64,000 nt of DNA, taken from positions 96,001 to 160,000 of the forward strand of contig CAVTRY010000016.1 of the NCBI GenBank assembly GCA_963737265.1. Reading direction: 5' to 3'. Positions 1 to 64,000 of the stretch are shown one piece after another (the stretch's first letter is position 1; each line of letters opens with the position of its first letter). The notes beneath the pieces were generated by a model. That model saw only the letters and a list, made by a program, of their open reading frames with translations. It was not told where the DNA came from and ran no database searches. This stretch comes from an uncultured delta proteobacterium (GTDB lineage Bacteria; Myxococcota_A; Polyangia; Fen-1088). Made by a program: the position numbers and the translations under genes.

Positions 1-2022
1 GGCGAAGCCCTTGTTGCGATCCGCCACGATCGAAATGATCACCACCGGAATGCGCCCAAGCGCCGGCACCTGCTTGAGGCGATTGAGAAGCTCCCAGCCG
101 TCCATGTTGGGCAGCGTGATGTCGAGGGTGATGAGCGACAGCGGTTGCTGCACCGCCAGCACCATCGCCGCCTCGGCGGAGGCGGCGTGCAGCACCTTGA
201 AGCCCTGCGCCTCCAGCTGGACGCGGATCAAGTCGGCGGACTTGAAGTCGTCCTCCACCACCAGCGCCGTGCGCACGCCGGCCCGCGCCTCGATGAAGGG
301 AATGGCCGGCACCTTGACCGACGTGCGCACCCCCTCTTCCGGCGCCCGGAGCGGCAGCCAGACGGTGAAGCAGGAGCCCTGGCCCACGGCGCTCTCCACC
401 GCCACCGCGCCGCCGTGCAGCTCGGCGAGCAGCTTGACCATGGCCAACCCCAGCCCGGTTCCCTCGTATTTTCGTGCCAGGCCGCTGTCGATCTGGCTAA
501 ACGGCTTGAACAGGTGCTCGAGCCCCTCGGGAGAGATGCCAATGCCGCTGTCGCTGACGCTGATCTTGAGGAACTCGGCAAACTCATTGTCGGCCAAGGG
601 GAAGATCCGCCCCACCCATTCGCCCGAGAGGCGGCCGACCTCGGCGCGCGGGACGCGGCCGACCCGCAGGGTCACCTGGCCGCCCTCGACGGTGAACTTG
701 ACGGCGTTGGAGAGCAAGTTGTAGGCGATCTGCTTGACCTTGCGCGTATCCGCCTGAAAGGACCCCAGCTCTCGAGCGGCGTCGACGCTGAGGCGGATGT
801 GCCGGGCGGCAGCTTTCTCCCGGATGATGGAGAGGCTGTTCGAGAACAGGGTCGACACCTGCACCGATTCCAGATCGAGCGTCATCGTGCCGGCTTCGAC
901 CTTGGACAGGTCGAGGATGTCGTTGATGAGCGACAGCAGATGGTTGCCGCTGCTGAAGATGTCACCGATGAACCCCCGCTGTTGATCGGTCAGATCCCCC
1001 ATCAGGCCGTCGCGCAGGACCTCCGAGAAGCCGATGATGGCGTTCAGCGGCGTCCGCAGCTCGTGGGACATGTTGGCCATGAATTCCGACTTCATGCGGC
1101 TCGAGGCTTCCAGCTCGACGTTCTTCTGATGCAGCGTCTGCTCGTAGCGCTTCAGCTCCGTCATGTCGCGCGCGGCGGCGAACACCCCCTGTAACTTCCG
1201 GTCGCGATCGTGAAAGGTGGTCGCGTTGTAAGAGACGGTCGTCTCCTTGCCATCGCGGGCCCGCGCGGTGAGCTCGTAGTTCGTGACCTTGCCTTCGGCC
1301 AGCACCCGGTTGATTCCCGCCTCGGCCCGAGTCGAATCGGTGAAGTAATTCTTGAACGGCGCCCCGATCAGCTCATCCCGCGTGCAGCCGGTGAGGGCCT
1401 CCGTCTGCTTGTTGACGTCGGTGATGATCCCGCGCGGATCGGTCGCCATCAGGGCGTCGATGTTGGACTCGATGAGCGAGCGCGTATAAAAGTTCTGGTC
1501 GCGCAGCCGTTGATCGAGCTTCTGCCGCTCTTCCTCGACCTGCTTGCGCGCGGTGTTGTCGGTGCCGATGAGCAGATAGCCGATGATGATGTCCTGCGCG
1601 TCTCGCAGCGCCGTGATGGAGACCACCGCCGGAAATCGGCTGCCATCCTTCCGAAAGTAGGTCAGCTCGTAGATGTCCTCGATTCCGCGCGAGGCCTTGA
1701 AGACCAGGGCTTCGAAGCCCGGCGCAATCGGCGTTCCCAGCTCGGCGCTCAGCGCCTTGGCACGCGCGATCACCTCCTCCGGGTCTGAAATGTCGGCTGG
1801 CGTGATCTTGTTGATCACCTCGGCGGCGGTGTACCCGAGCATCCGCTCGGCGCCCACGTTGAAGATCTGGATGACGCCCTTCGCGTCGGTGGCGATACTG
1901 GAAAAATTGGCGCTGCTCAAGATCGCACTCTGCAGCGCGCCCGTTCTGAGGAGAGCCTCCGTGTGGCGGACGTCCAGGTTCAGGTCGGCCACATCCAAGG
2001 CAGAGTCGTTGGCGATCGGCAT
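1..2022 (-). CDS. PAS-domain hybrid sensor histidine kinase / response regulator (3' end runs off the window)
   Basis: Manual minus-strand translation from ATG 2022 (AAGGA RBS): MPIANDSALD..SSIATDAKGVIQIFNVGAERMLGY (PAS), second PAS, H-box KSEFMANMSHELRTPLNAIIGFSE, HATPase NLLSNAVKF/DSGIG/GTGLGL, receiver LVVEDD..LDITLP. Not in the ORF track because there is no stop in the window. Confidence 0.93.
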   Translation of the reverse strand, partial: MPIANDSALDVADLNLDVRHTEALLRTGALQSAILSSANFSSIATDAKGVIQIFNVGAERMLGYTAAEVINKITPADISDPEEVIARAKALSAELGTPIAPGFEALVFKASRGIEDIYELTYFRKDGSRFPAVVSITALRDAQDIIIGYLLIGTDNTARKQVEEERQKLDQRLRDQNFYTRSLIESNIDALMATDPRGIITDVNKQTEALTGCTRDELIGAPFKNYFTDSTRAEAGINRVLAEGKVTNYELTARARDGKETTVSYNATTFHDRDRKLQGVFAAARDMTELKRYEQTLHQKNVELEASSRMKSEFMANMSHELRTPLNAIIGFSEVLRDGLMGDLTDQQRGFIGDIFSSGNHLLSLINDILDLSKVEAGTMTLDLESVQVSTLFSNSLSIIREKAAARHIRLSVDAARELGSFQADTRKVKQIAYNLLSNAVKFTVEGGQVTLRVGRVPRAEVGRLSGEWVGRIFPLADNEFAEFLKISVSDSGIGISPEGLEHLFKPFSQIDSGLARKYEGTGLGLAMVKLLAELHGGAVAVESAVGQGSCFTVWLPLRAPEEGVRTSVKVPAIPFIEARAGVRTALVVEDDFKSADLIRVQLEAQGFKVLHAASAEAAMVLAVQQPLSLITLDITLPNMDGWELLNRLKQVPALGRIPVVIISIVADRNKGFA

Positions 2023-2275
2023 GCGTCCTTGCTATGAGCGGCGACGGTAGAGATGCCGGACCATCCTTGGCTGCCCGACGAAACAGCACCCAGCGCCGCT
2101 GCTCAAAATGGTTACTGAGGCGACGTGCGTGTTCCCGGCCCGATCCATAGCGCCAGCGCGACCTTGGTAATGTCCGGAGGATCCCCGGCGCCGTGTAGTG
2201 GTTTCCCCGAGTTCATCGTGGGCGCTTCGCTGGTGTCGCGGGTGGGGGTGGGAACGTCGTCGCGGGAGGCCGTAC

Positions 2276-3205
2276 TCACGCTTCTGCAGCAATCGGGCGG
2301 GTGTGTGAAGGACGCGATCCCGCCGCCGCGGGGGTGTCGGGGACGATTTCGGGAGTGAGGGCTTCTGGCGGCACGCGGCGCAGGTCCCACACCAGCCCGA
2401 CCGCGGCGAGCAACCGGAGGACGTAGTAGGTGACGTCGACCTCCCACCAGCGAAACCCCTGTCGGGCCGAGCTTTGATAGTGGTGGTGGTTGTTGTGCCA
2501 GCCCTCGCCGGTCGTCAGCAGCGCGAGCGCCAGGCTGTTGCGGGAGTCATCGGTCGTGGCGTAACGCCGACGGCCGAGCATGTGGGCGAGCGAGTTGATG
2601 GCGAACGTGCCGTGCCAGAGCAACACCGTCGAGACGAAGAAGCCCCAGACGAGACCGTGCAGGCCGCCGAGCGCCAGGCAGGCGAGCGCGTAGACCAGCG
2701 CCGGCAGCAGCTGGACCGCCTTGCGATTCAGGAAGCGAAGCTCCGGGTACCTGGCCAGGTCCGCGACCAGGTCCATGCGGGTGCCGTTGTTGCCGGGGCC
2801 GAGGATCCAGCCGACGTGCGCGTACCAGAAGCCGCGCTGCTGTGCCGAGTGGACATCCTGGGGCGTGTCCGAGTGCTTGTGGTGCCAGCGATGATGGCTG
2901 GCCCACCACAGCACCCCCTTTTGGGCGGCGCTTTGCGCGCCAAGCGCGAGCAGGAACTGAAACGCCCGCGACGTCTTGAACGAGCGGTGCGAAAAATAGC
3001 GATGGTACCCCGCGGTCACCACGACCATTCGGACGAAGTAGGCGGCGACGGCCAAGGCCAAGCCGCTCCATGACGGCCCGCAATAGATGACTCCCGCGAG
3101 AGCCGTCAGGTGAACTCCCCAGAACGGCGCGGCGCCCCTGCTGAAGTAGAGACGGCGGGCAGGGACCCTGCTGGGTGCCGAGGGACGACCGGCTTTGACA
3201 GGCAC
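2276..3205 (-). CDS. Acyl-CoA (delta-9-like) fatty acid desaturase
   Basis: Three His boxes HRYFSH, HRWHH, WHNNHH; TM segments; GFRWWEVD motif. Confidence 0.92.
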   Translation of the reverse strand: MPVKAGRPSAPSRVPARRLYFSRGAAPFWGVHLTALAGVIYCGPSWSGLALAVAAYFVRMVVVTAGYHRYFSHRSFKTSRAFQFLLALGAQSAAQKGVLWWASHHRWHHKHSDTPQDVHSAQQRGFWYAHVGWILGPGNNGTRMDLVADLARYPELRFLNRKAVQLLPALVYALACLALGGLHGLVWGFFVSTVLLWHGTFAINSLAHMLGRRRYATTDDSRNSLALALLTTGEGWHNNHHHYQSSARQGFRWWEVDVTYYVLRLLAAVGLVWDLRRVPPEALTPEIVPDTPAAAGSRPSHTRPIAAEA

Positions 3206-3493
3206 CTATTCTTTGTAACGGTCGGTGCGTCACCGAAAGGCCAGCTCTCGGTCACAATCCCGACAGGCGCGACCGTGGGGGGCGCAGCGAAAAGGGCGTT
3301 CCTGGAGCGTGCGATGCCCTGGCCCCCGATTTGGCAGTTGCCACCAGTAAGGCGGTCGCCGTCGGGCCATGCGCTCCGCCCTTGACGCCCGCCGGCCCAG
3401 CGACACCTTGCCACTTGGCGCGACTTCGGATCAGCTCGGCGCCACCAAGCACTATCGACGGACAAGATCGACACGATCGAAAGGAAGGTGCGC

Positions 3494-4639
3494 ATGCCGA
3501 CAGACGGTCGAGGAGGCAACGAGCCGGATCTCCGGCGTATCGGCATTCATCCTGATTTTTGGTATCCGCTGGTCCGATCGGGGGACTTGCGGCCGGGTCA
3601 CACCTGCCTGACGACCTTCGCTGGTCAGCCGATCGTCCTGGCGCGCGCCGAGACGGGCCAGGTCTTTGCGCTGGATGACCGCTGCGCGCACCGCCAGTTT
3701 CCGCTGCACAAGGGCGTCGTCTGCGGCGAGATGCTGAGGTGCGCCTACCACGCCTGGACGTACCGGCAGGACGGGCAGATCGCGGCGGTGCCGTACTTGC
3801 CGAAGGGGGCGGCGCGCCCGGCCGGCGTCAGGAGCTATCCTTGCCGCGAGGCCTACGGTCACCTGTTCGTTTTTCCCGGCGAGCGCGAGAAGGCCGCGCA
3901 GGTTCCGCTCCCGGAGCTGTCGGGCTACCAGGCGCCGAACACCCGCACCATGGCTTTCTGGCGCAAGGTCGCCTGTCACTACTCGTTCATGCACGAGAAC
4001 CTGATGGACATGAACCATCAGTTCCTGCACCGAGGGATCATGGGCACCATCAAGCCGACGCTGCTGGGATTCGATCGCGGGCCTGACTGGGTCGAGGCGC
4101 GCTATCGGTTCCAGAGCGCGGCCGGCAAACCCGCGCGGGGTGCCCGGCTGCTTTTGGCGGGCGGAGGCGACGTCGCACCCTCATCCAGCAACGGGCACGG
4201 CGCGGCCGGCGCCGATCTGATGACCATCCGCACCGTCTATCCTTATCAGATCTTGAGCCTGTTTCGCGGCGGGGCCTCGCACCCGTCATTCAATCTGTGG
4301 GCGGCATATGTTCCTGTCGATCGTGAGCAGCGAGCCAACATCAGCATGGGTTTGCTGACCATCGAAAAGCCGTCGGTTCCCGGTTTGATCGGCCTGTTTT
4401 GGCCGATGATCCGTCGTTTCGCAGAGGCGGTGTTCACCGAGGACCGGGCGGCGGTGGAGGCCGAGCAGCAGGCCTACGACCAGCAACGAGGCGACCGCAA
4501 CCAAGAGATCAATCCGGTGATCATTGCGCTGCGCGAGGTGCTGATTCGAAATGGCCTGCCGCTCGCGAACGAACAGGTCGGGCATCTGGCAGTGTCCAGC
4601 GCCGAGCTCAGCGCGGCCGAGGCGAACGGCGTCCGTTAG
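3494..4639 (+). CDS. Rieske non-heme iron oxygenase alpha subunit (VanA/KshA-like)
   Basis: Rieske CAH..CAYH, mononuclear Fe motif ENLMDMNH..LH, C-terminal ED; AAGGAAGG RBS before ATG 3494. Confidence 0.9.
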   Translation: MPTDGRGGNEPDLRRIGIHPDFWYPLVRSGDLRPGHTCLTTFAGQPIVLARAETGQVFALDDRCAHRQFPLHKGVVCGEMLRCAYHAWTYRQDGQIAAVPYLPKGAARPAGVRSYPCREAYGHLFVFPGEREKAAQVPLPELSGYQAPNTRTMAFWRKVACHYSFMHENLMDMNHQFLHRGIMGTIKPTLLGFDRGPDWVEARYRFQSAAGKPARGARLLLAGGGDVAPSSSNGHGAAGADLMTIRTVYPYQILSLFRGGASHPSFNLWAAYVPVDREQRANISMGLLTIEKPSVPGLIGLFWPMIRRFAEAVFTEDRAAVEAEQQAYDQQRGDRNQEINPVIIALREVLIRNGLPLANEQVGHLAVSSAELSAAEANGVR

Positions 4640-4939
4640 CCAGTTCATCGGGCAGATGCGCCGGTCGGGATCGCTCGGCTCATCGGCGTCGCGCTCGGGC
4701 CGCGGCAGGGTCGAGTTTGAACGTCGCGGCGGTGATGTTTAGTTTCGATCCAAGGCACGGACGCTCGCTTCGCGAGCCACATGATGAGGACCCGTATGCA
4801 TGGGCTCACGCCCGAAGTGAGCCCGACATTTGTGTGCGGTGATCCGATTTGCGCCTCCGCCTCACGCCGCGCTCAGTTTGGAAATCCGAATCCGTGACCA
4901 ATCTTCATATCGGAACACTCAACTCGAACGGGGTGCACA

Positions 4940-5542
4940 ATGAAGAACCAGATCAAGAAGGGGATGTTGCTGGCGACCATGGGTGGAGGCGCGCTGGCGC
5001 TTGCTCTCTCCGGGTCGCCCGCTTTCGCGGAGAGCGGAGCCGATCAGGCCGGAATGCCGGTGGCAGGGGGGTCTGCGACGACGCACGGGTCGGGGACCGT
5101 GACCGCGATCGACAAGAGCACGCGCACCGTGACCCTGAAGACCGACTCGGGGGACATTCGCTCGTACCAGGTGTCGAGCGACGTGCAGGGATTCGACAAG
5201 CTCAAGAAGGGTGACAAGGTCGACGTCGACTACACCGAGTCGATCGCGATCGCGATGCTGCCGAAGGGGAGCAAGCTGTCGGCGAGCGAGCAGGCGGCGG
5301 CGACGAAGATGGGCGAGGGTGCGGGCGCGGCTGGCCGGCAGGTCACCGTTTCGGCGAAGGTCATCAGCGTCGATACAGCAAACAACACCGTCACCCTCAA
5401 GGGGCCGAAGGGCAACGTGGAGACCGTGGAGGTGAAGGATCCGGACAATCAAGCGAAGCTGCCGAGCCTCAAGGCGGGTCAGGTGATGCAGTTCACCTAC
5501 ACCGAGGCGGTGGCGGTGTCGGTCACACCGAAGGGCAAGTAG
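4940..5542 (+). CDS. Exported hypothetical protein with two beta-rich (OB-like) repeats
   Basis: Signal peptide ending AFA; duplicated VxxID/VD..xTVTLK...LKxGxxVxxxYTE modules. Confidence 0.75.
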   Translation: MKNQIKKGMLLATMGGGALALALSGSPAFAESGADQAGMPVAGGSATTHGSGTVTAIDKSTRTVTLKTDSGDIRSYQVSSDVQGFDKLKKGDKVDVDYTESIAIAMLPKGSKLSASEQAAATKMGEGAGAAGRQVTVSAKVISVDTANNTVTLKGPKGNVETVEVKDPDNQAKLPSLKAGQVMQFTYTEAVAVSVTPKGK

Positions 5543-5565
5543 CGACGGTTCGGTCGAGACGCGAG

Positions 5566-5600
5566 CGGGGCGCTCCACGGGGCGCCCCGTTTTTTTGTTT
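5566..5600 (+). terminator. Rho-independent terminator
   Basis: CGGGGCGC..GCGCCCCG stem followed by a T-run, just after the 5542 stop. Confidence 0.8.
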
Positions 5601-5652
5601 TGTTTGTAGTTGTAGGTCAGCAGCGTGAAGCCACACGGGTGGCCCCGCTTTG

Positions 5653-6798
5653 TCATGGCTGTTGCGCCGGGGCCCCCGCGTCGTCGCCGACCCACGCCTT
5701 GAGCAAGGTGTACGTCACCGCCAACAGCACCGGCCCCACGAACAGCCCGATCGTTCCGAACGACGCCAGGCCGCCGATGACCCCAGCGAGCGTCACCAGC
5801 ACGGGGAGGTCCCCCCCCTTCTTGAGCAGCGCCGGCCGCAGGATGTTGTTGATGAGCTCGGTCGCGACGGACCAGAGGATCAAGAATATCCCCCAGCCCA
5901 CACCCTTCGAGGCGAAGGCCCAGATCACCACCAGCGCGAGGATCGGAATCGGCCCTATCTGCGAGGCGCACAGGGCAAACATCGCCACCGTGAGCGCCGC
6001 TGCGGCCGGCACCCGAGCGATGGCCAGCCCGATACCGGCGAACGCCGCCTGTGCCAGTGCGGTCAGCACCACGCCGAGCGCGACCGTGCGGATCGTTCCG
6101 CCGACGAGGTCGACCGTCTGATCGCCGTACTTGCCCGCCACCCGCCTGGCGAACGCCCTGACGCCGGCCACCGCTTGCTCACCGCGCGCGAACATCACGG
6201 CCTGGATGGCCACGGTCAGCGCGAACTCGAGCAGGAATGAGCCGAAGCCGCCGAACTCCTGGCCGAGCCAGGCGGCGATGCCTCGGATATGGGTCTCGGC
6301 CTTGGCGACGAGCGCCGGCACGCCCGCGGCGGCGGCGCTGCTCCAGGTCGCGGCGGCCTTGCCGCCCACGAGCGGCAGCTTGGCGAGCCAGGCCGGGGCG
6401 GGCGGGATGTGATAGTGGGGCACGCTCGACAGGAAGGCTTTGATCCGCTCCATGTTCTGCACGAGGGCGATGACCATGGCCGCCAAGGGGACGAAGACGA
6501 TGGCAAGCAGCCCCAGCGTCATCACCGTGATCGAAAGCGACCGCTTCCCCCAGAGCCCCTTCTGCAGGCGGACCATCAACGGCCAGGTGGCGACCGCCAG
6601 AAAGGTGGCCCAGACGATTGCGCCGAGGAACGGCTTCAGGATCCAGAACGGCGCCGCGATCAGGAGGGCGATCAGCAACACAGCGATGACCGTGCGCGTG
6701 AGATCGGGGCCGCGGGGCTCGGGCTGGGGGCGCGAGCCCGCGGATGGGGGCGTGGTCTGATTGGCCGGTGCGTCGCGCACCCTCGCCCGGTGTTTCAT
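5653..6798 (-). CDS. ydiK: AI-2E family transporter (YdiK-like)
   Basis: DLTRTV..LI, PFLGAIVWA..LAVATWPL, NNILRP, GVIGGL..FG.IGLFVGPVLLAV; start chosen at MKHRARV. Confidence 0.85.
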   Translation of the reverse strand: MKHRARVRDAPANQTTPPSAGSRPQPEPRGPDLTRTVIAVLLIALLIAAPFWILKPFLGAIVWATFLAVATWPLMVRLQKGLWGKRSLSITVMTLGLLAIVFVPLAAMVIALVQNMERIKAFLSSVPHYHIPPAPAWLAKLPLVGGKAAATWSSAAAAGVPALVAKAETHIRGIAAWLGQEFGGFGSFLLEFALTVAIQAVMFARGEQAVAGVRAFARRVAGKYGDQTVDLVGGTIRTVALGVVLTALAQAAFAGIGLAIARVPAAAALTVAMFALCASQIGPIPILALVVIWAFASKGVGWGIFLILWSVATELINNILRPALLKKGGDLPVLVTLAGVIGGLASFGTIGLFVGPVLLAVTYTLLKAWVGDDAGAPAQQP

Positions 6799-6895
6799 CG
6801 CTTGTTCTCTTCTCGCCTGCGACGCTGGAGCGTTCGCGGGGCGCCGGGGCCAATCTAGGTCCAGGGCTCGTCGCGGGAGATCGGGCGCCGCCTGA

Positions 6896-8782
6896 ATGTC
6901 GCCCGCCGAGAATCCGGCTTGGAGCCAGCCACGACCGTCGTTGCGATCGTTCGGTCGCGCCACTCTGGTACCATCGCCCACCGTGCGGCGGTGGCTCGGC
7001 TCTCGGTGGATCGGGCTCTGCGCGGCAGCGCTGGCGGTCGCCTTGACCCTCCCGTCGCTGGGCAATGGGCTCGGCATCGACGACCACCTCTACCGCGCGC
7101 GGGTTCTGGGCGGCTGGGATGCTGTCCGCTCGACAGCCGACCTGTTTTCATTCGCCGATCCGGGCCGCCCCGCTGACGTGCGCCAGGAAATGGAGAGCGG
7201 CGAGCTCTCCTGGTGGGCGGCGCCGCACTTGCGCTGGCGTTTCCTGCGGCCGCTGCCCGCGCTGCTCCACCATCTCGAATTCCGGCTGTTCGGTCGCGGC
7301 GGGCTGGCGCTCATGCACCTCGAAAGCGTGCTCTGGATGGCGGCCGTCGCCGCCGCTGCAGCGATGCTGTTTCGACGAATGCTCGCACCCTTGTGGATTG
7401 CCGGCCTGGCGGCGGTTCTCTACGCGATAGACGACGCACACGGTTTCGGAGTCGGGTGGCTGGCCAGCCGCTGCACGCTGATGGGGACGTTCTTCGCCAT
7501 CACGTCGCTCATCGCGCACGATCGCTGGCGCAGGAACGGATGGCGGCTTGGTGCGATCCTGGCGCCCGGCGCGCTGCTGGTCGCGCTGCTCTGTACGGAA
7601 GAGTCGGTCGCGGTCGTCGGCTATCTCCTGGCCCACCTGCTGGTGCTCGACGACGCGCCGATGCGACGCCGGATTCGGGCCCTCGCCCCCTACGCGGCGA
7701 CCATCGGCGGCTGGTACCTCTTCCGGCGAGCCCTCGGCTACGGCACCGTCGGTCCAGGTTCTTACACGGATGCCTTCAGTCAGCCGCTGACGTTCAGCGT
7801 GCAGACGCTGGCGCGCATCCCCATCTACGTTCACAGCCAGCTGGGAGCTCTGCCGGCGGATCTGTGGGAGGTGTACTTCGTTCGCCGGGGACTTGGCTGG
7901 GTCATGGTGAGCGCTGGCGTGGCCTTCATGGTCATCATCGGCGCCGGGCTGGGCCGCCTGGTGCTGCGGGACTGGGTGGCTCGGTTCTGGGCGATCGGGG
8001 GCGGCCTCGCGCTGGTCCCGATCTGCGGGGCACATCCGAACGATCGCCATCTCTTCATCGTGGGGCTCGGCGGAGCGGCGTTGGTCGCGCGTTACCTGGC
8101 CGCCTGGGCCGACCGCCGCGCGCCCCAACAGGCTTGCTTGCTCCCCCGGCGAGGCGCCAGCGTACTGGCCGGTTTCTTCGTCCTGGTCCACGTGGTGGTC
8201 GCGCCGATCGCCCTGCCGATCCGGGCTCGGATTCCAGGCGACCTCCATCGAAGTCTCGATCGCATCGACGCGCGAATGCCGCACGACGATGGGCTGGTCG
8301 CGCAAGATCTGGTTCTGGTCAACGTTCCTTTCAAATACCTGTGCAACCTGCCCAGCGTCGTTCGACGTTCCAATGGCGGTCCCTCGCCGGCGCACTGGCG
8401 TTGTCTGGGCGTCTCTTCAGACGACGTGACCGTGAGGAGAGAGGATGACCGGACGTTGGTCCTCGTCCCGTCGGGCGGGTACCTCCGGAGCTTCGAGGAC
8501 ACCAACGTCAGAGCACGCGGAATCCCGTTCGCGCCGGGCGACCGAGTCAGTCTGCCCGGGTTCGAGGTCGCAGTCCGACGTGTCACCTCCGACGGGCGCC
8601 CCCAAGAGGTCGCCTACCGGTTCGATCGATCGCTGGAGGATGCTTCGTTGCGTTGGCTCATCTGGCAGGACGATGCCTATCGACCGTTCGCACCGCCGCC
8701 GCCGGGCCACGCCGTCTCTCTGCATGCCCAGCACTTCGCCTGGGCGGATCTCCTGAGACCCGAGCGGGAGAAATCGCCGTGA
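6896..8782 (+). CDS. Polytopic membrane protein, possible GT-C-like glycosyltransferase
   Basis: Many TM helices, a DD motif after the first helix (GIDDH), FLRPL; soluble C-terminal domain. Function is inferred. Confidence 0.6.
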   Translation: MSPAENPAWSQPRPSLRSFGRATLVPSPTVRRWLGSRWIGLCAAALAVALTLPSLGNGLGIDDHLYRARVLGGWDAVRSTADLFSFADPGRPADVRQEMESGELSWWAAPHLRWRFLRPLPALLHHLEFRLFGRGGLALMHLESVLWMAAVAAAAAMLFRRMLAPLWIAGLAAVLYAIDDAHGFGVGWLASRCTLMGTFFAITSLIAHDRWRRNGWRLGAILAPGALLVALLCTEESVAVVGYLLAHLLVLDDAPMRRRIRALAPYAATIGGWYLFRRALGYGTVGPGSYTDAFSQPLTFSVQTLARIPIYVHSQLGALPADLWEVYFVRRGLGWVMVSAGVAFMVIIGAGLGRLVLRDWVARFWAIGGGLALVPICGAHPNDRHLFIVGLGGAALVARYLAAWADRRAPQQACLLPRRGASVLAGFFVLVHVVVAPIALPIRARIPGDLHRSLDRIDARMPHDDGLVAQDLVLVNVPFKYLCNLPSVVRRSNGGPSPAHWRCLGVSSDDVTVRREDDRTLVLVPSGGYLRSFEDTNVRARGIPFAPGDRVSLPGFEVAVRRVTSDGRPQEVAYRFDRSLEDASLRWLIWQDDAYRPFAPPPPGHAVSLHAQHFAWADLLRPEREKSP

Positions 8783-9381
8783 TTGGGCGGGCGACGAAGG
8801 AGCGAACGGTCGGTCTTCTCTTGCTGTTGCTGATGGCGGCGCACACCGTGACTCACCCAGATCGCGGAGCCTGGGTGTTGCTTTCAGCTTGCGACGTGGC
8901 CACCCTCGCGACGGCCATCGGTCTCGGGGCCGGATGGCCGAGGGCCGTCGCGGTGGCCTTTCTCTTCCAGATCTCGATCGGTCTTCCGGCCTTCTTCGTC
9001 GGCCTGGCGACGCATACCTACACACCCAACCTCACGTCGGTCGCGATCCATCTGTTGCCCCCTTTGGCGGGAGGGTGGGCCGTTCGCCGAACGGGTCTGC
9101 CACCTCACGCGTTGGCCGCCGCTCTTCTGGTCTATCTTCTCGTCGTCGTCGCGAGCTTCTTGTTCTCTCCACCCGCGCTCAACGTCAACCTCGTCTTCAC
9201 CGTATGGCCCCCGATTCGCCGGTTGGCCTCCGGGCGCCTGGCGGGGCTGCTCCTCTTCCACGGGGTCGGCCCGCTGATCCTGCTTTCCGTCGGAGAGGCC
9301 GCGCTGCGCCGCGGGTTTCCGGGCACGCTCAGTTCGATACCGGCTCCATCACACGCGCCCCTTCGAGATAGGTCTGGATGA
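8779..9381 (+). CDS. Hypothetical membrane protein
   Basis: GTG overlaps the upstream stop (GTGA); hydrophobic, LSACD..LNVNL motifs. Confidence 0.6.
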   Translation: MIGRATKERTVGLLLLLLMAAHTVTHPDRGAWVLLSACDVATLATAIGLGAGWPRAVAVAFLFQISIGLPAFFVGLATHTYTPNLTSVAIHLLPPLAGGWAVRRTGLPPHALAAALLVYLLVVVASFLFSPPALNVNLVFTVWPPIRRLASGRLAGLLLFHGVGPLILLSVGEAALRRGFPGTLSSIPAPSHAPLRDRSG

Positions 9382-10084
9382 CAGACTGAATGTGGGGAAG
9401 CTCTTCGAGCTTCCGAATCCCGGCGATCTCCTCGTCGGTCAGATCGGGGTGCCAGAACTGAAGGAAGACGTTGTATCGGACCTGCGCGCTGCGGTTCCAG
9501 ACCTCGTGCTCGAAGGAGTCGTCGAAGAGGCTGCAGGTCCCCTGTTGCTGGGCCCGGATCTCTCTCGCCACGCGCATCTCGACCCCTTGCGGGATCACCA
9601 GGCCGAAATGGCAGGTCAGCTGGGTGTTGGTGGCGCCGCAGTGGGCGGGAATGTGTGTCCCGGGCAGGAGGCGCGAGACGAATACGGTGCCCGATCGCCG
9701 CGGCACCGCGTCCACCAGCTCCATGAGGCGCGGGAACATACGGACATTGTCGTCCCATCGGTGGCCTCGATAGTCGAGGTAGAGGACGTGCCATTCGCCG
9801 GCATCCGCGCGCTCGTGCAAGATCGGACCGACGTAGTTTCGGAACGTGATCTTCTGCTGCGAAAGGAAAGCGTCGAGCTCTGCTCTGATCGCAGGGTACT
9901 CGTCTTGTAGACGGGTGAGAGAGGGGAAGGCAGCGGCGTCGTGCCACGGCCGCGCCGGCAGATCGGGCAGGTAGAACCGGGGACGTTGCAGTGGGTCCTC
10001 GGGCGGGAAGAGCGGCGGCTCCCCGGCCTGATCCCGGCGGAGCACCTCGGGCAGATTTTCGAACAGCTTCAGCAACCTCTTCAT
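9329..10084 (-). CDS. Aspartyl/asparaginyl beta-hydroxylase family 2OG-Fe(II) oxygenase
   Basis: SRLLPGTHIPAHCGATN..TCHFGL, FDDSFEHEVWN, WHPDL. Confidence 0.9.
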   Translation of the reverse strand: MKRLLKLFENLPEVLRRDQAGEPPLFPPEDPLQRPRFYLPDLPARPWHDAAAFPSLTRLQDEYPAIRAELDAFLSQQKITFRNYVGPILHERADAGEWHVLYLDYRGHRWDDNVRMFPRLMELVDAVPRRSGTVFVSRLLPGTHIPAHCGATNTQLTCHFGLVIPQGVEMRVAREIRAQQQGTCSLFDDSFEHEVWNRSAQVRYNVFLQFWHPDLTDEEIAGIRKLEELPHIQSVIQTYLEGARVMEPVSN

Positions 10085-10100
10085 GCCCGCAAATCATACA

Positions 10101-10862
10101 ATGCGCGTGCCAGGAACAGCCATGGTGGTGCTCATCGTGATTGGAGTCGCGTTGGCGATGTTCGTCGCCGAACGCGCCCGGCCCGGAAGGGTCTGGCCGA
10201 ACGTGTCCGGTTGGTGGGCGCGCGCGGCACTGGCGAATGGACTTCAGATTGCGGCGGTCTTTCTGGCGGGTGTGACCTGGGAGCCTTGGTTCCGGCGCCA
10301 TCGCCTGCTCTCGCTCCGCGAGCTTGGGTTCGGAACAGAGGTCATCGTCGGCTACCTCGTGAACGCGGTCACGCTCTACTGGACGCACCGCGCGCGACAC
10401 GAGATCGCCCTTCTCTGGCGCTGGCTGCACCAACTCCACCACAGTCCTTCGCGGGTCGAGATCCTCACCGCGTTCTACAAACACCCGCTCGAGATCTGCG
10501 CGGAGTCCATTCTCGCCGCCGCGATCCTGTACCTCGGCCTGGGCCTCGCGCCGCGGGCCGTGCTCGTCATCTCCGTGGTGAGCGGCTCGCTGGGCCTCTT
10601 CTATCACTGGAACGTGGCGACGCCGCGGTGGCTCGGCTACATCGTGCAGCGACCCGAGAGCCACTGCATTCACCACCAGCAGGGCGTCCACGCCTACAAC
10701 TACTCGGAGCTGCCGCTCCTCGACATGATCTTCGGGACCTTTCGAAACCCGCCGACCTTCAGCGGTGTGTGCGGCTTCGACACCGGCCGCGAGGAACGGT
10801 TTGTCGCACTCTTGCTCGGGCAGGACGTGAACGCGGAACGGACCGTCAGCCCTAAATCGTGA
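10101..10862 (+). CDS. Sterol desaturase / fatty acid hydroxylase family protein
   Basis: YWTHRARH, HQLHHS, FYHWN, HCIHH His boxes; start uncertain (10083/10101/10122). Confidence 0.88.
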   Translation: MRVPGTAMVVLIVIGVALAMFVAERARPGRVWPNVSGWWARAALANGLQIAAVFLAGVTWEPWFRRHRLLSLRELGFGTEVIVGYLVNAVTLYWTHRARHEIALLWRWLHQLHHSPSRVEILTAFYKHPLEICAESILAAAILYLGLGLAPRAVLVISVVSGSLGLFYHWNVATPRWLGYIVQRPESHCIHHQQGVHAYNYSELPLLDMIFGTFRNPPTFSGVCGFDTGREERFVALLLGQDVNAERTVSPKS

Positions 10863-11817
10863 GGACGATCTTGCCGAACGTCCGCCGACTGGCCAGAAGG
10901 TCGTGTGCCCGGCGAATCTCCTGCAAGGCAAGGACCTGGCCCACCTGGGGGCGGACGGAGCCGTCCGCCAGCCAGGTCCAGAGGCGCGTCGCGAGAGCGG
11001 AGGCCAGCTCGGCCCGCTCGAGCAGGGAACGGAGGTGGAAGCCCAGCACCCCGCGCGACCGGTGCAAGAGCTTCAGGGGGTCGATGGTCACGCGCTCGCC
11101 GCTGGAGATGCCGACCAGGATCTGCCGACCGAAGGAGCCGAGGAGCGCAAAGGTTCTCTGGGAGACGACCCCCCCGATGGAGTCGATTGCAAGGTCGAGC
11201 CCCCGATCGTTCGAGAGCTTCCGCACCTCGGCGTCGAACACGTCGTAGCCGCACACGATTTCGGCACCGAGCGCCGTCACGCGGTCGATTTTCTCGGGGC
11301 TTGAAACCGTCGCGACCACGCGGAGACCGAGACAGCGTGCAACCTGAACGGCCATTGTGCCGAGGGCGCCAGCCCCGGCGTGCACGAGCGCCGTCTCACC
11401 CTCGACAGCGTGGCCCGAGACGATCAGCGCACCTCCCGCGGTGAGGAGCGATACGGCGACCGCCGCGCCACTCGGAGCTGGGACAGCGTCGGGCAGCGGG
11501 AAGCAAGCCGAGGCGGGCACCACGGCTCGTTCCGCGGCCAGTCCGGTCACAGCAATCGCGCAAACGCGGGTGCCGAGCGGCGGCGCGCCGACGCCAGGAC
11601 CGTGAGCGGCGACAATTCCTTCCGCTTCCTGGCCCGCGATGAACGGCGGACGCGGACCACCCGGGTATTGCCCCGCGCGCTGAAGCAGATCCGACCAGTT
11701 GAGCCCCAAGGCCGTCACATTGAGGAGCAACTCCCCAGGGCCAGGTACAGGTTCCGGAACGTCGACCAGCTCCAGAACCTCCGGCCCACCGAAGCCGATC
11801 ACGCGAACGGCTTTCAC
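10852..11817 (-). CDS. NADPH:quinone oxidoreductase / MDR enoyl-reductase-like protein
   Basis: VKAVRV..GGPEVL, GLNWSD..QRAGQY, HAGAGALG, TFGKIVL; GTG overlaps the upstream stop. Confidence 0.88.
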   Translation of the reverse strand: MKAVRVIGFGGPEVLELVDVPEPVPGPGELLLNVTALGLNWSDLLQRAGQYPGGPRPPFIAGQEAEGIVAAHGPGVGAPPLGTRVCAIAVTGLAAERAVVPASACFPLPDAVPAPSGAAVAVSLLTAGGALIVSGHAVEGETALVHAGAGALGTMAVQVARCLGLRVVATVSSPEKIDRVTALGAEIVCGYDVFDAEVRKLSNDRGLDLAIDSIGGVVSQRTFALLGSFGRQILVGISSGERVTIDPLKLLHRSRGVLGFHLRSLLERAELASALATRLWTWLADGSVRPQVGQVLALQEIRRAHDLLASRRTFGKIVLTI

Positions 11818-12890
11818 TTGTCCCTCGCAATTCGACGGGCCACGAAGGCCGCATCGCGGCCAATTCCCCGGAGGTAGGGAGACGCGAGCGTGCGAACGAA
11901 GCGGGTCCCCAGAAGATAAAGGCGTGGCGTTCGCGTGCTCTCGCAGCGACGCGCGCGCGGCCACCCATCGCGGTCACGCTCGACGAGATCGCCGAGGTGC
12001 TCTGTGCGGTGAATGAAGCCGGTGGCGAAGACGAGGAGATCGGGTTTAAGCGACCGGGCGGGACCGCCGGCTTTGTCCGGGCTCAGCTGCACGGCCTCGG
12101 CGTCGTAGCGCGCCACCGCAGGGAGGCGCTCGATGGCCCCGGCGCGAATGGCCCGCGGCACCGCAAAGCCGAACATGCCGTCCTTGGGCGCCACCCAGGG
12201 ACCGATCGGACGCGCGGGAAGATGCTCCGGCAGCCAGGAGAGGTAGTGCACGTCGAGTCCCAGTATTCGGCTTGGTATTGCCCGCAGCGGTGAGCGCAGC
12301 GAGATCGAGGCTCGCCCATCTGGCCGGTGCGTCCGCAACCAAATCCCCAACACCTCCGCCGCGGAAGCGCCGCCGCCCACGACGAGCATCCGCTCGGCCG
12401 TCGAGATACGATCGGCGCGCGCGTCGACGCTGTGAATCCAGGGAAGCCGGCTGGTGGCTGGAGCAAAGTCAGGGGGCAGCTTGGGCGCGCTCACGATCCC
12501 GGTGGCATTGACGACGTGGGAGGCCGGCAGCGACCGCGCTGCAGCACCCACGCGCGCATGAACCACGAATCCCTCAGCCGTGCGCTCGACCCCGGTCGCT
12601 TCGGCCCCGGTGATGACCTCGATCGCGTTTTCAGTGCGGTACGCGTCCAGGGCGTCCAAGAACTGACCGAAGGTGGGATAGGCCGGTTTGCCGACATCGA
12701 GGCGCATTCCGGGCAGTCGAGACAGCCGAGCTGGCGAGAACAGCTTCATCTCCGGATCGACCCGGCGCAGCCCGGCGGCGGCGCTGCCGCCGCGTTCCAG
12801 CAACGAACAGGAGATCCCACGCTTGGTGAGGGAGACGGCCGCCGCGAGGCCTGCCGGACCCGCGCCGATGATCACCACGTGCGCTTTCAC
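11814..12890 (-). CDS. Flavin-containing monooxygenase-like FAD/NAD(P) oxidoreductase
   Basis: IIGAGPAGL, VNATG, WIHS, VVGGGASA, FATGF; GTGA coupling with both neighbours. Confidence 0.85.
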   Translation of the reverse strand: MKAHVVIIGAGPAGLAAAVSLTKRGISCSLLERGGSAAAGLRRVDPEMKLFSPARLSRLPGMRLDVGKPAYPTFGQFLDALDAYRTENAIEVITGAEATGVERTAEGFVVHARVGAAARSLPASHVVNATGIVSAPKLPPDFAPATSRLPWIHSVDARADRISTAERMLVVGGGASAAEVLGIWLRTHRPDGRASISLRSPLRAIPSRILGLDVHYLSWLPEHLPARPIGPWVAPKDGMFGFAVPRAIRAGAIERLPAVARYDAEAVQLSPDKAGGPARSLKPDLLVFATGFIHRTEHLGDLVERDRDGWPRARRCESTRTPRLYLLGTRFVRTLASPYLRGIGRDAAFVARRIARDK

Positions 12891-13363
12891 GTCAGGGCAC
12901 GCGCCTTCCAGGCCGCCAGGCGCTCGCGATAGCGGCGGATAGCCTCGGCCCAGGTGGCGTCCGCCTCGCGAAGAGCCATCACCAGCTCGGCGCGACAGAG
13001 CATCTCGCCACCTTCTCGGGCGAGCGACGTCGCCACGGCGACGCTGGACGGCTCGGCGCGCTTCACCCGAGCTGAGATCACCAGCCGGGCCGGCAAAACC
13101 GCCGGTTGGAGAAAGGCGGCGTGGCGAACGAGGCCGAGGAATGCCCAGCGTGGGGTGGCGTGACGGAGCGCGGTCACCTCCTCCGCCAGTGGCCCCGCGA
13201 TCTGGGCGCACAGCTCGATCTGAAGGGAGCCCGGGAGAACCGGAGCGCCCACGAAGTGGTCGGCCAAAAAAGGGAAGGAGGGGTGATCGATCGGGATGGT
13301 CGCGCGTCCCGACGCTGCGCCGGCAGCGGCGTCAACCGTCAGCGATTCCATCAGCTCGAACAT
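12887..13363 (-). CDS. FabA/FabZ-like hot-dog dehydratase
   Basis: FLADHFVGAPVLPGSLQIE.CAQ motif. Confidence 0.85.
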   Translation of the reverse strand: MFELMESLTVDAAAGAASGRATIPIDHPSFPFLADHFVGAPVLPGSLQIELCAQIAGPLAEEVTALRHATPRWAFLGLVRHAAFLQPAVLPARLVISARVKRAEPSSVAVATSLAREGGEMLCRAELVMALREADATWAEAIRRYRERLAAWKARALT

Positions 13364-13776
13364 GCACGCCGCGTTTCCACAAGGAGATGGTCGACCAGGC
13401 GACCGATTGCCCCGACCGTGCAGTATCTCGGCAAGGTGGCTACGTCGATCTGGGCGGGAAACAGCTCGCCGGGCGTGTCGGGCAAGAGCGCCATCAAACG
13501 TTGGCGACCGAGCGGCAGCAAGGCGCCGTCCTGGGCAAACTCATCGTCCGGGAGATCGCCGCGCGCCAGCCGATAGAGGGTCCCCTCGGCGATCACCACG
13601 CCGAAGGTGTCTTCCACCCTGAAGAGAAAATCGAGCAAATCCATCGACGTGAATGCCAGGTCGTTGAACAGCAGTTGGGTGGGCTCGATGGCCGCGCTGT
13701 CTGGCCTGGCTTGGGTCTCGCGCACGATCTGTGCGACACGATCAAACGTCGACGACCCTCCGGTTCCGCCGTTCAT
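13351..13776 (-). CDS. Acyl carrier protein with an internal insertion
   Basis: LFNDLAFTSMDLLDFLFRVEDTFGV (Ser attachment site) and a terminal TVGAI helix, separated by about 50 extra residues. Confidence 0.78.
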   Translation of the reverse strand: MNGGTGGSSTFDRVAQIVRETQARPDSAAIEPTQLLFNDLAFTSMDLLDFLFRVEDTFGVVIAEGTLYRLARGDLPDDEFAQDGALLPLGRQRLMALLPDTPGELFPAQIDVATLPRYCTVGAIGRLVDHLLVETRRACSS

Positions 13777-14939
13777 GAGGCGCCCTCCGGCGGCGGTGAA
13801 ACGATGAGCGCTGCATTCTGGCCGCCCATTCCGAACGAAGACGAGAGCACGGCACGTGTCCGGGTGGAACGAGGCCGGGCGAGGACGTGATCGAGCGCGC
13901 AGTCCTCGTCGGGCTCGGTCAGGTTACAGGTGGGCGGCACGATCCCCGTTCGGCAGGTCTCAATGGCCACCGCGGCCTCCAAGGCCCCGGCGGCGGCCAT
14001 CGCGTGCCCGATCGCGCCCTTGACGCTGGAGACGGGGGTCTGTCGCCAGGTGTCAGCGAAGACCCTTCGCAAGGCGGCGGCTTCGGCGGGATCGCCGGCG
14101 CGTGTACCGGTGCCGTGCGCATTCACCACGTCGACCTCGGCCGCGGCGCATCCGGCGTCCTCCAGGGTTCGGCGCAGGCACAGCTCGGCGCCCAGGCCGT
14201 CGAGGGGAGGGCGATTGAGGTCGTGAGCGTCCTGGCTGACCCCGAAACCGCGCAACTCGGCGAGCGGCTCTGCCCCGCGGGCACGCGCGCCAGCGAGCGT
14301 CTCGAGGACCAGCGCGGCGCCCCCTTCGCCGAGCGCCACCCCGCGGCGCCGCCGATCAAATGGGCGGCAGGCAGTCGTCGGATCCTCCCCCGCCTGGTCG
14401 AGCGCGAGGGCCTGGAGCCAGGCGAAACCGAAAATGTAGAAGGGCGTCAGCATGGCTGTCGCGCCCCCCGCCACGCAGATCGCCACCCGGCCACTGCGGA
14501 CGAGATGGAACGCCTCCCCAATCGCGTGGGTCGCGGAGGCGCAGGCGGCGGCGATCATTCGCCGGGGATGGGCGAACCGCCCGGCCAACACCGAGAAGCA
14601 GGCGCCCGACGATCGCTCGACCGGACCGTCCGGACCTGGCCCCGAGGTGTCGAGTCCCGTCGACCACAAGAAGCCAGCTCGCTCCGGACTGATTCGAGCG
14701 TGAGCCAGCGCATCGTCGATGGGACGTCGGCTCATCTCGACGTCTCTCGCCGGGAGATCCCAGGGCAGCAGGTCGACGCCGCCGCCGACGGTGACGGGCA
14801 GGCCTGCGGTCACGAAGCGAGGCACCTGTCGGATCGCTGAGCGTCCCGCCACCAAGCCAGCCCACAGCTCGTCGACTGTCCCTCCAAACGGAGAGATCAC
14901 GCCCAGGCCCGTCACGACGACCCGCGCCCCCTCGCTCAT
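13773..14939 (-). CDS. fabF: Beta-ketoacyl-ACP synthase II family
   Basis: RVVVTGLG, catalytic ACAS, NAHGTGT, KGAIGH, SFGMGGQNA. Confidence 0.9.
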   Translation of the reverse strand: MSEGARVVVTGLGVISPFGGTVDELWAGLVAGRSAIRQVPRFVTAGLPVTVGGGVDLLPWDLPARDVEMSRRPIDDALAHARISPERAGFLWSTGLDTSGPGPDGPVERSSGACFSVLAGRFAHPRRMIAAACASATHAIGEAFHLVRSGRVAICVAGGATAMLTPFYIFGFAWLQALALDQAGEDPTTACRPFDRRRRGVALGEGGAALVLETLAGARARGAEPLAELRGFGVSQDAHDLNRPPLDGLGAELCLRRTLEDAGCAAAEVDVVNAHGTGTRAGDPAEAAALRRVFADTWRQTPVSSVKGAIGHAMAAAGALEAAVAIETCRTGIVPPTCNLTEPDEDCALDHVLARPRSTRTRAVLSSSFGMGGQNAALIVSPPPEGAS

Positions 14940-15673
14940 GCGACCTCGGAAATGATCGACACGTGATCGAAGCCGTCACCGTCGTCGACCGGGACGTCGT
15001 AGACATGTCGGCCGCGCGGGCAGACCGCGAGGGTGGCCAGCCAGTGGAGGAGTCCCTGCGCCGCGTGGAGGTGGGGGGCCCGCGCGCGTTCGTCGGACAA
15101 CCGCCTTCGATCGACGGCCACCAACCGGACTGTCCGACCGGCGGTGCCGAGGGGCCTCGGATCAGAGGAGAACAAAAGAGCGACGCCCGCACCGGTTCGC
15201 CCGGTCTCGTCCTGATCTCCCGCCAGGATCAAGGTCTCGACAGCCGCTCGGCCTTGCCTGCGCTCGAGGACGAATTCGAGCGCGCACCAACTCTGCCCTG
15301 GCGCGCCGCCCAGGCCCAGAAAAGGTGCCCGGTTCCCGAGCGCGATGGCCAGCGACGACAGAGCCAGGTTGTCGATCGCGTGGAGCGTGTAGGTCGGGTT
15401 CACCCGCACCGCGCTCGCGCGACCGGTTTCATGCAGCGCCCTTTCGAACTGGAGGGTGGCCCGCCAAAGCTCCGGTGAGCCGGGACGGCAGGGAGAGAGC
15501 GACACCAGCGCGACCTGGGTCTTGTCCCTGGCGGCGGATGCGGCGGTGTGGGCAGCGGCGAGGGCCAGCTTGACCGGCAGATTGAAGCGCCGGAAATCGC
15601 GCCCGAGATCGACCGCCGCCGCATCGAGCGCGGACGCATCGTGTGCTTCGGCGACACAAACGATGAAGCTCAC
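14936..15673 (-). CDS. Degenerate ketosynthase-like (chain-length-factor-like) protein
   Basis: GTG overlaps the PPTase stop; FRRF..PVKLAL, VNPTYTLHAIDNLALSSLAIALG resembles the KS N-terminal domain; no catalytic Cys motif. Confidence 0.6.
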   Translation of the reverse strand: MSFIVCVAEAHDASALDAAAVDLGRDFRRFNLPVKLALAAAHTAASAARDKTQVALVSLSPCRPGSPELWRATLQFERALHETGRASAVRVNPTYTLHAIDNLALSSLAIALGNRAPFLGLGGAPGQSWCALEFVLERRQGRAAVETLILAGDQDETGRTGAGVALLFSSDPRPLGTAGRTVRLVAVDRRRLSDERARAPHLHAAQGLLHWLATLAVCPRGRHVYDVPVDDGDGFDHVSIISEVA

Positions 15674-16290
15674 GCCTCCTCCGCCCAGGCCAGCGCGAAG
15701 TTCTCTGTCTCGGCGAGGGTGACGGTCGCGCCTGCGCCGAGGCCGGAAATCTGCGCGGTGCCGGCGTCGAGGTGCGACAACCCGAGGTGCGCGTCGAGCA
15801 GGGAGGCGATCCCCAGCCCGCGAAGCTTGAGGACGCACTCGAGCGCTGCCCAGGTGGCGCAGGGTGAAAGCGGCGCACCGCTGCCACCGCCGATGCCATC
15901 GCCGATGCCATCGATCGACAGGCGACCCAGCAGCCGGCGAACGCGATCGTCGTGGCGGGCATCGCACAGATCGATCGCCACGCGCCCCCGCTCTCCTTTG
16001 CGACGGGTCGTCGCCACGGCGACCCAGGCGCCGTCGTGCGACAGCGAGATGGCCAGATCCGGCCGCCCGAGCGCTCTGGGCGCGCCGTCCGAAGCACTGA
16101 CGACGCTCACCGACCTGGCGTCGTCACCGAGCAAGCGACAAAGGGCCCGACGGGCCGCCACGCGCCCCGCGATCCATTCCGTCCTCCGTCGGGTCCCGAA
16201 GCACGCCTCGGCCAGACAGCGGCGTTCGGGGCCTGTCAGAAGATCCTCTCGCCCGTCGAGCCCTTCACGGTCGAAGACGGTGACCAGCAT
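15670..16290 (-). CDS. 4'-phosphopantetheinyl transferase (Sfp-like)
   Basis: RRTEWIAGRVAARRA, GAP, ISLSHD, VAIDL, WAALECVLK. Confidence 0.85.
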   Translation of the reverse strand: MLVTVFDREGLDGREDLLTGPERRCLAEACFGTRRRTEWIAGRVAARRALCRLLGDDARSVSVVSASDGAPRALGRPDLAISLSHDGAWVAVATTRRKGERGRVAIDLCDARHDDRVRRLLGRLSIDGIGDGIGGGSGAPLSPCATWAALECVLKLRGLGIASLLDAHLGLSHLDAGTAQISGLGAGATVTLAETENFALAWAEEA

Positions 16291-16292
16291 CT

Positions 16293-16562
16293 TCAGGTGG
16301 TCTCCAGGGCGGCGTCGATCATCGTCGCCAGCCTGCGCAGGGTCACCCCCCCCACCACCGCTTTGGCGAGCATCTCTTTGGTCACCCGCATGTGATAGCG
16401 ATCTTCGATCGCCACGACCACGCCCAGGACGATGACCGACGAGAAGGGGACTACGGAGTCGAGAGGCTGGTCCTCGGGGCAGGTCTCGACGGGCAAGGCC
16501 AGCGTCGAATCCGGCGCCGCGGCGACGACGAGCTTGCGCAGATCATCGATGGCGACCGGCAT
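16293..16562 (-). CDS. Acyl carrier protein
   Basis: 89 aa, PFSSVIVLGVVVAIEDRY..TLRRLA; located in the FAS operon. Confidence 0.72.
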   Translation of the reverse strand: MPVAIDDLRKLVVAAAPDSTLALPVETCPEDQPLDSVVPFSSVIVLGVVVAIEDRYHMRVTKEMLAKAVVGGVTLRRLATMIDAALETT

Positions 16563-16566
16563 GGCG

Positions 16567-18159
16567 TCAGGAGACGACAGGCAGGCGGATCTTGCCGGAT
16601 GCGTCCGGGGGGCCGCTCGAATCGAGACGCACGGGTGCCGGCGACAGCGGCTCCGCTTGCGGGAAGAAACGCTCGTCTTTGTGGCGGTAGAGGTTGTTGT
16701 ACGAGCACCCGGGCATGAGGCGGCCGTCGGGCATCACGTAGTGGGTGCAGCACTTCTTGAGCCGGGCCACGTCCAGGTCGTAGCCGTCCATGAAGGCGTG
16801 GATGAAGATCGCCTTCGAGCGCGCCTCGGTCCGGCGCTCGATGTCAGACGCGGAGAGGGGATTCTTGGAGGTGAAGGTGTCCTTGAGGAAGCCCTTGAGG
16901 GAGTCCAGGATGACGTCCGAGTTTTCCCCGACCTTGGTCGCCGACCAGAGGTTGGTGATGGACGTCAGAATCATCTTCTCCAGCTGGTCGTCGGTGCGCA
17001 GGATCGCTTGGTTCGCCATGGCGTCGAGGTACTGGCGGATGTCGACGAACTCCGGCAATGGCAGGTAGCTCCCGTCGTTCATCCGGAACAGATAGGTCGC
17101 CGTGTAGCAGCTCGGGTGCGAGCAGGGGACCGGATGAAAGTGGCTCTTCTTCAGCCATCCCGTGCCTCTCTCAATCAAGTCATGGACCTCGGGCATCGTG
17201 AGGCGATGTCCAGCTGGGGTGGCGTGAAAGCCATCGCCGCCGTCGCCGGTGTGGGCCATCGGCTGGATGACGATGCTGGAGCATTGCCGGAGCTCGACAC
17301 CGAAGTTCACCAGATCGCCCAGCTCGTCCGAGTTGTCCCCCTTCGACACGGTCGGGACGAGCACGGTCGGGATGTCCAGCTCGCGAATCACGTCGATGGC
17401 CTTCATCTTCATGTCGATGAGCTCGACGCCGCGGAGCTTGGGGTAGACGTTCGGGCGGAGGGTGTCGAACTGCAGGGAGGCGTAGGCGCCGCTCGCCTTG
17501 AAGCGCTCGGCGAAGACCGGATCGTTGGCGATCCGGCGTCCGTGCGTGGAGACCAGGACGCGGCGCACCCTGCCGGCGTGGGGACCACGCAGGATGTAGT
17601 CGACGAAGTCGAAGAACTGCGGGTGCAACGTGGGCTCGCCGCCCGACAAGAAGATGGTCGCCAGCTCGCCCTCCTTCTCGATGAGCAGATCGACGCCACG
17701 TTTGAAGTGCTCGAACGAGATTGAATACTGCTGCTGGTTCCGGACGATGCAGATCGGGCAGGTCAGGTCGCACTTGTCGTTGATCTCGAAGATCGGCGAG
17801 CAGGTGTGCTGAAGGTGGTCCTCGCAGAGCCCGCAATCGAGAGGGCAGCCGTGCTCGACCTTGGTGGCAAAGCCCAGAGGCAACGTCCCCGGCTTGGTGT
17901 AGGTCAGCGACTTGACGTAGTAGTCGGCGTCGGAAGAGATGAGGACGTCGAAGTACCCGTGCGCGGTGCACTTCTTCTGCATGAACACCTGGCCACCCCG
18001 AAGGACGATGTGGGCGTCGATCACCTTCCGGCAAGACGGGCAAATCGACCGCGTGAATCCGAAGAAGGCGCTGTCGCGATCCCGTTTGCTAGGTACCGGT
18101 TCCATCGGCAAACGTTGAAGCAACTCTTGCGCCGTGTCTACTGCCCTGTCCGGGCGCAC
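16567..18159 (-). CDS. Radical SAM enzyme, Tes/GDGT-MAS (MJ0619)-like
   Basis: TRSICPSC..KKCTAHG, GCPLDCGLCEDHLQHTC, SAM motif CDLTCPIC, SGGEPTLHP, LQFD, HPSC, KKCCTH..PDGRLMPGCSYN. Start may be ATG 18106. Confidence 0.85.
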   Translation of the reverse strand: MRPDRAVDTAQELLQRLPMEPVPSKRDRDSAFFGFTRSICPSCRKVIDAHIVLRGGQVFMQKKCTAHGYFDVLISSDADYYVKSLTYTKPGTLPLGFATKVEHGCPLDCGLCEDHLQHTCSPIFEINDKCDLTCPICIVRNQQQYSISFEHFKRGVDLLIEKEGELATIFLSGGEPTLHPQFFDFVDYILRGPHAGRVRRVLVSTHGRRIANDPVFAERFKASGAYASLQFDTLRPNVYPKLRGVELIDMKMKAIDVIRELDIPTVLVPTVSKGDNSDELGDLVNFGVELRQCSSIVIQPMAHTGDGGDGFHATPAGHRLTMPEVHDLIERGTGWLKKSHFHPVPCSHPSCYTATYLFRMNDGSYLPLPEFVDIRQYLDAMANQAILRTDDQLEKMILTSITNLWSATKVGENSDVILDSLKGFLKDTFTSKNPLSASDIERRTEARSKAIFIHAFMDGYDLDVARLKKCCTHYVMPDGRLMPGCSYNNLYRHKDERFFPQAEPLSPAPVRLDSSGPPDASGKIRLPVVS

Positions 18160-18218
18160 GGTGACCGCCCAAAATCGGACAGATGGGACGGACAGATCGG
18201 ACGCTTCCTGTCAGCAAT

Positions 18219-18610
18219 TCACCGAGCTCGCGTCCCCATGAGCCGATTGAGCCTCGGAGCCGCGAAAACCGCCACGCCAGCCAGAGCCACCCCGGCAGCG
18301 ACGTCGGTCACATAATGCATGCGCAGGTAGATCGTCGAAACGTAGAGGCCAAGTCCGACGGGGAGCATCACCAGGAAGACCGCCCGCCGAAACCGGTAAG
18401 CGAAGACGAGCGCCACGGTCATGTGAGCCGCGTGCAGTGAAGGGAAACAATCGCGCGCGACCCCGCGGAAGTCGTCGACAGCCTTGAGGAATACCGGGGA
18501 ATATCCGCCGCCCGGAAGGCGCGTCGGGAAGAGGTCGGCTTGGAAGACGTACGGGCCAACCGCAGGCACGAGCAGGTATCCAACGAAACCGAGGACCGCC
18601 GTGAGAGAGC
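18219..18610 (-). pseudogene. PAP2/Aur1-like phosphatase or phosphotransferase, 3' fragment
   Basis: GYLLVPAVGP, RDCFPSLHAAH, STIYLRMHYVTDV; the 5' part is replaced by unrelated sequence at about 18610. Confidence 0.8.
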
Positions 18611-18614
18611 CCGC

Positions 18615-19942
18615 CGCGGCGGCAAATTTTCCGCCAGGAGCGACGCATATTGAGAGAGCGTGTTGTCATTGACGCGCACGGACTTGCGGCGTGTTTTTGT
18701 AAACCAGCCCCGTGACGGCCAATGCCGCCAGGACAAACACGCCGGCGACAATGAAGGGATTCAAAAATTGAAGCGGCGACGGCGGCGGCGGCGGTTGCGA
18801 GCGGTTGAAGGCCTTTTTGCCAAACACCAGCAGAAAATATCCGCTGTAGTAACCCACGCTCAACGCGATGAGATAGTAAAACGTCAGTCCAAAACCTTTT
18901 TCGCGGGGGCTGAATGGCGGATCAAACATCAGCCAAACGCAGATCAAAAAGAATGATCGCATGCACCACGTGAAACATGAAACTCGCCAGCGCCATGCCC
19001 ATCCGGCTGCTGTCGCCAAAGGACGACTGCCAGCGAATGGCCAGCACGAACAACGGCATCAGGTAAGCCAGTAACAACAACAAGCATCTCAAAATATTGT
19101 TGCGGGTGAATGCACGAGAGAAAATAAAACTTCAGCACGTTATACTGCGGAGCCAGGCTGGATTTCAACGCCAGCCACCAGAACGCACCCGGTATTTTGC
19201 CGGAAACCACCGCCCACGTCGGCAGCAGCAAGGCCAGCGACATCCCCGCCAGACCGCACAACACCATCCATTGGAGAAAACGCAGATTGAAAAAGTTCAG
19301 CCCGCGAATCCAGATGATCGCGGCAATGAACACCGGCAAAAATCCCACCATCGCCCAGTTCTCCGCCATCCCCGCGCCATAGACGGCCGCGGCCAGATAC
19401 AAACGCCCCGCCCGTTCATCCAGCCGGTATTCCAGCAACAACCAGATCACGAATGCGAACAGCAACAGGTCAAACATTTCACCCGTGAAATTCGTCGCGT
19501 GCTCCCAGAACGTCAGTTGCAGACCGCAAACCGCCACCGCCAGAACCGGCGGCAGCCACGCGCTGCCAATCGTCAGAAATGAAAAATCGCTGCGCTCGCG
19601 CCGGCGTTGCGCGTCCGTGCGGTCGTGCGGCAGCAACGCGACCGAACGCGCCAGCAAGCCGAGCGTCACCGCCGCGCACACGGCGGAAAAAACATTCAAC
19701 GCGATGGGAACCTGCGCCGCCGGCAGCCAGCGGAAGGGATAGGTGACGAGAAACAGAAGCGGATTGACCAGTTCCGGCTGCCACGTCCAGCCGGAAATTT
19801 TGGCCACCGCCTCCAGGTTGGGCAGCGACACCCAGCGGTTCAGGGTAAACCCATAAACCGCCAGCGCCGCCGCCGCCAGCAGCCAGGGCAGAAAGCGCGG
19901 AACAAAATTCTTCCGCGGATCAATGCGTGTTTCCGTCGTCAT
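18615..19942 (-). pseudogene. DUF2723/TMEM260-like membrane protein, frameshifted and 3'-truncated
   Basis: LNVFSAVCAAVT..FWEHAT..EMFDLL; coding-like sequence hops between ORFs 18944-19942, 18666-19019 and 18419-18751, then stops at the junction. Confidence 0.65.
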
Positions 19943-21209
19943 TGGGCTGGCCCAGTTGAACCCATGTTTTGCCGCTTGGCAAGACTACTTTGCCCGGCGC
20001 GCACGTCCGCCACGCATTCCACGTGCTGTGTTTGCGGAAACATGTCCAGCGGCGTGACGCGCCTTAATTCAAAGACACCGTCGCCGCATAAAATGTTCAA
20101 GTCCCGCGCCATCGTCGCCGGATGGCACGAGACATAAACAATTTGCGCCGGCTTCATTTCACGCAGGAATTGCAGCGTCCGCGGCAGACAACCCTTGCGC
20201 GGCGGGTCAAGAATGACCGCCGTCGTTTGCGGCGGAAAGCGCTTCAGCATCTCCGGCAAAACCTCCTCGACGGTCGCGGCGATGAACCGGCCGTTGCCGA
20301 CGTTGCGCGCCGCCGCGTTGCGCCGCGCCGATTGGATGGCGCGCTGGTCGTATTCAACCCCGACAAACGATTCAACCGCGTCCGCCAGTTCGATGCTGAA
20401 AAACCCGACGCCGCAATACAAATCCACCAGATGCCGCGCGCCGCCCGCGCGCAAAAATTCGCGGACGGTTTCAACCAGCTTCGGCAGCAGGAAAAAATTG
20501 TTCTGGAAAAACGAGTCCGGCGGCACGTCCCAGTTTTCCGGCGGAATCCGCAGCACGACCTTGATGCCGCCCTTCGGCGGCGGGTTTTGGCGGACGCGCC
20601 GGATTTCCTGATTGAGCGCCGGCTCGGCGATTTTGCATTCCTCGATGTCTTCGACCAGACCGCAGTCCCAGCGCACGAAGCCGATGTTCAGTTTTTGCTC
20701 CGGCTTGTTCCACTGGCTGCGGATCATGATGCGATTGCGGTAACCATACGGTTGCGGACAGGGCACGACCGGCCCGACCAGGTCGGGGGGAAATTTGCCG
20801 ACGCGCTCGAACAGATCGGCGATTTGCTTTTGTTTGAGCCGCAACTGCGCCGCGTACTCCACGTGCTGATACTGGCAGCCGCCGCACGCGCCAAAGTAGC
20901 GGCAGGCCGGTTCGACGCGTTCCGGTGACGGTTGCACGACGCGCAACAGCCTGGCGCGGGCAAAATTTTTTTTCACCTCCCTGATTTCCACGGCGACGAC
21001 TTCGCCCACCAGCACAAACGGCACGAACACAACAAAGGAGTCGAGAGTCGAAAGTCGAGGGTCGAGGGCGCTGGCGCCAGTCGGGAGAAGGTTCTGCCTT
21101 CGACTCCCGACTCTCGTCGCTCGGCACACTTGACGCGCCCGACGCCTTCGCCGCCGAACGCGATGTCGTGAATCGTCAAGGTGAACTGGTCGCCGATTTT
21201 GAGGGGCAC
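19939..21209 (-). CDS. rlmD: TRAM-domain RNA m5U methyltransferase (RlmD/TrmA family), with palindromic insert and frameshift
   Basis: IHDIAFGGEGVGR in one frame; VFVPF, CRYFGACGGCQYQH, FFQNN, DLYCGVG, LDPPRKG, YVSCHPAT, DMFPQTQHVE in another. Confidence 0.85.
21038..21131. repeat. Heptamer-periodic palindromic element inside rlmD
   Basis: GAGTCGA GAGTCGA AAGTCGA GGGTCGA arm is complementary to the TCGACTC CCGACTC TCG arm. Confidence 0.75.
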
Positions 21210-21311
21210 GCGGAGAGATTAGGTGACCGGTGACCGGTGACAAGCGGCAAGAGAAAATAAACCCGCGTCAAAATTCAAAATTCGTCGCCCGTCGCCCGCC
21301 GTCATTCTTTT

Positions 21312-21510
21312 TCAGCCGGCGGGCTTGCTTTTTTCCGCGATGGCTTGGGAGAAGATGGCGAGCACTTCGGCGCGGGACACGGACCCGACGAGCCGTTTTT
21401 CCTCCGGGCTGTTGACCACGGGCACGTTGCGCAGTTCGTTTTCCAGCACGATCGGCAGCGCGTCGAGCAACCGTTGGCCGGGCGTGAGGAATTTTGGCGG
21501 CGGCCGCATC
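21312..21510 (-). pseudogene. C-terminal CBS-domain fragment (chloride-channel-like), 5'-truncated
   Basis: MRPPPKFLTPGQRLLDAL..NVPVVN..RLVGSVSRAEVL; upstream sequence is the rhs antisense strand. Confidence 0.7.
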
Positions 21511-21512
21511 GC

Positions 21513-23252
21513 CGCATCGTGAAAGAGGTGCAAGGCGAAGACACCGTGGAAAGCGCCTTCGACCTGCTCGGCCTGCGCAGCCGCATGAAGACCAGCAAGG
21601 GGCACGTGCTGGAGATCGAGCGCAACCTCGTCGGCGACGTAGTGGGCATGAAGGCCGGCGGCGGCCCGGTTGCACCAGGTAGCGCGCCCGCCGCGCAGGC
21701 CGCCCTGCCACCCTGGGAAGCCCGCTTCACCCGCGATCAGCTTGGTCTAGAGGTCGAGCGCACCTTGCCCGGCGGCGTGCGAGCCCGCTGGGAGCGCGAC
21801 AGCGTCGGCCGCCCCGTCAAGCACGAGATCTGGTCTGGCACCACGATGGTGTCCGCCCAGTCCTACACCTGGGAGCCCAACGACCGTCTCAAGATGATCA
21901 TCGATGCCCTCAAGGGCCCCGTGCAGTACCGCCACGACGGCCTGGGCAACCTGATCGGCGCAGCCTACGCCGACGACAAGATCGACCTGCGCATGCCCGA
22001 CGCCGTCGGCAACCTGTTCAAGACCACCGACAAGAAAGACCGCAAGTACGGCCCCGCCGGCCAACTGCTGGAATCGCGCGGCCCCGACGGCGTCACGAAG
22101 TACGAGTACGACCCCGAAGGCAACCTAGCCAAGAAGATCCTGCCCGACGGCGGCGAGTGGAAATACGAGTGGAGCGGCGCCGGCATGCTGGCCAAGGTCA
22201 TCCGCCCCGACGGCAAGACGGTAGAATTCGGCTACGACGCCCTCGGCCGCCGGGTCTGGAAGAAATACGGCGCCAAGACCACCAAGTGGATCTGGGACGG
22301 CAACGTCCCCGTGCACGAATGGGTCGAGGTGGATCCGTCCGTGGAAGCCCCGCCGTCGCAGCAAGAAGCCGTGGAATGGGAAACCGGGCTGACCGCCCGC
22401 AAATTCATGCTGACCAAGCGCTTCGCGCAAGGTCCCCCCTTGTCCGATCCCCTCTCCCACTGGGAGAGGGCTAGGGTGAGGGAAAATGCGACGGGAACAG
22501 CCGCCGCCCCCATCACCTGGGTTTTCGAGCCCGAGTCTTTCGCCCCCCTCGCCAAACTGACCGCCACCGAGCGCTTCGGCATCGTCACCGACCACCTCGG
22601 CACACCCACCGCGATGATCGACGAGCGGGGGAAGACGGTGTGGGGTGCGGACATCGGTGTGTACGGCGACTTGCGAAACGTCGTCGGTGAGAAGGCGGCG
22701 TGTCCGTTTAGGTGGCCCGGGCAGTACGAGGACGAAGAGACGGGGCTGTATTACAACCGGTTCCGGTATTACGACCCGGGGGCAGGGGAGTATGCCAGCC
22801 AGGATCCGATTGGGTTGCGCGGAGGATTTCACTTCGCATCGTATGCGAACGATCCTCTGACGCTCACGGACCCATTGGGTCTGAGCTGCTTGCCACCTGA
22901 TCCTGAGGTTGCCGATGCAATTGCATCGGGACGCCCCATCGTCGTGGTTGGCAGACGCATGTCACGCGTTGATCCCGTTCGCGATGCACTTCGCGCGGCA
23001 GGTGCAAACGTGGAGACATATGAGCCCCGCATTTTCCGTTCCACACCGGCCGCGGTCAATCCGAAGGACGTCAAGGCAAATCGACAATGGATAAGGTATT
23101 GGGCCAAGGACAAGAAGGCGCTTGTCGTTGATATAGGCCATGATCCGAAAGCTCCAGCCGACTCCTCACCGTTCTACGACGTCGAACGGCGAAGCTTGTA
23201 CAACAACTGGAAGGGTGATGTTGACGTTGTTCAATTCGATCCAGGGTTCTGA
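21513..23252 (+). CDS. Rhs cassette 1 (5'-truncated core + toxin family A)
   Basis: YD repeats, RWPGQYEDEETGLYYNRFRYYDP, DPIGL..DPLGL cleavage motif, then a lower-GC tip. Confidence 0.92.
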   Translation, partial: RIVKEVQGEDTVESAFDLLGLRSRMKTSKGHVLEIERNLVGDVVGMKAGGGPVAPGSAPAAQAALPPWEARFTRDQLGLEVERTLPGGVRARWERDSVGRPVKHEIWSGTTMVSAQSYTWEPNDRLKMIIDALKGPVQYRHDGLGNLIGAAYADDKIDLRMPDAVGNLFKTTDKKDRKYGPAGQLLESRGPDGVTKYEYDPEGNLAKKILPDGGEWKYEWSGAGMLAKVIRPDGKTVEFGYDALGRRVWKKYGAKTTKWIWDGNVPVHEWVEVDPSVEAPPSQQEAVEWETGLTARKFMLTKRFAQGPPLSDPLSHWERARVRENATGTAAAPITWVFEPESFAPLAKLTATERFGIVTDHLGTPTAMIDERGKTVWGADIGVYGDLRNVVGEKAACPFRWPGQYEDEETGLYYNRFRYYDPGAGEYASQDPIGLRGGFHFASYANDPLTLTDPLGLSCLPPDPEVADAIASGRPIVVVGRRMSRVDPVRDALRAAGANVETYEPRIFRSTPAAVNPKDVKANRQWIRYWAKDKKALVVDIGHDPKAPADSSPFYDVERRSLYNNWKGDVDVVQFDPGF

Positions 23253-23254
23253 AC

Positions 23255-23761
23255 ATGAGCGATGATATGCTGACCCAGATCAAGAGGCGCTTCGGTGACT
23301 CTGTCGAGTCAAGTTTCTCCTTTCTCGAAACTGACTTTGCTTTCTCCAAGTGCGGGCTTCAAGAGCTTGACCTCTCTGACATACGCGATGCCACCCTACA
23401 CTGCCGCTTTCTTCTCGCGACGATTCAAATTGAGGTGAGATTGGGCCTCGCCATCCTTCAGCCGGGCGTGTACATTCGGCAATTTCGACACTCAGCTGAA
23501 TGCTCCGTGGATGCGGCAACTACAGTGATTGTACTGGAGCAGTTTGCGCTATCCCGTCGGCTCATTCTGAAGCCACCTCTGCCATGGATGCACACATTGA
23601 CCTTCTATGATGAGGCTGCAAAGTCCTATCGACGCTTCGCCAAGAACATGTCTTTGCACCTTGAGGAGGCAGTTCGGTATCTCGGAGGGTTACTTTTTGC
23701 CCTAACCCCTGAGCTTCTGGCAGAGCTGCACGTGGTTCTGACCAAGGGCAGTTCGCGTTGA
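23255..23761 (+). CDS. Putative immunity protein, family A
   Basis: Starts 2 nt after the toxin stop, lower GC, similar by eye to 23926, 27313 and 45104. Confidence 0.78.
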   Translation: MSDDMLTQIKRRFGDSVESSFSFLETDFAFSKCGLQELDLSDIRDATLHCRFLLATIQIEVRLGLAILQPGVYIRQFRHSAECSVDAATTVIVLEQFALSRRLILKPPLPWMHTLTFYDEAAKSYRRFAKNMSLHLEEAVRYLGGLLFALTPELLAELHVVLTKGSSR

Positions 23762-23785
23762 CACCACCATTCGCGCGCCGCATGA

Positions 23786-23923
23786 GGAGCACTGGTTGTT
23801 GACATCGGCGACAATCCCAATCCGAAGGTAGGCCCATCTCCATTCTACGACCTAGAAAAGCGCAGCCTCTACAACAACTGGGCGGGAGATGCGGACGTAG
23901 TAAAGCATGATCCAGGCTTTTAG
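23786..23923 (+). pseudogene. Orphan toxin-tip remnant, family A (45 aa)
   Basis: GALVVDIGDNPNPKVGPSPFYDLEKRSLYNNWAGDADVVKHDPGF*, homologous to the end of cassette 1; preceded by an in-frame TGA. Confidence 0.88.
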
Positions 23924-23925
23924 AG

Positions 23926-24399
23926 ATGAAATCGACATCATCAGTAGACTTGGCGCCGCTACGCAAAAGGTTTTCCAGTTCAATCGAGAACCACTTCCGA
24001 CCCGCACTCGAACGGATTGGGTATTGCTACTGTGGAATCTCTATTGTGGATGCGGATGACCCGCGAGAGACAGGCCTAGTAGCGCGATTCATTCGCGGGC
24101 AGATTGCCATCACCGTTGGCATTCATTCCGTGGCCCTAACAGTATTGGTGGCAAGGAACGAGTACCCCGCAGCTGCCACCTGCGACGAATCCCAGCCACC
24201 GATTCGAGTCATTTCGCTCGAAAGCATCGCCAGCCCTGCGCCCGCAAAGGTTATCTTTCCAAGTTGGTTGCGGCACAGGTCCTTGTCCGAAGAGGCGATG
24301 GCCTCTTTCGCGAGGTTCTGGCGAAAAATGGACAGTCATTTCGATGAAGCCTTTGAGTACCTGGCCAAGCGAGCATGTCAAACGCCCGACTTCCTATGA
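23926..24399 (+). CDS. Orphan immunity protein, family A
   Basis: Follows the toxin remnant; clear paralog of 27313-27771 (LRxRF..IExHF..GY..CGI..RFIR..HFDEAFxYLAxRA..TPxFL). Confidence 0.82.
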   Translation: MKSTSSVDLAPLRKRFSSSIENHFRPALERIGYCYCGISIVDADDPRETGLVARFIRGQIAITVGIHSVALTVLVARNEYPAAATCDESQPPIRVISLESIASPAPAKVIFPSWLRHRSLSEEAMASFARFWRKMDSHFDEAFEYLAKRACQTPDFL

Positions 24400-24751
24400 T
24401 TTCCCCTGGGGTGGTGCCGACCGAAGGTAATTTCTGTCGCCACCGCTGTCCGGAAACCGCGCGTGGGTGGTGTGCGTGGGTGGTGCGGGTGGTGCGCTTG
24501 GGTGGTGCGCTTGGGTGGTGCCAGAGTTTTCCTGGTGAACATCTCCCCGCGCTTGGGTGGTTCCAGAGTTTTCCTGGTGAACATCCCAACATCCCCGACC
24601 GAAGGTAATTTCTGTCGCCACCGCTGTCCGGAAACCGGACAATCTCGGCGTCATGAAGTAGCATTTCGCCGTGCCACTGGCGACTTCCGCGTTCCTGCTG
24701 CTCTTGACGTCGAGCGGTGTTGCCCTGGCATGCCCCGAGAACGCGGGGACT
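24400..24751 (+). mobile_element. Minimal junction element E0 (repeats + leader, no transposase)
   Basis: (CGCTT)GGGTGGTG tandem units, GGTGCCAGAGTTTT motif, a direct repeat of about 42 bp (24417/24595), and a diverged copy of the CCGGACAA..TGAAGTAGCAT..CCCGAGAAC leader. Confidence 0.7.
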
Positions 24752-27289
24752 GTGCCCGCGCCCGAGGCCGAGGCCTTCGTCGAGTACATCCGCTACGACT
24801 ACTCGCCCGAGGGCGACCTGGTCGCCACCACCGATGTCCTTGGGCGCGCCGCCAGCCTCAGCGCGGCCAAGCGCATGGTCGGCTTCACCGACCCGGCCAG
24901 CGGACAGACGACGCTGGAATACGACCGCCAGGGGTTGCTGGTCGGGATGCGCATGCCGAACGGGGCGCAGACGCGCTGGCGCTACGACCGCCTCGGCCGC
25001 TGCATCGAGGCCATCGACACCAAGGGCAACCGCGAGCGGCGCGAATTCGATCTGGCCGGCCACATCCTGCGCGTCGACGTCCCCGACGGCAACGTGCGCA
25101 AGCTCGGCTACGATGCCGAAGGCAACGTGGTGGCGGTCAAGGACCAGCACTACGACGTGAGGTTCGCCTACCAGGGCATGGGCCGCCTGGCCTCGCGCAC
25201 GCAAGAAGGCACCACGGTCGCGTTCGAGTACGACAGCGAAGAATCATTGGTGGCCATCCACAACGAAGCCGGCGCCGTGTACCGCTTCACCCTGGACAAG
25301 GCCGGCAACGTCAAGGAAGAGAGCGGCTTCGACGGACTTCTGCGCAAATACGGCCGCGACAAGGCCGGCCGCGTGCTGACCGTCGAGCGGCCCGACGAGC
25401 GCGCGACTGAGTACAGCTACGACACCGGCGGCCGCGTGGTCGCGGTCAAGTACAGCGACGGCACAGGTGAAGAGTACGGCTACCGCCCCGACGGTGCCTT
25501 GATGGCGGCGATCAATGCCGCCGCCGCGGTCAAATTCGAGCGCGATGCCCTGGGCCGCATCGTGAAGGAAGTTCAAGGCGAAGACACCGTGGAAAGCGCC
25601 TTCGACCTGCTCGGCCTGCGCAGCCGCATGAAGACCAGCAAGGGGCACGTGCTGGAGATCGCGCGCAACCTCGTCGGCGACGTAGTGGGCATGAAGGCCG
25701 GCGGCGGCCCGTTGGCACCAGGTAGCGCGTCCGCCGCGCAGGCCGCCCTGCCGCCTTGGGAAGCCCGCTTCACCCGCGATCAGCTTGGTCTAGAGGTCGA
25801 GCGCACCTTGCCCGGCGGCGTGCGAGCCCGCTGGGAGCGCGACAGCGTCGGCCGCCCCGTCAAGCACGAGATCTGGTCCGGCACCACGATAGTGTCCGCC
25901 CAGTCCTACACCTGGGAGCCGAACGACCGCCTCAAGATGATCGTCGACGCCCTGCGCGGCCCCGTGCAGTACCGCCACGACGGCCTGGGCAACCTGATCG
26001 GTGCGGCCTACGCCGACGACAAGATCGACCTGCGCATGCCCGACGCCGTCGGCAACCTGTTCAAGACCACCGACAAGAAAGACCGCAAGTACGGCCCCGC
26101 CGGCCAGCTATCGGAATCGCGCGGCCCCGACGGCGTCACGAAGTACGAATACGACCCCGAAGGCAACCTAGCCAAGAAGATCCTGCCCGACGGCGGCGAG
26201 TGGAAATACGAGTGGAGCGGCGCCGGCATGCTGGCCAAGGTCATCCGCCCCGACGGCAAGACGGTAGAATTCGGCTACGACGCCCTCGGCCGCCGGGTCT
26301 GGAAGAAATACGGCGCCAAGACCACCAAGTGGATCTGGGACGGCAACGTCCCCGTGCATGAATGGGTCGAGGTGGATCCGTCCGTGGCAGCTCCGCCATC
26401 GCAGCAAGAAGCCGTGGAATGGGAAACCGGGCTGACCGCCCGCAAATTCATGCTGACCAAGCGCTTCGCGCAAGGTCCCCCCTTGTCCGATCCCCTCTCC
26501 CACTGGGAGAGGGCTAGGGTGAGGGAAAATGCGACGGGAACAGCCGCCGCCCCCATCACCTGGGTTTTCGAGCCCGAGTCTTTCGCCCCCCTCGCCAAAC
26601 TGACCGCCACCGAGCGCTTCGGCATCGTCACCGACCACCTCGGCACACCCACCGCGATGATCGACGAGCGGGGGAAGACGGTGTGGGGTGCGGACATCGG
26701 TGTGTACGGCGACTTGCGAAACGTCGTCGGTGAGAAGGCGGCGTGTCCGTTTAGGTGGCCCGGGCAGTACGAGGACGAAGAGACGGGGCTGTATTACAAC
26801 CGGTTCCGGTATTACGACCCGGGGGCAGGGGAGTATGCCAGCCAGGATCCGATTGGGTTGCGCGGAGGATTTCACTTCGCATCGTATGCGAACGATCCTC
26901 TGACGCTCACGGACCCATTGGGTCTGAGCTGCTTGCCACCTGATCCTGAGGTTGCCGATGCAATTGCATCGGGACGCCCCATCGTCGTGGTTGGCAGACG
27001 CATGTCACGCGTTGATCCCGTTCGCGATGCACTTCGCGCGGCAGGTGCAAACGTGAAGACATATGAGCCCCGCAATTTCCGTTCCAAGACCTCCTTGGAC
27101 CCGAAGGACGTGGAGGCAAATCGAGAGTGGATCAGGTATTGGTCCAAGAAGAAGGGAGCATTGGTCGTTGACATAGGAAATGATCCCGACCCCACAACCA
27201 CACCGTCGGCATTCTATGAAGTCGAAAAGAGGAGTCTCGGAAGCTGGGCTCCTGATGTCGACGTCGTGAAATTCAATCCGGGATTCTAG
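24671..27289 (+). CDS. Rhs cassette 2 (leader-fused, internally deleted; toxin family A variant)
   Basis: Leader joins an internal rhs position (VPAPEAEAF); in-frame deletion at about 24850 relative to cassettes 3/4; intact core and DPLGL. Confidence 0.9.
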   Translation: MPLATSAFLLLLTSSGVALACPENAGTVPAPEAEAFVEYIRYDYSPEGDLVATTDVLGRAASLSAAKRMVGFTDPASGQTTLEYDRQGLLVGMRMPNGAQTRWRYDRLGRCIEAIDTKGNRERREFDLAGHILRVDVPDGNVRKLGYDAEGNVVAVKDQHYDVRFAYQGMGRLASRTQEGTTVAFEYDSEESLVAIHNEAGAVYRFTLDKAGNVKEESGFDGLLRKYGRDKAGRVLTVERPDERATEYSYDTGGRVVAVKYSDGTGEEYGYRPDGALMAAINAAAAVKFERDALGRIVKEVQGEDTVESAFDLLGLRSRMKTSKGHVLEIARNLVGDVVGMKAGGGPLAPGSASAAQAALPPWEARFTRDQLGLEVERTLPGGVRARWERDSVGRPVKHEIWSGTTIVSAQSYTWEPNDRLKMIVDALRGPVQYRHDGLGNLIGAAYADDKIDLRMPDAVGNLFKTTDKKDRKYGPAGQLSESRGPDGVTKYEYDPEGNLAKKILPDGGEWKYEWSGAGMLAKVIRPDGKTVEFGYDALGRRVWKKYGAKTTKWIWDGNVPVHEWVEVDPSVAAPPSQQEAVEWETGLTARKFMLTKRFAQGPPLSDPLSHWERARVRENATGTAAAPITWVFEPESFAPLAKLTATERFGIVTDHLGTPTAMIDERGKTVWGADIGVYGDLRNVVGEKAACPFRWPGQYEDEETGLYYNRFRYYDPGAGEYASQDPIGLRGGFHFASYANDPLTLTDPLGLSCLPPDPEVADAIASGRPIVVVGRRMSRVDPVRDALRAAGANVKTYEPRNFRSKTSLDPKDVEANREWIRYWSKKKGALVVDIGNDPDPTTTPSAFYEVEKRSLGSWAPDVDVVKFNPGF

Positions 27290-27312
27290 GGATGTGATAC
27301 GTGGGCTCGCCT

Positions 27313-27771
27313 ATGGATGAATTGGAAAAACTGCGCGAAAGGTTCGCAATCGCAATCGAGCGCCATTTCACGCCCATCCTGGTAGGGATGGGATACTCTC
27401 AATGCGGTATCGTTCTCCTAGAGGTAGAAGAAAGGCGCGATACCGCGTTACGAACCCGCTTCATCCGCGACCGCGTCGCCATCGAAGTTGGCATTCTGTG
27501 CGTCGGTTTAACCGTGCGCGTGACGCGCAGTGAGTTTCTCACGCAGGCAACATGCGATTCTCATCAGCGGCCTTTTCGAGGAGTAAGTCTCGAACAAATC
27601 CCATCGGCAGGTACTCAGGCCTCTCGACCCCTTCGATGGATGCGACACCCGACTCTTGAAGAAGAGGCACTTGCATCGTTCACTAGGTTTGAACGAAACA
27701 TGAACGCCCATTTTGATGAGGCGTTTGCCTATCTAGCCGAACGGGCCAAGTCCACGCCCGGATTTCTTTGA
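27313..27771 (+). CDS. Putative immunity protein, family A
   Basis: Directly downstream of toxin 2; paralog of 23926-24399. Confidence 0.82.
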   Translation: MDELEKLRERFAIAIERHFTPILVGMGYSQCGIVLLEVEERRDTALRTRFIRDRVAIEVGILCVGLTVRVTRSEFLTQATCDSHQRPFRGVSLEQIPSAGTQASRPLRWMRHPTLEEEALASFTRFERNMNAHFDEAFAYLAERAKSTPGFL

Positions 27772-27836
27772 CCATGGGTCCACTTTCCGTGTCTGAGTCG
27801 ATTCCTATTGCATCCCCAACCGAAGTTGCATTTTGT

Positions 27837-28874
27837 CGCTTGGGTGGTGCCAGGGTCTTTCTGAAAACGGGACGAACGCTTGGGTGGTGCCAGGGTCTTT
27901 CTGACAACGGGACGAACGGCGTCCGAGATCGCCAGCGTTCGAGCGGATAGCGGACAAGGGCGAGGGTCAGGACGGCGGTTTTGTCGTGAAACCTGGCGGT
28001 TTCGAGCTGTCCAGGGCCAAGAGCGAGGCGGCGGAAGAGTGAGCCTCCATGCGCCGGCACACGCCGGACAGACCTGTTCCTTCTCTGCCGGCGGTCCAGT
28101 CCAATCACCACGAATCGAGACCTGCCCCGTCAGGCCGGTGCGTTGAACGGCAAGGCCGGCGGGAAAGCCCCGAGGGGAAACATCTCCCTGATCTCGCGGG
28201 CGCGGTCGCGCAGGCGCAGGGCTCCGGCGCGGAATGCGTCGACGAAGGCACGGTAGCGGATACGGAATTCCTGCTCCGTCGAGTCGTCGCTTGCGTGGAC
28301 GAAAGGTGCCGGGCTGCGATCGGTGGTTGTGGGCTTTGCGTGCGGATCTTGGGCGAGGATGGCGGCGACACCCATGGGAGACCGCCCCTTCTCCTTGTTT
28401 TCGGCCTCGGCCGTGGCCTGGATCTCGCCGACGATGCGGCGGCACTCGGCCTCACCACGTGGGGAGCCGGCCAGCTTTGCTGGCCGCGTACCATCGCGGG
28501 AAGGTTTGGAAACACTCCTAGGGTTTCCAAGTCAGAATCGGTCGGCGGTCAGGTGTTCCAGGCAGGGCAATGGAGTGAGCTCGAACGTCGAAGGTGGTCG
28601 CGAACTGCGACGGGAACACGGTCTCGCCACGCTGGCGGGTAAGAAACTCGGCGCTCCTGTCGAACCAGGTGCCACGCAGAATCTCGCCGGAGTGGCTGCG
28701 GCATGCCGGACTATCGGCAAGGGAAGGCGCAAAGTTGCCCCCGCCGACCTGACCCCGGACAACCTCCGCGTTCTGAAGTAGCATCTCGCCGTGCCTGTGG
28801 CGACGACCTCGATCCTGCTGCTCGTGGCGTTGAGCGCTGCTGCCCCGGCACGCCCCGAGAACGAAAGGACTGGC
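27837..28874 (-). mobile_element. Junction element E1: repeats + internally deleted Y1/HUH transposase (28130-28704) + leader
   Basis: Near-identical to E2 but lacks about 430 bp including the HUH and Tyr motifs; carries the 90-bp structured insert and a +1 A. Confidence 0.85.
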
Positions 28875-31800
28875 GCCGTCATGGGGCTCGTGGGAGCGGC
28901 CACGGCACCCAATGCCCTGGCCGCCGGCATGGCCGCGGCGCAGACCGCCGTCGATACCGCCAAGATGGCCGTCGCCGCCCTGATGGGAAAAGATCCGGGC
29001 ACGCCCCCGTGTATCGGCGCGATCTTGATGGGCACGCCCACCGTGCTCATCGGCGGCATTCCGCTGCCGCCCATCGAAAACTACGCGCGCGCCTTCTTCA
29101 TGAAGCTGAACGGGCCGCTGGCCAGGGCCCTCCACAGCATCATCGGCAAGGTGCTGGGCAAGGGGCGAGCGGCCAACTTTTTCCACGCCCTGACGTGCCA
29201 CTTCACCGGCCACCCGGTGGACGTGGCCTCTGGGCGCATGCTGACTTCGGAAGAAGAGCTGCGCCTGCCGGGGCCGATTCCCTTCGTGTGGAAGCACCAG
29301 TACGCCACCAGTTGGTCGGAACGCAACGGTCCGCTCGGCTGGGGCTGGAGCCACAGCTACGACATGGCGGTGTGGGGCGAGGCCGGCAAGCTGGTGTACC
29401 AGGCCGAAGACGGCCGCGAGATCGAGTTCGATCGGGAGCCCGAGCCGCGCGACCGCATGCCGTGGCTGAAAGCGAACGAGCGCTGGGATCGCTTCAATCA
29501 CCTGATCCTGCGCGAGCTGCGCGACGGCACGTGGGAGGTCGAGAGCCTGGATGGTCTGGTGCGCGTCTTCGCGCCCATGCAAGGCGACCGCATTCGCCCC
29601 GGCCGGGCGCGCCTGGTATCCATCCGCGACCGCTTCGACCACAAGATGACGTTCGGCTACGACCCCATCGGCAACCTGGCCATCATCGTGGACAGCGCCG
29701 GCCGCACCATCCGCGTGGAAAGCGACCAGGCTGGCCGGGTCGCGCGTGTGCTGGTGCCCGCGCCCGAGGCCGAGGCCGAGGCCTTCGTCGAATACCTGCG
29801 CTACGACTACTCGCCCGAGGGCGACCTTGTGGCCGCCACCGATGTCCTTGGGCGCGCCATGCGCATGGGCTACGAGCGCCACCTCATGGTCAAGGAAACC
29901 AAGCGCGGCGGTTTGTCCTTCCACTTCGCCTACGAAGGCCGCGGCAACGACGCCCGCTGCATAGCGACCTGGGGCGACGGCGGCATCTACAAGCGCAGGC
30001 TCGTCTACGACACCAACAACCACACCACCATCGTCACCGACTCGCGCGGCGCGGACACCATCTACCGGATGAACGCCGACAACGCGGTGGTGTCGGTCAC
30101 CGACGCGTTGGGCGCCGTGACCAAGTACGAATTCGACGACTGTTACAACAAGATCTCCGAAACCGATCCACTCGACCACACCACCAGGTGGGCTTTCGAC
30201 GAGCGGGGCAATTGCACCAAGGTCGTGCATCCCGACGGCGCCGAGATCTCCCTCTTCTACGACGAACGCAATGCCGTGGTTCGCGCCGTCGACGCCATCA
30301 AGGGCGAGTGGCATTGGGAATACGGCCGCAGTGGCCGCTTGCTGGCGCGCATGGATCCCTTAAGACGGGTCAGTCGCTTCGATTGGAAGTCCGAGGCCGA
30401 GCTGATGGGGCAGACCGGGCGGGTCGGTGCCGGCCTCAGCGCGGCCAAGCGCATGGTTGGCTTCACCGATCCGGCCGGTGGACAGACGACGCTGGAATAC
30501 GACCGCCAGGGGTTGCTGGTCGGGATGCGCATGCCGAACGGGGCGCAGACGCGCTGGCGCTACGACCGCCTCGGCCGCTGCATCGAGGCCGTCGATACCA
30601 AGGGCAACCGCGAGCGGCGCGAATTCGATCTTGCCGGCCACATCCTGCGCGTCGACGTCCCCGACGGCAACGTGCGCAAGCTCAGCTACGATGCCGAGGG
30701 CAACGTTATCGCGGTCAAGGACCAGCACTACGACGTGAGGTTCGCCTACCAGGGCATGGGCCGTCTGGCCTCGCGCACGCAAGAAGGCACCACGGTCGCG
30801 TTCGAGTACGACAGCGAGGAATCATTGGTGGCCATCCACAACGAAGCCGGCGCGGTCTATCGCTTCACTCTCGACAAGGCCGGCAACGTCAAGGAAGAGA
30901 GCGGCTTCGACGGACTTCTGCGCAAGTACGGCCGCGACAAGGCCGGGCGCGTGCTGACCGTCGAGCGGCCCGACGAGCGCACGACTGAATACAGCTACGA
31001 CACCGGCGGCCGCGTGGTCGCGGTCAAGTACAGCGACGGCACAGGCGAAGAGTACAGCTACCGCATCGACGGTGCCCTCGTGGAGGCGACCAATGCGGCC
31101 GCCACGGTCAAGTTCGAGCGCGATGTCCTGGGCCGCATCGTAAAGGAAAGTCAGGGGGAAGACACCGTGGAAAGCGCCTTCGACCTGCTCGGCCTGCGCA
31201 GCCGCATGAAGACCAGCAAGGGGCACGTGCTGGAAATCGAGCGCAATCTTGTCGGCGACGTGGTGGGCATGAAGGCCGGCGGCGGCCCGGTGGCACCGGG
31301 TGGCGCGCCCGCCGCGCAGGCCGCCCTGCCGCCTTGGGAAGCCCGCTTCACCCGCGATCAGCTTGGTCTAGAGGTCGAGCGCACCTTGCCCGGCGGCGTG
31401 CGCGCCCGCTGGGAGCGCGACAGCGTCGGCCGCCCCGTCAAGCACGAGATCTGGTCCGGCGGCACCGTGGTGTCCGCCCAGTCCTACACCTGGGAGCCCA
31501 ACGACCGCCTCAAGATGATCATCGATGCCCTCAAGGGCCCCGTGCAGTACCGTCACGATGGCCTGGGCAACCTGATCGGCGCAGCCTACGCCGACGACAA
31601 GATCGACCTGCGCATGCCCGACGCTGTCGGCAACCTGTTCAAGACCCCCGACAAGAAAGACCGCAAGTACGGCCCCGCCGGCCAGCTATTGGAATCGCGG
31701 GGCGCCGACGGCGTCACGAAGTACGAATACGACCCCGAAGGCAATCTCGCCAAGAAGATCCTGCCCGACGGCGGCGCGTGGAAATACGAGTGGAACGGCG

Positions 31801-32843
31801 CCGGCATGCTGGCCAAGGTCATCCGCCCCGACGGCAAGACGGTAGAATTCGGCTACGACGCCCTCGGCCGCCGGGTCTGGAAGAAATACGGCGCCAAGAC
31901 CACCAAGTGGATCTGGGACGGCAACGTGCCCGTGCACGAATGGGTCGAGGTGGATCCGTCCGTGGAAGCACCGCCGTCGCAGCAAGAAGCCGTGGAGTGG
32001 GAAAACGGGCTGACCGCCCGCAAGTTCATGCTGACCAAGCGCTTCGCGCAAGGTCCCCCACCCCCCGAAGCATCCGGCACCGCCGCCGCCCCCATCACCT
32101 GGGTCTTCGAGCCCGAAAGCTTCGCTCCCCTCGCCAAGCTAACCGCCATCGCAAGGTTCGGCATCGTCACCGACCACCTCGGCACGCCCACCGCGATGAT
32201 CGACGAGCGGGGGAAGACTGTGTGGGGTGCTGACATTGGCGTGTACGGCGACCTGCGGAACGAAGTCGGGGAGAAGGCGGCGTGCCCGTTTAGGTGGCCC
32301 GGGCAGTACGAGGACGAAGAGACGGGCCTGTACTACAACCGATTCCGGTACTACGACCCGGAGGCGGGGGAGTACACAGGTCAGGATCCAATTAGGTCGA
32401 AGGGCGGGCTCGCTCTCTACGGATACGTTGGGGATCCACTTGTCTGGAAGGACCCCTTTGGCCTGGCGGGGGGCTGCGGATCCGAGGATACCGAAGAAAC
32501 ACGAACTGGCTACCACGCTACGTCACCAGAAGCAGCGGCAGCAATCCGAAAGACTGGCTTCCGTGAAGGCACAAAGCCAGGACGCCTCGGTAGCCATGGA
32601 ACCTATGTCAACAATACTCCTGAAGGCGCTATCGCGGAGTTCTCTCACCATAACCCTGGTGTCACGCCTGAGGTGTTGACGGTCCAGTATAGGCCCGGCG
32701 TCGAGGCAGTGGCAGACGTCTCGCCGCGTAATTACGTTTCGGAGCATCCTCTCAACGCAGACAGCATCTCAGCGCCATCGGTTCGCGCCCCTGGAACGGT
32801 CAACACCAACGTACTCAATCGAAGCACACAGGTCGTCCAATGA
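28791..32843 (+). CDS. Rhs cassette 3 (partial PAAR-like + DUF6531-like + core + ART-like toxin)
   Basis: GAILMGTPTVLIGG, GHPVDVASG..LGWGWSHSYD, YD repeats, DPFGL, tip YHATS..IRKTGF..GTY..SAPSVR..N. Confidence 0.92.
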   Translation: MPVATTSILLLVALSAAAPARPENERTGAVMGLVGAATAPNALAAGMAAAQTAVDTAKMAVAALMGKDPGTPPCIGAILMGTPTVLIGGIPLPPIENYARAFFMKLNGPLARALHSIIGKVLGKGRAANFFHALTCHFTGHPVDVASGRMLTSEEELRLPGPIPFVWKHQYATSWSERNGPLGWGWSHSYDMAVWGEAGKLVYQAEDGREIEFDREPEPRDRMPWLKANERWDRFNHLILRELRDGTWEVESLDGLVRVFAPMQGDRIRPGRARLVSIRDRFDHKMTFGYDPIGNLAIIVDSAGRTIRVESDQAGRVARVLVPAPEAEAEAFVEYLRYDYSPEGDLVAATDVLGRAMRMGYERHLMVKETKRGGLSFHFAYEGRGNDARCIATWGDGGIYKRRLVYDTNNHTTIVTDSRGADTIYRMNADNAVVSVTDALGAVTKYEFDDCYNKISETDPLDHTTRWAFDERGNCTKVVHPDGAEISLFYDERNAVVRAVDAIKGEWHWEYGRSGRLLARMDPLRRVSRFDWKSEAELMGQTGRVGAGLSAAKRMVGFTDPAGGQTTLEYDRQGLLVGMRMPNGAQTRWRYDRLGRCIEAVDTKGNRERREFDLAGHILRVDVPDGNVRKLSYDAEGNVIAVKDQHYDVRFAYQGMGRLASRTQEGTTVAFEYDSEESLVAIHNEAGAVYRFTLDKAGNVKEESGFDGLLRKYGRDKAGRVLTVERPDERTTEYSYDTGGRVVAVKYSDGTGEEYSYRIDGALVEATNAAATVKFERDVLGRIVKESQGEDTVESAFDLLGLRSRMKTSKGHVLEIERNLVGDVVGMKAGGGPVAPGGAPAAQAALPPWEARFTRDQLGLEVERTLPGGVRARWERDSVGRPVKHEIWSGGTVVSAQSYTWEPNDRLKMIIDALKGPVQYRHDGLGNLIGAAYADDKIDLRMPDAVGNLFKTPDKKDRKYGPAGQLLESRGADGVTKYEYDPEGNLAKKILPDGGAWKYEWNGAGMLAKVIRPDGKTVEFGYDALGRRVWKKYGAKTTKWIWDGNVPVHEWVEVDPSVEAPPSQQEAVEWENGLTARKFMLTKRFAQGPPPPEASGTAAAPITWVFEPESFAPLAKLTAIARFGIVTDHLGTPTAMIDERGKTVWGADIGVYGDLRNEVGEKAACPFRWPGQYEDEETGLYYNRFRYYDPEAGEYTGQDPIRSKGGLALYGYVGDPLVWKDPFGLAGGCGSEDTEETRTGYHATSPEAAAAIRKTGFREGTKPGRLGSHGTYVNNTPEGAIAEFSHHNPGVTPEVLTVQYRPGVEAVADVSPRNYVSEHPLNADSISAPSVRAPGTVNTNVLNRSTQVVQ

Positions 32844-33199
32844 AGTCCGAGCCGGTGCGATGTTGGCCTATTTCGCTCATAGATTCCGCCGGACGACCGG
32901 AAGACGGCCATTGGATCGCATACCCAGAGGACAATCAGGGACATGACTTGATCATTTGCACGAGCTGTGGACACCTTTATGCAGTCAATGTTGCCAGAAT
33001 GGTTTACCTAGGTCCTCCGCTAGAGGAGAAGCTGAAGGTGCTTCTCTGCATGCAGTGCGGCGCGCCACTGAGCCGCACAGCAAGTGCATACCCAGAGACT
33101 TTTCGAGATAGGACCGGTGCGCTAAAGACCTGCGCACGCCCCCGTGAAATGCCGGCCGATGATCAGAGTGTGGTTCGAGATTTTGATCAGCTTTACTGA
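32840..33199 (+). CDS. Putative immunity protein with a zinc ribbon
   Basis: ATGA overlap with toxin 3; CTSC and CMQC. Confidence 0.8.
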   Translation: MKSEPVRCWPISLIDSAGRPEDGHWIAYPEDNQGHDLIICTSCGHLYAVNVARMVYLGPPLEEKLKVLLCMQCGAPLSRTASAYPETFRDRTGALKTCARPREMPADDQSVVRDFDQLY

Positions 33200-33310
33200 T
33201 GGCAGAGATCCATGTCTCTGACCCAAGGTGCCTCTATTGACGTGGCCATGCGAAAGCCGGACAACCTCCGCACCCTGAACATCCCGCTGGCGAGTCTCCG
33301 CATTCCCCTG

Positions 33311-34944
33311 CGCTTGGGTGGTGCGCTTGGGTGGTGCGCTTGGGTGGTGCCAGGGTCTTTCTAAAAACGGGACGAACGGCGTCCGAGATCGCCAGCGTTC
33401 GAGCGGATAGCGGACAAGGGCGGGGGTCAGGACGGCGGTTTTGTCGTGAAACCTGGCGATTTCGAGCTGTCCAGGGCCAAGAGCGAGGCGGCGGAAGAGT
33501 GAGCCTCCATGCGGTGCGCTTGGGTGGTGCCAGGGTCTTTCTTAAAACGGGACGAACGGCGTCCGAGATCGCCAGCGTTCGAGCGGATAGCGGACAAGGG
33601 CGAGGGTCAGGACGGCGGTTTTGTCGTGAAACCTGGCGGTTTCGAGCTGTCCAGGGCCAAGAGCGAGGCGGCGGAAGAGTGAGCCTCCATGCGCCGGCAC
33701 ACGCCGGACAGACCTGTTCCTTCTCTGCCGGCGATCCAGTCCAATCGCCACGAATCGAGACCAGCCCCGTCAGGCCGGTGCGTTGAACGGCAAGGCCGGC
33801 GGGAAAGCCCCGAGGGGAAACATCTCCCTGATCTCGCGGGCGCGGTCGCGCAGGCGCAGGGCTCCGGCGCGGAAAGCGTCGACGAAGGCACGGTAGCGGA
33901 CACGGAATTCCTGCTCCGTCGAGTCGTCGCTTGCGTGGACGAAAGGTGCCGGGCTGCGATGGGTGGTTGTGGGCTTTGCGTGCGGATCTTGGGCGAGGAT
34001 GGCGGCGACACCCATGGGAGACCGCCCCTTCTCCTTGTTTTCGGCCTCGGCCGTGGCCTGGATCTCGCCGACGATGCGGCGGCACTCGGCCTCACCACGT
34101 GGGGAGCCGGCCAGCTTTGCTGGCCGCGTACCATCGCGGGAAGGTTTGGAAACACTCCTAGGGTTTCCAAGTCAGAATCGGCCAGCCGTCAGGTGTTCCA
34201 GGCACGGCAATGGAGTGAGCTCGACGTCGAAGGTGGTCGCGAACTGCGACGGGAAAACGGTCTCGCCACGCTGGCGGGCAAGAAACTCGGCGCTCCGGTC
34301 GAACCAGGTGCCACGCAGAATCTCGCCGGTGGTGAGGGCCGCGACGCAATTGGGACCCGGCCACGCGCCAGCAGACCCGACCAGGCCCTCCTTCGCGCCG
34401 TGGGCCAAGATGTATCGAAGGCGCGCGTGCGTGGCCCTTTCGTCGGCGACGACGATGGAGCGGTAGCGGCGAGACCACAGGCGCTCGCGCCACAGATAGA
34501 GCCGCCCCGCCTCCTTGGCCACGTTGGCATTCACGAACTGCATGAAAAGCGCGAGTTGACCGGCGCTGGTGGGTGAAAGCAAAAAGTGCGCGTGGGTGCT
34601 CAAAAACACGAAGGCGTAGATGGTCATGCCGTAGAGAGACTGGGCCTTGCCGATGACGCCGAGGATGATGTCGGTAAGCTCGGGCGAGGGCTTGAGTAGC
34701 AGCCTTCCCTGCAACGTACGGGTGGTGATCTCGACGACGGAGCGCTCGGGGATGAAACGGAGTGGCCGCGGCATACCGGACTATCGGCAAGGGAAGGCAC
34801 AAAGTTGCCCCCGCTGACCTGACCCCGGACAACCTCCGCGTTCTGAAGTAGCATCTCGCCGTGCCTGTGGCGACGACCTCGATCCTGCTGCTCGTGGCGT
34901 TGAGCGCTGCTGCCCCGGCACGCCCCGAGAACGAAAGGACTGGC
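33311..34944 (-). mobile_element. Junction element E2: nested repeats + Y1/HUH transposase + leader
   Basis: Repeat starts at 33311, 33324, 33337 and 33517; transposase at 33770-34774; leader 34825-34944. Confidence 0.88.
33770..34774 (-). CDS. Y1 HUH transposase (RAYT/IS200-like), split by one in-frame TGA at 34172-34174
   Basis: MPRPLR..VEITTRT, IYAFVFLSTHAHFLL (HUH), LWSRRYRS, LRYILAHGAKEGLV..W (catalytic Tyr); C-terminal FPLGAFPP tail is in the same frame. Confidence 0.85.
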
Positions 34945-37900
34945 GCCGTCATGGGTCTCGTCGGAGCGGCCGCGGCACCCAATCCCCTGGCCGCCGGCAT
35001 GGCCGCGGCGCAGACCGCCGTCGATACCGCCAAGATGGCCGTCGCCGCCCTGATGGGAAAAGATCCGGGCACGCCCCCGTGCATCGGGGCGATCTTGATG
35101 GGCACGCCCACGGTTCTCATCGGCGGCATTCCGCTGCCGCCCATCGAGAACTACGCGCGCGCCTTCTTCATGAAGCTGAACGGGCCGCTGGCCAGGGCCC
35201 TCCACAGCATCATCGGCAAGGTGCTGGGCAAGGGACGCGCGGCCAATTTCTTCAACGCCCTGACCTGCCACTTCACCGGCCACCCGGTCGACGTGGCCTC
35301 TGGGCGCATGCTGACTTCGGAAGAAGAGCTGCGCCTGCCGGGGCCGATTCCCCTCGTGTGGAAGCGCCAGTACGCCACCAGTTGGTCGGAACGCAACGGT
35401 CCGCTCGGCTGGGGCTGGAGCCACAGCTACGACATGGCGGTGTGGGGCGAGGCCGGCAAGCTGGTGTACCAGGCCGAAGACGGCCGCGAGATCGAGTTCG
35501 ATCTCGAGCCCGAGGCGCGCGACCGCATGCCGTGGCTGAAAGCGAACGAGCGCTGGGATCGCTTCAATCACCTGATCCTGCGCGAGTTGCGCGACGGCAC
35601 GTGGGAGGTCGAGAGCCTGGATGGTCTGGTGCGCGTCTTCGCGCCCATGCAAGGCGACCGCATTCGCCCCGGCCGGGCGCGCCTGGTATCCATCCGCGAC
35701 CGCTTCGACCACAAGATGACGTTCGGCTACGACCCCATCGGCAACCTGGCCATCATCGTGGACAGCGCCGGCCGCACCATCCGCGTGGAAAGCGACCAGG
35801 CCGGCCGGGTCGCGCGTGTGCTGGTGCCCGCGCCCGAGGCCGAGGCCTTCGTCGAGTACCTGCGCTACGACTACTCGCCCGAGGGCGACCTTGTGGCCGC
35901 CACCGATGTTCTTGGGCGCGCCATGCGCATGGGCTACGAGCGCCACCTCATGGTCAAGGAAACCAAGCGCGGCGGTTTGTCCTTCCACTTCGCCTACGAA
36001 GGCCGCGGCAACGACGCCCGCTGCATAGCGACCTGGGGCGACGGCGGCATCTACAAGCGCAGGCTTATCTACGACACCAACAACCACACCACCATCGTCA
36101 CCGACTCGCGCGGCGCGGACACCATCTACCGGATGAACGCCGACAACGCGGTGGTGTCGGTCACCGACGCCCTGGGCGCCGTCACCAAGTACGAATTCGA
36201 CGACTGCTACAACAAGATCTCCGAAACCGATCCACTCGACCACACCACCAGGTGGGCGTTCGACGAGCGGGGCAATTGCACCAAGGTCGTGCATCCCGAC
36301 GGCGCCGAGATTTCGCTCTTCTACGACGAGCGCAATGCGGTGATTCGCGCCGTCGACGCCATCAAGGGCGAGTGGCATTGGGAATACGACCGCGGTGGGC
36401 GCTTGCTGGCGCGCATGGATCCCTTAAGACGGGTCAGTCGCTTCGATTGGAAGTCCGAGGCCGAGCTGATGGGGCAGACCGGGCGGGTCGGTGCCGGCCT
36501 CAGCGCGGCCAAGCGCATGGTTGGCTTCACCGATCCGGCCGGTGGACAGACGACGCTGGAATACGACCGCCAGGGGTTGCTGGTCGGGATGCGCATGCCG
36601 AACGGGGCGCAGACGCGCTGGCGCTACGACCGCCTCGGCCGCTGCATCGAGGTCGTCGATACCAAGGGCAACCGCGAGCGGCGCGAATTCGATCTGGCCG
36701 GTCACATCCTGCGCGTCGACGTCCCCGACGGCAACGTGCGCAAGCTCGGCTACGATGCCGAGGGCAACGTGGTGGCGGTCAAGGACCAGCACTACGACGT
36801 GAAGTTCGCATACCAGGGCATGGGCCGCCTGGCCTCGCGCACGCAAGAAGGCACCACGGTCGCGTTCGAGTACGACAGCGAAGAATCGCTGGTGGCCATC
36901 CGCAACGAAGCCGGCGCCGTGTACCGCTTCACCCTGGACAAGGCCGGCAACGTCAAAGAAGAGAGCGGCTTCGACGGACTTTTGCGCAAATACGGCCGCG
37001 ACAAGGCTGGCCGCGTGCTGACCGTCGAGCGGCCCGACGAGCGCGCGACTGAGTACAGCTACGACACCGGCGGCCGGGTGGTCGCGGTCAAGTACAGCGA
37101 CGGCACAAGTGAAGAGTACGGCTACCGCCCCGACGGTGCCTTGATGGCGGCGATCAATGCCGCCGCCGAGGTCAAATTCGAGCGCGATGCCCTGGGCCGC
37201 ATCGTGAAGGAAGTTCAAGGCGAAGACACCGTGGAAAGCGCCTTCGACCTGCTCGGCCTGCGCAGCCGCATGAAGACCAGCAAGGGGCACGTGCTGGAGA
37301 TCGAGCGCAACCTCGTCGGCGACGTAGTGGGCATGAAGGCCGGCGGCGGCCCGGTTGCATCAGGTAGCGCGCCCGCCGCGCAGGCCGCCCTGCCACCCTG
37401 GGAAGCCCGCTTCACCCGCGATCAGCTTGGCCTGGAGGTCGAGCGCACCTTGCCCGGTGGCGTGCGAGCCCGCTGGGAGCGCGACAGCGTCGGCCGCCCC
37501 GTCAAGCACGAGATCTGGTCTGGCGGCACCGTGGTGTCCGCCCAGTCCTACACCTGGGAGCCCAACGACCGCCTCAAGATGATCATCGATGCCCTCAAGG
37601 GTCCCGTGCAGTACCGCCACGATGGCCTGGGCAACCTGATCGGCGCAGCCTACGCCGACGACAAGATCGACCTGCGCATGCCCGACGCTGTCGGCAACCT
37701 GTTCAAGACCCCCGACAAGAAAGATCGCAAGTACGGCCCCGCCGGCCAGCTATTGGAATCGCGGGGCGCCGACGGCGTCACGAAGTACGAATACGACCCC
37801 GAAGGCAACCTGGCCAAGAAGATCCTGCCCGACGGCAGCGCGTGGAAATACGAGTGGAACGGCGCCGGCATGCTGGCCAAGGTCATCCGCCCCGACGGCA

Positions 37901-38928
37901 AGACGGTAGAATTCGGCTACGACGCCCTCGGCCGCCGGGTCTGGAAGAAATACGGCGCCAAGACCACCAAGTGGATCTGGGACGGCAACGTGCCCGTGCA
38001 CGAATGGGTCGAGGTGGATCCGTCCGTGGAAGCCCCGCCGTCGCAGCAAGAAGCCGTGGAGTGGGAAAACGGGCTGCCCGCCCGCAAGTTCATGCTGACC
38101 AAGCGCTTCGCGCAAGGTCCCCCCTTGTCCGATCCCCTCTCCCACTGGGAGAGGGCTAGGGTGAGGGAAAATGCGACGGGAACAGCCGCCGCCCCCATCA
38201 CCTGGGTCTTCGAGCCCGAGTCTTTCGCCCCCCTCGCCAAACTGACCGCCACCGCAAGGTTCGGCATCGTCACCGACCACCTCGGCACGCCCACCGCGAT
38301 GATCGACGAGCGGGGGAAGACGGTGTGGGGTGCGGACATCGGTGTGTACGGCGACTTGCGAAACGTCGTCGGTGAGAAGGCGGCGTGTCCGTTTAGGTGG
38401 CCGGGGCAGTACGAGGACGAGGAGACGGGGCTGTATTACAACCGATTCCGGTACTACGACCCGGGGGCGGGGGAGTATGTAAGCCAGGATCCGATTGGGT
38501 TGAAGGGCGGACTGCGCGCCCATGGATACGCACACGATCCGCTAGCCTGGCTTGATCCGCTTGGACTCACATGTGGACCAGCAGGAAAGGACGTGGAAGA
38601 GCCACCCCACGTGTTCTGGTCAGGAGGAGAGAAGGCGATGAAGGCTGCCCAAGCATGGGCTGAGAAGCACGGTGGGGTCACATTGGAAATGACGGCAGGT
38701 GGCAGGCGCGCTGTTCGACACACTCAGGGTCTGGACGATTGGGAAATGGCCCGACCAGTCTGGGCCAAGGAGTCGCGACTGTTTGCTAAGAAGTCACAAG
38801 GCGAGGTTCATGTCTTTGCGACAAAAGAAGCCATGAACGATCCCAATCGCATTTTGAATTCCGTGGAAATACCGGCGCTGAAGCAAAATCCCCAGGTGAC
38901 AACCATTGTCCCACACGAGGTGCCATGA
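34861..38928 (+). CDS. Rhs cassette 4 (same architecture as cassette 3; ADP-ribosyl-cyclase/NADase-like toxin)
   Basis: Core near-identical to cassette 3; after DPLGL: VFWSG..TLEMT..W..ESRLFA..GEVHV..VEIPAL. Confidence 0.92.
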   Translation: MPVATTSILLLVALSAAAPARPENERTGAVMGLVGAAAAPNPLAAGMAAAQTAVDTAKMAVAALMGKDPGTPPCIGAILMGTPTVLIGGIPLPPIENYARAFFMKLNGPLARALHSIIGKVLGKGRAANFFNALTCHFTGHPVDVASGRMLTSEEELRLPGPIPLVWKRQYATSWSERNGPLGWGWSHSYDMAVWGEAGKLVYQAEDGREIEFDLEPEARDRMPWLKANERWDRFNHLILRELRDGTWEVESLDGLVRVFAPMQGDRIRPGRARLVSIRDRFDHKMTFGYDPIGNLAIIVDSAGRTIRVESDQAGRVARVLVPAPEAEAFVEYLRYDYSPEGDLVAATDVLGRAMRMGYERHLMVKETKRGGLSFHFAYEGRGNDARCIATWGDGGIYKRRLIYDTNNHTTIVTDSRGADTIYRMNADNAVVSVTDALGAVTKYEFDDCYNKISETDPLDHTTRWAFDERGNCTKVVHPDGAEISLFYDERNAVIRAVDAIKGEWHWEYDRGGRLLARMDPLRRVSRFDWKSEAELMGQTGRVGAGLSAAKRMVGFTDPAGGQTTLEYDRQGLLVGMRMPNGAQTRWRYDRLGRCIEVVDTKGNRERREFDLAGHILRVDVPDGNVRKLGYDAEGNVVAVKDQHYDVKFAYQGMGRLASRTQEGTTVAFEYDSEESLVAIRNEAGAVYRFTLDKAGNVKEESGFDGLLRKYGRDKAGRVLTVERPDERATEYSYDTGGRVVAVKYSDGTSEEYGYRPDGALMAAINAAAEVKFERDALGRIVKEVQGEDTVESAFDLLGLRSRMKTSKGHVLEIERNLVGDVVGMKAGGGPVASGSAPAAQAALPPWEARFTRDQLGLEVERTLPGGVRARWERDSVGRPVKHEIWSGGTVVSAQSYTWEPNDRLKMIIDALKGPVQYRHDGLGNLIGAAYADDKIDLRMPDAVGNLFKTPDKKDRKYGPAGQLLESRGADGVTKYEYDPEGNLAKKILPDGSAWKYEWNGAGMLAKVIRPDGKTVEFGYDALGRRVWKKYGAKTTKWIWDGNVPVHEWVEVDPSVEAPPSQQEAVEWENGLPARKFMLTKRFAQGPPLSDPLSHWERARVRENATGTAAAPITWVFEPESFAPLAKLTATARFGIVTDHLGTPTAMIDERGKTVWGADIGVYGDLRNVVGEKAACPFRWPGQYEDEETGLYYNRFRYYDPGAGEYVSQDPIGLKGGLRAHGYAHDPLAWLDPLGLTCGPAGKDVEEPPHVFWSGGEKAMKAAQAWAEKHGGVTLEMTAGGRRAVRHTQGLDDWEMARPVWAKESRLFAKKSQGEVHVFATKEAMNDPNRILNSVEIPALKQNPQVTTIVPHEVP

Positions 38929-39410
38929 GTGGAAAGAGGAAAAGGGTCGGTTCGGGAAGGCAAGAACCAAGCAAGCCATGGAACGGTGTCGAGCTTTTCA
39001 AAGAGATGGAAGGGAAAACCTCCGGGTACTTGGGCCACATAAAGGTGACTTTTGTTCGGGATGACCGCTCTGACGAGGAAATAGGGGCAGCTGACCGTGC
39101 GAGGTGGCAAGAGCATCGGATTTGGGAGATGCCTCTGGGCTTCAGTCTTGTACCCAACGGTCGCGCTGGTACCATCTACTTTCGTCGAGGCCAGAAGCTA
39201 GTCGAGTTGGACGCTGAGTTGGCGGGCAATCCGGCCCTCGACATCGTGCTGTCCGGTGGTGATTTGAGCAAATGGATCGATGTAGATACTCTCGGATCGG
39301 AGCCGGTTTCCGCCGAGGATCAAAGTGGAATCAGGGATTCCCTCATCGAATGGCTGACCAAGAAGGGACTTAAGTTCTCCATTGGGGGCGTTGTGATCGT
39401 TCGGCGGTAG
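38925..39410 (+). CDS. Putative immunity protein
   Basis: ATGA overlap with toxin 4; lower GC; the repeat array starts a few nt after its stop. Confidence 0.78.
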   Translation: MSGKRKRVGSGRQEPSKPWNGVELFKEMEGKTSGYLGHIKVTFVRDDRSDEEIGAADRARWQEHRIWEMPLGFSLVPNGRAGTIYFRRGQKLVELDAELAGNPALDIVLSGGDLSKWIDVDTLGSEPVSAEDQSGIRDSLIEWLTKKGLKFSIGGVVIVRR

Positions 39411-39416
39411 AAATGA

Positions 39417-40260
39417 GGGGTGGTGCCGCTTGGGTGGTGCCGCTTGGGTGGTGCGCTTGGGTGGTGCCAGGGTCTTTCTGAAAACGGGACGAACGGCGTC
39501 CGGTGCGCTTGGGTGGTGCCAGGGTCTTTCTGAAAACGGGACGAACGGCGTCCGAGATCGCCAGTATTCGAGCGGATAGCGGACAAATGCGAGGGTCAGG
39601 ACGGCGGTTTTGTCGTGAAACCTGGCGGTTTCGAGCTGTCCAGGGCCAAGAGCGAGGCGGCGGAAGAGTGAGCCTCCATGCGCCGGCACACGCCGGACAG
39701 ACCTGTTCCTTCTCTGCCGGCGGTCCAGTCCCGGTCCAGTCCAATCACCACGAATCGAGACCAGCCCCGTCAGGCCGGTGCGTTGAACGGCAAGGCGCCG
39801 CTTGGGTGCGCCGCTTGGGTGCCAGGGTCTTTCGCGCCGCTTGGGTGCCAGGGTCTTTCGCGAGACGCCGTGGGTGGTGCCCGTGGGTGGTGCCAGGGTT
39901 TTTCTGAAAACGACAAGGCCCGTGGGTGGTGCCAGGGTTTTTCTGAAAACGACAAGGCGGTGCGCGGGGGTGGTGCCAGGGTCTTTCTGAAAGCTGGAGG
40001 AACGCTTGGGTGGTGCCGGGGTCTTTCTGAAAACGGGACGAACGGCGCGGGGATGGTGCCGCGGGGGTGGTGCCAGGGTCTTTCTGAAAGCTGGAGGAAC
40101 GCTTGGGTGGTGCCAGGGTCTTTCTGAAAACGGGACGCACGGCGTCCGAGATCGCCAGTGTTCGAGCGGATAGCTGTCGCTTGGGTGGTGCCAGGGTCTT
40201 TCTGAGGAGCTAAAGGAACGCTTGGGTGGTGCCAGGGTCTTTCTGAAAACGGGACGAACG
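39417..40260 (+). repeat. Large array of left-anchored direct repeats
   Basis: About 18 starts of CG(C/T)..GGGTGGTGCC(AGGGTCTTTCTGAAAACGGGACGAACGGCGTCC), units 13 to about 290 bp, all in one orientation. Confidence 0.92.
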
Positions 40261-41155
40261 GCGTCCGAGATCGCCAGCGTTCGAGCGGATAGCGGACAAG
40301 GGCGAGGGTCAGGACGGCGGTTTTGTCGTGAAACCTGGCGGTTTCGAGCTGTCCAGGGCCAAGAGCGAGGCGGCGGAAGAGTGAGCCTCCATGCGCCGGC
40401 ACACGCCGGACAGACCTGTTCCTTCTCTGCCGGCGGTCCAGTCCAATCACCACGAATCGAGACCTGCCCCGTCAGGCCGGTGCGTTGAACGGCAAGGCCG
40501 GCGGGAAAGCCCCGAGGGGAAACATCTCCCTGATCTCGCGGGCGCGGTCGCGCAGGCGCAGGGCTCCGGCGCGAAAAGCGTCGACGAAGGCACGGTAGCG
40601 GATACGGAATTCCTGCTCCGTCGAGTCGTCGCTTGCGTGGACGAAAGGTGCCGGGCTGCGATCGGTGGTTGTGGGCTTTGCGTGCGGATCTTGGGCGAGG
40701 ATGGCGGCGACACCCATGGGAGACCGCCCCTTCTCCTTGTTTTCGGCCTCGGCCGTGGCCTGGATCTCGCCGACGATGCGGCGGCACTCGGCTCGGCGGT
40801 GGTCAGCCGTCAGGTGTTCCAGGCACGGCAATGGAGTGAGCTCGAACGTCGAAGGTGGTCGCGAACTGCGACGGGAACACGGTCTCGCCACGCTGGCGGG
40901 CAAGAAACTCGGCGCTCCGGTCGAACCAGGTGTGAAGTGGACCCCTTTGGTAGGACCAGAAATGGCCCGAGCTAAGAGAGAGTCCGCGTGGGTTTGTTTG
41001 TAGATCCGGGTGAGCCTCGCCGGCAAGGAAATTGTTGAGAGCGGAGGCATGCTGATGGCTGCTGTCCACGGATGCAATGCGCGCACGGCCCCACAGAAGC
41101 AGGTGAACGCGTTGCAGTTGTGGGCAGCGTGCCATCAGCATGATGCAGCGGCGAT

Positions 41156-41992
41156 TTAGGCGGCCTCTTTCATCGCCGACTTCTTTAGTTCGAATTCGTA
41201 AAACGCTACGGGTGTCTGAAATCCAAGGGTTTGGTGAGGCCGCCTGTGGTTGTACTTGTCCAGGTAGATCGCGATGCCACTGCGGGCGTCGGCCACGTCT
41301 CGGTAGTCGTTCAAGTAGACCTCCTCGCATTTGACAGACCGCCATAGACGCTCGACGAAGATGTTGTCCATGAATCGGCCGCGACCGTCCATGCTGACCT
41401 TTACGCCCTTGTCCAGCAAAACCGATGTGAAGTTGTCGTCGGTAAACTGCGACCCCTGGTCGGTGTTGAAGATCTCCGGCAAGCCGAAGTTCGCAAGAGC
41501 TTCTTCCACGACCTCGATGCAAAAACGGCTGTCCATCGTGTTTGAAATGCGCCAGGACAGAACCCGGCGCGTGTACCAATCCATCACGGCGACCAGGTAG
41601 CAATGCCCCTGTCTCGTCGGGATGTACGTGATATCCGAGGCCCACACCTGATTGGGCCGAATGATCGCGAGATGGCGCAGCAAGTACGGGAATTTCGTAT
41701 GTTCCGGCGCGGGGACGGTCGTCCGTGGTTTGGGCGCCAGCGCTTCGATGCCCATGATTCGCATCAGTCTCTGCACCCGTTTGCGATTCACCGTCTGCCC
41801 CTGTGCCTTTAGCAACCGTGACAGCTTCCGGCTGCCGAATGCTGGCAATTCGAGATGCAGCTTGTCCAGCTCCTTGCAGATGGCCAGATCTTCCTCTGCC
41901 ATCGGCATCGGCTCCCAGTAGATGCCCGATCTCGCAAGATTCAGCAGCTCGCACTGCCGACGGACAGATAGGTCGTTGTGGGGCTCGATCAT
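41156..41992 (-). CDS. IS3 transposase OrfB (DDE)
   Basis: PNQVWASDITYI, FNTDQGSQF, DNIFVERLWRSVKCE, YNHRRPHQTL. Confidence 0.95.
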   Translation of the reverse strand: MIEPHNDLSVRRQCELLNLARSGIYWEPMPMAEEDLAICKELDKLHLELPAFGSRKLSRLLKAQGQTVNRKRVQRLMRIMGIEALAPKPRTTVPAPEHTKFPYLLRHLAIIRPNQVWASDITYIPTRQGHCYLVAVMDWYTRRVLSWRISNTMDSRFCIEVVEEALANFGLPEIFNTDQGSQFTDDNFTSVLLDKGVKVSMDGRGRFMDNIFVERLWRSVKCEEVYLNDYRDVADARSGIAIYLDKYNHRRPHQTLGFQTPVAFYEFELKKSAMKEAA

Positions 41993-42006
41993 GGCGCGCT
42001 TCTCCG

Positions 42007-42300
42007 TCAGCGAATGCGCGCGAGCCCGCGTGCTAAAAAATCATTCTCCAGCGTCAGCTGCCCCACCTTGCGCAGCAATTCCGATTCGCGTTCGGCGTTC
42101 GCCGATTCCTCTGCATTTGCATGGCCTGGTTCGAAAACCATGGCCAGCCGTGTGACGGCTTCCTTCTTCCACTTGTGAACCAGGTTCGGGTTGATCTTGT
42201 ATCGGCGCCCGATCTCCACAACCGTTGCCTGCTCCCGCATGGCTTCGAGAGCTACCTGCGCCTTGAAGAGTGCTGTGTGCTTTTGGCGGTTCGTTTTCAT
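42007..42300 (-). CDS. IS3 transposase OrfA
   Basis: HTH FKAQVALEA..VHKWK, zipper VGQLTLENDFL; slippery TTTTTTA at 42034-42040. Confidence 0.92.
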   Translation of the reverse strand: MKTNRQKHTALFKAQVALEAMREQATVVEIGRRYKINPNLVHKWKKEAVTRLAMVFEPGHANAEESANAERESELLRKVGQLTLENDFLARGLARIR

Positions 42301-42921
42301 CGTGTCCTGCCTCGTTGTTGAGGCGGACTACACCTTAGCTCCTGGTCCCATTTTTGGGGTCCACTTCAGTGCCACGCAGAATCTCGCCGGTGGTGAGGGC
42401 CGCGACGCAATTGGGACCCGGCCACGCGCCAGCAGACCCGACCAGGCCCTCCTTCGCGCCGTGGGCCAAGATGTATCGAAGGCGCGCGTGCGCGGCCCTT
42501 TCGTCGGCGACGACGATGGAGCGGTAGCGGCGAGACCACAGGCGCTCGCGCCACAGATAGAGCCGCCCCGCCTCCTTGGCGACGTTGGCATTCACGAACT
42601 GCATGAAAAGCGCGAGTTGACCGGCGCTGGCCGGCGAGAGGAGAAAATGGGCATGCGTGGAAAGGAATACGAAGGCATGGATGGTCATGCCGTAGAGAGA
42701 CTGGGCCTTGCCGATCACGCCGAGGACGATGGCGGTAAGCTCGGGCGAGGGCTTGAGTAGCAGCCTTCCCTGCAACGTACGGGTGGTGATCTCGACGACG
42801 GAGCGCTCGGGGATGAAACGGAGTGGCCGCAGCATACCGGACTATCGGCAAGGAAAGGCGCAAAGTTGCCCCCGCTGACCTGACCCCGGACAACCTCCGC
42901 GTTCTGAAGTAGCATCTCGCC

Positions 42922-45102
42922 GTGGCTGCGGCGACAACCTCGATCTTGCTGCTCCTGGCTTTGAGCGGTGCCGCCCCATCATGCCCCAAGAATGAAAGGA
43001 CTGGCCGCGAGGCTGGTACCAGAATTTTTCTCGGCGGAGTCTATCGCGAGGCTGGTGCCAGAGTTTTTCTCGGCGGCGCCATCTATCGGTTCAAACTGGA
43101 TGCCGCTGGCGATGTCGCGGAAGAATGCGGCTTCGACGGACTTTTGCGCAAATACGAGCGCGACCTGGCCGGCCGAGTGAAGAAGGTTCTGCGCCCAGGG
43201 GCGAGATTCTCCGAATACGGTTACGATCCAGCCGGCCGAGTGGTCGCCGTCAAGCACAGCGACGGCAGCGAGGAGCAGTTCGCGTACCGCCCCGATGGCG
43301 CCATGATCCAAGCCGGGAACGCCAACGGCGTACTAGCGCTAGAGCGCGATCTGCTCGGCCGCCTGGTGCGGGAAGGCCAGGACGGCCACTTCGTCGAGAG
43401 CCAGTACGACCTGCGCGGCCTGCGCAGCCGCATGACTTCGTCGTTCGGACACGTGCAGGAAATCGAACGCAACGTGATGGGCGACGTGACCGCCATCCGC
43501 GCCGGGGGCGGCTACCTGGCGCCCAAGGACGCGGGCGAGGCGGCGAAGCCCGCGGACATGTTCGAAGCGCGCTTCACCCGCGATCAGCTGGGCCAAGAGC
43601 TGGAGCGCACCCTGCCCGGTGGTGTACGCAGCCGCTGGGAGCGCGACAAGCTGGGCCGCCCCGTGAAGCACGAAGTGTGGTCGGGAAACAAAGCCATCGC
43701 CGCTTGGGCCTACACCTGGGACGTGAACGACCGCCTGCGCATGGTCGTCGACGCGCTCAAGGGCCCCGTCAGCTACGAGCACGATGCTTTCGGCAACCTG
43801 GCCAAAGCCGTCTATGCCGACGGCCAAGTCGACCTGCGCATGCCCGACGCCGTCGGCAACCTGTTCAAGACCACCGACAAGAAAGACCGCAAGTACGGCC
43901 CCGCCGGCCAGCTATTGGAATCGCGGGGCGCCGACGGCGTCACGAAGTACGAATACGACCCCGAAGGCAATCTCGCCAAGAAGATCCTGCCCGACGGCAG
44001 CGAGTGGAAGTACGAGTGGAACGGCGCCGGCATGCTGGCCAAGGTCGTTCGCCCCGACGGCAAGACGGTAGAATTCGGCTACGACGCCCTCGGCCGCCGG
44101 GTCTGGAAGAAATACGGCGCCAAGACCACCAAGTGGATCTGGGACGGCAACGTCCCCGTCCACGAGTGGGTCGAGGTGGATCCGTCCGTGGAAGCTCCGC
44201 CGCCGCAGCAAGAAGCCGTGGAATGGGAAACCGGGCTGACCGCCCGCAAGTTCATGCTGACCAAGCGCTTCGCGCAAGGTCCCCCCTTGTCCGATCCCCT
44301 CTCCCACTGGGAGAGGGCTAGGGTGAGGGAAAATGCGACGGGAACAGCCGCCGCCCCCATCACCTGGGTCTTTGAGCCCGAAAGCTTCGCTCCCCTCGCC
44401 AAGCTAACCGCCATCGCAAGGTTCGTCATCGTCACCGACCACCTCGGCACGCCCACCGCCATGCTCGACGAGCGGGGGAAGGCGGTGTGGTCCGCCGACA
44501 TCGGCGTGTACGGCAACTTGCGAAACGTCGTCGGCGAGAAGGCGGCGTGTCCGTTTAGGTGGCCGGGGCAATACGAGGACGAAGAGACGGGGCTGTATTA
44601 CAACCGGTTCCGGTACTACGACCCGGGGGCGGGGGAGTATGTCAGTCAGGATCCGATTGGGCTCCGCGCAGGACTCCAATTTGCATCGTACGCCAGAGAT
44701 CCGTTGGCCCATATAGATCCGTTGGGCCTCAGCTGCGTGCCACCTGATCCTGAGGTTGCCGATGCAATTGCGTCTGGACGACCGATCGTAGTTGTCGGCC
44801 GCAGCATGGGACGGGTTGGGCCGGTTGCCGATGCGATTCGGGCAGCGGGAGGGGATGTGAAGACATACAATCCCAGAAACTTCCGTACTACGCCTGGCAA
44901 TATCGAGCCGAAGGACGTGGCGGCGAATCGGTCATGGCTCAAGTATTGGGCAAAGGATCGGAACGCATTGATTGTCGATATCGGATACGACCCCGCCAAA
45001 CCAGGAGTCGCGGGGCCGTTCTACGGCGTAGAACGGGCGTCCCTATACAAGAACTGGGCGTCCGATGGCGTCGACGTTGTTCCGTACAACCCCGGATTCT
45101 AA
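42922..45102 (+). CDS. Rhs cassette 5 (leader + repeat fused to a mosaic core; toxin family A variant)
   Basis: 43072-43830 is a diverged rhs paralog, then the common core; DPLGL followed by SCVPPDPEVADAIASGRPIVVVGR..YNPGF. Confidence 0.9.
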   Translation: MAAATTSILLLLALSGAAPSCPKNERTGREAGTRIFLGGVYREAGARVFLGGAIYRFKLDAAGDVAEECGFDGLLRKYERDLAGRVKKVLRPGARFSEYGYDPAGRVVAVKHSDGSEEQFAYRPDGAMIQAGNANGVLALERDLLGRLVREGQDGHFVESQYDLRGLRSRMTSSFGHVQEIERNVMGDVTAIRAGGGYLAPKDAGEAAKPADMFEARFTRDQLGQELERTLPGGVRSRWERDKLGRPVKHEVWSGNKAIAAWAYTWDVNDRLRMVVDALKGPVSYEHDAFGNLAKAVYADGQVDLRMPDAVGNLFKTTDKKDRKYGPAGQLLESRGADGVTKYEYDPEGNLAKKILPDGSEWKYEWNGAGMLAKVVRPDGKTVEFGYDALGRRVWKKYGAKTTKWIWDGNVPVHEWVEVDPSVEAPPPQQEAVEWETGLTARKFMLTKRFAQGPPLSDPLSHWERARVRENATGTAAAPITWVFEPESFAPLAKLTAIARFVIVTDHLGTPTAMLDERGKAVWSADIGVYGNLRNVVGEKAACPFRWPGQYEDEETGLYYNRFRYYDPGAGEYVSQDPIGLRAGLQFASYARDPLAHIDPLGLSCVPPDPEVADAIASGRPIVVVGRSMGRVGPVADAIRAAGGDVKTYNPRNFRTTPGNIEPKDVAANRSWLKYWAKDRNALIVDIGYDPAKPGVAGPFYGVERASLYKNWASDGVDVVPYNPGF
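43006..43075 (+). repeat. Two variant motif copies at the rhs breakpoint
   Basis: CGCGAGGCTGGT(A/G)CCAGA(A/G)TTTTTCTCGGCGG twice, read in frame as REAGxRxFLGG. Confidence 0.8.
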
Positions 45103-45103
45103 A

Positions 45104-45608
45104 ATGGAAAAGCTGGTTTCTTCCTTCAATGAAATCTTCACCAAGACAGCGCTCGAACGCGTTCTCGTTCCTTGTCAAGAGAAGAGACTTTGAATTCTGC
45201 GACGTTTGGCATGATCGGAATGCCGACCCACGTGATCTTGAGACAAAGATCCGTTATCGGAGTCCACGAGTCTTCGTTGATATCGTCCTGACCGAGGTCG
45301 ATCTTGGACTCTTTGTCTTCGCATGGAGAATTCCAACGGGCGCTGCTCGCGGTGCGTGTTGGGCACTGCAGCCGACTGGTGTCGTGAACTTCGACCTATA
45401 CCTTCAAGATCACTTCGGGGATAGTCTTCCGCCGCTCTTCCTGGATTTGAAGAAGCCGATCTATTTGACAGAGATGTACAATCAACAGTCACGAAAATAC
45501 GCGCGACTCCTTGCGGCTCGACTGCCGGAGGCAATTCGAGGCACAGCAGGGCGTCTCGAGAAATACGGCAGGGAACTACTTGACGGCATCCCCTCTGCAT
45601 TCACGTAG
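45104..45608 (+). CDS. Putative immunity protein, family A (probable frameshift near 45155)
   Basis: ATG 1 nt after the toxin stop gives MEKLVSSFNEIFTKTAL; the homologous AFSFLV..FC..DPRD continues in another frame (alternative in-frame ATG at 45129). Confidence 0.68.
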
Positions 45609-45630
45609 AGTCTCGCTGTGGTCTTCATAG

Positions 45631-46932
45631 CGCTTGGGTGATGCGCTTGGGTGGTGCCAGGGTCTTTCGTGTCCTTCCGTGCTAGGTGCCCGTGCTAGGT
45701 GCCAGAGTCTTGATTAAGGCTTACGTCAGGACGGTGCGTGCTAGGTGCTGCGTGCTAGGTGCCAGAGTCTTGATTAAGGTTTGCGTCAGAACGGTCCCCC
45801 AAGTTCTGTACGGTCGAGTTGATTGAGACCTGATGGGAACTATCTGCCGCTTGGGTGGTGCCAGGGTCTTTCTGAAAACGCTTGGGTGGTGCGCTTGGGT
45901 GGTGCGCTTGGGTGGTGCCAGGGTCTTTCTGAAAACGCTTGGGTGGTGCCAGGGTCTTTCTGAAAACGGGACGAACGGCGTCCGAGATCGGCAGCGTTCG
46001 AGCGGATAGCGGACAAGGGCGAGGGTCAGGACGGCGGTTTTGTCGTGAAACCTGGCGGTTTCGAGCTGTCCAGGGCCAAGAGCGAGGCGGCGGAAGAGTG
46101 AGCCTCCATGCGCCGGTACACGCCGGACAGACCTGTTCCTTCTCTGCCGGCGGTCCAGTCCAATCACCACGAATCGAGACCAGCCCCGTCAGGCCGGTGC
46201 GTTGAACGGCAAGGCCGGCGGGAAAGCCCCGAGGGGAAACATCTCCCTGATCTCGCGGGCGCGGTCGCGCAGGCGCAGGGCTCCGGCGCGGAAAGCGTCG
46301 ACGAAGGCACGGTAGCGGACACGGAATTCCTGCTCCGTCGAGTCGTCGCTTGCGTGGACGAAAGGTGCCGGGCTGCGATGGGTGGTTGTGGGCTTTGCGT
46401 GCGGATCTTGGGCGAGGATGGCGGCGACACCCATGGGAGACCGCCCCTTCTCCTTGTTTTCGGCTTCGGCCGTGGCCTGGATCTCGCCGACGATGCGGCG
46501 GCACTCGGCCTCACCACGTGGGGAGCCGGCCAGCTTTGCTGGCCGCGTACCATCGCGGGAAGGTTTGGAAACACTCCTAGGGTTTCCAAGTCAGAATCGG
46601 TCAGCCGTCAAGTGTTGCAGGCACGGCAATGGAGTGAGCTCGACGTCGAAGGTGGTCGCGAACTGCGACGGGAACACGGTCTCGCCGCGCTGGCGGGCAA
46701 GAAACTCGGCGCTCCGGTCGAACCAGGTGCCACGCAGAATCTCGCCGGAGTGGCCGCGGCATGCCGGACTATCGGCAAGGGAAGGCACAAAGTTGCCCCC
46801 GCTGACCTGACCCCGGACAACCTCCGCGTTCTGAAGTAGCATCTCGCCGTGCCTGTGGCGACAACCTCGATCCTGCTGCTCGTGGCGTTGAGCGGTGCTG
46901 CCCCGGCATGCCCCGAGAACGAAAGGACTGGC
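45631..46932 (-). mobile_element. Junction element E4: repeats (two motif variants) + deleted transposase (46189-46762) + leader
   Basis: CGCTTGGGTGGTGCCAGGGTCTTT and CGTGCTAGGTGCCAGAGTCTTG arrays at 45631-45960; same internal deletion and insert as E1. Confidence 0.85.
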
Positions 46933-47392
46933 GCCGTCATGGGGCTCGTGGGAACGGCCACGACACCCAATGCCCTGGCCGCCGGCATGGCCGCGGCGCA
47001 AACCGCCGTCGATACCGCCAAGATGGCCGTCGCCGCCCTGATCCGGGCACGCCCCCGTGTATCGGCGCCATCTTGATGGGCACGCCCACGGTGCTCATCG
47101 GCGGCATTCCGCTGCCGCCCCTCGAAAACTGCGCGCGCGCCTTCTACATGAATCGGACACCATCTACCAGATGAACGCCGACAACGCGGTGGTGTCGGTC
47201 ACCGACGCGTTGGGCGCCGTCACCAAATACGAATTCGACGACTGCTACAACAAGGTCGCCGAAACCGACCCGCTCGACCACACCACCCGGTGGGCGTTCG
47301 ACGAACGGGGCAATTGCACCCAGGTCATGCACCCCAACGGCGCCGAGACTTCGCTTTTCTACGACGAGCGCAATGCGGTGATTCGCGCCGTT
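46849..47392 (+). pseudogene. Rhs cassette 6 remnant (N-terminal fragments only)
   Basis: Leader + PAAR-like fragment, frameshift at about 47040, large deletion at about 47152, homology ends at about 47391. Confidence 0.85.
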
Positions 47393-47644
47393 ATCGCCGT
47401 CACGGTGCCAACCGTCTTTCTGATGTTCGTCGCGTGGTTCATGCCGTGGGCAGCCATCTATGCCAACATCGACCTGAACGCCGACGTTCAGCAGCCTGTG
47501 CCAGCCGACGACCGAGCGCAGCCACCGCAAAAGTGACCCGCGGCCCGATCGCACCAGCCGTTGCGCAAGTCGTTGCGCCAGGGGCCGGGGACGACTAGGC
47601 GCGAAGTTGGCCCGCTAAACTACCCGCACCGCATCGGCTCGGAA

Positions 47645-48535
47645 CTACGGCGGCATACCCATGGCAGCGCGGACGGCGATGAACTCCTCGCTCCGCCGTC
47701 CGCCTGGACCGCGCACCACGAGCGGAGGTTCCATGACGAGGGGTTCGGCGTGCTCGGCTTTGCGCATGGCGAACACGCACAGCAGCGGCTCTTTGCCGGT
47801 GCGAGGAACGATCTCACGCCAACGAACCAGGGCAAGGCCGGCAGCGCGTGCCGCCGGCTCGACGCGATCGCGCTGAGTCCAGGCTTGGCAAGCCACGAAC
47901 GGCGCATTGGGCGCCAAACGAGGCGTGGCCGCCGTGCAGTACGCTTCGATCCCACCGCGGTGCTCGAAACGGCAGGGGCCGCGCTGGATGCGGTCCGATT
48001 GCGGCCCGGCGTCGAGGGGGAAATAGGGAGGCGTGCCGGTCACGAGGTCGAAGGGCGCTTGCTGAGCAAGGTCGAGCGAGTCGCGAAGGTCGTGCACGAA
48101 AATCTGGGCACGATCCGCGATGCCGTTCCATGCGAGCGAACGGTTGGCCAGGCCAGCGGAGATCTCTTGCGCCTCGACGCCGAGGAGTCGCGCACCCGGG
48201 AAACGCCAAGCGAGAAACAACAGCACGCTGCCGATGCCGCAGCCAAGATCGAGGCAGCGCACCGGCGGCTTGTCCGCTACGAGCGACGCGGCCAGGTGAG
48301 CGGTCACGAGATCGTCGAGGGATGTCCGGTGCCCGTCGAGCCGCTGCAGGATGCGCCAGTTACCTGCAAGCCAGCACAGATCCTCCTGCAAATCCGGCCA
48401 CAAGGGATCGAGGTCGGCGGGAATCGCGGGAGTCGGTCCCGATGCGCTCCAGCCCACCGGTCGGCGGGCCGCGCGCAGCACGCCTCCGTGCGGCGAAACT
48501 TGATCGACGGGACCTGGCAACAAGGAGATCGGCAC
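47645..48535 (-). CDS. SAM methyltransferase, tRNA1(Val) m6A37 (TrmN6/YfiC)-like
   Basis: GHRTSLDD, LDLGCGIGS, GVEAQ, FDLVTGTPPYF, CRFE. Confidence 0.85.
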   Translation of the reverse strand: MPISLLPGPVDQVSPHGGVLRAARRPVGWSASGPTPAIPADLDPLWPDLQEDLCWLAGNWRILQRLDGHRTSLDDLVTAHLAASLVADKPPVRCLDLGCGIGSVLLFLAWRFPGARLLGVEAQEISAGLANRSLAWNGIADRAQIFVHDLRDSLDLAQQAPFDLVTGTPPYFPLDAGPQSDRIQRGPCRFEHRGGIEAYCTAATPRLAPNAPFVACQAWTQRDRVEPAARAAGLALVRWREIVPRTGKEPLLCVFAMRKAEHAEPLVMEPPLVVRGPGGRRSEEFIAVRAAMGMPP

Positions 48536-48683
48536 GGCCTGCGAATAGTATCAGACAGTTATTGAAGGGAGGGCCGCAGCCATCGCCTCGTCCGCGAAGC
48601 AAATTCGCGGACTTCACCCCACCTGCGGCCGAGCTCTTGGCTCGGCTGCTGGGGAACTATCCAATTCTTGGACGTTTTTCACT

Positions 48684-50189
48684 TCAGCCTCCGGCTTCGT
48701 CCATGTGGTAGCCCGCTTCGCCGTGGTCGAGGATGTCGAGGCCCTGCTCCTCGTTGTCGATGTCGGGACGCAAGCCGAGGACCGCCTTGAGCCCGTACGC
48801 CAGCACGGCGGTGCCAGCCAGCGCCATGGCAATGGTCACGCCCATGGCCTTCAGTTGCTCGATCCACAGCGTCTTGCCGACAATCTGAGCCAGGTTGGTA
48901 TTGAGGTTGCTGTTCACCTCGGGCGTCGCCAGGAAACCAGTCAGCAGCGCGCCCAATGTTCCGCCCACGCCATGAACCCCGAAGGTGTCGAGCGCGTCGT
49001 CATACTTGAAGATGTGCTTCAGCTTCGTGCAGGCGAAGTAGGGAACAATCGCGGCAAGCACGCCGATGATAACAGCGCCGGTGGGCGACACGAAGCCAGC
49101 GGCAGGAGTTATCACGACCAGGCCCGCCACCACGCCGGAACAGAAACCGAGGACGGTCGGCTTGCCACGCGTCAGCCACTCGATGAGCGGCCACACCGAG
49201 CCAGCCACGGCGGCGGCCAGCGTGGTGGCCAAAAACGCGCCCGCGGCGATGCCGTCTGCTGCTACCGCGCTGCCGGCATTGAAGCCGTACCAGCCGACCC
49301 ACAACATCCCGGTTCCCACCGCCGTGAGCACCATGCTGTGGGGCATGAAGGGCCGGTGGCCAAAGCCCTTGCGCGGACCGAGGATGATGGCCAGTAGCAG
49401 CGCCGACCAGCCCGAGGACATGTGCACCACCGTGCCCCCGGCGAAGTCGATGGCCTTGATGCCGGCTTTGGCGTTGCCGAGCCCGTTCATCATGCCGTCC
49501 ACACCCCACACCATGTGAGCGAGCGGGAAGTAGATCAGCAGCATCCAGCCCAAGATGAAGGCCATGACCGCCGAATATTTCATGCGCTCGGCGATGGCCC
49601 CCACGATCAGCGCCGGCGTGATGATGGCGAACATCATCTGATACATGGCGAAGACCGTCTGGGAAACCCACGGGCCGTAGTCGGCGTTGGGCGTGGCGCC
49701 CACGCCGCGCAGAAAGGCGTATTTCATCGAGCCCAAAACCGACGCACCGCTGGCCGATCCACTGCTGGCGAACACGGCGCTGTAGCCGAACGCCCACCAA
49801 AGAATCGTTACCAGTCCGGCACAGCCGAAACACTGGGCCACGACCGAAAGAATGTTCTTCCGCCGCACGAGGCCGCCATAAAACAAGGCCAACCCCGGCA
49901 GTGTCATGAAGAGCACGAGCGCGGCCGAGGTCATCATCCAGGCGTTGTGTCCGGGCCCCGGCGAGATCAGTGCCTTGGGCGCCGTGTTGGTGATGTAGGC
50001 TTCCAAGTCGGCAACCCGCGTGGCAAGGTCGGGTCCGGCAATCGCGGGCGCGGCGACGGGGACGACGACCGCGGCGGGCGCTGTCGCCGGCTGAGCGGGC
50101 TCCTGACCATAGGCCTGCCTGTGCGCGAAAAGCCCGAACAACAGGGCCGGAACGAGCAGCGAAACCAGCGCGATTTGCCTTGCTTGCAT
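48684..50189 (-). CDS. amtB: Ammonium transporter
   Basis: LVLFMTLPGLALFYGGLVR, DFAGGTVVH, LWVGWYGFNAGS, DDALDTFGVHG, GLD..HGE. Confidence 0.96.
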   Translation of the reverse strand: MQARQIALVSLLVPALLFGLFAHRQAYGQEPAQPATAPAAVVVPVAAPAIAGPDLATRVADLEAYITNTAPKALISPGPGHNAWMMTSAALVLFMTLPGLALFYGGLVRRKNILSVVAQCFGCAGLVTILWWAFGYSAVFASSGSASGASVLGSMKYAFLRGVGATPNADYGPWVSQTVFAMYQMMFAIITPALIVGAIAERMKYSAVMAFILGWMLLIYFPLAHMVWGVDGMMNGLGNAKAGIKAIDFAGGTVVHMSSGWSALLLAIILGPRKGFGHRPFMPHSMVLTAVGTGMLWVGWYGFNAGSAVAADGIAAGAFLATTLAAAVAGSVWPLIEWLTRGKPTVLGFCSGVVAGLVVITPAAGFVSPTGAVIIGVLAAIVPYFACTKLKHIFKYDDALDTFGVHGVGGTLGALLTGFLATPEVNSNLNTNLAQIVGKTLWIEQLKAMGVTIAMALAGTAVLAYGLKAVLGLRPDIDNEEQGLDILDHGEAGYHMDEAGG

Positions 50190-50375
50190 GACGTTTCTTC
50201 CTTCCGGCCGCAACGTAGATGCGCGCGCAGGATGTAGCAAGGTATTCTCGACTACTTGGTCTAGATTTAGCTGCGAAGAAACCGGAACAGTGCACAGAAG
50301 CAACTAGAAAGAAACGTATTAGAAACAGATGGTCCGAAAACGGCAGTTTTCGTTTGGGATGCTAGAACGAAGCTC

Positions 50376-51422
50376 ATGACAGTTCGCGAACAACTTGAAG
50401 CGGATGAAGACAAGATCCTTTCGCCCTATGCACAGAAGAGCAGTGCCAGCCTCGGTCGCAAGCGGCCCGAGCCGCTCGACGACGTGCGCCCCATCTTCCA
50501 GCACGACCGCGATCGCATCGTGCATTCCAAGGCTTTTCGCCGCCTGGCGGGCAAAACCCAGGTCTTTCTCGCGCCCGAGGGCGACCACTACCGAACCCGC
50601 CTGACCCACACCCTCGAGGTGTCGCAAATCGCCCGCACCATCGCGCGCTCGCTGCGGCTCAACGAATCGCTGACCGAGGCCGTGGTGATGGGCCACGACC
50701 TCGGCCACACGCCGTTCGGTCATGCCGGAGAGCGCGTGCTCGCCAAGCTCATTCCCGGCGGCTTCCACCACGGCCGGCAATCGATCCGCGTGGTCGACGT
50801 GCTGGAGCAAGACGGCCGAGGTCTCAATTTGACCGCCGAGGTGCGCGACGGAATCCTGCGCCATTCCAAGGGCAAGGGAAAGGTGCTGGCCAGCGAAGTC
50901 GATCACGAAGCCTCGACGCTTGAAGGCCAAATCGCGCGCGTGGCCGACATCGCAGCCTACGTCAATCACGACCTCGACGACGCCATCCGCGGCCACGTGA
51001 TCGAGCTTCCCGAAGTTCCCGAGCCCATCCTCAAGGTGCTGGGCAGGACGCACAGCGAACGCATCAGCCGCATGGTCATCGACGTCGTCACGGCCTCACG
51101 CCTCGATGAAAAACGCCACATCGAGATGAGCCCCGAAGTGCTGGGCGCGCTCATGGCCCTGCGCGACTTCCTGTACGAAAAGGTCTACGAGCGGCCCGAG
51201 ATCCACGCCGAGTTCGAGCGCGCGCAGCGCGTGGTGCGCGAGCTGTGGGAATACTTCAACGCCAACGGCGACGAATTCCGCGCCAAGCACTGGCCCAAAG
51301 GCTTGCCTGAAAGCGAAGAGCTGCCACGCGCCGTGGCCGACTTCATCACCGGCATGACCGACAGATACGCCATGCGCACCTACGAGGAATGCTACCTGCC
51401 GCGCCGCTGGATCGTGTTGTGA
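50376..51422 (+). CDS. dgt: dGTP triphosphohydrolase-like protein
   Basis: FQHDRDRIVHSKAFRRL..KTQVF, RTRLTHTLEV, GHDLGHTPFGHAGE, GMTDRYA. Confidence 0.95.
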   Translation: MTVREQLEADEDKILSPYAQKSSASLGRKRPEPLDDVRPIFQHDRDRIVHSKAFRRLAGKTQVFLAPEGDHYRTRLTHTLEVSQIARTIARSLRLNESLTEAVVMGHDLGHTPFGHAGERVLAKLIPGGFHHGRQSIRVVDVLEQDGRGLNLTAEVRDGILRHSKGKGKVLASEVDHEASTLEGQIARVADIAAYVNHDLDDAIRGHVIELPEVPEPILKVLGRTHSERISRMVIDVVTASRLDEKRHIEMSPEVLGALMALRDFLYEKVYERPEIHAEFERAQRVVRELWEYFNANGDEFRAKHWPKGLPESEELPRAVADFITGMTDRYAMRTYEECYLPRRWIVL

Positions 51423-52328
51423 CTACTGTTGCAGGCCCAGATCCTTTCGAATTGCGACCACCATCTTGCAGTGATCGATGACATCCGCCTCGGATTTGAC
51501 CTCGGACGTGTAATTGAGACCATAGGGCCAGAAATGCTGCGTGTCGGCGGTGAGAACGTCGGTTGCGATGCCGGTGATCGCGCGCAATTGGGCAGTGGCG
51601 TTTCCGCCCGTGAACGGTCCAGACGTTCCACCGTCGGGAATCGCCACGAAGGAACGCCAATTGGACGCCGTACCAATGCCGACGGTGTGGGCAATCTCGT
51701 GCATGGCGGTGATGTATTCCATGTAGGCCGTTCCGCCGAACCGAATCGACCCATTGATGTTGCCGTCGGCGGTTGGCACCGACGCATTGTACGTGACATT
51801 CTCAGCTTTGGTGATGTTGGTGTAACAATTGTAATAGGAAATGGCCTTGTCCATGGCCGTCGTAATTAGGGCGTACGCGCTTTGTTCAGCGGCGGACGGG
51901 TTGGCGGTCTTGGCAAGCGTGTACGTGACGTGTCCAATGTAGGGACAGGACGAAGCGTCGCCGCTCGCATCGGGCGGCGGAAGGGAGGTCGCATCCCAGG
52001 TCGCATCGCTCCCACTGTCGGCGGCAGAATCCGGCTGCGCGTCGAGTTTTGCATCAACCTGTCCGTCCTTGGCGGCGTCGCGGCCAGCTTCCGGCTGCAT
52101 GTCCGTCGAACCGCCGGTTGCAATTCCACCGCCGGTTGCAATTCCACCGCCGGTGGCGATTCCACCGCCGGTTGCAATTCCACCGCCGGTGGCGATTCCG
52201 CCGCCGGTTCCGCTTCCACCGCCGGTGGCAGCAGCCGCGGCATCAGGCTGGGCCGCGATCTTTGAATTCTGACTTGAAGTGCACCCGCCCCAAACCACCG
52301 CCAGAACGAGCAAGCTTCGCTTGATCAT
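51423..52328 (-). CDS. Lipoprotein with low-complexity linker and HExxH metallopeptidase-like domain
   Basis: Lipobox WGGC, (GGGIAT)n linker, AMHEIAHTVGIG, HFWPYGLNY. Confidence 0.75.
   Translation of the reverse strand: MIKRSLLVLAVVWGGCTSSQNSKIAAQPDAAAAATGGGSGTGGGIATGGGIATGGGIATGGGIATGGGIATGGSTDMQPEAGRDAAKDGQVDAKLDAQPDSAADSGSDATWDATSLPPPDASGDASSCPYIGHVTYTLAKTANPSAAEQSAYALITTAMDKAISYYNCYTNITKAENVTYNASVPTADGNINGSIRFGGTAYMEYITAMHEIAHTVGIGTASNWRSFVAIPDGGTSGPFTGGNATAQLRAITGIATDVLTADTQHFWPYGLNYTSEVKSEADVIDHCKMVVAIRKDLGLQQ
52111..52200. repeat. Coding 18-bp tandem repeat x5
   Basis: CCGCCGGT(T/G)GC(A/G)ATTCCA units. Confidence 0.9.
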
Positions 52329-52412
52329 GGGCCCCTTCCGCTGGCCGAATTGAATGCGCTCGAATGTACGCGTCGCGCGCAGCAAATGCACGCGTGGATT
52401 GCGAAGGCAAAT

Positions 52413-52961
52413 CTAGGCGAAACTGCGCACGAAAAGAGCCTCAATGGCGGCCTGCCCGTTCGCCTCGAGGAACCGGGTGCCGGTGCCGCAAAAGAGGGGC
52501 TGCCGGATGCGCGGCTCGCCAGCATCTTGCCAGGCATCGCCGTTCCAGCGCAACCAAGCCGAGCGCACTTGATCGAACACGTACACCGGCTTGTTGAAAA
52601 GGCGAGCGTACTCGGCCGCGATTCCAGTGCCGCCGGTCACGGTATCGTCCGGGTTGATCTTTCCCACGACGAAGATCTCCTGCCCGTTCTGCACCTGGTG
52701 CCAGATGGTTTGCAGAACCTTGCGGAAAAGTGGCGTGTCGGGATATTTGCGGTGCATCAGCTTGGCGAGGTAGCCGAGGCTGACGTCACCGTGGCGCAGC
52801 TCCGCCTGGGTCAGGTCGCGCCGGCCGCGCTGGCGGGCAATGGCGTGCCCCTCGAATGTGAAATTCACCTCGTCGATGCCGTAGCGCTCCGCCGCCGCAC
52901 CAAACGCTGCCTCGGCGCCGTTGGCGGCCCCGCTGAAGCAAATGCAATCTTCACGTTTCAT
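52413..52961 (-). CDS. Conserved hypothetical protein, possible SLOG/Rossmann-like fold
   Basis: FSGAANGAEAAF, GGTG..AEYA..NKPVYVFDQ, GTGTR. Confidence 0.65.
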   Translation of the reverse strand: MKREDCICFSGAANGAEAAFGAAAERYGIDEVNFTFEGHAIARQRGRRDLTQAELRHGDVSLGYLAKLMHRKYPDTPLFRKVLQTIWHQVQNGQEIFVVGKINPDDTVTGGTGIAAEYARLFNKPVYVFDQVRSAWLRWNGDAWQDAGEPRIRQPLFCGTGTRFLEANGQAAIEALFVRSFA

Positions 52962-53044
52962 GGTCGATCCTCGCTGAATGTGTCAGGTCGCGACGAATGT
53001 TGCGCAAGCGCGGGAGGATGTCCGACCGGAGCGCCCTCGTCAAC

Positions 53045-54010
53045 CTACCCTTTCACGAGCATGCGCACGGCGCTGACCAGATCCGAGCTGCCGACCTGCA
53101 CGGAAATCGAGGGATCGAGCTTGCGCAGGAACCAGCGGACCGTCCACTGCGAGCTGGTGCCCGGCGCGAGGCTAGCGTAGGCGCCCTGGTTCTCGACCTC
53201 GATGTAGGTGCGGGCCGCGTCAGTGTAAAGCTCGATTTCCGCCTCGCCGGGTGCGGCTTGCGCGGGTGGCGTATCGCTGAATGCCTTGACCAACAGTAAG
53301 TCGCTGTCGACGTGCGCGATCCAGCCTTCGTTGCCATCGGCAAAAACTTTCTGCTCGTTGGTGATGGTCGCTGCGTCGTAAGCGAACCAGGCCACACCCC
53401 CCGACATCTGCAAGGTGAGCAGGTCCTGCGGGCCCTTGGTCGGGGCGCCGTCGCCCATCGGGAAAAAAGTCAAGCCGCCGGCCGCGACCCGCGTGATTTC
53501 CCACGGCGCAACCGAGCGGGCCTGGGTTCCACGATTGACGAGCGCATAGTCGATGGTCACCACCCCAGCGGCGCTGTCGATGGAAAACGTCTTGGTCACG
53601 GAAAGCCCCAGCGCGCCGAACGTGGCGCTCGCCAGCGACAGCGTGTTACCCGCCAGCGAAGCCGTGTACGGACCGGAGTCGATTTCCGCCGGAGGTGGCC
53701 AATTCCAAGCACTCTGCGGGCTCGGCCAAAAGGTCGAGCCCCAATTGATGTCCTGGCTATTTTTTGCCGCCGTGAGGATGTTGCGTCCACCGAGCGAGAA
53801 CGTGACGATGCGTCCGCCGATCGCCGCGTCGATCGCGAACGCGGTGTCACCAAAGGCGTAGGTGTAAACGCTGCCTGCTACCGTCGGCGCTGATGGATCC
53901 TTCGTCATCGTGTCTCCTGGTGTGTTCGTGGCCACGTCGCCGCTGCATCCCGGCAGCACGCCGAGGCCACCCGCCAGCAGCGCCGCGACCCGTGCGACTG
54001 ACTGGCCGAC
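53045..54010 (-). CDS. DUF4380-like lipoprotein (beta-supersandwich); start uncertain
   Basis: LPGC lipobox, GGRIVTFSL, GSTFWPSPQS.W.WPPP, YIEVENQG. Confidence 0.7.
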   Translation of the reverse strand, partial: VGQSVARVAALLAGGLGVLPGCSGDVATNTPGDTMTKDPSAPTVAGSVYTYAFGDTAFAIDAAIGGRIVTFSLGGRNILTAAKNSQDINWGSTFWPSPQSAWNWPPPAEIDSGPYTASLAGNTLSLASATFGALGLSVTKTFSIDSAAGVVTIDYALVNRGTQARSVAPWEITRVAAGGLTFFPMGDGAPTKGPQDLLTLQMSGGVAWFAYDAATITNEQKVFADGNEGWIAHVDSDLLLVKAFSDTPPAQAAPGEAEIELYTDAARTYIEVENQGAYASLAPGTSSQWTVRWFLRKLDPSISVQVGSSDLVSAVRMLVKG

Positions 54011-54437
54011 GGTCTGGCCGAGAAGAGATCGTTCGGGCGATCGCTGCAGCGATCTTTGGGCTCGGGATGGATGGGTTGAACGGACGCGGGGCATGCGGGT
54101 CTATGGCCGGACATCTTGTCACAGCTCACGCCCCCTGACACCTGCTCCGTTCGCTGCGTAATCGCGCGACAAGCGCAGCGACGTCGCGGAGGCGGCAGAA
54201 GAAGGGCGCCTTTCCAGGATGGACGCGCCACCCAGTTGGAGTGATGAATGGTGGTCGTAGACGTCGTCGTCGTCGTGGTCGTCGAGGACGCGAGCGTAGC
54301 GAGCGGGGGTGGTGGTGGGAGGGCAGGTCCCGAAGCTCCCGAAGGGAGGGCCGACGAAGGTCACTCCGGCCACGGCCAAGACCACGACTGCGGCCACGAC
54401 GTTCTGCACCTATCGCGGGATTACGTCCGCCTTCGTT

Positions 54438-55691
54438 CTATTGCGCCTGTCCCGCCAGACGAACCAGTGTGTTGGCCAGAGCAGCCGCCACGTATTCCAT
54501 GCGATGGACGGCGAATTCTTCCACGTGGCCGCCTTTGCGCCCCTGAGCGTAGAGCAGAAGCACCGTCTGTCCGGAGGCTATGACGGGAGCCACCAACACC
54601 TCACGTGGAGGCTCGCTGCCAAGAGCGAGCCACAGCGACCTATGCACGTTCTGGCCATCGGGAGGCGGCGGTCCATGAAAAATCGCGCCCTGCGTGTTGG
54701 CCGCGCGAAAACACGAAGGCAGAGACAGTGAAAAGACGATGCTCTCGACCCCCGGGCATTCCGCGCCGTGGTTGTAGCCGAAGCGTCCCTCGGCGAAGAC
54801 GCCGTTGACGGCGAACATGGCGCCCGCGCCAAAACAGGATCGCATGAAGGCGAACAAGCTGTCGGCAGCGCTCTGGCGATCCGGGGCGGAGGCGATATGC
54901 TCGACTGCGGCGTCCGGGCCGGTAACCGCGACCATGGGTGGAACAGGCGTTTGTGCGAGCGCCTCCTCGGCGTAATTCGATGGCGCGTAAGGATCGCGCC
55001 CCGGCGCCGCGGGCGTGAACATCGGCATGTCGTTCATCGCCGAAAGGTAGGACTGCGTCTGCTTCACGGAACGCGCCGCCACCGGTCTGGCCGCCCCGAT
55101 CGGACGACGAGGGAACGCGGACGGATGCGGCGTATACGCCTCGTCGTTGACCGCGCTAGGAACGATGTCTGGGCGGTTGTCATAAGCGACGGGCGTTCGG
55201 TCCGACCAATTGGCAGACGTGCCGGGCACGCCAACGATGGGGTTAAAACCAGTGGTCCGGCGGCGGGGCATGGCGTAGAGAAGCTCCAGCTGCCGGGCCA
55301 GCACCATCTCGGGCACGACCATGGGTTCGATGCTTGAGCCGAGGACGAAGGCGAGCTCCTCGACGATCTTGAGGTTGCCGGGATTGACCATAGCCACGGC
55401 CACGCGCCTGGTTTGGGTCGCAAAGAGTGGAATAGACTGGAAATTCGCCGCCTGGTGCGCCCGCAAGCGCTTGCGCAAGATCGGGTCGGCGCGGGCAAAG
55501 TCGCGCTCCAGAGCGGGAGGAACCCCGTGCTGCACACCCAGCGCCTGGGCAAGCTCATCGGTCGTAATCGCGCCGCTGTTCACAAGATCGGCGGCCAGCT
55601 GATCGTCGGAAAGATTCGCCGGGCCGACCAACGAACGGAGCTGATTCAAGGTAACGAGACCGCGCTCACACAGAATCTCCACCAGCCTCAT
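54438..55691 (-). CDS. GspE/PilB N-terminal (MshEN-like) domain protein without ATPase
   Basis: MRLVEIL..GLVT..QL, L..SGAIT..EL..ALG.QHG, VAMVNP; Pro-rich linker; GAF-like end. Confidence 0.72.
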   Translation of the reverse strand: MRLVEILCERGLVTLNQLRSLVGPANLSDDQLAADLVNSGAITTDELAQALGVQHGVPPALERDFARADPILRKRLRAHQAANFQSIPLFATQTRRVAVAMVNPGNLKIVEELAFVLGSSIEPMVVPEMVLARQLELLYAMPRRRTTGFNPIVGVPGTSANWSDRTPVAYDNRPDIVPSAVNDEAYTPHPSAFPRRPIGAARPVAARSVKQTQSYLSAMNDMPMFTPAAPGRDPYAPSNYAEEALAQTPVPPMVAVTGPDAAVEHIASAPDRQSAADSLFAFMRSCFGAGAMFAVNGVFAEGRFGYNHGAECPGVESIVFSLSLPSCFRAANTQGAIFHGPPPPDGQNVHRSLWLALGSEPPREVLVAPVIASGQTVLLLYAQGRKGGHVEEFAVHRMEYVAAALANTLVRLAGQAQ

Positions 55692-55873
55692 CGCGGCCCC
55701 CAAAAACGACTAGCGCTACGCTGTTTCATGGCTCTCCTTGGGGTCAGCAAAGATCCCCAAGGTTCAAATTCTCGGCAGGCCGACCGGATTCCTGGAGCCG
55801 CGAAACTCCGGCGCGCGCAGGTCGCTAATTACACACGTCAAATTCGGAAATCGCAAATACGAAGGGCCGGGTG

Positions 55874-56434
55874 TCAGCCCACGATCCAACGCACGACAAA
55901 GACGGCCGTGGCCGCGCCGCCTGCCAACATGGAAGCAAGCCAGAGCCTGCGACTTTCGATGAGCGCACCGATCGCCGAAAGGCCGATTGACACCTGCAGC
56001 AAGGTCACCGTGCTGGCGAACCATTCATGCCGGGCCAACTCCTCCTTGGATTCTTTCTCGAGACGGCCGGCCTCCGTGCGAATCTCTTCCTGTTCGTGCA
56101 GGTACTTTTCCACGTCGCCGCGTAGGGCGCCGATGCGCGCCGGGTCGGCATGCAACTCGCCTAGAATCTCCAGCTCCGCCGTGCGCGTCGCCGCCTTGTT
56201 CCCCTTGGCTTGGTAGTAGGCCCACTGATCCGTCGCCAGGGACTGCTTGAGCAACGCCTCGTTCGCGCAGCGACCCGACTTCAGCGACGCCACCGCCGCG
56301 ATCACCGCCAGGCACGCCGACGACACCGCCAGGCCACGCAACCACGGCACGCGATGCTTTTCCTCTTGCGCCTTCTCGTGCGCCGCCTCGGCCGGCTTGT
56401 CGACACCGACTTCTCCGATTTCGGTCTCTTCCAT
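55874..56434 (-). CDS. DUF4337-like membrane protein
   Basis: LAVIAAVASL, ATDQWAYYQAK..K, LLQVSIGLSAI. Confidence 0.78.
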   Translation of the reverse strand: MEETEIGEVGVDKPAEAAHEKAQEEKHRVPWLRGLAVSSACLAVIAAVASLKSGRCANEALLKQSLATDQWAYYQAKGNKAATRTAELEILGELHADPARIGALRGDVEKYLHEQEEIRTEAGRLEKESKEELARHEWFASTVTLLQVSIGLSAIGALIESRRLWLASMLAGGAATAVFVVRWIVG

Positions 56435-56566
56435 GGCACTCCATCCAGTTGTTTCGAGGCGGCCATCCTACCGTGAAGCGGCGGGATGGACTGCTGGATT
56501 TGGCGCGTGCCTGCCCCGATGCGCGCCCCCGCAGGTCGAGGCGTGGCGAAGCGGCACGCAGCCAAA

Positions 56567-59500
56567 CTACTGCGCGGGCACGGTCATTGGATTGGGAAAA
56601 TTGCCGGTCAGGAAGAGGTCAGAGTACACGCCAAGCGATTCCTGGAAGTAGCGATCATTTTCAATCGTTGTCGAGATGGCCTCCTCGATGGCCTCGCGGC
56701 GGATGTCGCTGGTCGTTGCATTGCCATCGTTGAACAGGCTGACGTAGTTGCACATGGCCATATTGACCGTGTACGAATTGTGTCCCTGGCCTGGGTCGCA
56801 ATTGGCTACCGTGCCATCACCGTGAAGATTGTCGCAGATCGATGAGAAGCGATTGGCGTTGGCCTCCACCGGATTGTTCTTGTAGAAGTTGTTGAAGAAC
56901 TGCTGCGTATTGTCGATCTTGGCCTGCATGCGCGACTTGGGCCCAAAGTGCGGTGAAGAATTGGCCGCGTTTTCCGGCAACACCGCATTGCCGAACCAAG
57001 CCGCGTCGATGCCCACGCGCCAGAGCGAGCGCAGCCCTTCGTAGGTTCCCAAGTTGACGTCCGCGCAGGGCGTCTTTGCGTCCCCCGTGTCACCCACGAG
57101 CCCGGGGTTCAACCCGGGCTGGTCGTAGCACTCCTCCAGCATCTGATAGACGGTCTCGGCGACCTTGTACCAGAAGTCGTGGTGCGATTGTCCATTCGCC
57201 GCCGTCTGGCCGGCGGGCACGTTGGCGGCCAGGTAGTCGCCGAACACCCTGAAATACCCGGGCGGATAGTAGTCCATGTAGATCTTGTTGGGAAATCCGG
57301 GCGTGTAGGAACAGGGTTGCCCAGGGTAATTCTGACAATTCTTGCCGTCCGTATCGCCCGACGACGGATAGTTCCAGACCCCGTCGTACTTCGTATTGAT
57401 TTCGCACTCCATCTTGGTCAGCCAGTCAATGGCCGCCTGCTTGTAGTCGGCGGGCCACTGCAACGCCGCGTACACGAGGCCGATGCCGATATCCACGTCG
57501 CCATCAAAGGCACTGTCATCGTTGCCGCCGCAGCCTTCGTGGTCGGGATCGCAGGGCGTGTCGAGGGGCCGGCAATTCTGCGCGCTTTGCCACATCCAAC
57601 CCATCAGCCCGCCACAGTATTTCTTCGCGTTCTGCGACATATAGGCACGCGCGAACATCCACAGCCTACCGACCAGATCCTTATCGCCGATAGCTGCCGC
57701 GATGGCCATGCCGTAACCTTGGCCTTCGCTGACGGTTTCCGGCGGGTCGGTGTGAACGCGGGCATCACCCTTGTTGCAGGCGTCGTCGACAATGTAGTTC
57801 TGCTTCCAAATTCCGTAGCGCTCCCACACGAAGGCGTTGAAGAGATCCTGAACCGTGGACGTTTGTGGATAGATGTACGCGAGCGAGCCGCCGTAGGGAT
57901 AGGCGTACTGCGTCCGGTTGTACGGGAACCAGGCCCCGTTGTTAAAGCCGACCGTCACCGGCGTGGCCGGCGGCTTGGGCGCGCACATGCTGTCATTCCA
58001 ATTGCCGGTCGCCGACCAGTCGCCGTTGGTGCCGTCCGGATAGTAGTTGAAGAACATGAAGTTCGGCGGATCGACCGTTCGGGGAATGTCCGGCTTGCCG
58101 TAGTACCAGCGCAGCCAGTAGTCGGCGGCCGTGGTGGGGAGTGGTCTCGCCGTGACTGTATTCCACTCTGGGTTGTGGGTCTTGTCGACCGCGCGCCAGG
58201 TCGCCCCCGCGACGAAATAGGCGTCCGGAACCGGACAATTGAACCACGGACGATCCTGTTCGCGATAACAAATGACCTCAAGCGTATTGCCGGCGGTCAC
58301 TTCCATTTCGATCCACTGGGGCATGAGCTCCGGCTTGGGGAAGAAGGTGAAGGTCTTCTGCCCGGCCCAGATATAGCGAAAATGGAGCGAGTGATAGTTG
58401 GGCGGCTGGGGCGGATTGCATGGATCCACGGTCACGGTGCTGCCGCCGCAACCCGGTCCGGGGTCAGCCGTGTAGACGAAGTAGGTGTTCGATTGCAGCG
58501 ACCAGTCCTGACACATGGGGATCGAGGCCGAGGTGTTGTCGGGCGCTCCGGTGTAGGCAATCCAGTACTCTTTCGCTGTGCGCGGTGGCAGCGTGATGCC
58601 GGGCGTGTAGAGGCCGACCGACTCATCGGGGTAACGGAAAGTAATCTGCGGTTCGGTGCCGGTGGTCGGCCAAACGCTATTGGGAACCATCACGTAATAC
58701 CAGGGACATTGGCCATCCTGGAACTCCAGCACCGCGGCCATCGTGCAGCCGAAGCCCTTGACGGCAATGCTGCCCGGGTAGGGCGGCGGACTGAAGCCGA
58801 GCTTGGCGTCCCCGCAACCCGATCCGGGATAGCCGGTCTTGACCGGATCGCTCCACGGCCAGCGGAAGTGGATCTTGGTGTAGCCGGTCGGTATCGTTTC
58901 GTCCGGGGGCGTCCCGATCTTGCACGCTAGCGCCGCGAGCGTGCTGCTGTCGGAGGTGACGTGGAACTTGCCGCTGCCGATCGGCACGTTGGGATAGGCA
59001 CTGTAATCGCCGGTCAGCGAGCTACTCGGCCCGGTGTACTCGATCCAGAACTCCTTGCTCTGGTTCACCGACGTGATGTCGAAGGCACCCGAGGCATTGC
59101 TCGCCGCACACGCATCGGCGCCGATGGGCTCGATCTGAATCTTCGTGACCTTGCTCGGGATGCAAACCGAATAGTAGGTGCACGGCGGGTTGCCGTTGAT
59201 ATCGGTCGAGCCGTCGAGGCGAGCGGCGTAAGTGCTATAGCTGCCGCTCGGGTCGATGATCACGACGCCGAGCGGCGGCGAGGCCATCGTGTTCATGGTC
59301 GGAGTCACGCCCGCGGACCACAGGTCGCGCACATGGACGCGCACCTGGCCGGGCGGACAGGTCAGCGTTTCGACGGGCGGTGTGGTGTCCGGTGAACCGG
59401 TGCCGCCGTCCGGCTTCAGGTTGACCGGGGGAAAGAGGCTGGGCAACCCCGCGTCGGAAAGGCCTACCGGAGGCGGGGCCGCGACCGTCGTCTCGTCGGT

Positions 59501-59626
59501 GACGCCGACCGAGCCAGGCTGGGCGACCGACACGAGCAGGAGGTGCGAGTTGCAGCTGATCGACGCGCCGACCAGGGCCACTGCCGTGAACCCGATGCGC
59601 AGGTACTTCCAGACGGAGGAATTCAT
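56567..59626 (-). CDS. Glycoside hydrolase family 8 lipoprotein with repeated N-terminal modules
   Basis: Lipobox SISC; TVSEGQGYGM, LMGW, SAFDGDVDI..L..A..QW, YYPPGYFRVF. Confidence 0.85.
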   Translation of the reverse strand: MNSSVWKYLRIGFTAVALVGASISCNSHLLLVSVAQPGSVGVTDETTVAAPPPVGLSDAGLPSLFPPVNLKPDGGTGSPDTTPPVETLTCPPGQVRVHVRDLWSAGVTPTMNTMASPPLGVVIIDPSGSYSTYAARLDGSTDINGNPPCTYYSVCIPSKVTKIQIEPIGADACAASNASGAFDITSVNQSKEFWIEYTGPSSSLTGDYSAYPNVPIGSGKFHVTSDSSTLAALACKIGTPPDETIPTGYTKIHFRWPWSDPVKTGYPGSGCGDAKLGFSPPPYPGSIAVKGFGCTMAAVLEFQDGQCPWYYVMVPNSVWPTTGTEPQITFRYPDESVGLYTPGITLPPRTAKEYWIAYTGAPDNTSASIPMCQDWSLQSNTYFVYTADPGPGCGGSTVTVDPCNPPQPPNYHSLHFRYIWAGQKTFTFFPKPELMPQWIEMEVTAGNTLEVICYREQDRPWFNCPVPDAYFVAGATWRAVDKTHNPEWNTVTARPLPTTAADYWLRWYYGKPDIPRTVDPPNFMFFNYYPDGTNGDWSATGNWNDSMCAPKPPATPVTVGFNNGAWFPYNRTQYAYPYGGSLAYIYPQTSTVQDLFNAFVWERYGIWKQNYIVDDACNKGDARVHTDPPETVSEGQGYGMAIAAAIGDKDLVGRLWMFARAYMSQNAKKYCGGLMGWMWQSAQNCRPLDTPCDPDHEGCGGNDDSAFDGDVDIGIGLVYAALQWPADYKQAAIDWLTKMECEINTKYDGVWNYPSSGDTDGKNCQNYPGQPCSYTPGFPNKIYMDYYPPGYFRVFGDYLAANVPAGQTAANGQSHHDFWYKVAETVYQMLEECYDQPGLNPGLVGDTGDAKTPCADVNLGTYEGLRSLWRVGIDAAWFGNAVLPENAANSSPHFGPKSRMQAKIDNTQQFFNNFYKNNPVEANANRFSSICDNLHGDGTVANCDPGQGHNSYTVNMAMCNYVSLFNDGNATTSDIRREAIEEAISTTIENDRYFQESLGVYSDLFLTGNFPNPMTVPAQ

Positions 59627-59856
59627 GAATATCACCCGATATAGATAACATCGGTTCCGGGGCGATTGGGAATAAGCCGATGGCAAGCAACCCAACCCAC
59701 CTTTCCGTGCGGTCTTACCGTGCGGTCTTGGCGCCCGAAAAGATGCGAATGCCGCCGGTCGACCGCTCCTTTTCGCTTCCACTGCCTGGCAATGGTGCAT
59801 ACCGCCAGGTACTGTGGGTTGGGCGCGCAAATTCGTCCAAAACGCCGACAGTCTCG

Positions 59857-61218
59857 ATGAAGCCAGGCAACGAAAAGCTGAGCGCACCGCGCGAGGAGCT
59901 ACGCGTGTTGCTGCGGCTATCGTTGCCTCTTATGGCATCCCAGGTCGGGATGATGTTGCTTGGGGTCGTGGAGACGATCATCGTGGGGCGGGCGGGGACC
60001 ACGGCGCTGGCGGCCGTGTCGCTTGGCAACGTGTGGAGCCAGGGCACGATTCTGGTGGCGATGGGCGTGGTGATGGGTGCGGATCCGCTTCTCAGTCAGG
60101 CCTACGGAGCGGGCGATAACCGGACTGCGGCCCTGACCTTTCAGCGCGGCCTGGTCTTGTCCATGCTTCTCGGCGTGCCGCTGTCGGTGCTGTGGCTGTT
60201 CACGCAGCCGGTGCTGTCCGGCCTGGGCCAGGAGCCCGGCCTGTCTCGCCTGGCGGCCACCTTCGTCGCGGTGCAAGCCCCCACCGCCTTCGGCTTCCTG
60301 GTCTTCACCCTGACTCGGCAGTACCTAGCGGCCCGCGGCGTCGTGGCTCCCGCGCTGTGGGTCGTGTTGGTGGTGAACGTGCTCAACGCCGGTCTCACCT
60401 GGTGGCTGGTGTTTGGCGGAACCGGGCTGCCGGCCGTGGTCGGCGCGGGCTTGGCGGGCGGAGGCGTGCGCCTGATCCTGCCCGCCATGTTGCTCGGGCT
60501 GATCTTCTGGTCCGGCCTGCACCGTCCGGCGTGGACCGCCTGGGGCCGCGAGTCATTCGACTGGCGCCGCATCGGCCGCATCGCCTGGCTCGGCCTGCCC
60601 ATCGGCGTGCAGTTCGGCCTCGAAGTGTGGGCCTTCCAGATTTCCACCCTGGTAGCCGGGAAACTGGGCGAGGTGCCGCTCGGCGCGCAGGCCATCGTGC
60701 TCAACCTGGCGTCGTTCAGCTTCATGTTTCCGCTCGGCATCTCCACCGCGGCCAGCGTGCGCGTGGGCAATTTGATCGGGGCGGGCGACGAGGTCGGCGC
60801 CCGGCGAGCCGCACGCCTGGCCCTGCTGCTAGGCGCGGGCGTCATGTCGCTGTTCGGCGCCGCCTTCCTTCTGCTGCGCTGGCAGTTGCCCCACCTGTAC
60901 GGCGCCGAGCCGGCCGTGACCGCCCTGTGCGCCCGCGTCCTGCCCATCGTGGCCGCGTTTCAAATGCTCAACGGCACGCAAGTCGTGGCCAGCGGCATCC
61001 TACGCGGCCTCGGCCGCACCAAGCCCGCCGCGGTGATGAACTTCGGCGGCTACTACGTTCTGGCCCTGCCGCTGGCCTACTACCTTAGCCTCCGCCGCGG
61101 CTTGGGATTGCAAGGCGTGTGGTGGGGCCTGGCCGCAGGTTTGCTGTTCGTCACGACCGGCCTACTGACCCTGGTCCTGCGCGAGCGCGCCTACCACGCC
61201 CGGCGCACGCGGACGTGA
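59857..61218 (+). CDS. MATE family efflux transporter
   Basis: LSLPL..SQ, LSQAYGAG, LGLPIG, SVRVGNLIGAG, GILRGLG.T. Confidence 0.93.
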   Translation: MKPGNEKLSAPREELRVLLRLSLPLMASQVGMMLLGVVETIIVGRAGTTALAAVSLGNVWSQGTILVAMGVVMGADPLLSQAYGAGDNRTAALTFQRGLVLSMLLGVPLSVLWLFTQPVLSGLGQEPGLSRLAATFVAVQAPTAFGFLVFTLTRQYLAARGVVAPALWVVLVVNVLNAGLTWWLVFGGTGLPAVVGAGLAGGGVRLILPAMLLGLIFWSGLHRPAWTAWGRESFDWRRIGRIAWLGLPIGVQFGLEVWAFQISTLVAGKLGEVPLGAQAIVLNLASFSFMFPLGISTAASVRVGNLIGAGDEVGARRAARLALLLGAGVMSLFGAAFLLLRWQLPHLYGAEPAVTALCARVLPIVAAFQMLNGTQVVASGILRGLGRTKPAAVMNFGGYYVLALPLAYYLSLRRGLGLQGVWWGLAAGLLFVTTGLLTLVLRERAYHARRTRT

Positions 61219-61565
61219 TCCGAAACATGGCCGATCTTCTGACGGGCGGAACTAGGGCCGCGCCTTTTTTTCAAATCCATCAATCCCACGCTTCCCACAT
61301 CCGCGTATTTTAGTATTGTAGTGGCAGATAGCTTTAACCCGGAAGCCCGTTAGTTGTTTTGCGGGACCGAGGCCGAGTTCAGGTAAGCGGAATTTCGGGG
61401 TTCCTAGCCGTCTTCTGAAAAACCACGAAAATTGTCCCTTCCGCGACCAGGGCTCGTGCCCTGAGCGCACGCCGCCCGACGCGCGGCCTTCTCCGCGCGA
61501 ACCGGCTATGTGTGCCCGGTGCATGGCTAACGGTCGCATGCCCAACCCAAGACTGGAGATCCGCC

Positions 61566-63758
61566 GTGAAATATCGCCCCCTTTGGAAGCATCTCGTACT
61601 TGCGCTTGCCCTGATTGGCGCCTGCGCGGGCAACAACACAGGCTCGAAGAAGGCCAACGCCGGCGGAGCCACGGCCGGCTCTGGCGGAAGCCAAGGCAGC
61701 GGCGGCCGAACCAGCCCGTCGGGTTCGGGCGGCACAACGACCAGATCCTCCAACACGGTCACCGTGGTCCTGACCGCCACCTCGTCGCAAACCGCGACGG
61801 GAACCATCACCAACTCGACCACGGCTACCGGCACCGCGACGGCCGCCACCACCGCCACGATCACGACGACCAGCACCTCGGGGACATCGGGCACGGCCAC
61901 TGTCACCAGCATCGCCACCGTGACCACGACCACGACGCAAACCGGCACCTCGACTGGAATCGTCACCACCATCAGCAGCGGGACGTCGACTGCGAGCCTC
62001 GGTCCCGCGCCAACCTACGTGCCGCCCACCTACACCACCAATCCCATTCCCACCGGCAGCGCGCCGGTGCTCGTGGACAACACCGGCAAATGGCACACCT
62101 TCGTGGATCCCGCCACCGGCCGCTACAGTTTCGTGGATCCCAAGGGTTACGTCCGCGTGCTTCGCGGGGTCTCGATGACCGGCATGGAGTCCGGCACGCC
62201 GGGCGATGCCTCGGGCGGCGGCTACTGGATGTACGATCCCAAGGGCAATGGCACGGCCCAGGGAATCATGGAGAACGTGGTCACCGCGCTCGACCAGACC
62301 TGGAATCCAGCGATCATCCGCGTTCCCATCTGCGGCTCGGCCTGGAACACGCCGTACATGGTGCACGATTGGAGCGGCAATGACCTAATGAACTATCGTG
62401 ACTGGGTCGACGTGGTCGTGAAGAAGGAACGCGCTCTCGGCCGGGTGGTCATCATCGATCTACACCTGTGGCAGATCGCACCGCTGTCGAGCGCGGGCAA
62501 AGGAACCACGCGCATCAACGACCAGACCGGCCAGCCCTACACCGGTCGCGTGGACGGCTGCATCGGCTACCAAAAGCTGAACAAAAAGGACACCTGCGCC
62601 ACCGCCGACTGGGATCAGACCGATGCCCACAACTGGACCTGCACGGTGGCCAACGCCGAAGGCATCACCCTGCAAAACGCCCACTACAATCGCGAAAAGA
62701 TCGCCAAGATGTGGTCGCAAATCGCCGCACGCTACAAGGGCGACAGCGGCGTGTTCTTCGAGCTGTTCAACGAACCCTACGAACAGGTGGACACCGGCGC
62801 CGCCTTCGGCACCGACGCCATCGCGGTGAACAAAACCTTCCCGGCCGAGGGAAGCTACGACTGGGACATGTGGACCACGGTCATGAACCGCTGGCTCACC
62901 GCCGTGCGCGACGAGGGCGGCGCGGACAACGTCGTGCTCATCAACGGCCTCATGTGGGGTTACGCCTTCCACGGTCCAATTGCAAACCCGGACAAATACC
63001 TGCCCTGGGTCGCGAAGGGCTACAAGAACATCGCCTACGGCTTCCACCCGTACCAACACGGCACTTGCTGCGGCGACGTGGGCGTGGACCAGGACCTCAG
63101 CAAGACCGATCCCTACCATCTCACCATGTGCCGCTACTTCAAGAACGGCACGGTCCAATCGCCGGCGCCGCTCGTCAGCTATCTTCCGTCGAGCCAGCCC
63201 AGCCTCCCGATGTACTGCGGAACCATCGGCTACGAGCCCACGCGTCCCATGGGCATGCCGCCGTGCCACTGGATCGACGGCGCCTACAACCCGAACGGCG
63301 GCACCGGTATGTGCGTAGGCCAGCCGGACGTGTGCGAGCCGTTAACCAAGGATCAGTGCAACGCGGTCGATCGTTCCTCGCCCAGCGCGGGCGGCTGGTC
63401 GCGCTACGTCTTGCCCATGACGAAGTTCGGTCCCGTCATCGCCACCGAATTCGGCTCGTTCGACTGCAGCTCTCCGTTCGTGACCGAGTTCATGAACTAC
63501 TCGGATACCTACGGTGTGTCGTACACGGCATGGGCGCTGTGGCCGCAAAATAACGGCGGTACGTTAAACATGGGCTCGTGTTCGTACCCGTCCATCAACG
63601 AGGCCTTCCCGAATCTGAACACGCCATACGATACCGATTTCAAGGCTTGCCGAGATTCTTCGGCCTGCACCAAGGCGATGGCGCTGCCCATGCGCTGGGC
63701 GGGCCAGGTCGTGTTCGAAAACATCCGCAAGCACGCCAACGAACGCGCCTCGAACTAG
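61566..63758 (+). CDS. Glycoside hydrolase family 5 (cellulase-like) lipoprotein
   Basis: GGAG RBS + GTG; lipobox IGAC; Thr-rich linker; IRVP, IIDLH, FELFNEP, FHPY, IATEFG, AW. Confidence 0.88.
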   Translation: MKYRPLWKHLVLALALIGACAGNNTGSKKANAGGATAGSGGSQGSGGRTSPSGSGGTTTRSSNTVTVVLTATSSQTATGTITNSTTATGTATAATTATITTTSTSGTSGTATVTSIATVTTTTTQTGTSTGIVTTISSGTSTASLGPAPTYVPPTYTTNPIPTGSAPVLVDNTGKWHTFVDPATGRYSFVDPKGYVRVLRGVSMTGMESGTPGDASGGGYWMYDPKGNGTAQGIMENVVTALDQTWNPAIIRVPICGSAWNTPYMVHDWSGNDLMNYRDWVDVVVKKERALGRVVIIDLHLWQIAPLSSAGKGTTRINDQTGQPYTGRVDGCIGYQKLNKKDTCATADWDQTDAHNWTCTVANAEGITLQNAHYNREKIAKMWSQIAARYKGDSGVFFELFNEPYEQVDTGAAFGTDAIAVNKTFPAEGSYDWDMWTTVMNRWLTAVRDEGGADNVVLINGLMWGYAFHGPIANPDKYLPWVAKGYKNIAYGFHPYQHGTCCGDVGVDQDLSKTDPYHLTMCRYFKNGTVQSPAPLVSYLPSSQPSLPMYCGTIGYEPTRPMGMPPCHWIDGAYNPNGGTGMCVGQPDVCEPLTKDQCNAVDRSSPSAGGWSRYVLPMTKFGPVIATEFGSFDCSSPFVTEFMNYSDTYGVSYTAWALWPQNNGGTLNMGSCSYPSINEAFPNLNTPYDTDFKACRDSSACTKAMALPMRWAGQVVFENIRKHANERASN

Positions 63759-64000
63759 CGTTGTAACCTGCCAGGGAGGATCGTTAAGCAAGGTTAGACC
63801 GTCAAAACGCGGTCGGCGTGGGTGCGTGCGAGCAGCATGTGTTTTTCACCACTGGGTGCTCTGTGACTTTGTGGTGAAAACCAGGCGCGTCACGGCCACC
63901 CTGGCCAGGCCCGATGGCGTTGCGGACTCCGCCGGTCTGCTAAAGTTGGCGTGACGTGCTCACACTCACCAACACAATCACCAGGGTCATCGTCCCTCCG

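Follow-up and report, generated by a model that had tools for sequence, protein, structure and literature searches.

Rhs polymorphic toxin/immunity array of a soil Myxococcota with a Y1-HUH element in its repeat unit

Results

Six rhs modules form a toxin/immunity array

The window, i.e. the whole 64,000-nucleotide stretch of DNA analysed here, contains an Rhs polymorphic toxin/immunity array from a soil Myxococcota genome, with a Y1-HUH element built into its repeat unit. The array comprises six rhs modules on the + strand (R0 to R5, 21345-47405) separated by five junctions (E0 to E4), and a domain search returned RHS_repeat and RHS core matches in all six modules. Downstream of each complete module lie one or two small ORFs, putative immunity genes, none of which matched a Pfam or NCBIfam family. 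The modules, with the family of their toxin tip (CT), and these small ORFs are as follows:

21345-23252, + strand: R0, 5'-truncated rhs (635-aa ORF) with RHS_repeat and RHS core; CT family A
23255-23761 and 23926-24399, + strand: two ORFs after R0, putative immunity genes by position only; the second is similar to I1
24671-27289, + strand: R1, 872 aa; CT family A
27301-27771, + strand: I1, putative immunity ORF
28791-32843, + strand: R2, full-length rhs, 1350 aa, with DUF6531, RHS repeats and RHS core; CT family B
32840-33199, + strand: I2, putative immunity ORF, 119 aa
34861-38928, + strand: R3, full-length rhs, 1355 aa, with DUF6531; CT family C
38925-39410, + strand: I3, putative immunity ORF
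42922-45102, + strand: R4, with a leader/core deletion at 43005/43074; CT family A
44934-45608, + strand: I4, putative immunity ORF overlapping the R4 end, true start uncertain
46908-47420, + strand: R5 fragment, with leader, rhs N-terminus, internal deletion (47152/47154) and core fragment

The repeat structure described in an earlier sequence-only reading of this locus is real, with six modules and motif repeats at all five junctions. The toxin tips are not all different, R0, R1 and R4 having one CT family. A homolog of I3 sits behind the matching CT in another metagenome-assembled genome (MAG), L016. On the left, the array begins at 21511, where the homology of R0 to R1 starts (21511-23250 versus 25554-27287, 94.3% identity); on the right, it ends where the R5 homology stops (47405), next to a motif-like GGTGCCA..GTCTTTC (47404).

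The same reading held that the element always ends at a broken rhs 5' end, which does not apply to R2 and R3. True leader/core deletions are present in R1, where a leader and signal-peptide-like N-terminus are fused in frame to the core across two internal deletions (24752 and 24850), in R4, where the leader is followed by 28 codons, two in-frame motif-like units of ~39 bp (43006-43073) and the core from ~aa 685, and in R5. R2 and R3 are untruncated and align with each other from the leader on, thus 28874 and 34944 are not breakpoints. The identity of R2 to R3 ranges from 91 to 99% across 250-bp blocks, and the R4 core is 67-69% identical to R3 in one stretch and 94-96% in the adjoining one. 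The rhs cores are recombination mosaics, and recombination is active in the array.

Four of the five junctions carry pieces of one dead Y1/HUH gene

Repeats of GGTGCCAGRGTYTT are present on the + strand at every junction, in tandem units that contain GGTGCCAG(G/A)GT(C/T)TT (5/5) and begin ~60, 63, 110, 8 and 22 bp past the stop of the preceding ORF, in line with the ~110 bp first noted. All 26 motif matches within the array (up to 3 edits, for which the genome-wide background is 3.5e-5 per position and strand) lie on the + strand, confirming that the element has the same orientation throughout; their number varies from 2 to 12 per junction. As had also been read, E1 to E4 carry antisense pieces of one Y1/HUH gene and E0 has repeats and leader only:

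24400-24670, + strand: E0 junction, with a 41-bp leader stub, motif units (24459-24597) and a full rhs leader; no HUH gene
27834-28790, - strand: E1, with two motif units (27834-27925, + strand), HUH remnant (28133-28709), then rhs leader
33200-33308, + strand: decayed rhs leader copy with ~30 bp of rhs 5' coding sequence, abutting the E2 motif array (from alignments)
33309-33693, + strand: E2 motif array, with units of 13 bp followed by a twice-repeated 180-bp unit
33770-34774, - strand: E2 HUH gene, N-terminal 200 aa open (34172-34774)
34775-34860, + strand: HUH-upstream/rhs-leader join at E2, with ~45 bp of HUH upstream sequence
39418-40293, + strand: E3 motif arrays, periods of 13 to 119 bp, 12 matches to the 16-mer
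40475-42835, - strand: E3 HUH gene, split by an IS3-family element, frameshifted near codon 185 and without the 81-bp insert
40933-42368, - strand: IS3-family insertion sequence in E3, 1436 bp, with an HTH_Tnp_1 ORF (42007-42300) and an rve ORF (41156-41992)
45631-46907, - strand: E4, with motif units (45650-45968, + strand), HUH remnant (46192-46749), then leader

The E0 units are 13-mers plus two GGTGCCAGAGTTTTC-type units, bracketed by a 41-bp direct repeat, and on their left side the motif arrays have different borders at all five junctions (leader stubs of ~0, 25, 41 and 115 bp). All four in-array HUH genes are pseudogenes, with lesions in common. The E1 remnant (aa ~141-307) has an 81-bp insert, a 428-bp deletion and a frameshift; E4 (aa ~149-307) has the insert and the identical deletion; and in E2 the insert, a hairpin-rich dispersed repeat placed in frame (~34091-34179), introduces a stop. 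This insert is common to E1, E2 and E4 and absent from E3 and from an intact copy elsewhere in the genome, C23. The HUH-to-leader junction is the same across E1 to E4 and C23, being near-identical in E2, E3 and C23, and is recognisably similar in L016, and the homology between the E1 and E4 copies continues into rhs (27837-29104 versus 45905-47152). Element copies are 98-99% alike, as against 80-96% for the rhs cores that they flank. The IS3-family element in E3, which has a 3-bp target duplication, is present in the genome as 20 full-length and 4 partial copies of at least 99.6% identity; this is a truly active IS, in contrast to the HUH element, whose copies from different loci differ by 4-17% in protein sequence.

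Such an array might in principle be an assembly artefact, its repeats collapsed or mis-joined, as the units are repeats of ~6 kb in a MAG with 7.6% contamination. We consider this very improbable: the units differ by 2-20% and have distinct CTs, lesions and an IS, a related array is present in another MAG (L016), and independent Logan contigs reproduce three specific joints, namely the R1 leader/core joint (as the loose end of a contig at 35824), that of the 431-bp deletion and a motif flank of the J4 type. The best of the runs may, however, be the source sample.

The element encodes a RAYT/TIRYT-like enzyme and is flanked by its own motif

The reconstructed length of 307 aa was borne out by two intact copies elsewhere in the genome, at C23:170311-171234 and C22:93220-94143, the former 96% identical to E2 over 198 residues. 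The protein matches NCBIfam REP_Tyr_transpos (E 2e-12), with scores under the NCBIfam and Pfam cut-offs; H61, H63 and Y121 do not vary among 29 sequences; and the best Foldseek match of its AF2 model (pLDDT 82.9) is 4er8_A, the E. coli RAYT (TMt 0.68), with ISDra2, IS608 and IS200 TnpA next in rank. The gene product is a RAYT/TIRYT-like Y1/HUH enzyme, in agreement with the RAYT-like assignment made from the sequence. Its C-terminal part of ~165 aa matched no family, HTH families included. Values of dN/dS of 0.09-0.15 in 7/7 pairs of intact copies point to strong purifying selection.

Among 105 full-length relatives, a sense-strand motif stands within 100 bp upstream in 34 of 100 loci and an antisense one at +200-300 downstream in 42 of 94; the opposite orientation is almost never seen. 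The element is normally a 307-aa gene flanked by inverted GGTGCCAGRGTYTT copies, the downstream ones at ~+240 bp and antisense. When mapped genome-wide, all 48 degenerate-core matches fall at three HUH loci, beside an HUH gene or in the array, with none scattered elsewhere; judged from this placement, the motif belongs to the HUH element.

Quentin et al (2018; PMC6006769) place RAYT (TnpAREP) proteins in class 2 of the Y1-HUH family. The present enzyme has the same Y1-HUH fold, in which HxH and a single catalytic Tyr are ~60 residues apart. As with RAYT genes, its gene has inverted copies of a motif of its own on both sides, is low in copy number and is under purifying selection. It differs in its length with the unmatched C-terminal part, in a motif that is not a dispersed palindromic REP and stands only beside the gene, often in tandem arrays, and in the several diverged copies and fragments per genome. 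The TIRYT (subclass 2.1) proteins of De Nocera et al, as cited in PMC6006769, are described there as RAYT-like enzymes with a C-terminal extension and inverted repeats instead of REP hairpins, with no dispersed REPs, as here. Among the differences, no HTH family was found in the C-terminus of our protein, and the TIR consensus reported for them, GGGG[AT][CG]A[CG], is not evident by eye in GGTGCCAGRGTYTT.

The rhs link recurs in a minority of related loci

The rhs link was found again in other MAGs. An rhs gene lies within 10 kb at 5 of 51 related loci in genomes and at 2 of 80 in metagenomes, and none does at the other 46 and 78. Most relatives are therefore not near rhs; still, rhs is the sole neighbour family to recur (4 loci, 7 of 107 ORFs) and the linked layout is constant: rhs, immunity, motif, antisense HUH. 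At C23, a block of 20 motifs, intact HUH, leader and rhs aa 1-160 coincides with a break of synteny with relatives. The closest MAG, L016, combines at least four rhs modules with a single HUH, and one of its junctions has a leader and no HUH. In L018, another MAG with an HUH of a different clade, a leader and a 50-aa rhs stub abut a motif array. The rhs-adjacent HUH copies are spread over at least two tree clades.

The divergent HUH-leader-rhs arrangement kept in the present genome, L016 and L024, together with the strong purifying selection on intact copies, could suggest that the gene is no mobile element but a domesticated rhs partner which, for instance, regulates the divergent rhs promoter. 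We regard this as improbable: 4/4 array copies are dead, L024 and L014 carry broken or truncated copies, rhs is missing next to most members of the family, and the family is patchy, with a match in 16 of 41 genomes of the taxonomic family.

Discussion

The HUH copies were probably multiplied together with the rhs unit

The sequence-only reading proposed that the HUH enzyme captures, duplicates or reorders the cassettes. Our results point the other way, and we favour, with some reserve, a single old insertion that homologous recombination copied together with the rhs unit, over shuffling driven by the element. One HUH copy would have been joined to an rhs leader in a single ancient event, which would leave it divergent from rhs and without its upstream motif. 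The block of motif array, HUH, leader, rhs, CT and immunity would then have been multiplied and reshuffled by host homologous recombination, through unequal crossing-over and gene conversion and with cores and CTs being replaced, while the HUH genes decayed. We infer this order of events, and recombination as its driver, from the comparisons above. By their common lesions, their common leader junction and a homology running into rhs, the in-array copies appear to have arisen by duplication, not transposition; this pattern matches tandem propagation of one ancestral insertion, the outcome that the earlier reading itself had named as contrary to its proposal. Because element copies are more alike than cores, a one-step tandem duplication is insufficient, and gene conversion or later core replacement is needed. 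Array building does not need HUH, as L016 has at least four modules and one HUH gene. Against copying stand the varied left borders, the motif-like copies at the R4 joint and the right border, the L018 stub, the two or more clades of rhs-adjacent HUH and the lack of an empty site found for the array or the C23 copy; the two intact paralogs, moreover, could act in trans.

Rhs orphan arrays reportedly arise via C-terminal displacement and recombination. The present array resembles them in that main rhs genes stand beside truncated modules and every module has a CT and immunity ORF of its own, and in conserved cores that are recombination substrates, here seen as mosaics. Unlike in orphan arrays, the truncated modules R1 and R4 keep a leader and signal-peptide-like start in an in-frame fusion, and the repeat unit includes a transposase pseudogene and an end-motif array.

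Motif copies coincide with some rearrangement joints

Exact coincidence with a motif copy is seen at several joints, among them the R4 leader/core joint, the right border of the array and one L018 joint. Since they coincide with several deletion/fusion joints, the motif arrays are probably break-prone: the intact C23 paralog may cut them in trans, or the G-rich tandem units may be intrinsically unstable. The position of the motif copies is compatible with cutting there, short of demonstrating it.

If an intact 307-aa HUH (the C23 or C22 copy) cut single-stranded DNA at the motif arrays in trans and so drove cassette deletion, duplication or capture, these arrays would be functional cassette boundaries. 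The exclusive association of the motif with HUH loci, the single orientation of the 26 array copies and the motif copies at the three joints above agree with such cutting, as do the variable left and fixed right motif borders, expected of element-mediated adjacent deletions, the C23 block at its synteny break, and the constant layout with rhs as sole recurring neighbour. However, we found no transposition footprint and no near-identical HUH copies at unrelated sites, and the in-array copies have common lesions and one junction. In addition, rhs is absent near most related loci, HUH stands at only one L016 array junction, the joints R1 24752 and 24850, R5 47152 and the 428-bp deletion are motif-free, and the independent Logan contigs, a weak test, gave no joints beyond those assembled. 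We therefore judge this mechanism unlikely.

Rather less likely still, the motif arrays would break on their own, their G-rich tandem units (GGGTGGTG...) slipping or recombining; the HUH remnants would then be passengers and no HUH enzyme would have a role. The wide variation in unit number (2 to 12 per junction, 20 at C23), the 41-bp direct repeat around the E0 array and the microhomology between rhs core and motif at the R4 joint fit this view. By contrast, the core motif is kept beside HUH genes in diverged genomes at a fixed distance and orientation, which points to protein recognition, and a 263-nt motif-bearing flank, compared with shuffles, shows no better folding on either of its strands (z 0.06 and 1.40).

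Other elements linked to gene capture or rhs

One-ended rolling-circle gene capture is carried out by IS91/ISCR elements, whose HUH proteins belong to another family with two catalytic tyrosines. By analogy, this appears to be the nearest known mechanism to the shuffling first proposed: both have a constant end, here the motif array 3' of the gene, and a variable other side, the C23 block ending inside rhs. The present enzyme differs in its single-Tyr IS200/RAYT fold, and we found no evidence of replicative spread. The E. coli rhs-associated H-repeat (ISAs1 family) is likewise an IS-type element habitually adjoining rhs genes; it has a DDE-type transposase and no motif arrays at cassette borders, whereas here an HUH enzyme is accompanied by motif arrays at those borders.

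Organization of the rhs array

Six rhs modules lie on the + strand at positions 21345–47405 of the window, within a source genome (G000; window at C16:96001–160000) of 6.55 Mb in 25 contigs; the window genes have their relatives in fen and soil MAGs of Myxococcota. The modules display the hallmarks of Rhs polymorphic toxins, namely RHS/YD repeats, an RHS core ending in DPxGL and a variable C-terminal tip (CT).

Modules of the array, all on the + strand
R0, 5'-truncated rhs module, 635 aa
R1, leader and signal-peptide-like start fused in frame to a shortened core, 872 aa
R2, full-length rhs with DUF6531, RHS repeats and RHS core, 1350 aa
R3, full-length rhs with DUF6531, RHS repeats and RHS core, 1355 aa
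R4, leader and signal-peptide-like start fused in frame to a shortened core, 726 aa
R5, rhs fragment

The sequence-only reading had taken R2 and R3 as broken and all tips as different; both genes are in fact full length, and the tips past the last DPxGL (119–125 aa) fall into three families among five modules, one common to R0, R1 and R4 and another for each of R2 and R3. No toxin family was recognised among the tips of these five modules. One or two small ORFs, none of known family, follow the CT of every complete module, and from this position we take them to be putative immunity genes; the third of them, I3, occurs together with its CT also in L016, an HUH locus of another MAG. The rhs cores are recombination mosaics, with R2/R3 identity of 91–99% in 250-bp blocks and R4/R3 identity of 67–69% across 36808–37557 vs 94–96% across 37808–38307. 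By eye, rhs N-termini are signal-peptide-like at 24671–24760, 28791–28880, 42922–43005 and 46908–47000, and those of R1, R4 and R5 have a Cys directly past the hydrophobic stretch; judged in the same manner, the N-termini hint at lipoprotein-type export rather than a PAAR/T6SS head. A second rhs locus of the genome (G000:C21:334559–355413) is unrelated, with 23–28% amino acid identity to R3 apart from one 115-aa stretch at 43%, and contains no HUH match.

The repeat unit that had been described across the array is essentially right. At all five junctions between modules (E0–E4), tandem units 13 to 180 bp long and containing GGTGCCAG(G/A)GT(C/T)TT begin 8–110 bp past the preceding stop, and the in-array matches to this motif (≤3 edits) are all on the + strand (26/26). 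At E1–E4 the antisense HUH gene comes next after the motif units, its start 86 bp from the following rhs start codon, and E0 consists of repeats and leader only, the leader being the sequence preceding the rhs start. The earlier description of E3 was incomplete, as it missed the following insertion:

40933–42368, IS3-family element of 1436 bp in E3, splitting the HUH gene; HTH ORF and rve integrase ORF, 3-bp target duplication

With 20 full-length and 4 partial copies genome-wide at ≥99.6% identity, this is a recently active IS with the look of current activity in G000. No Rfam family was found across 21000–48000.

The junction gene encodes a RAYT-like Y1-HUH protein

Two intact copies of the HUH gene are present on other contigs of the genome:

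C23:170311–171234, intact 307-aa HUH copy
C22:93220–94143, intact 307-aa HUH copy

Identification of the enzyme as RAYT-like Y1/HUH, proposed at first sight of the sequence, holds. The open N-terminal 200 aa of E2 (34172–34774, − strand) score 21.8 bits against Pfam Y1_Tnp (PF01797), just below the cut-off of 23, and 47.2 bits (E 2e−12) against NCBIfam REP_Tyr_transpos (NF047646), below the cut-off of 80. The intact 307-aa copies do not match PF01797 at E ≤ 0.001. Of 977 database relatives of the protein, almost all of the top 120 measure exactly 307 aa, with identity of ≥78%, and 7 of these 120 have a precomputed PF01797 match. In a 29-sequence alignment reaching down to 42% identity, the HUH motif (H61-A-H63) and Y121 are invariant. 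Y121, the single catalytic Tyr, sits 60 residues past H61; PMC6006769 gives about 58–67 residues from HUH to catalytic Tyr in Y1-HUH enzymes. A sequence search of the PDB with the family profile returned no match at E ≤ 1, so a fold search was needed. The AlphaFold model (pLDDT 82.9) is closest in Foldseek to 4er8_A, E. coli RAYT in complex with REP (TMt 0.68; 140 columns aligned at rmsd 2.7), followed by the ISDra2, IS608 and IS200 transposases (2xm3, 2vjv and 2f4f). Residues ~140 to 307 match no recognised family.

All seven pairs of intact copies compared give dN/dS of 0.09–0.15, indicating strong purifying selection. The family is patchy, with a match in 16 of the 41 genomes of the taxonomic family, and multiple diverged copies and fragments often occur within one genome. 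Three distant Y1-like matches, two of them adjacent, were also noted at G000:C11:692561–694224 and C14:307721–308170; at 22–24% identity to the HUH N-terminus, they may be other Y1-HUH families of this genome.

The motif belongs to the HUH element

We searched for GTGCCAGGGTCTT (≤2 mismatches) around 105 full-length HUH loci from MAGs and metagenomes. The sense-strand motif lies within 100 bp upstream of the gene in 34/100 loci, with further ones beyond, and the antisense-strand motif lies downstream at +200 to +300 in 42/94; motifs in the opposite orientation number at most one per distance bin. When GGTGCCAG[AG]GT[CT]TT was mapped over the whole of G000, all 48 matches fell at HUH loci: 43 belong to the array or lie 3' of the C23 gene, and the other 5 are found just upstream of the C22 gene. 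These orientation counts and genome-wide matches indicate that the HUH gene has inverted copies of its own motif on both sides, in the style of RAYT/TIRYT units, and bear out the earlier assignment of the motif to the transposase. The HUH copies of the window have the downstream-side motif only. A 263-nt motif-bearing flank folds no better than its shuffles (z 0.06 for the + and 1.40 for the − strand) and thus contains no REP-like structure. The largest motif array seen, 20 tandem units 3' of the intact gene, is at the C23 locus (L001, 11479–12206). The C23 gene itself is a recombinant, since its DNA matches E2 at 97% identity in the 5' half and at only 83% in the 3' half.

Association of the HUH family with rhs

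The sequence-only reading had asked whether HUH homologs are enriched for rhs neighbours. Within 10 kb, rhs is present at 5/51 HUH loci of species-representative genomes (L003, L014, L016, L018 and L024, from 4 MAGs), at least 2.5 kb of downstream sequence being available for 41/51, and at 2 of the best 80 metagenome loci, 36 of which have that much downstream sequence. Among 107 flanking ORFs from 33 full-length loci, RHS_repeat is the commonest family (6 ORFs), followed by PIN (3), and Rhs forms the sole homology cluster of more than two ORFs; neither an accessory tnpB (IS605 group) nor any other recurring neighbour family was found among them. Where HUH and rhs occur together, the order never varies: rhs, CT, small ORF, motif, antisense HUH. 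In the HUH phylogeny, copies next to rhs require at least two origins or several losses. The association thus stands in that Rhs is the only recurring neighbour and the layout is constant, but it is confined to a minority of loci (5/51 and 2/80), and it is inflated by kinship among MAGs.

Origin of the HUH copies within the array

The in-array copies share lesions. An 81-bp in-frame insert that adds a stop codon (about 34091–34179 in E2) is common to E1, E2 and E4 and absent from E3 and the C23 copy; it is a hairpin-rich dispersed repeat with 18 matches in G000 (blastn-short; DNA fold z −3.5). This repeat family is often tandem in the genome with ~84-bp spacing, REP/MITE-like and distinct from the HUH motif. 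E1 and E4 carry one identical 428-bp deletion removing the catalytic N-terminus, E1 is also frameshifted, and the E3 gene, beyond its IS3 split, has a frameshift near codon 185. Across the stretch leading from the HUH start into the rhs leader, E2, E3 and C23 are near-identical and L016 retains a recognisable similarity; these copies are devoid of the family-typical upstream motif. Homology between in-array copies also extends into rhs. Because insert, deletion, junction, missing upstream motif and homology into rhs are shared, we trace the in-array copies to one HUH-to-leader joining and conclude that they multiplied within a larger block and not by transposition. The joining apparently predates the divergence from L016 (dS 0.54 between HUH genes). 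E1 had been considered a clean insertion into the leader; this was dropped, as the upstream motif is absent and the border, of the junction type J2, looks common to L016.

L016 comprises at least four rhs modules and only one HUH, plus one junction with a leader and no HUH; arrays of this type therefore form without the HUH element. HUH copies within genomes are 72–92% identical in DNA, and those at three G000 loci 83–96% in protein; near-identical copies at unrelated sites, the mark of recent transposition in IS200/IS605, were found neither in G000 nor within the genomes of relatives. Active cassette shuffling by the HUH enzyme, the central proposal of the sequence-only reading, is not supported for this array, whose copies share lesions and one junction to the leader. 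We consider that a single old insertion was probably carried along by homologous recombination and decayed in place, with the motif arrays as preferred breakpoints.

Joints at the motif arrays

The breakpoint role of the motif arrays is suggested by several joints. The left edge of the arrays differs at every junction (leader stubs of ~0, 25, 41 and 115 bp) and the right edge is fixed. In R4, the leader and 28 codons are joined to the core via two in-frame motif-like units (43006–43073), and rhs homology in R5 stops at 47405 against GGTGCCA..GTCTTTC, the right border of the whole array. Motif matches (≤3 edits) outside HUH loci number 457, i.e. 3.5e−5 per position and strand, so that chance placement at two chosen joints is unlikely, with the reservation that these joints were picked out post hoc. 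L018 carries an HUH of another clade, and there a leader and 50-aa rhs stub continues straight into a motif array. The HUH element copies are 98–99% alike, more than the adjoining rhs cores. Purely passive carriage leaves these observations unaccounted for, and they fit break-prone motif arrays, which an intact paralog might cut in trans or which might be intrinsically unstable.

Under the first of these, an intact RAYT/TIRYT-like paralog acting in trans would cut GGTGCCAGRGTYTT arrays at Rhs cassette borders and so produce deletions anchored at motifs, in-frame fusions of leader to core, and block transfers. The clearest candidate for such a transfer is the C23 unit, in which the 20 motifs, the intact HUH, a leader and rhs codons 1–160 form a block where synteny with relatives breaks. 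However, the joints of R1 (24752 and 24850) and R5 (47152) and the 428-bp deletion carry no motif, and we regard cutting in trans as rather unlikely.

Relation to known systems

The family shares with the Y1-HUH (IS200/IS605-RAYT) superfamily the HUH motif, the single Tyr and the catalytic fold, with a PF01797 score below the gathering cut-off. As in RAYTs, the gene is flanked by inverted copies of its repeat, but the motif is not a palindromic REP dispersed at high copy and is confined to HUH loci. IS91/ISCR transposases are Rep-like HUH enzymes with two catalytic tyrosines, in contrast to this single-Tyr IS200/RAYT fold. RAYT-like subclasses with long C-terminal domains and without REPs, as well as TIRYTs, flanked by inverted repeats, are described in Quentin et al, 2018 (PMC6006769); by comparison with those descriptions, they are the nearest described kind. 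The HUH gene has an inverted flanking motif; the TIR consensus of TIRYTs (subclass 2.1), GGGG[AT][CG]A[CG], is not evident by eye, and a profile search matched no HTH family in the HUH C-terminus, where TIRYTs have an HTH domain. We found no description of an rhs-RAYT coupling in the literature searched, whose scope ended short of subscription journals; in the portions available, one study (10.1101/2024.07.17.603846) treats Rhs and RAYT as separate topics and another (PMC6329079) merely lists IS families. The locus combines an Rhs orphan array with a RAYT/TIRYT-like element.

The diversification of Rhs and other polymorphic toxin loci is attributed to homologous recombination at conserved cores, and the cellular role of RAYT-like enzymes is still debated. 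Here is a lineage with a transposase element and its end-motif arrays built into the rhs repeat unit, in which multiple truncations and fusions terminate exactly at motif arrays. If the motif is the site cut by the enzyme, this would point to a novel way in which toxin cassettes turn over and give RAYT-like enzymes a new function; if cutting in trans is true, polymorphic toxin loci in Myxococcota would owe diversity to a single-strand transposase that has been domesticated. If the enzyme does not cut the motif, the locus is still a clean case of a defunct mobile element carried as a passenger by an orphan array, and even then a 307-aa Y1-HUH family, widespread and strongly conserved in soil and fen Myxococcota and Acidobacteriota, receives a first description here along with its flanking motif.

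Assembly and flanking DNA

The assembly was compared with Logan contigs of three soil runs belonging to a single study (26, 5 and 2 pieces, giving thin coverage of parts of 31000–36500). They reproduce the 428-bp deletion joint, the R1 leader/core joint and a motif flank of the junction type J4, and they lend the assembly weak support; the Logan contigs show no joint absent from it within the parts covered, the best run being possibly the source sample and contigs dropping rare variants. The left flank of the array (19500–21510) has no DNA match in 12 same-genus genomes, and the right flank matches same-genus genomes only from the methyltransferase outward. Near the C23 copy, the synteny with relatives jumps to G000 contig C22, and tblastx detects no immunity-like or rhs-like sequence beyond the motif array of that locus. 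Matching loci without array or element that would define insertion borders were not found among the relatives compared, for either the array or the C23 copy. A left border cutting a CBS-domain gene, an idea obtained by eye, was dropped as Pfam is empty for that ORF. GC content is 0.60–0.63 at 17000–21000 vs 0.65–0.70 elsewhere, and a variable island may reach beyond the rhs array on its left side. A second dispersed repeat, ~125 bp long, lies at about 48559–48688, between the methyltransferase and ammonium-transporter genes; it has at least nine copies in G000 and many in same-genus genomes, including 87-bp tandem arrays.
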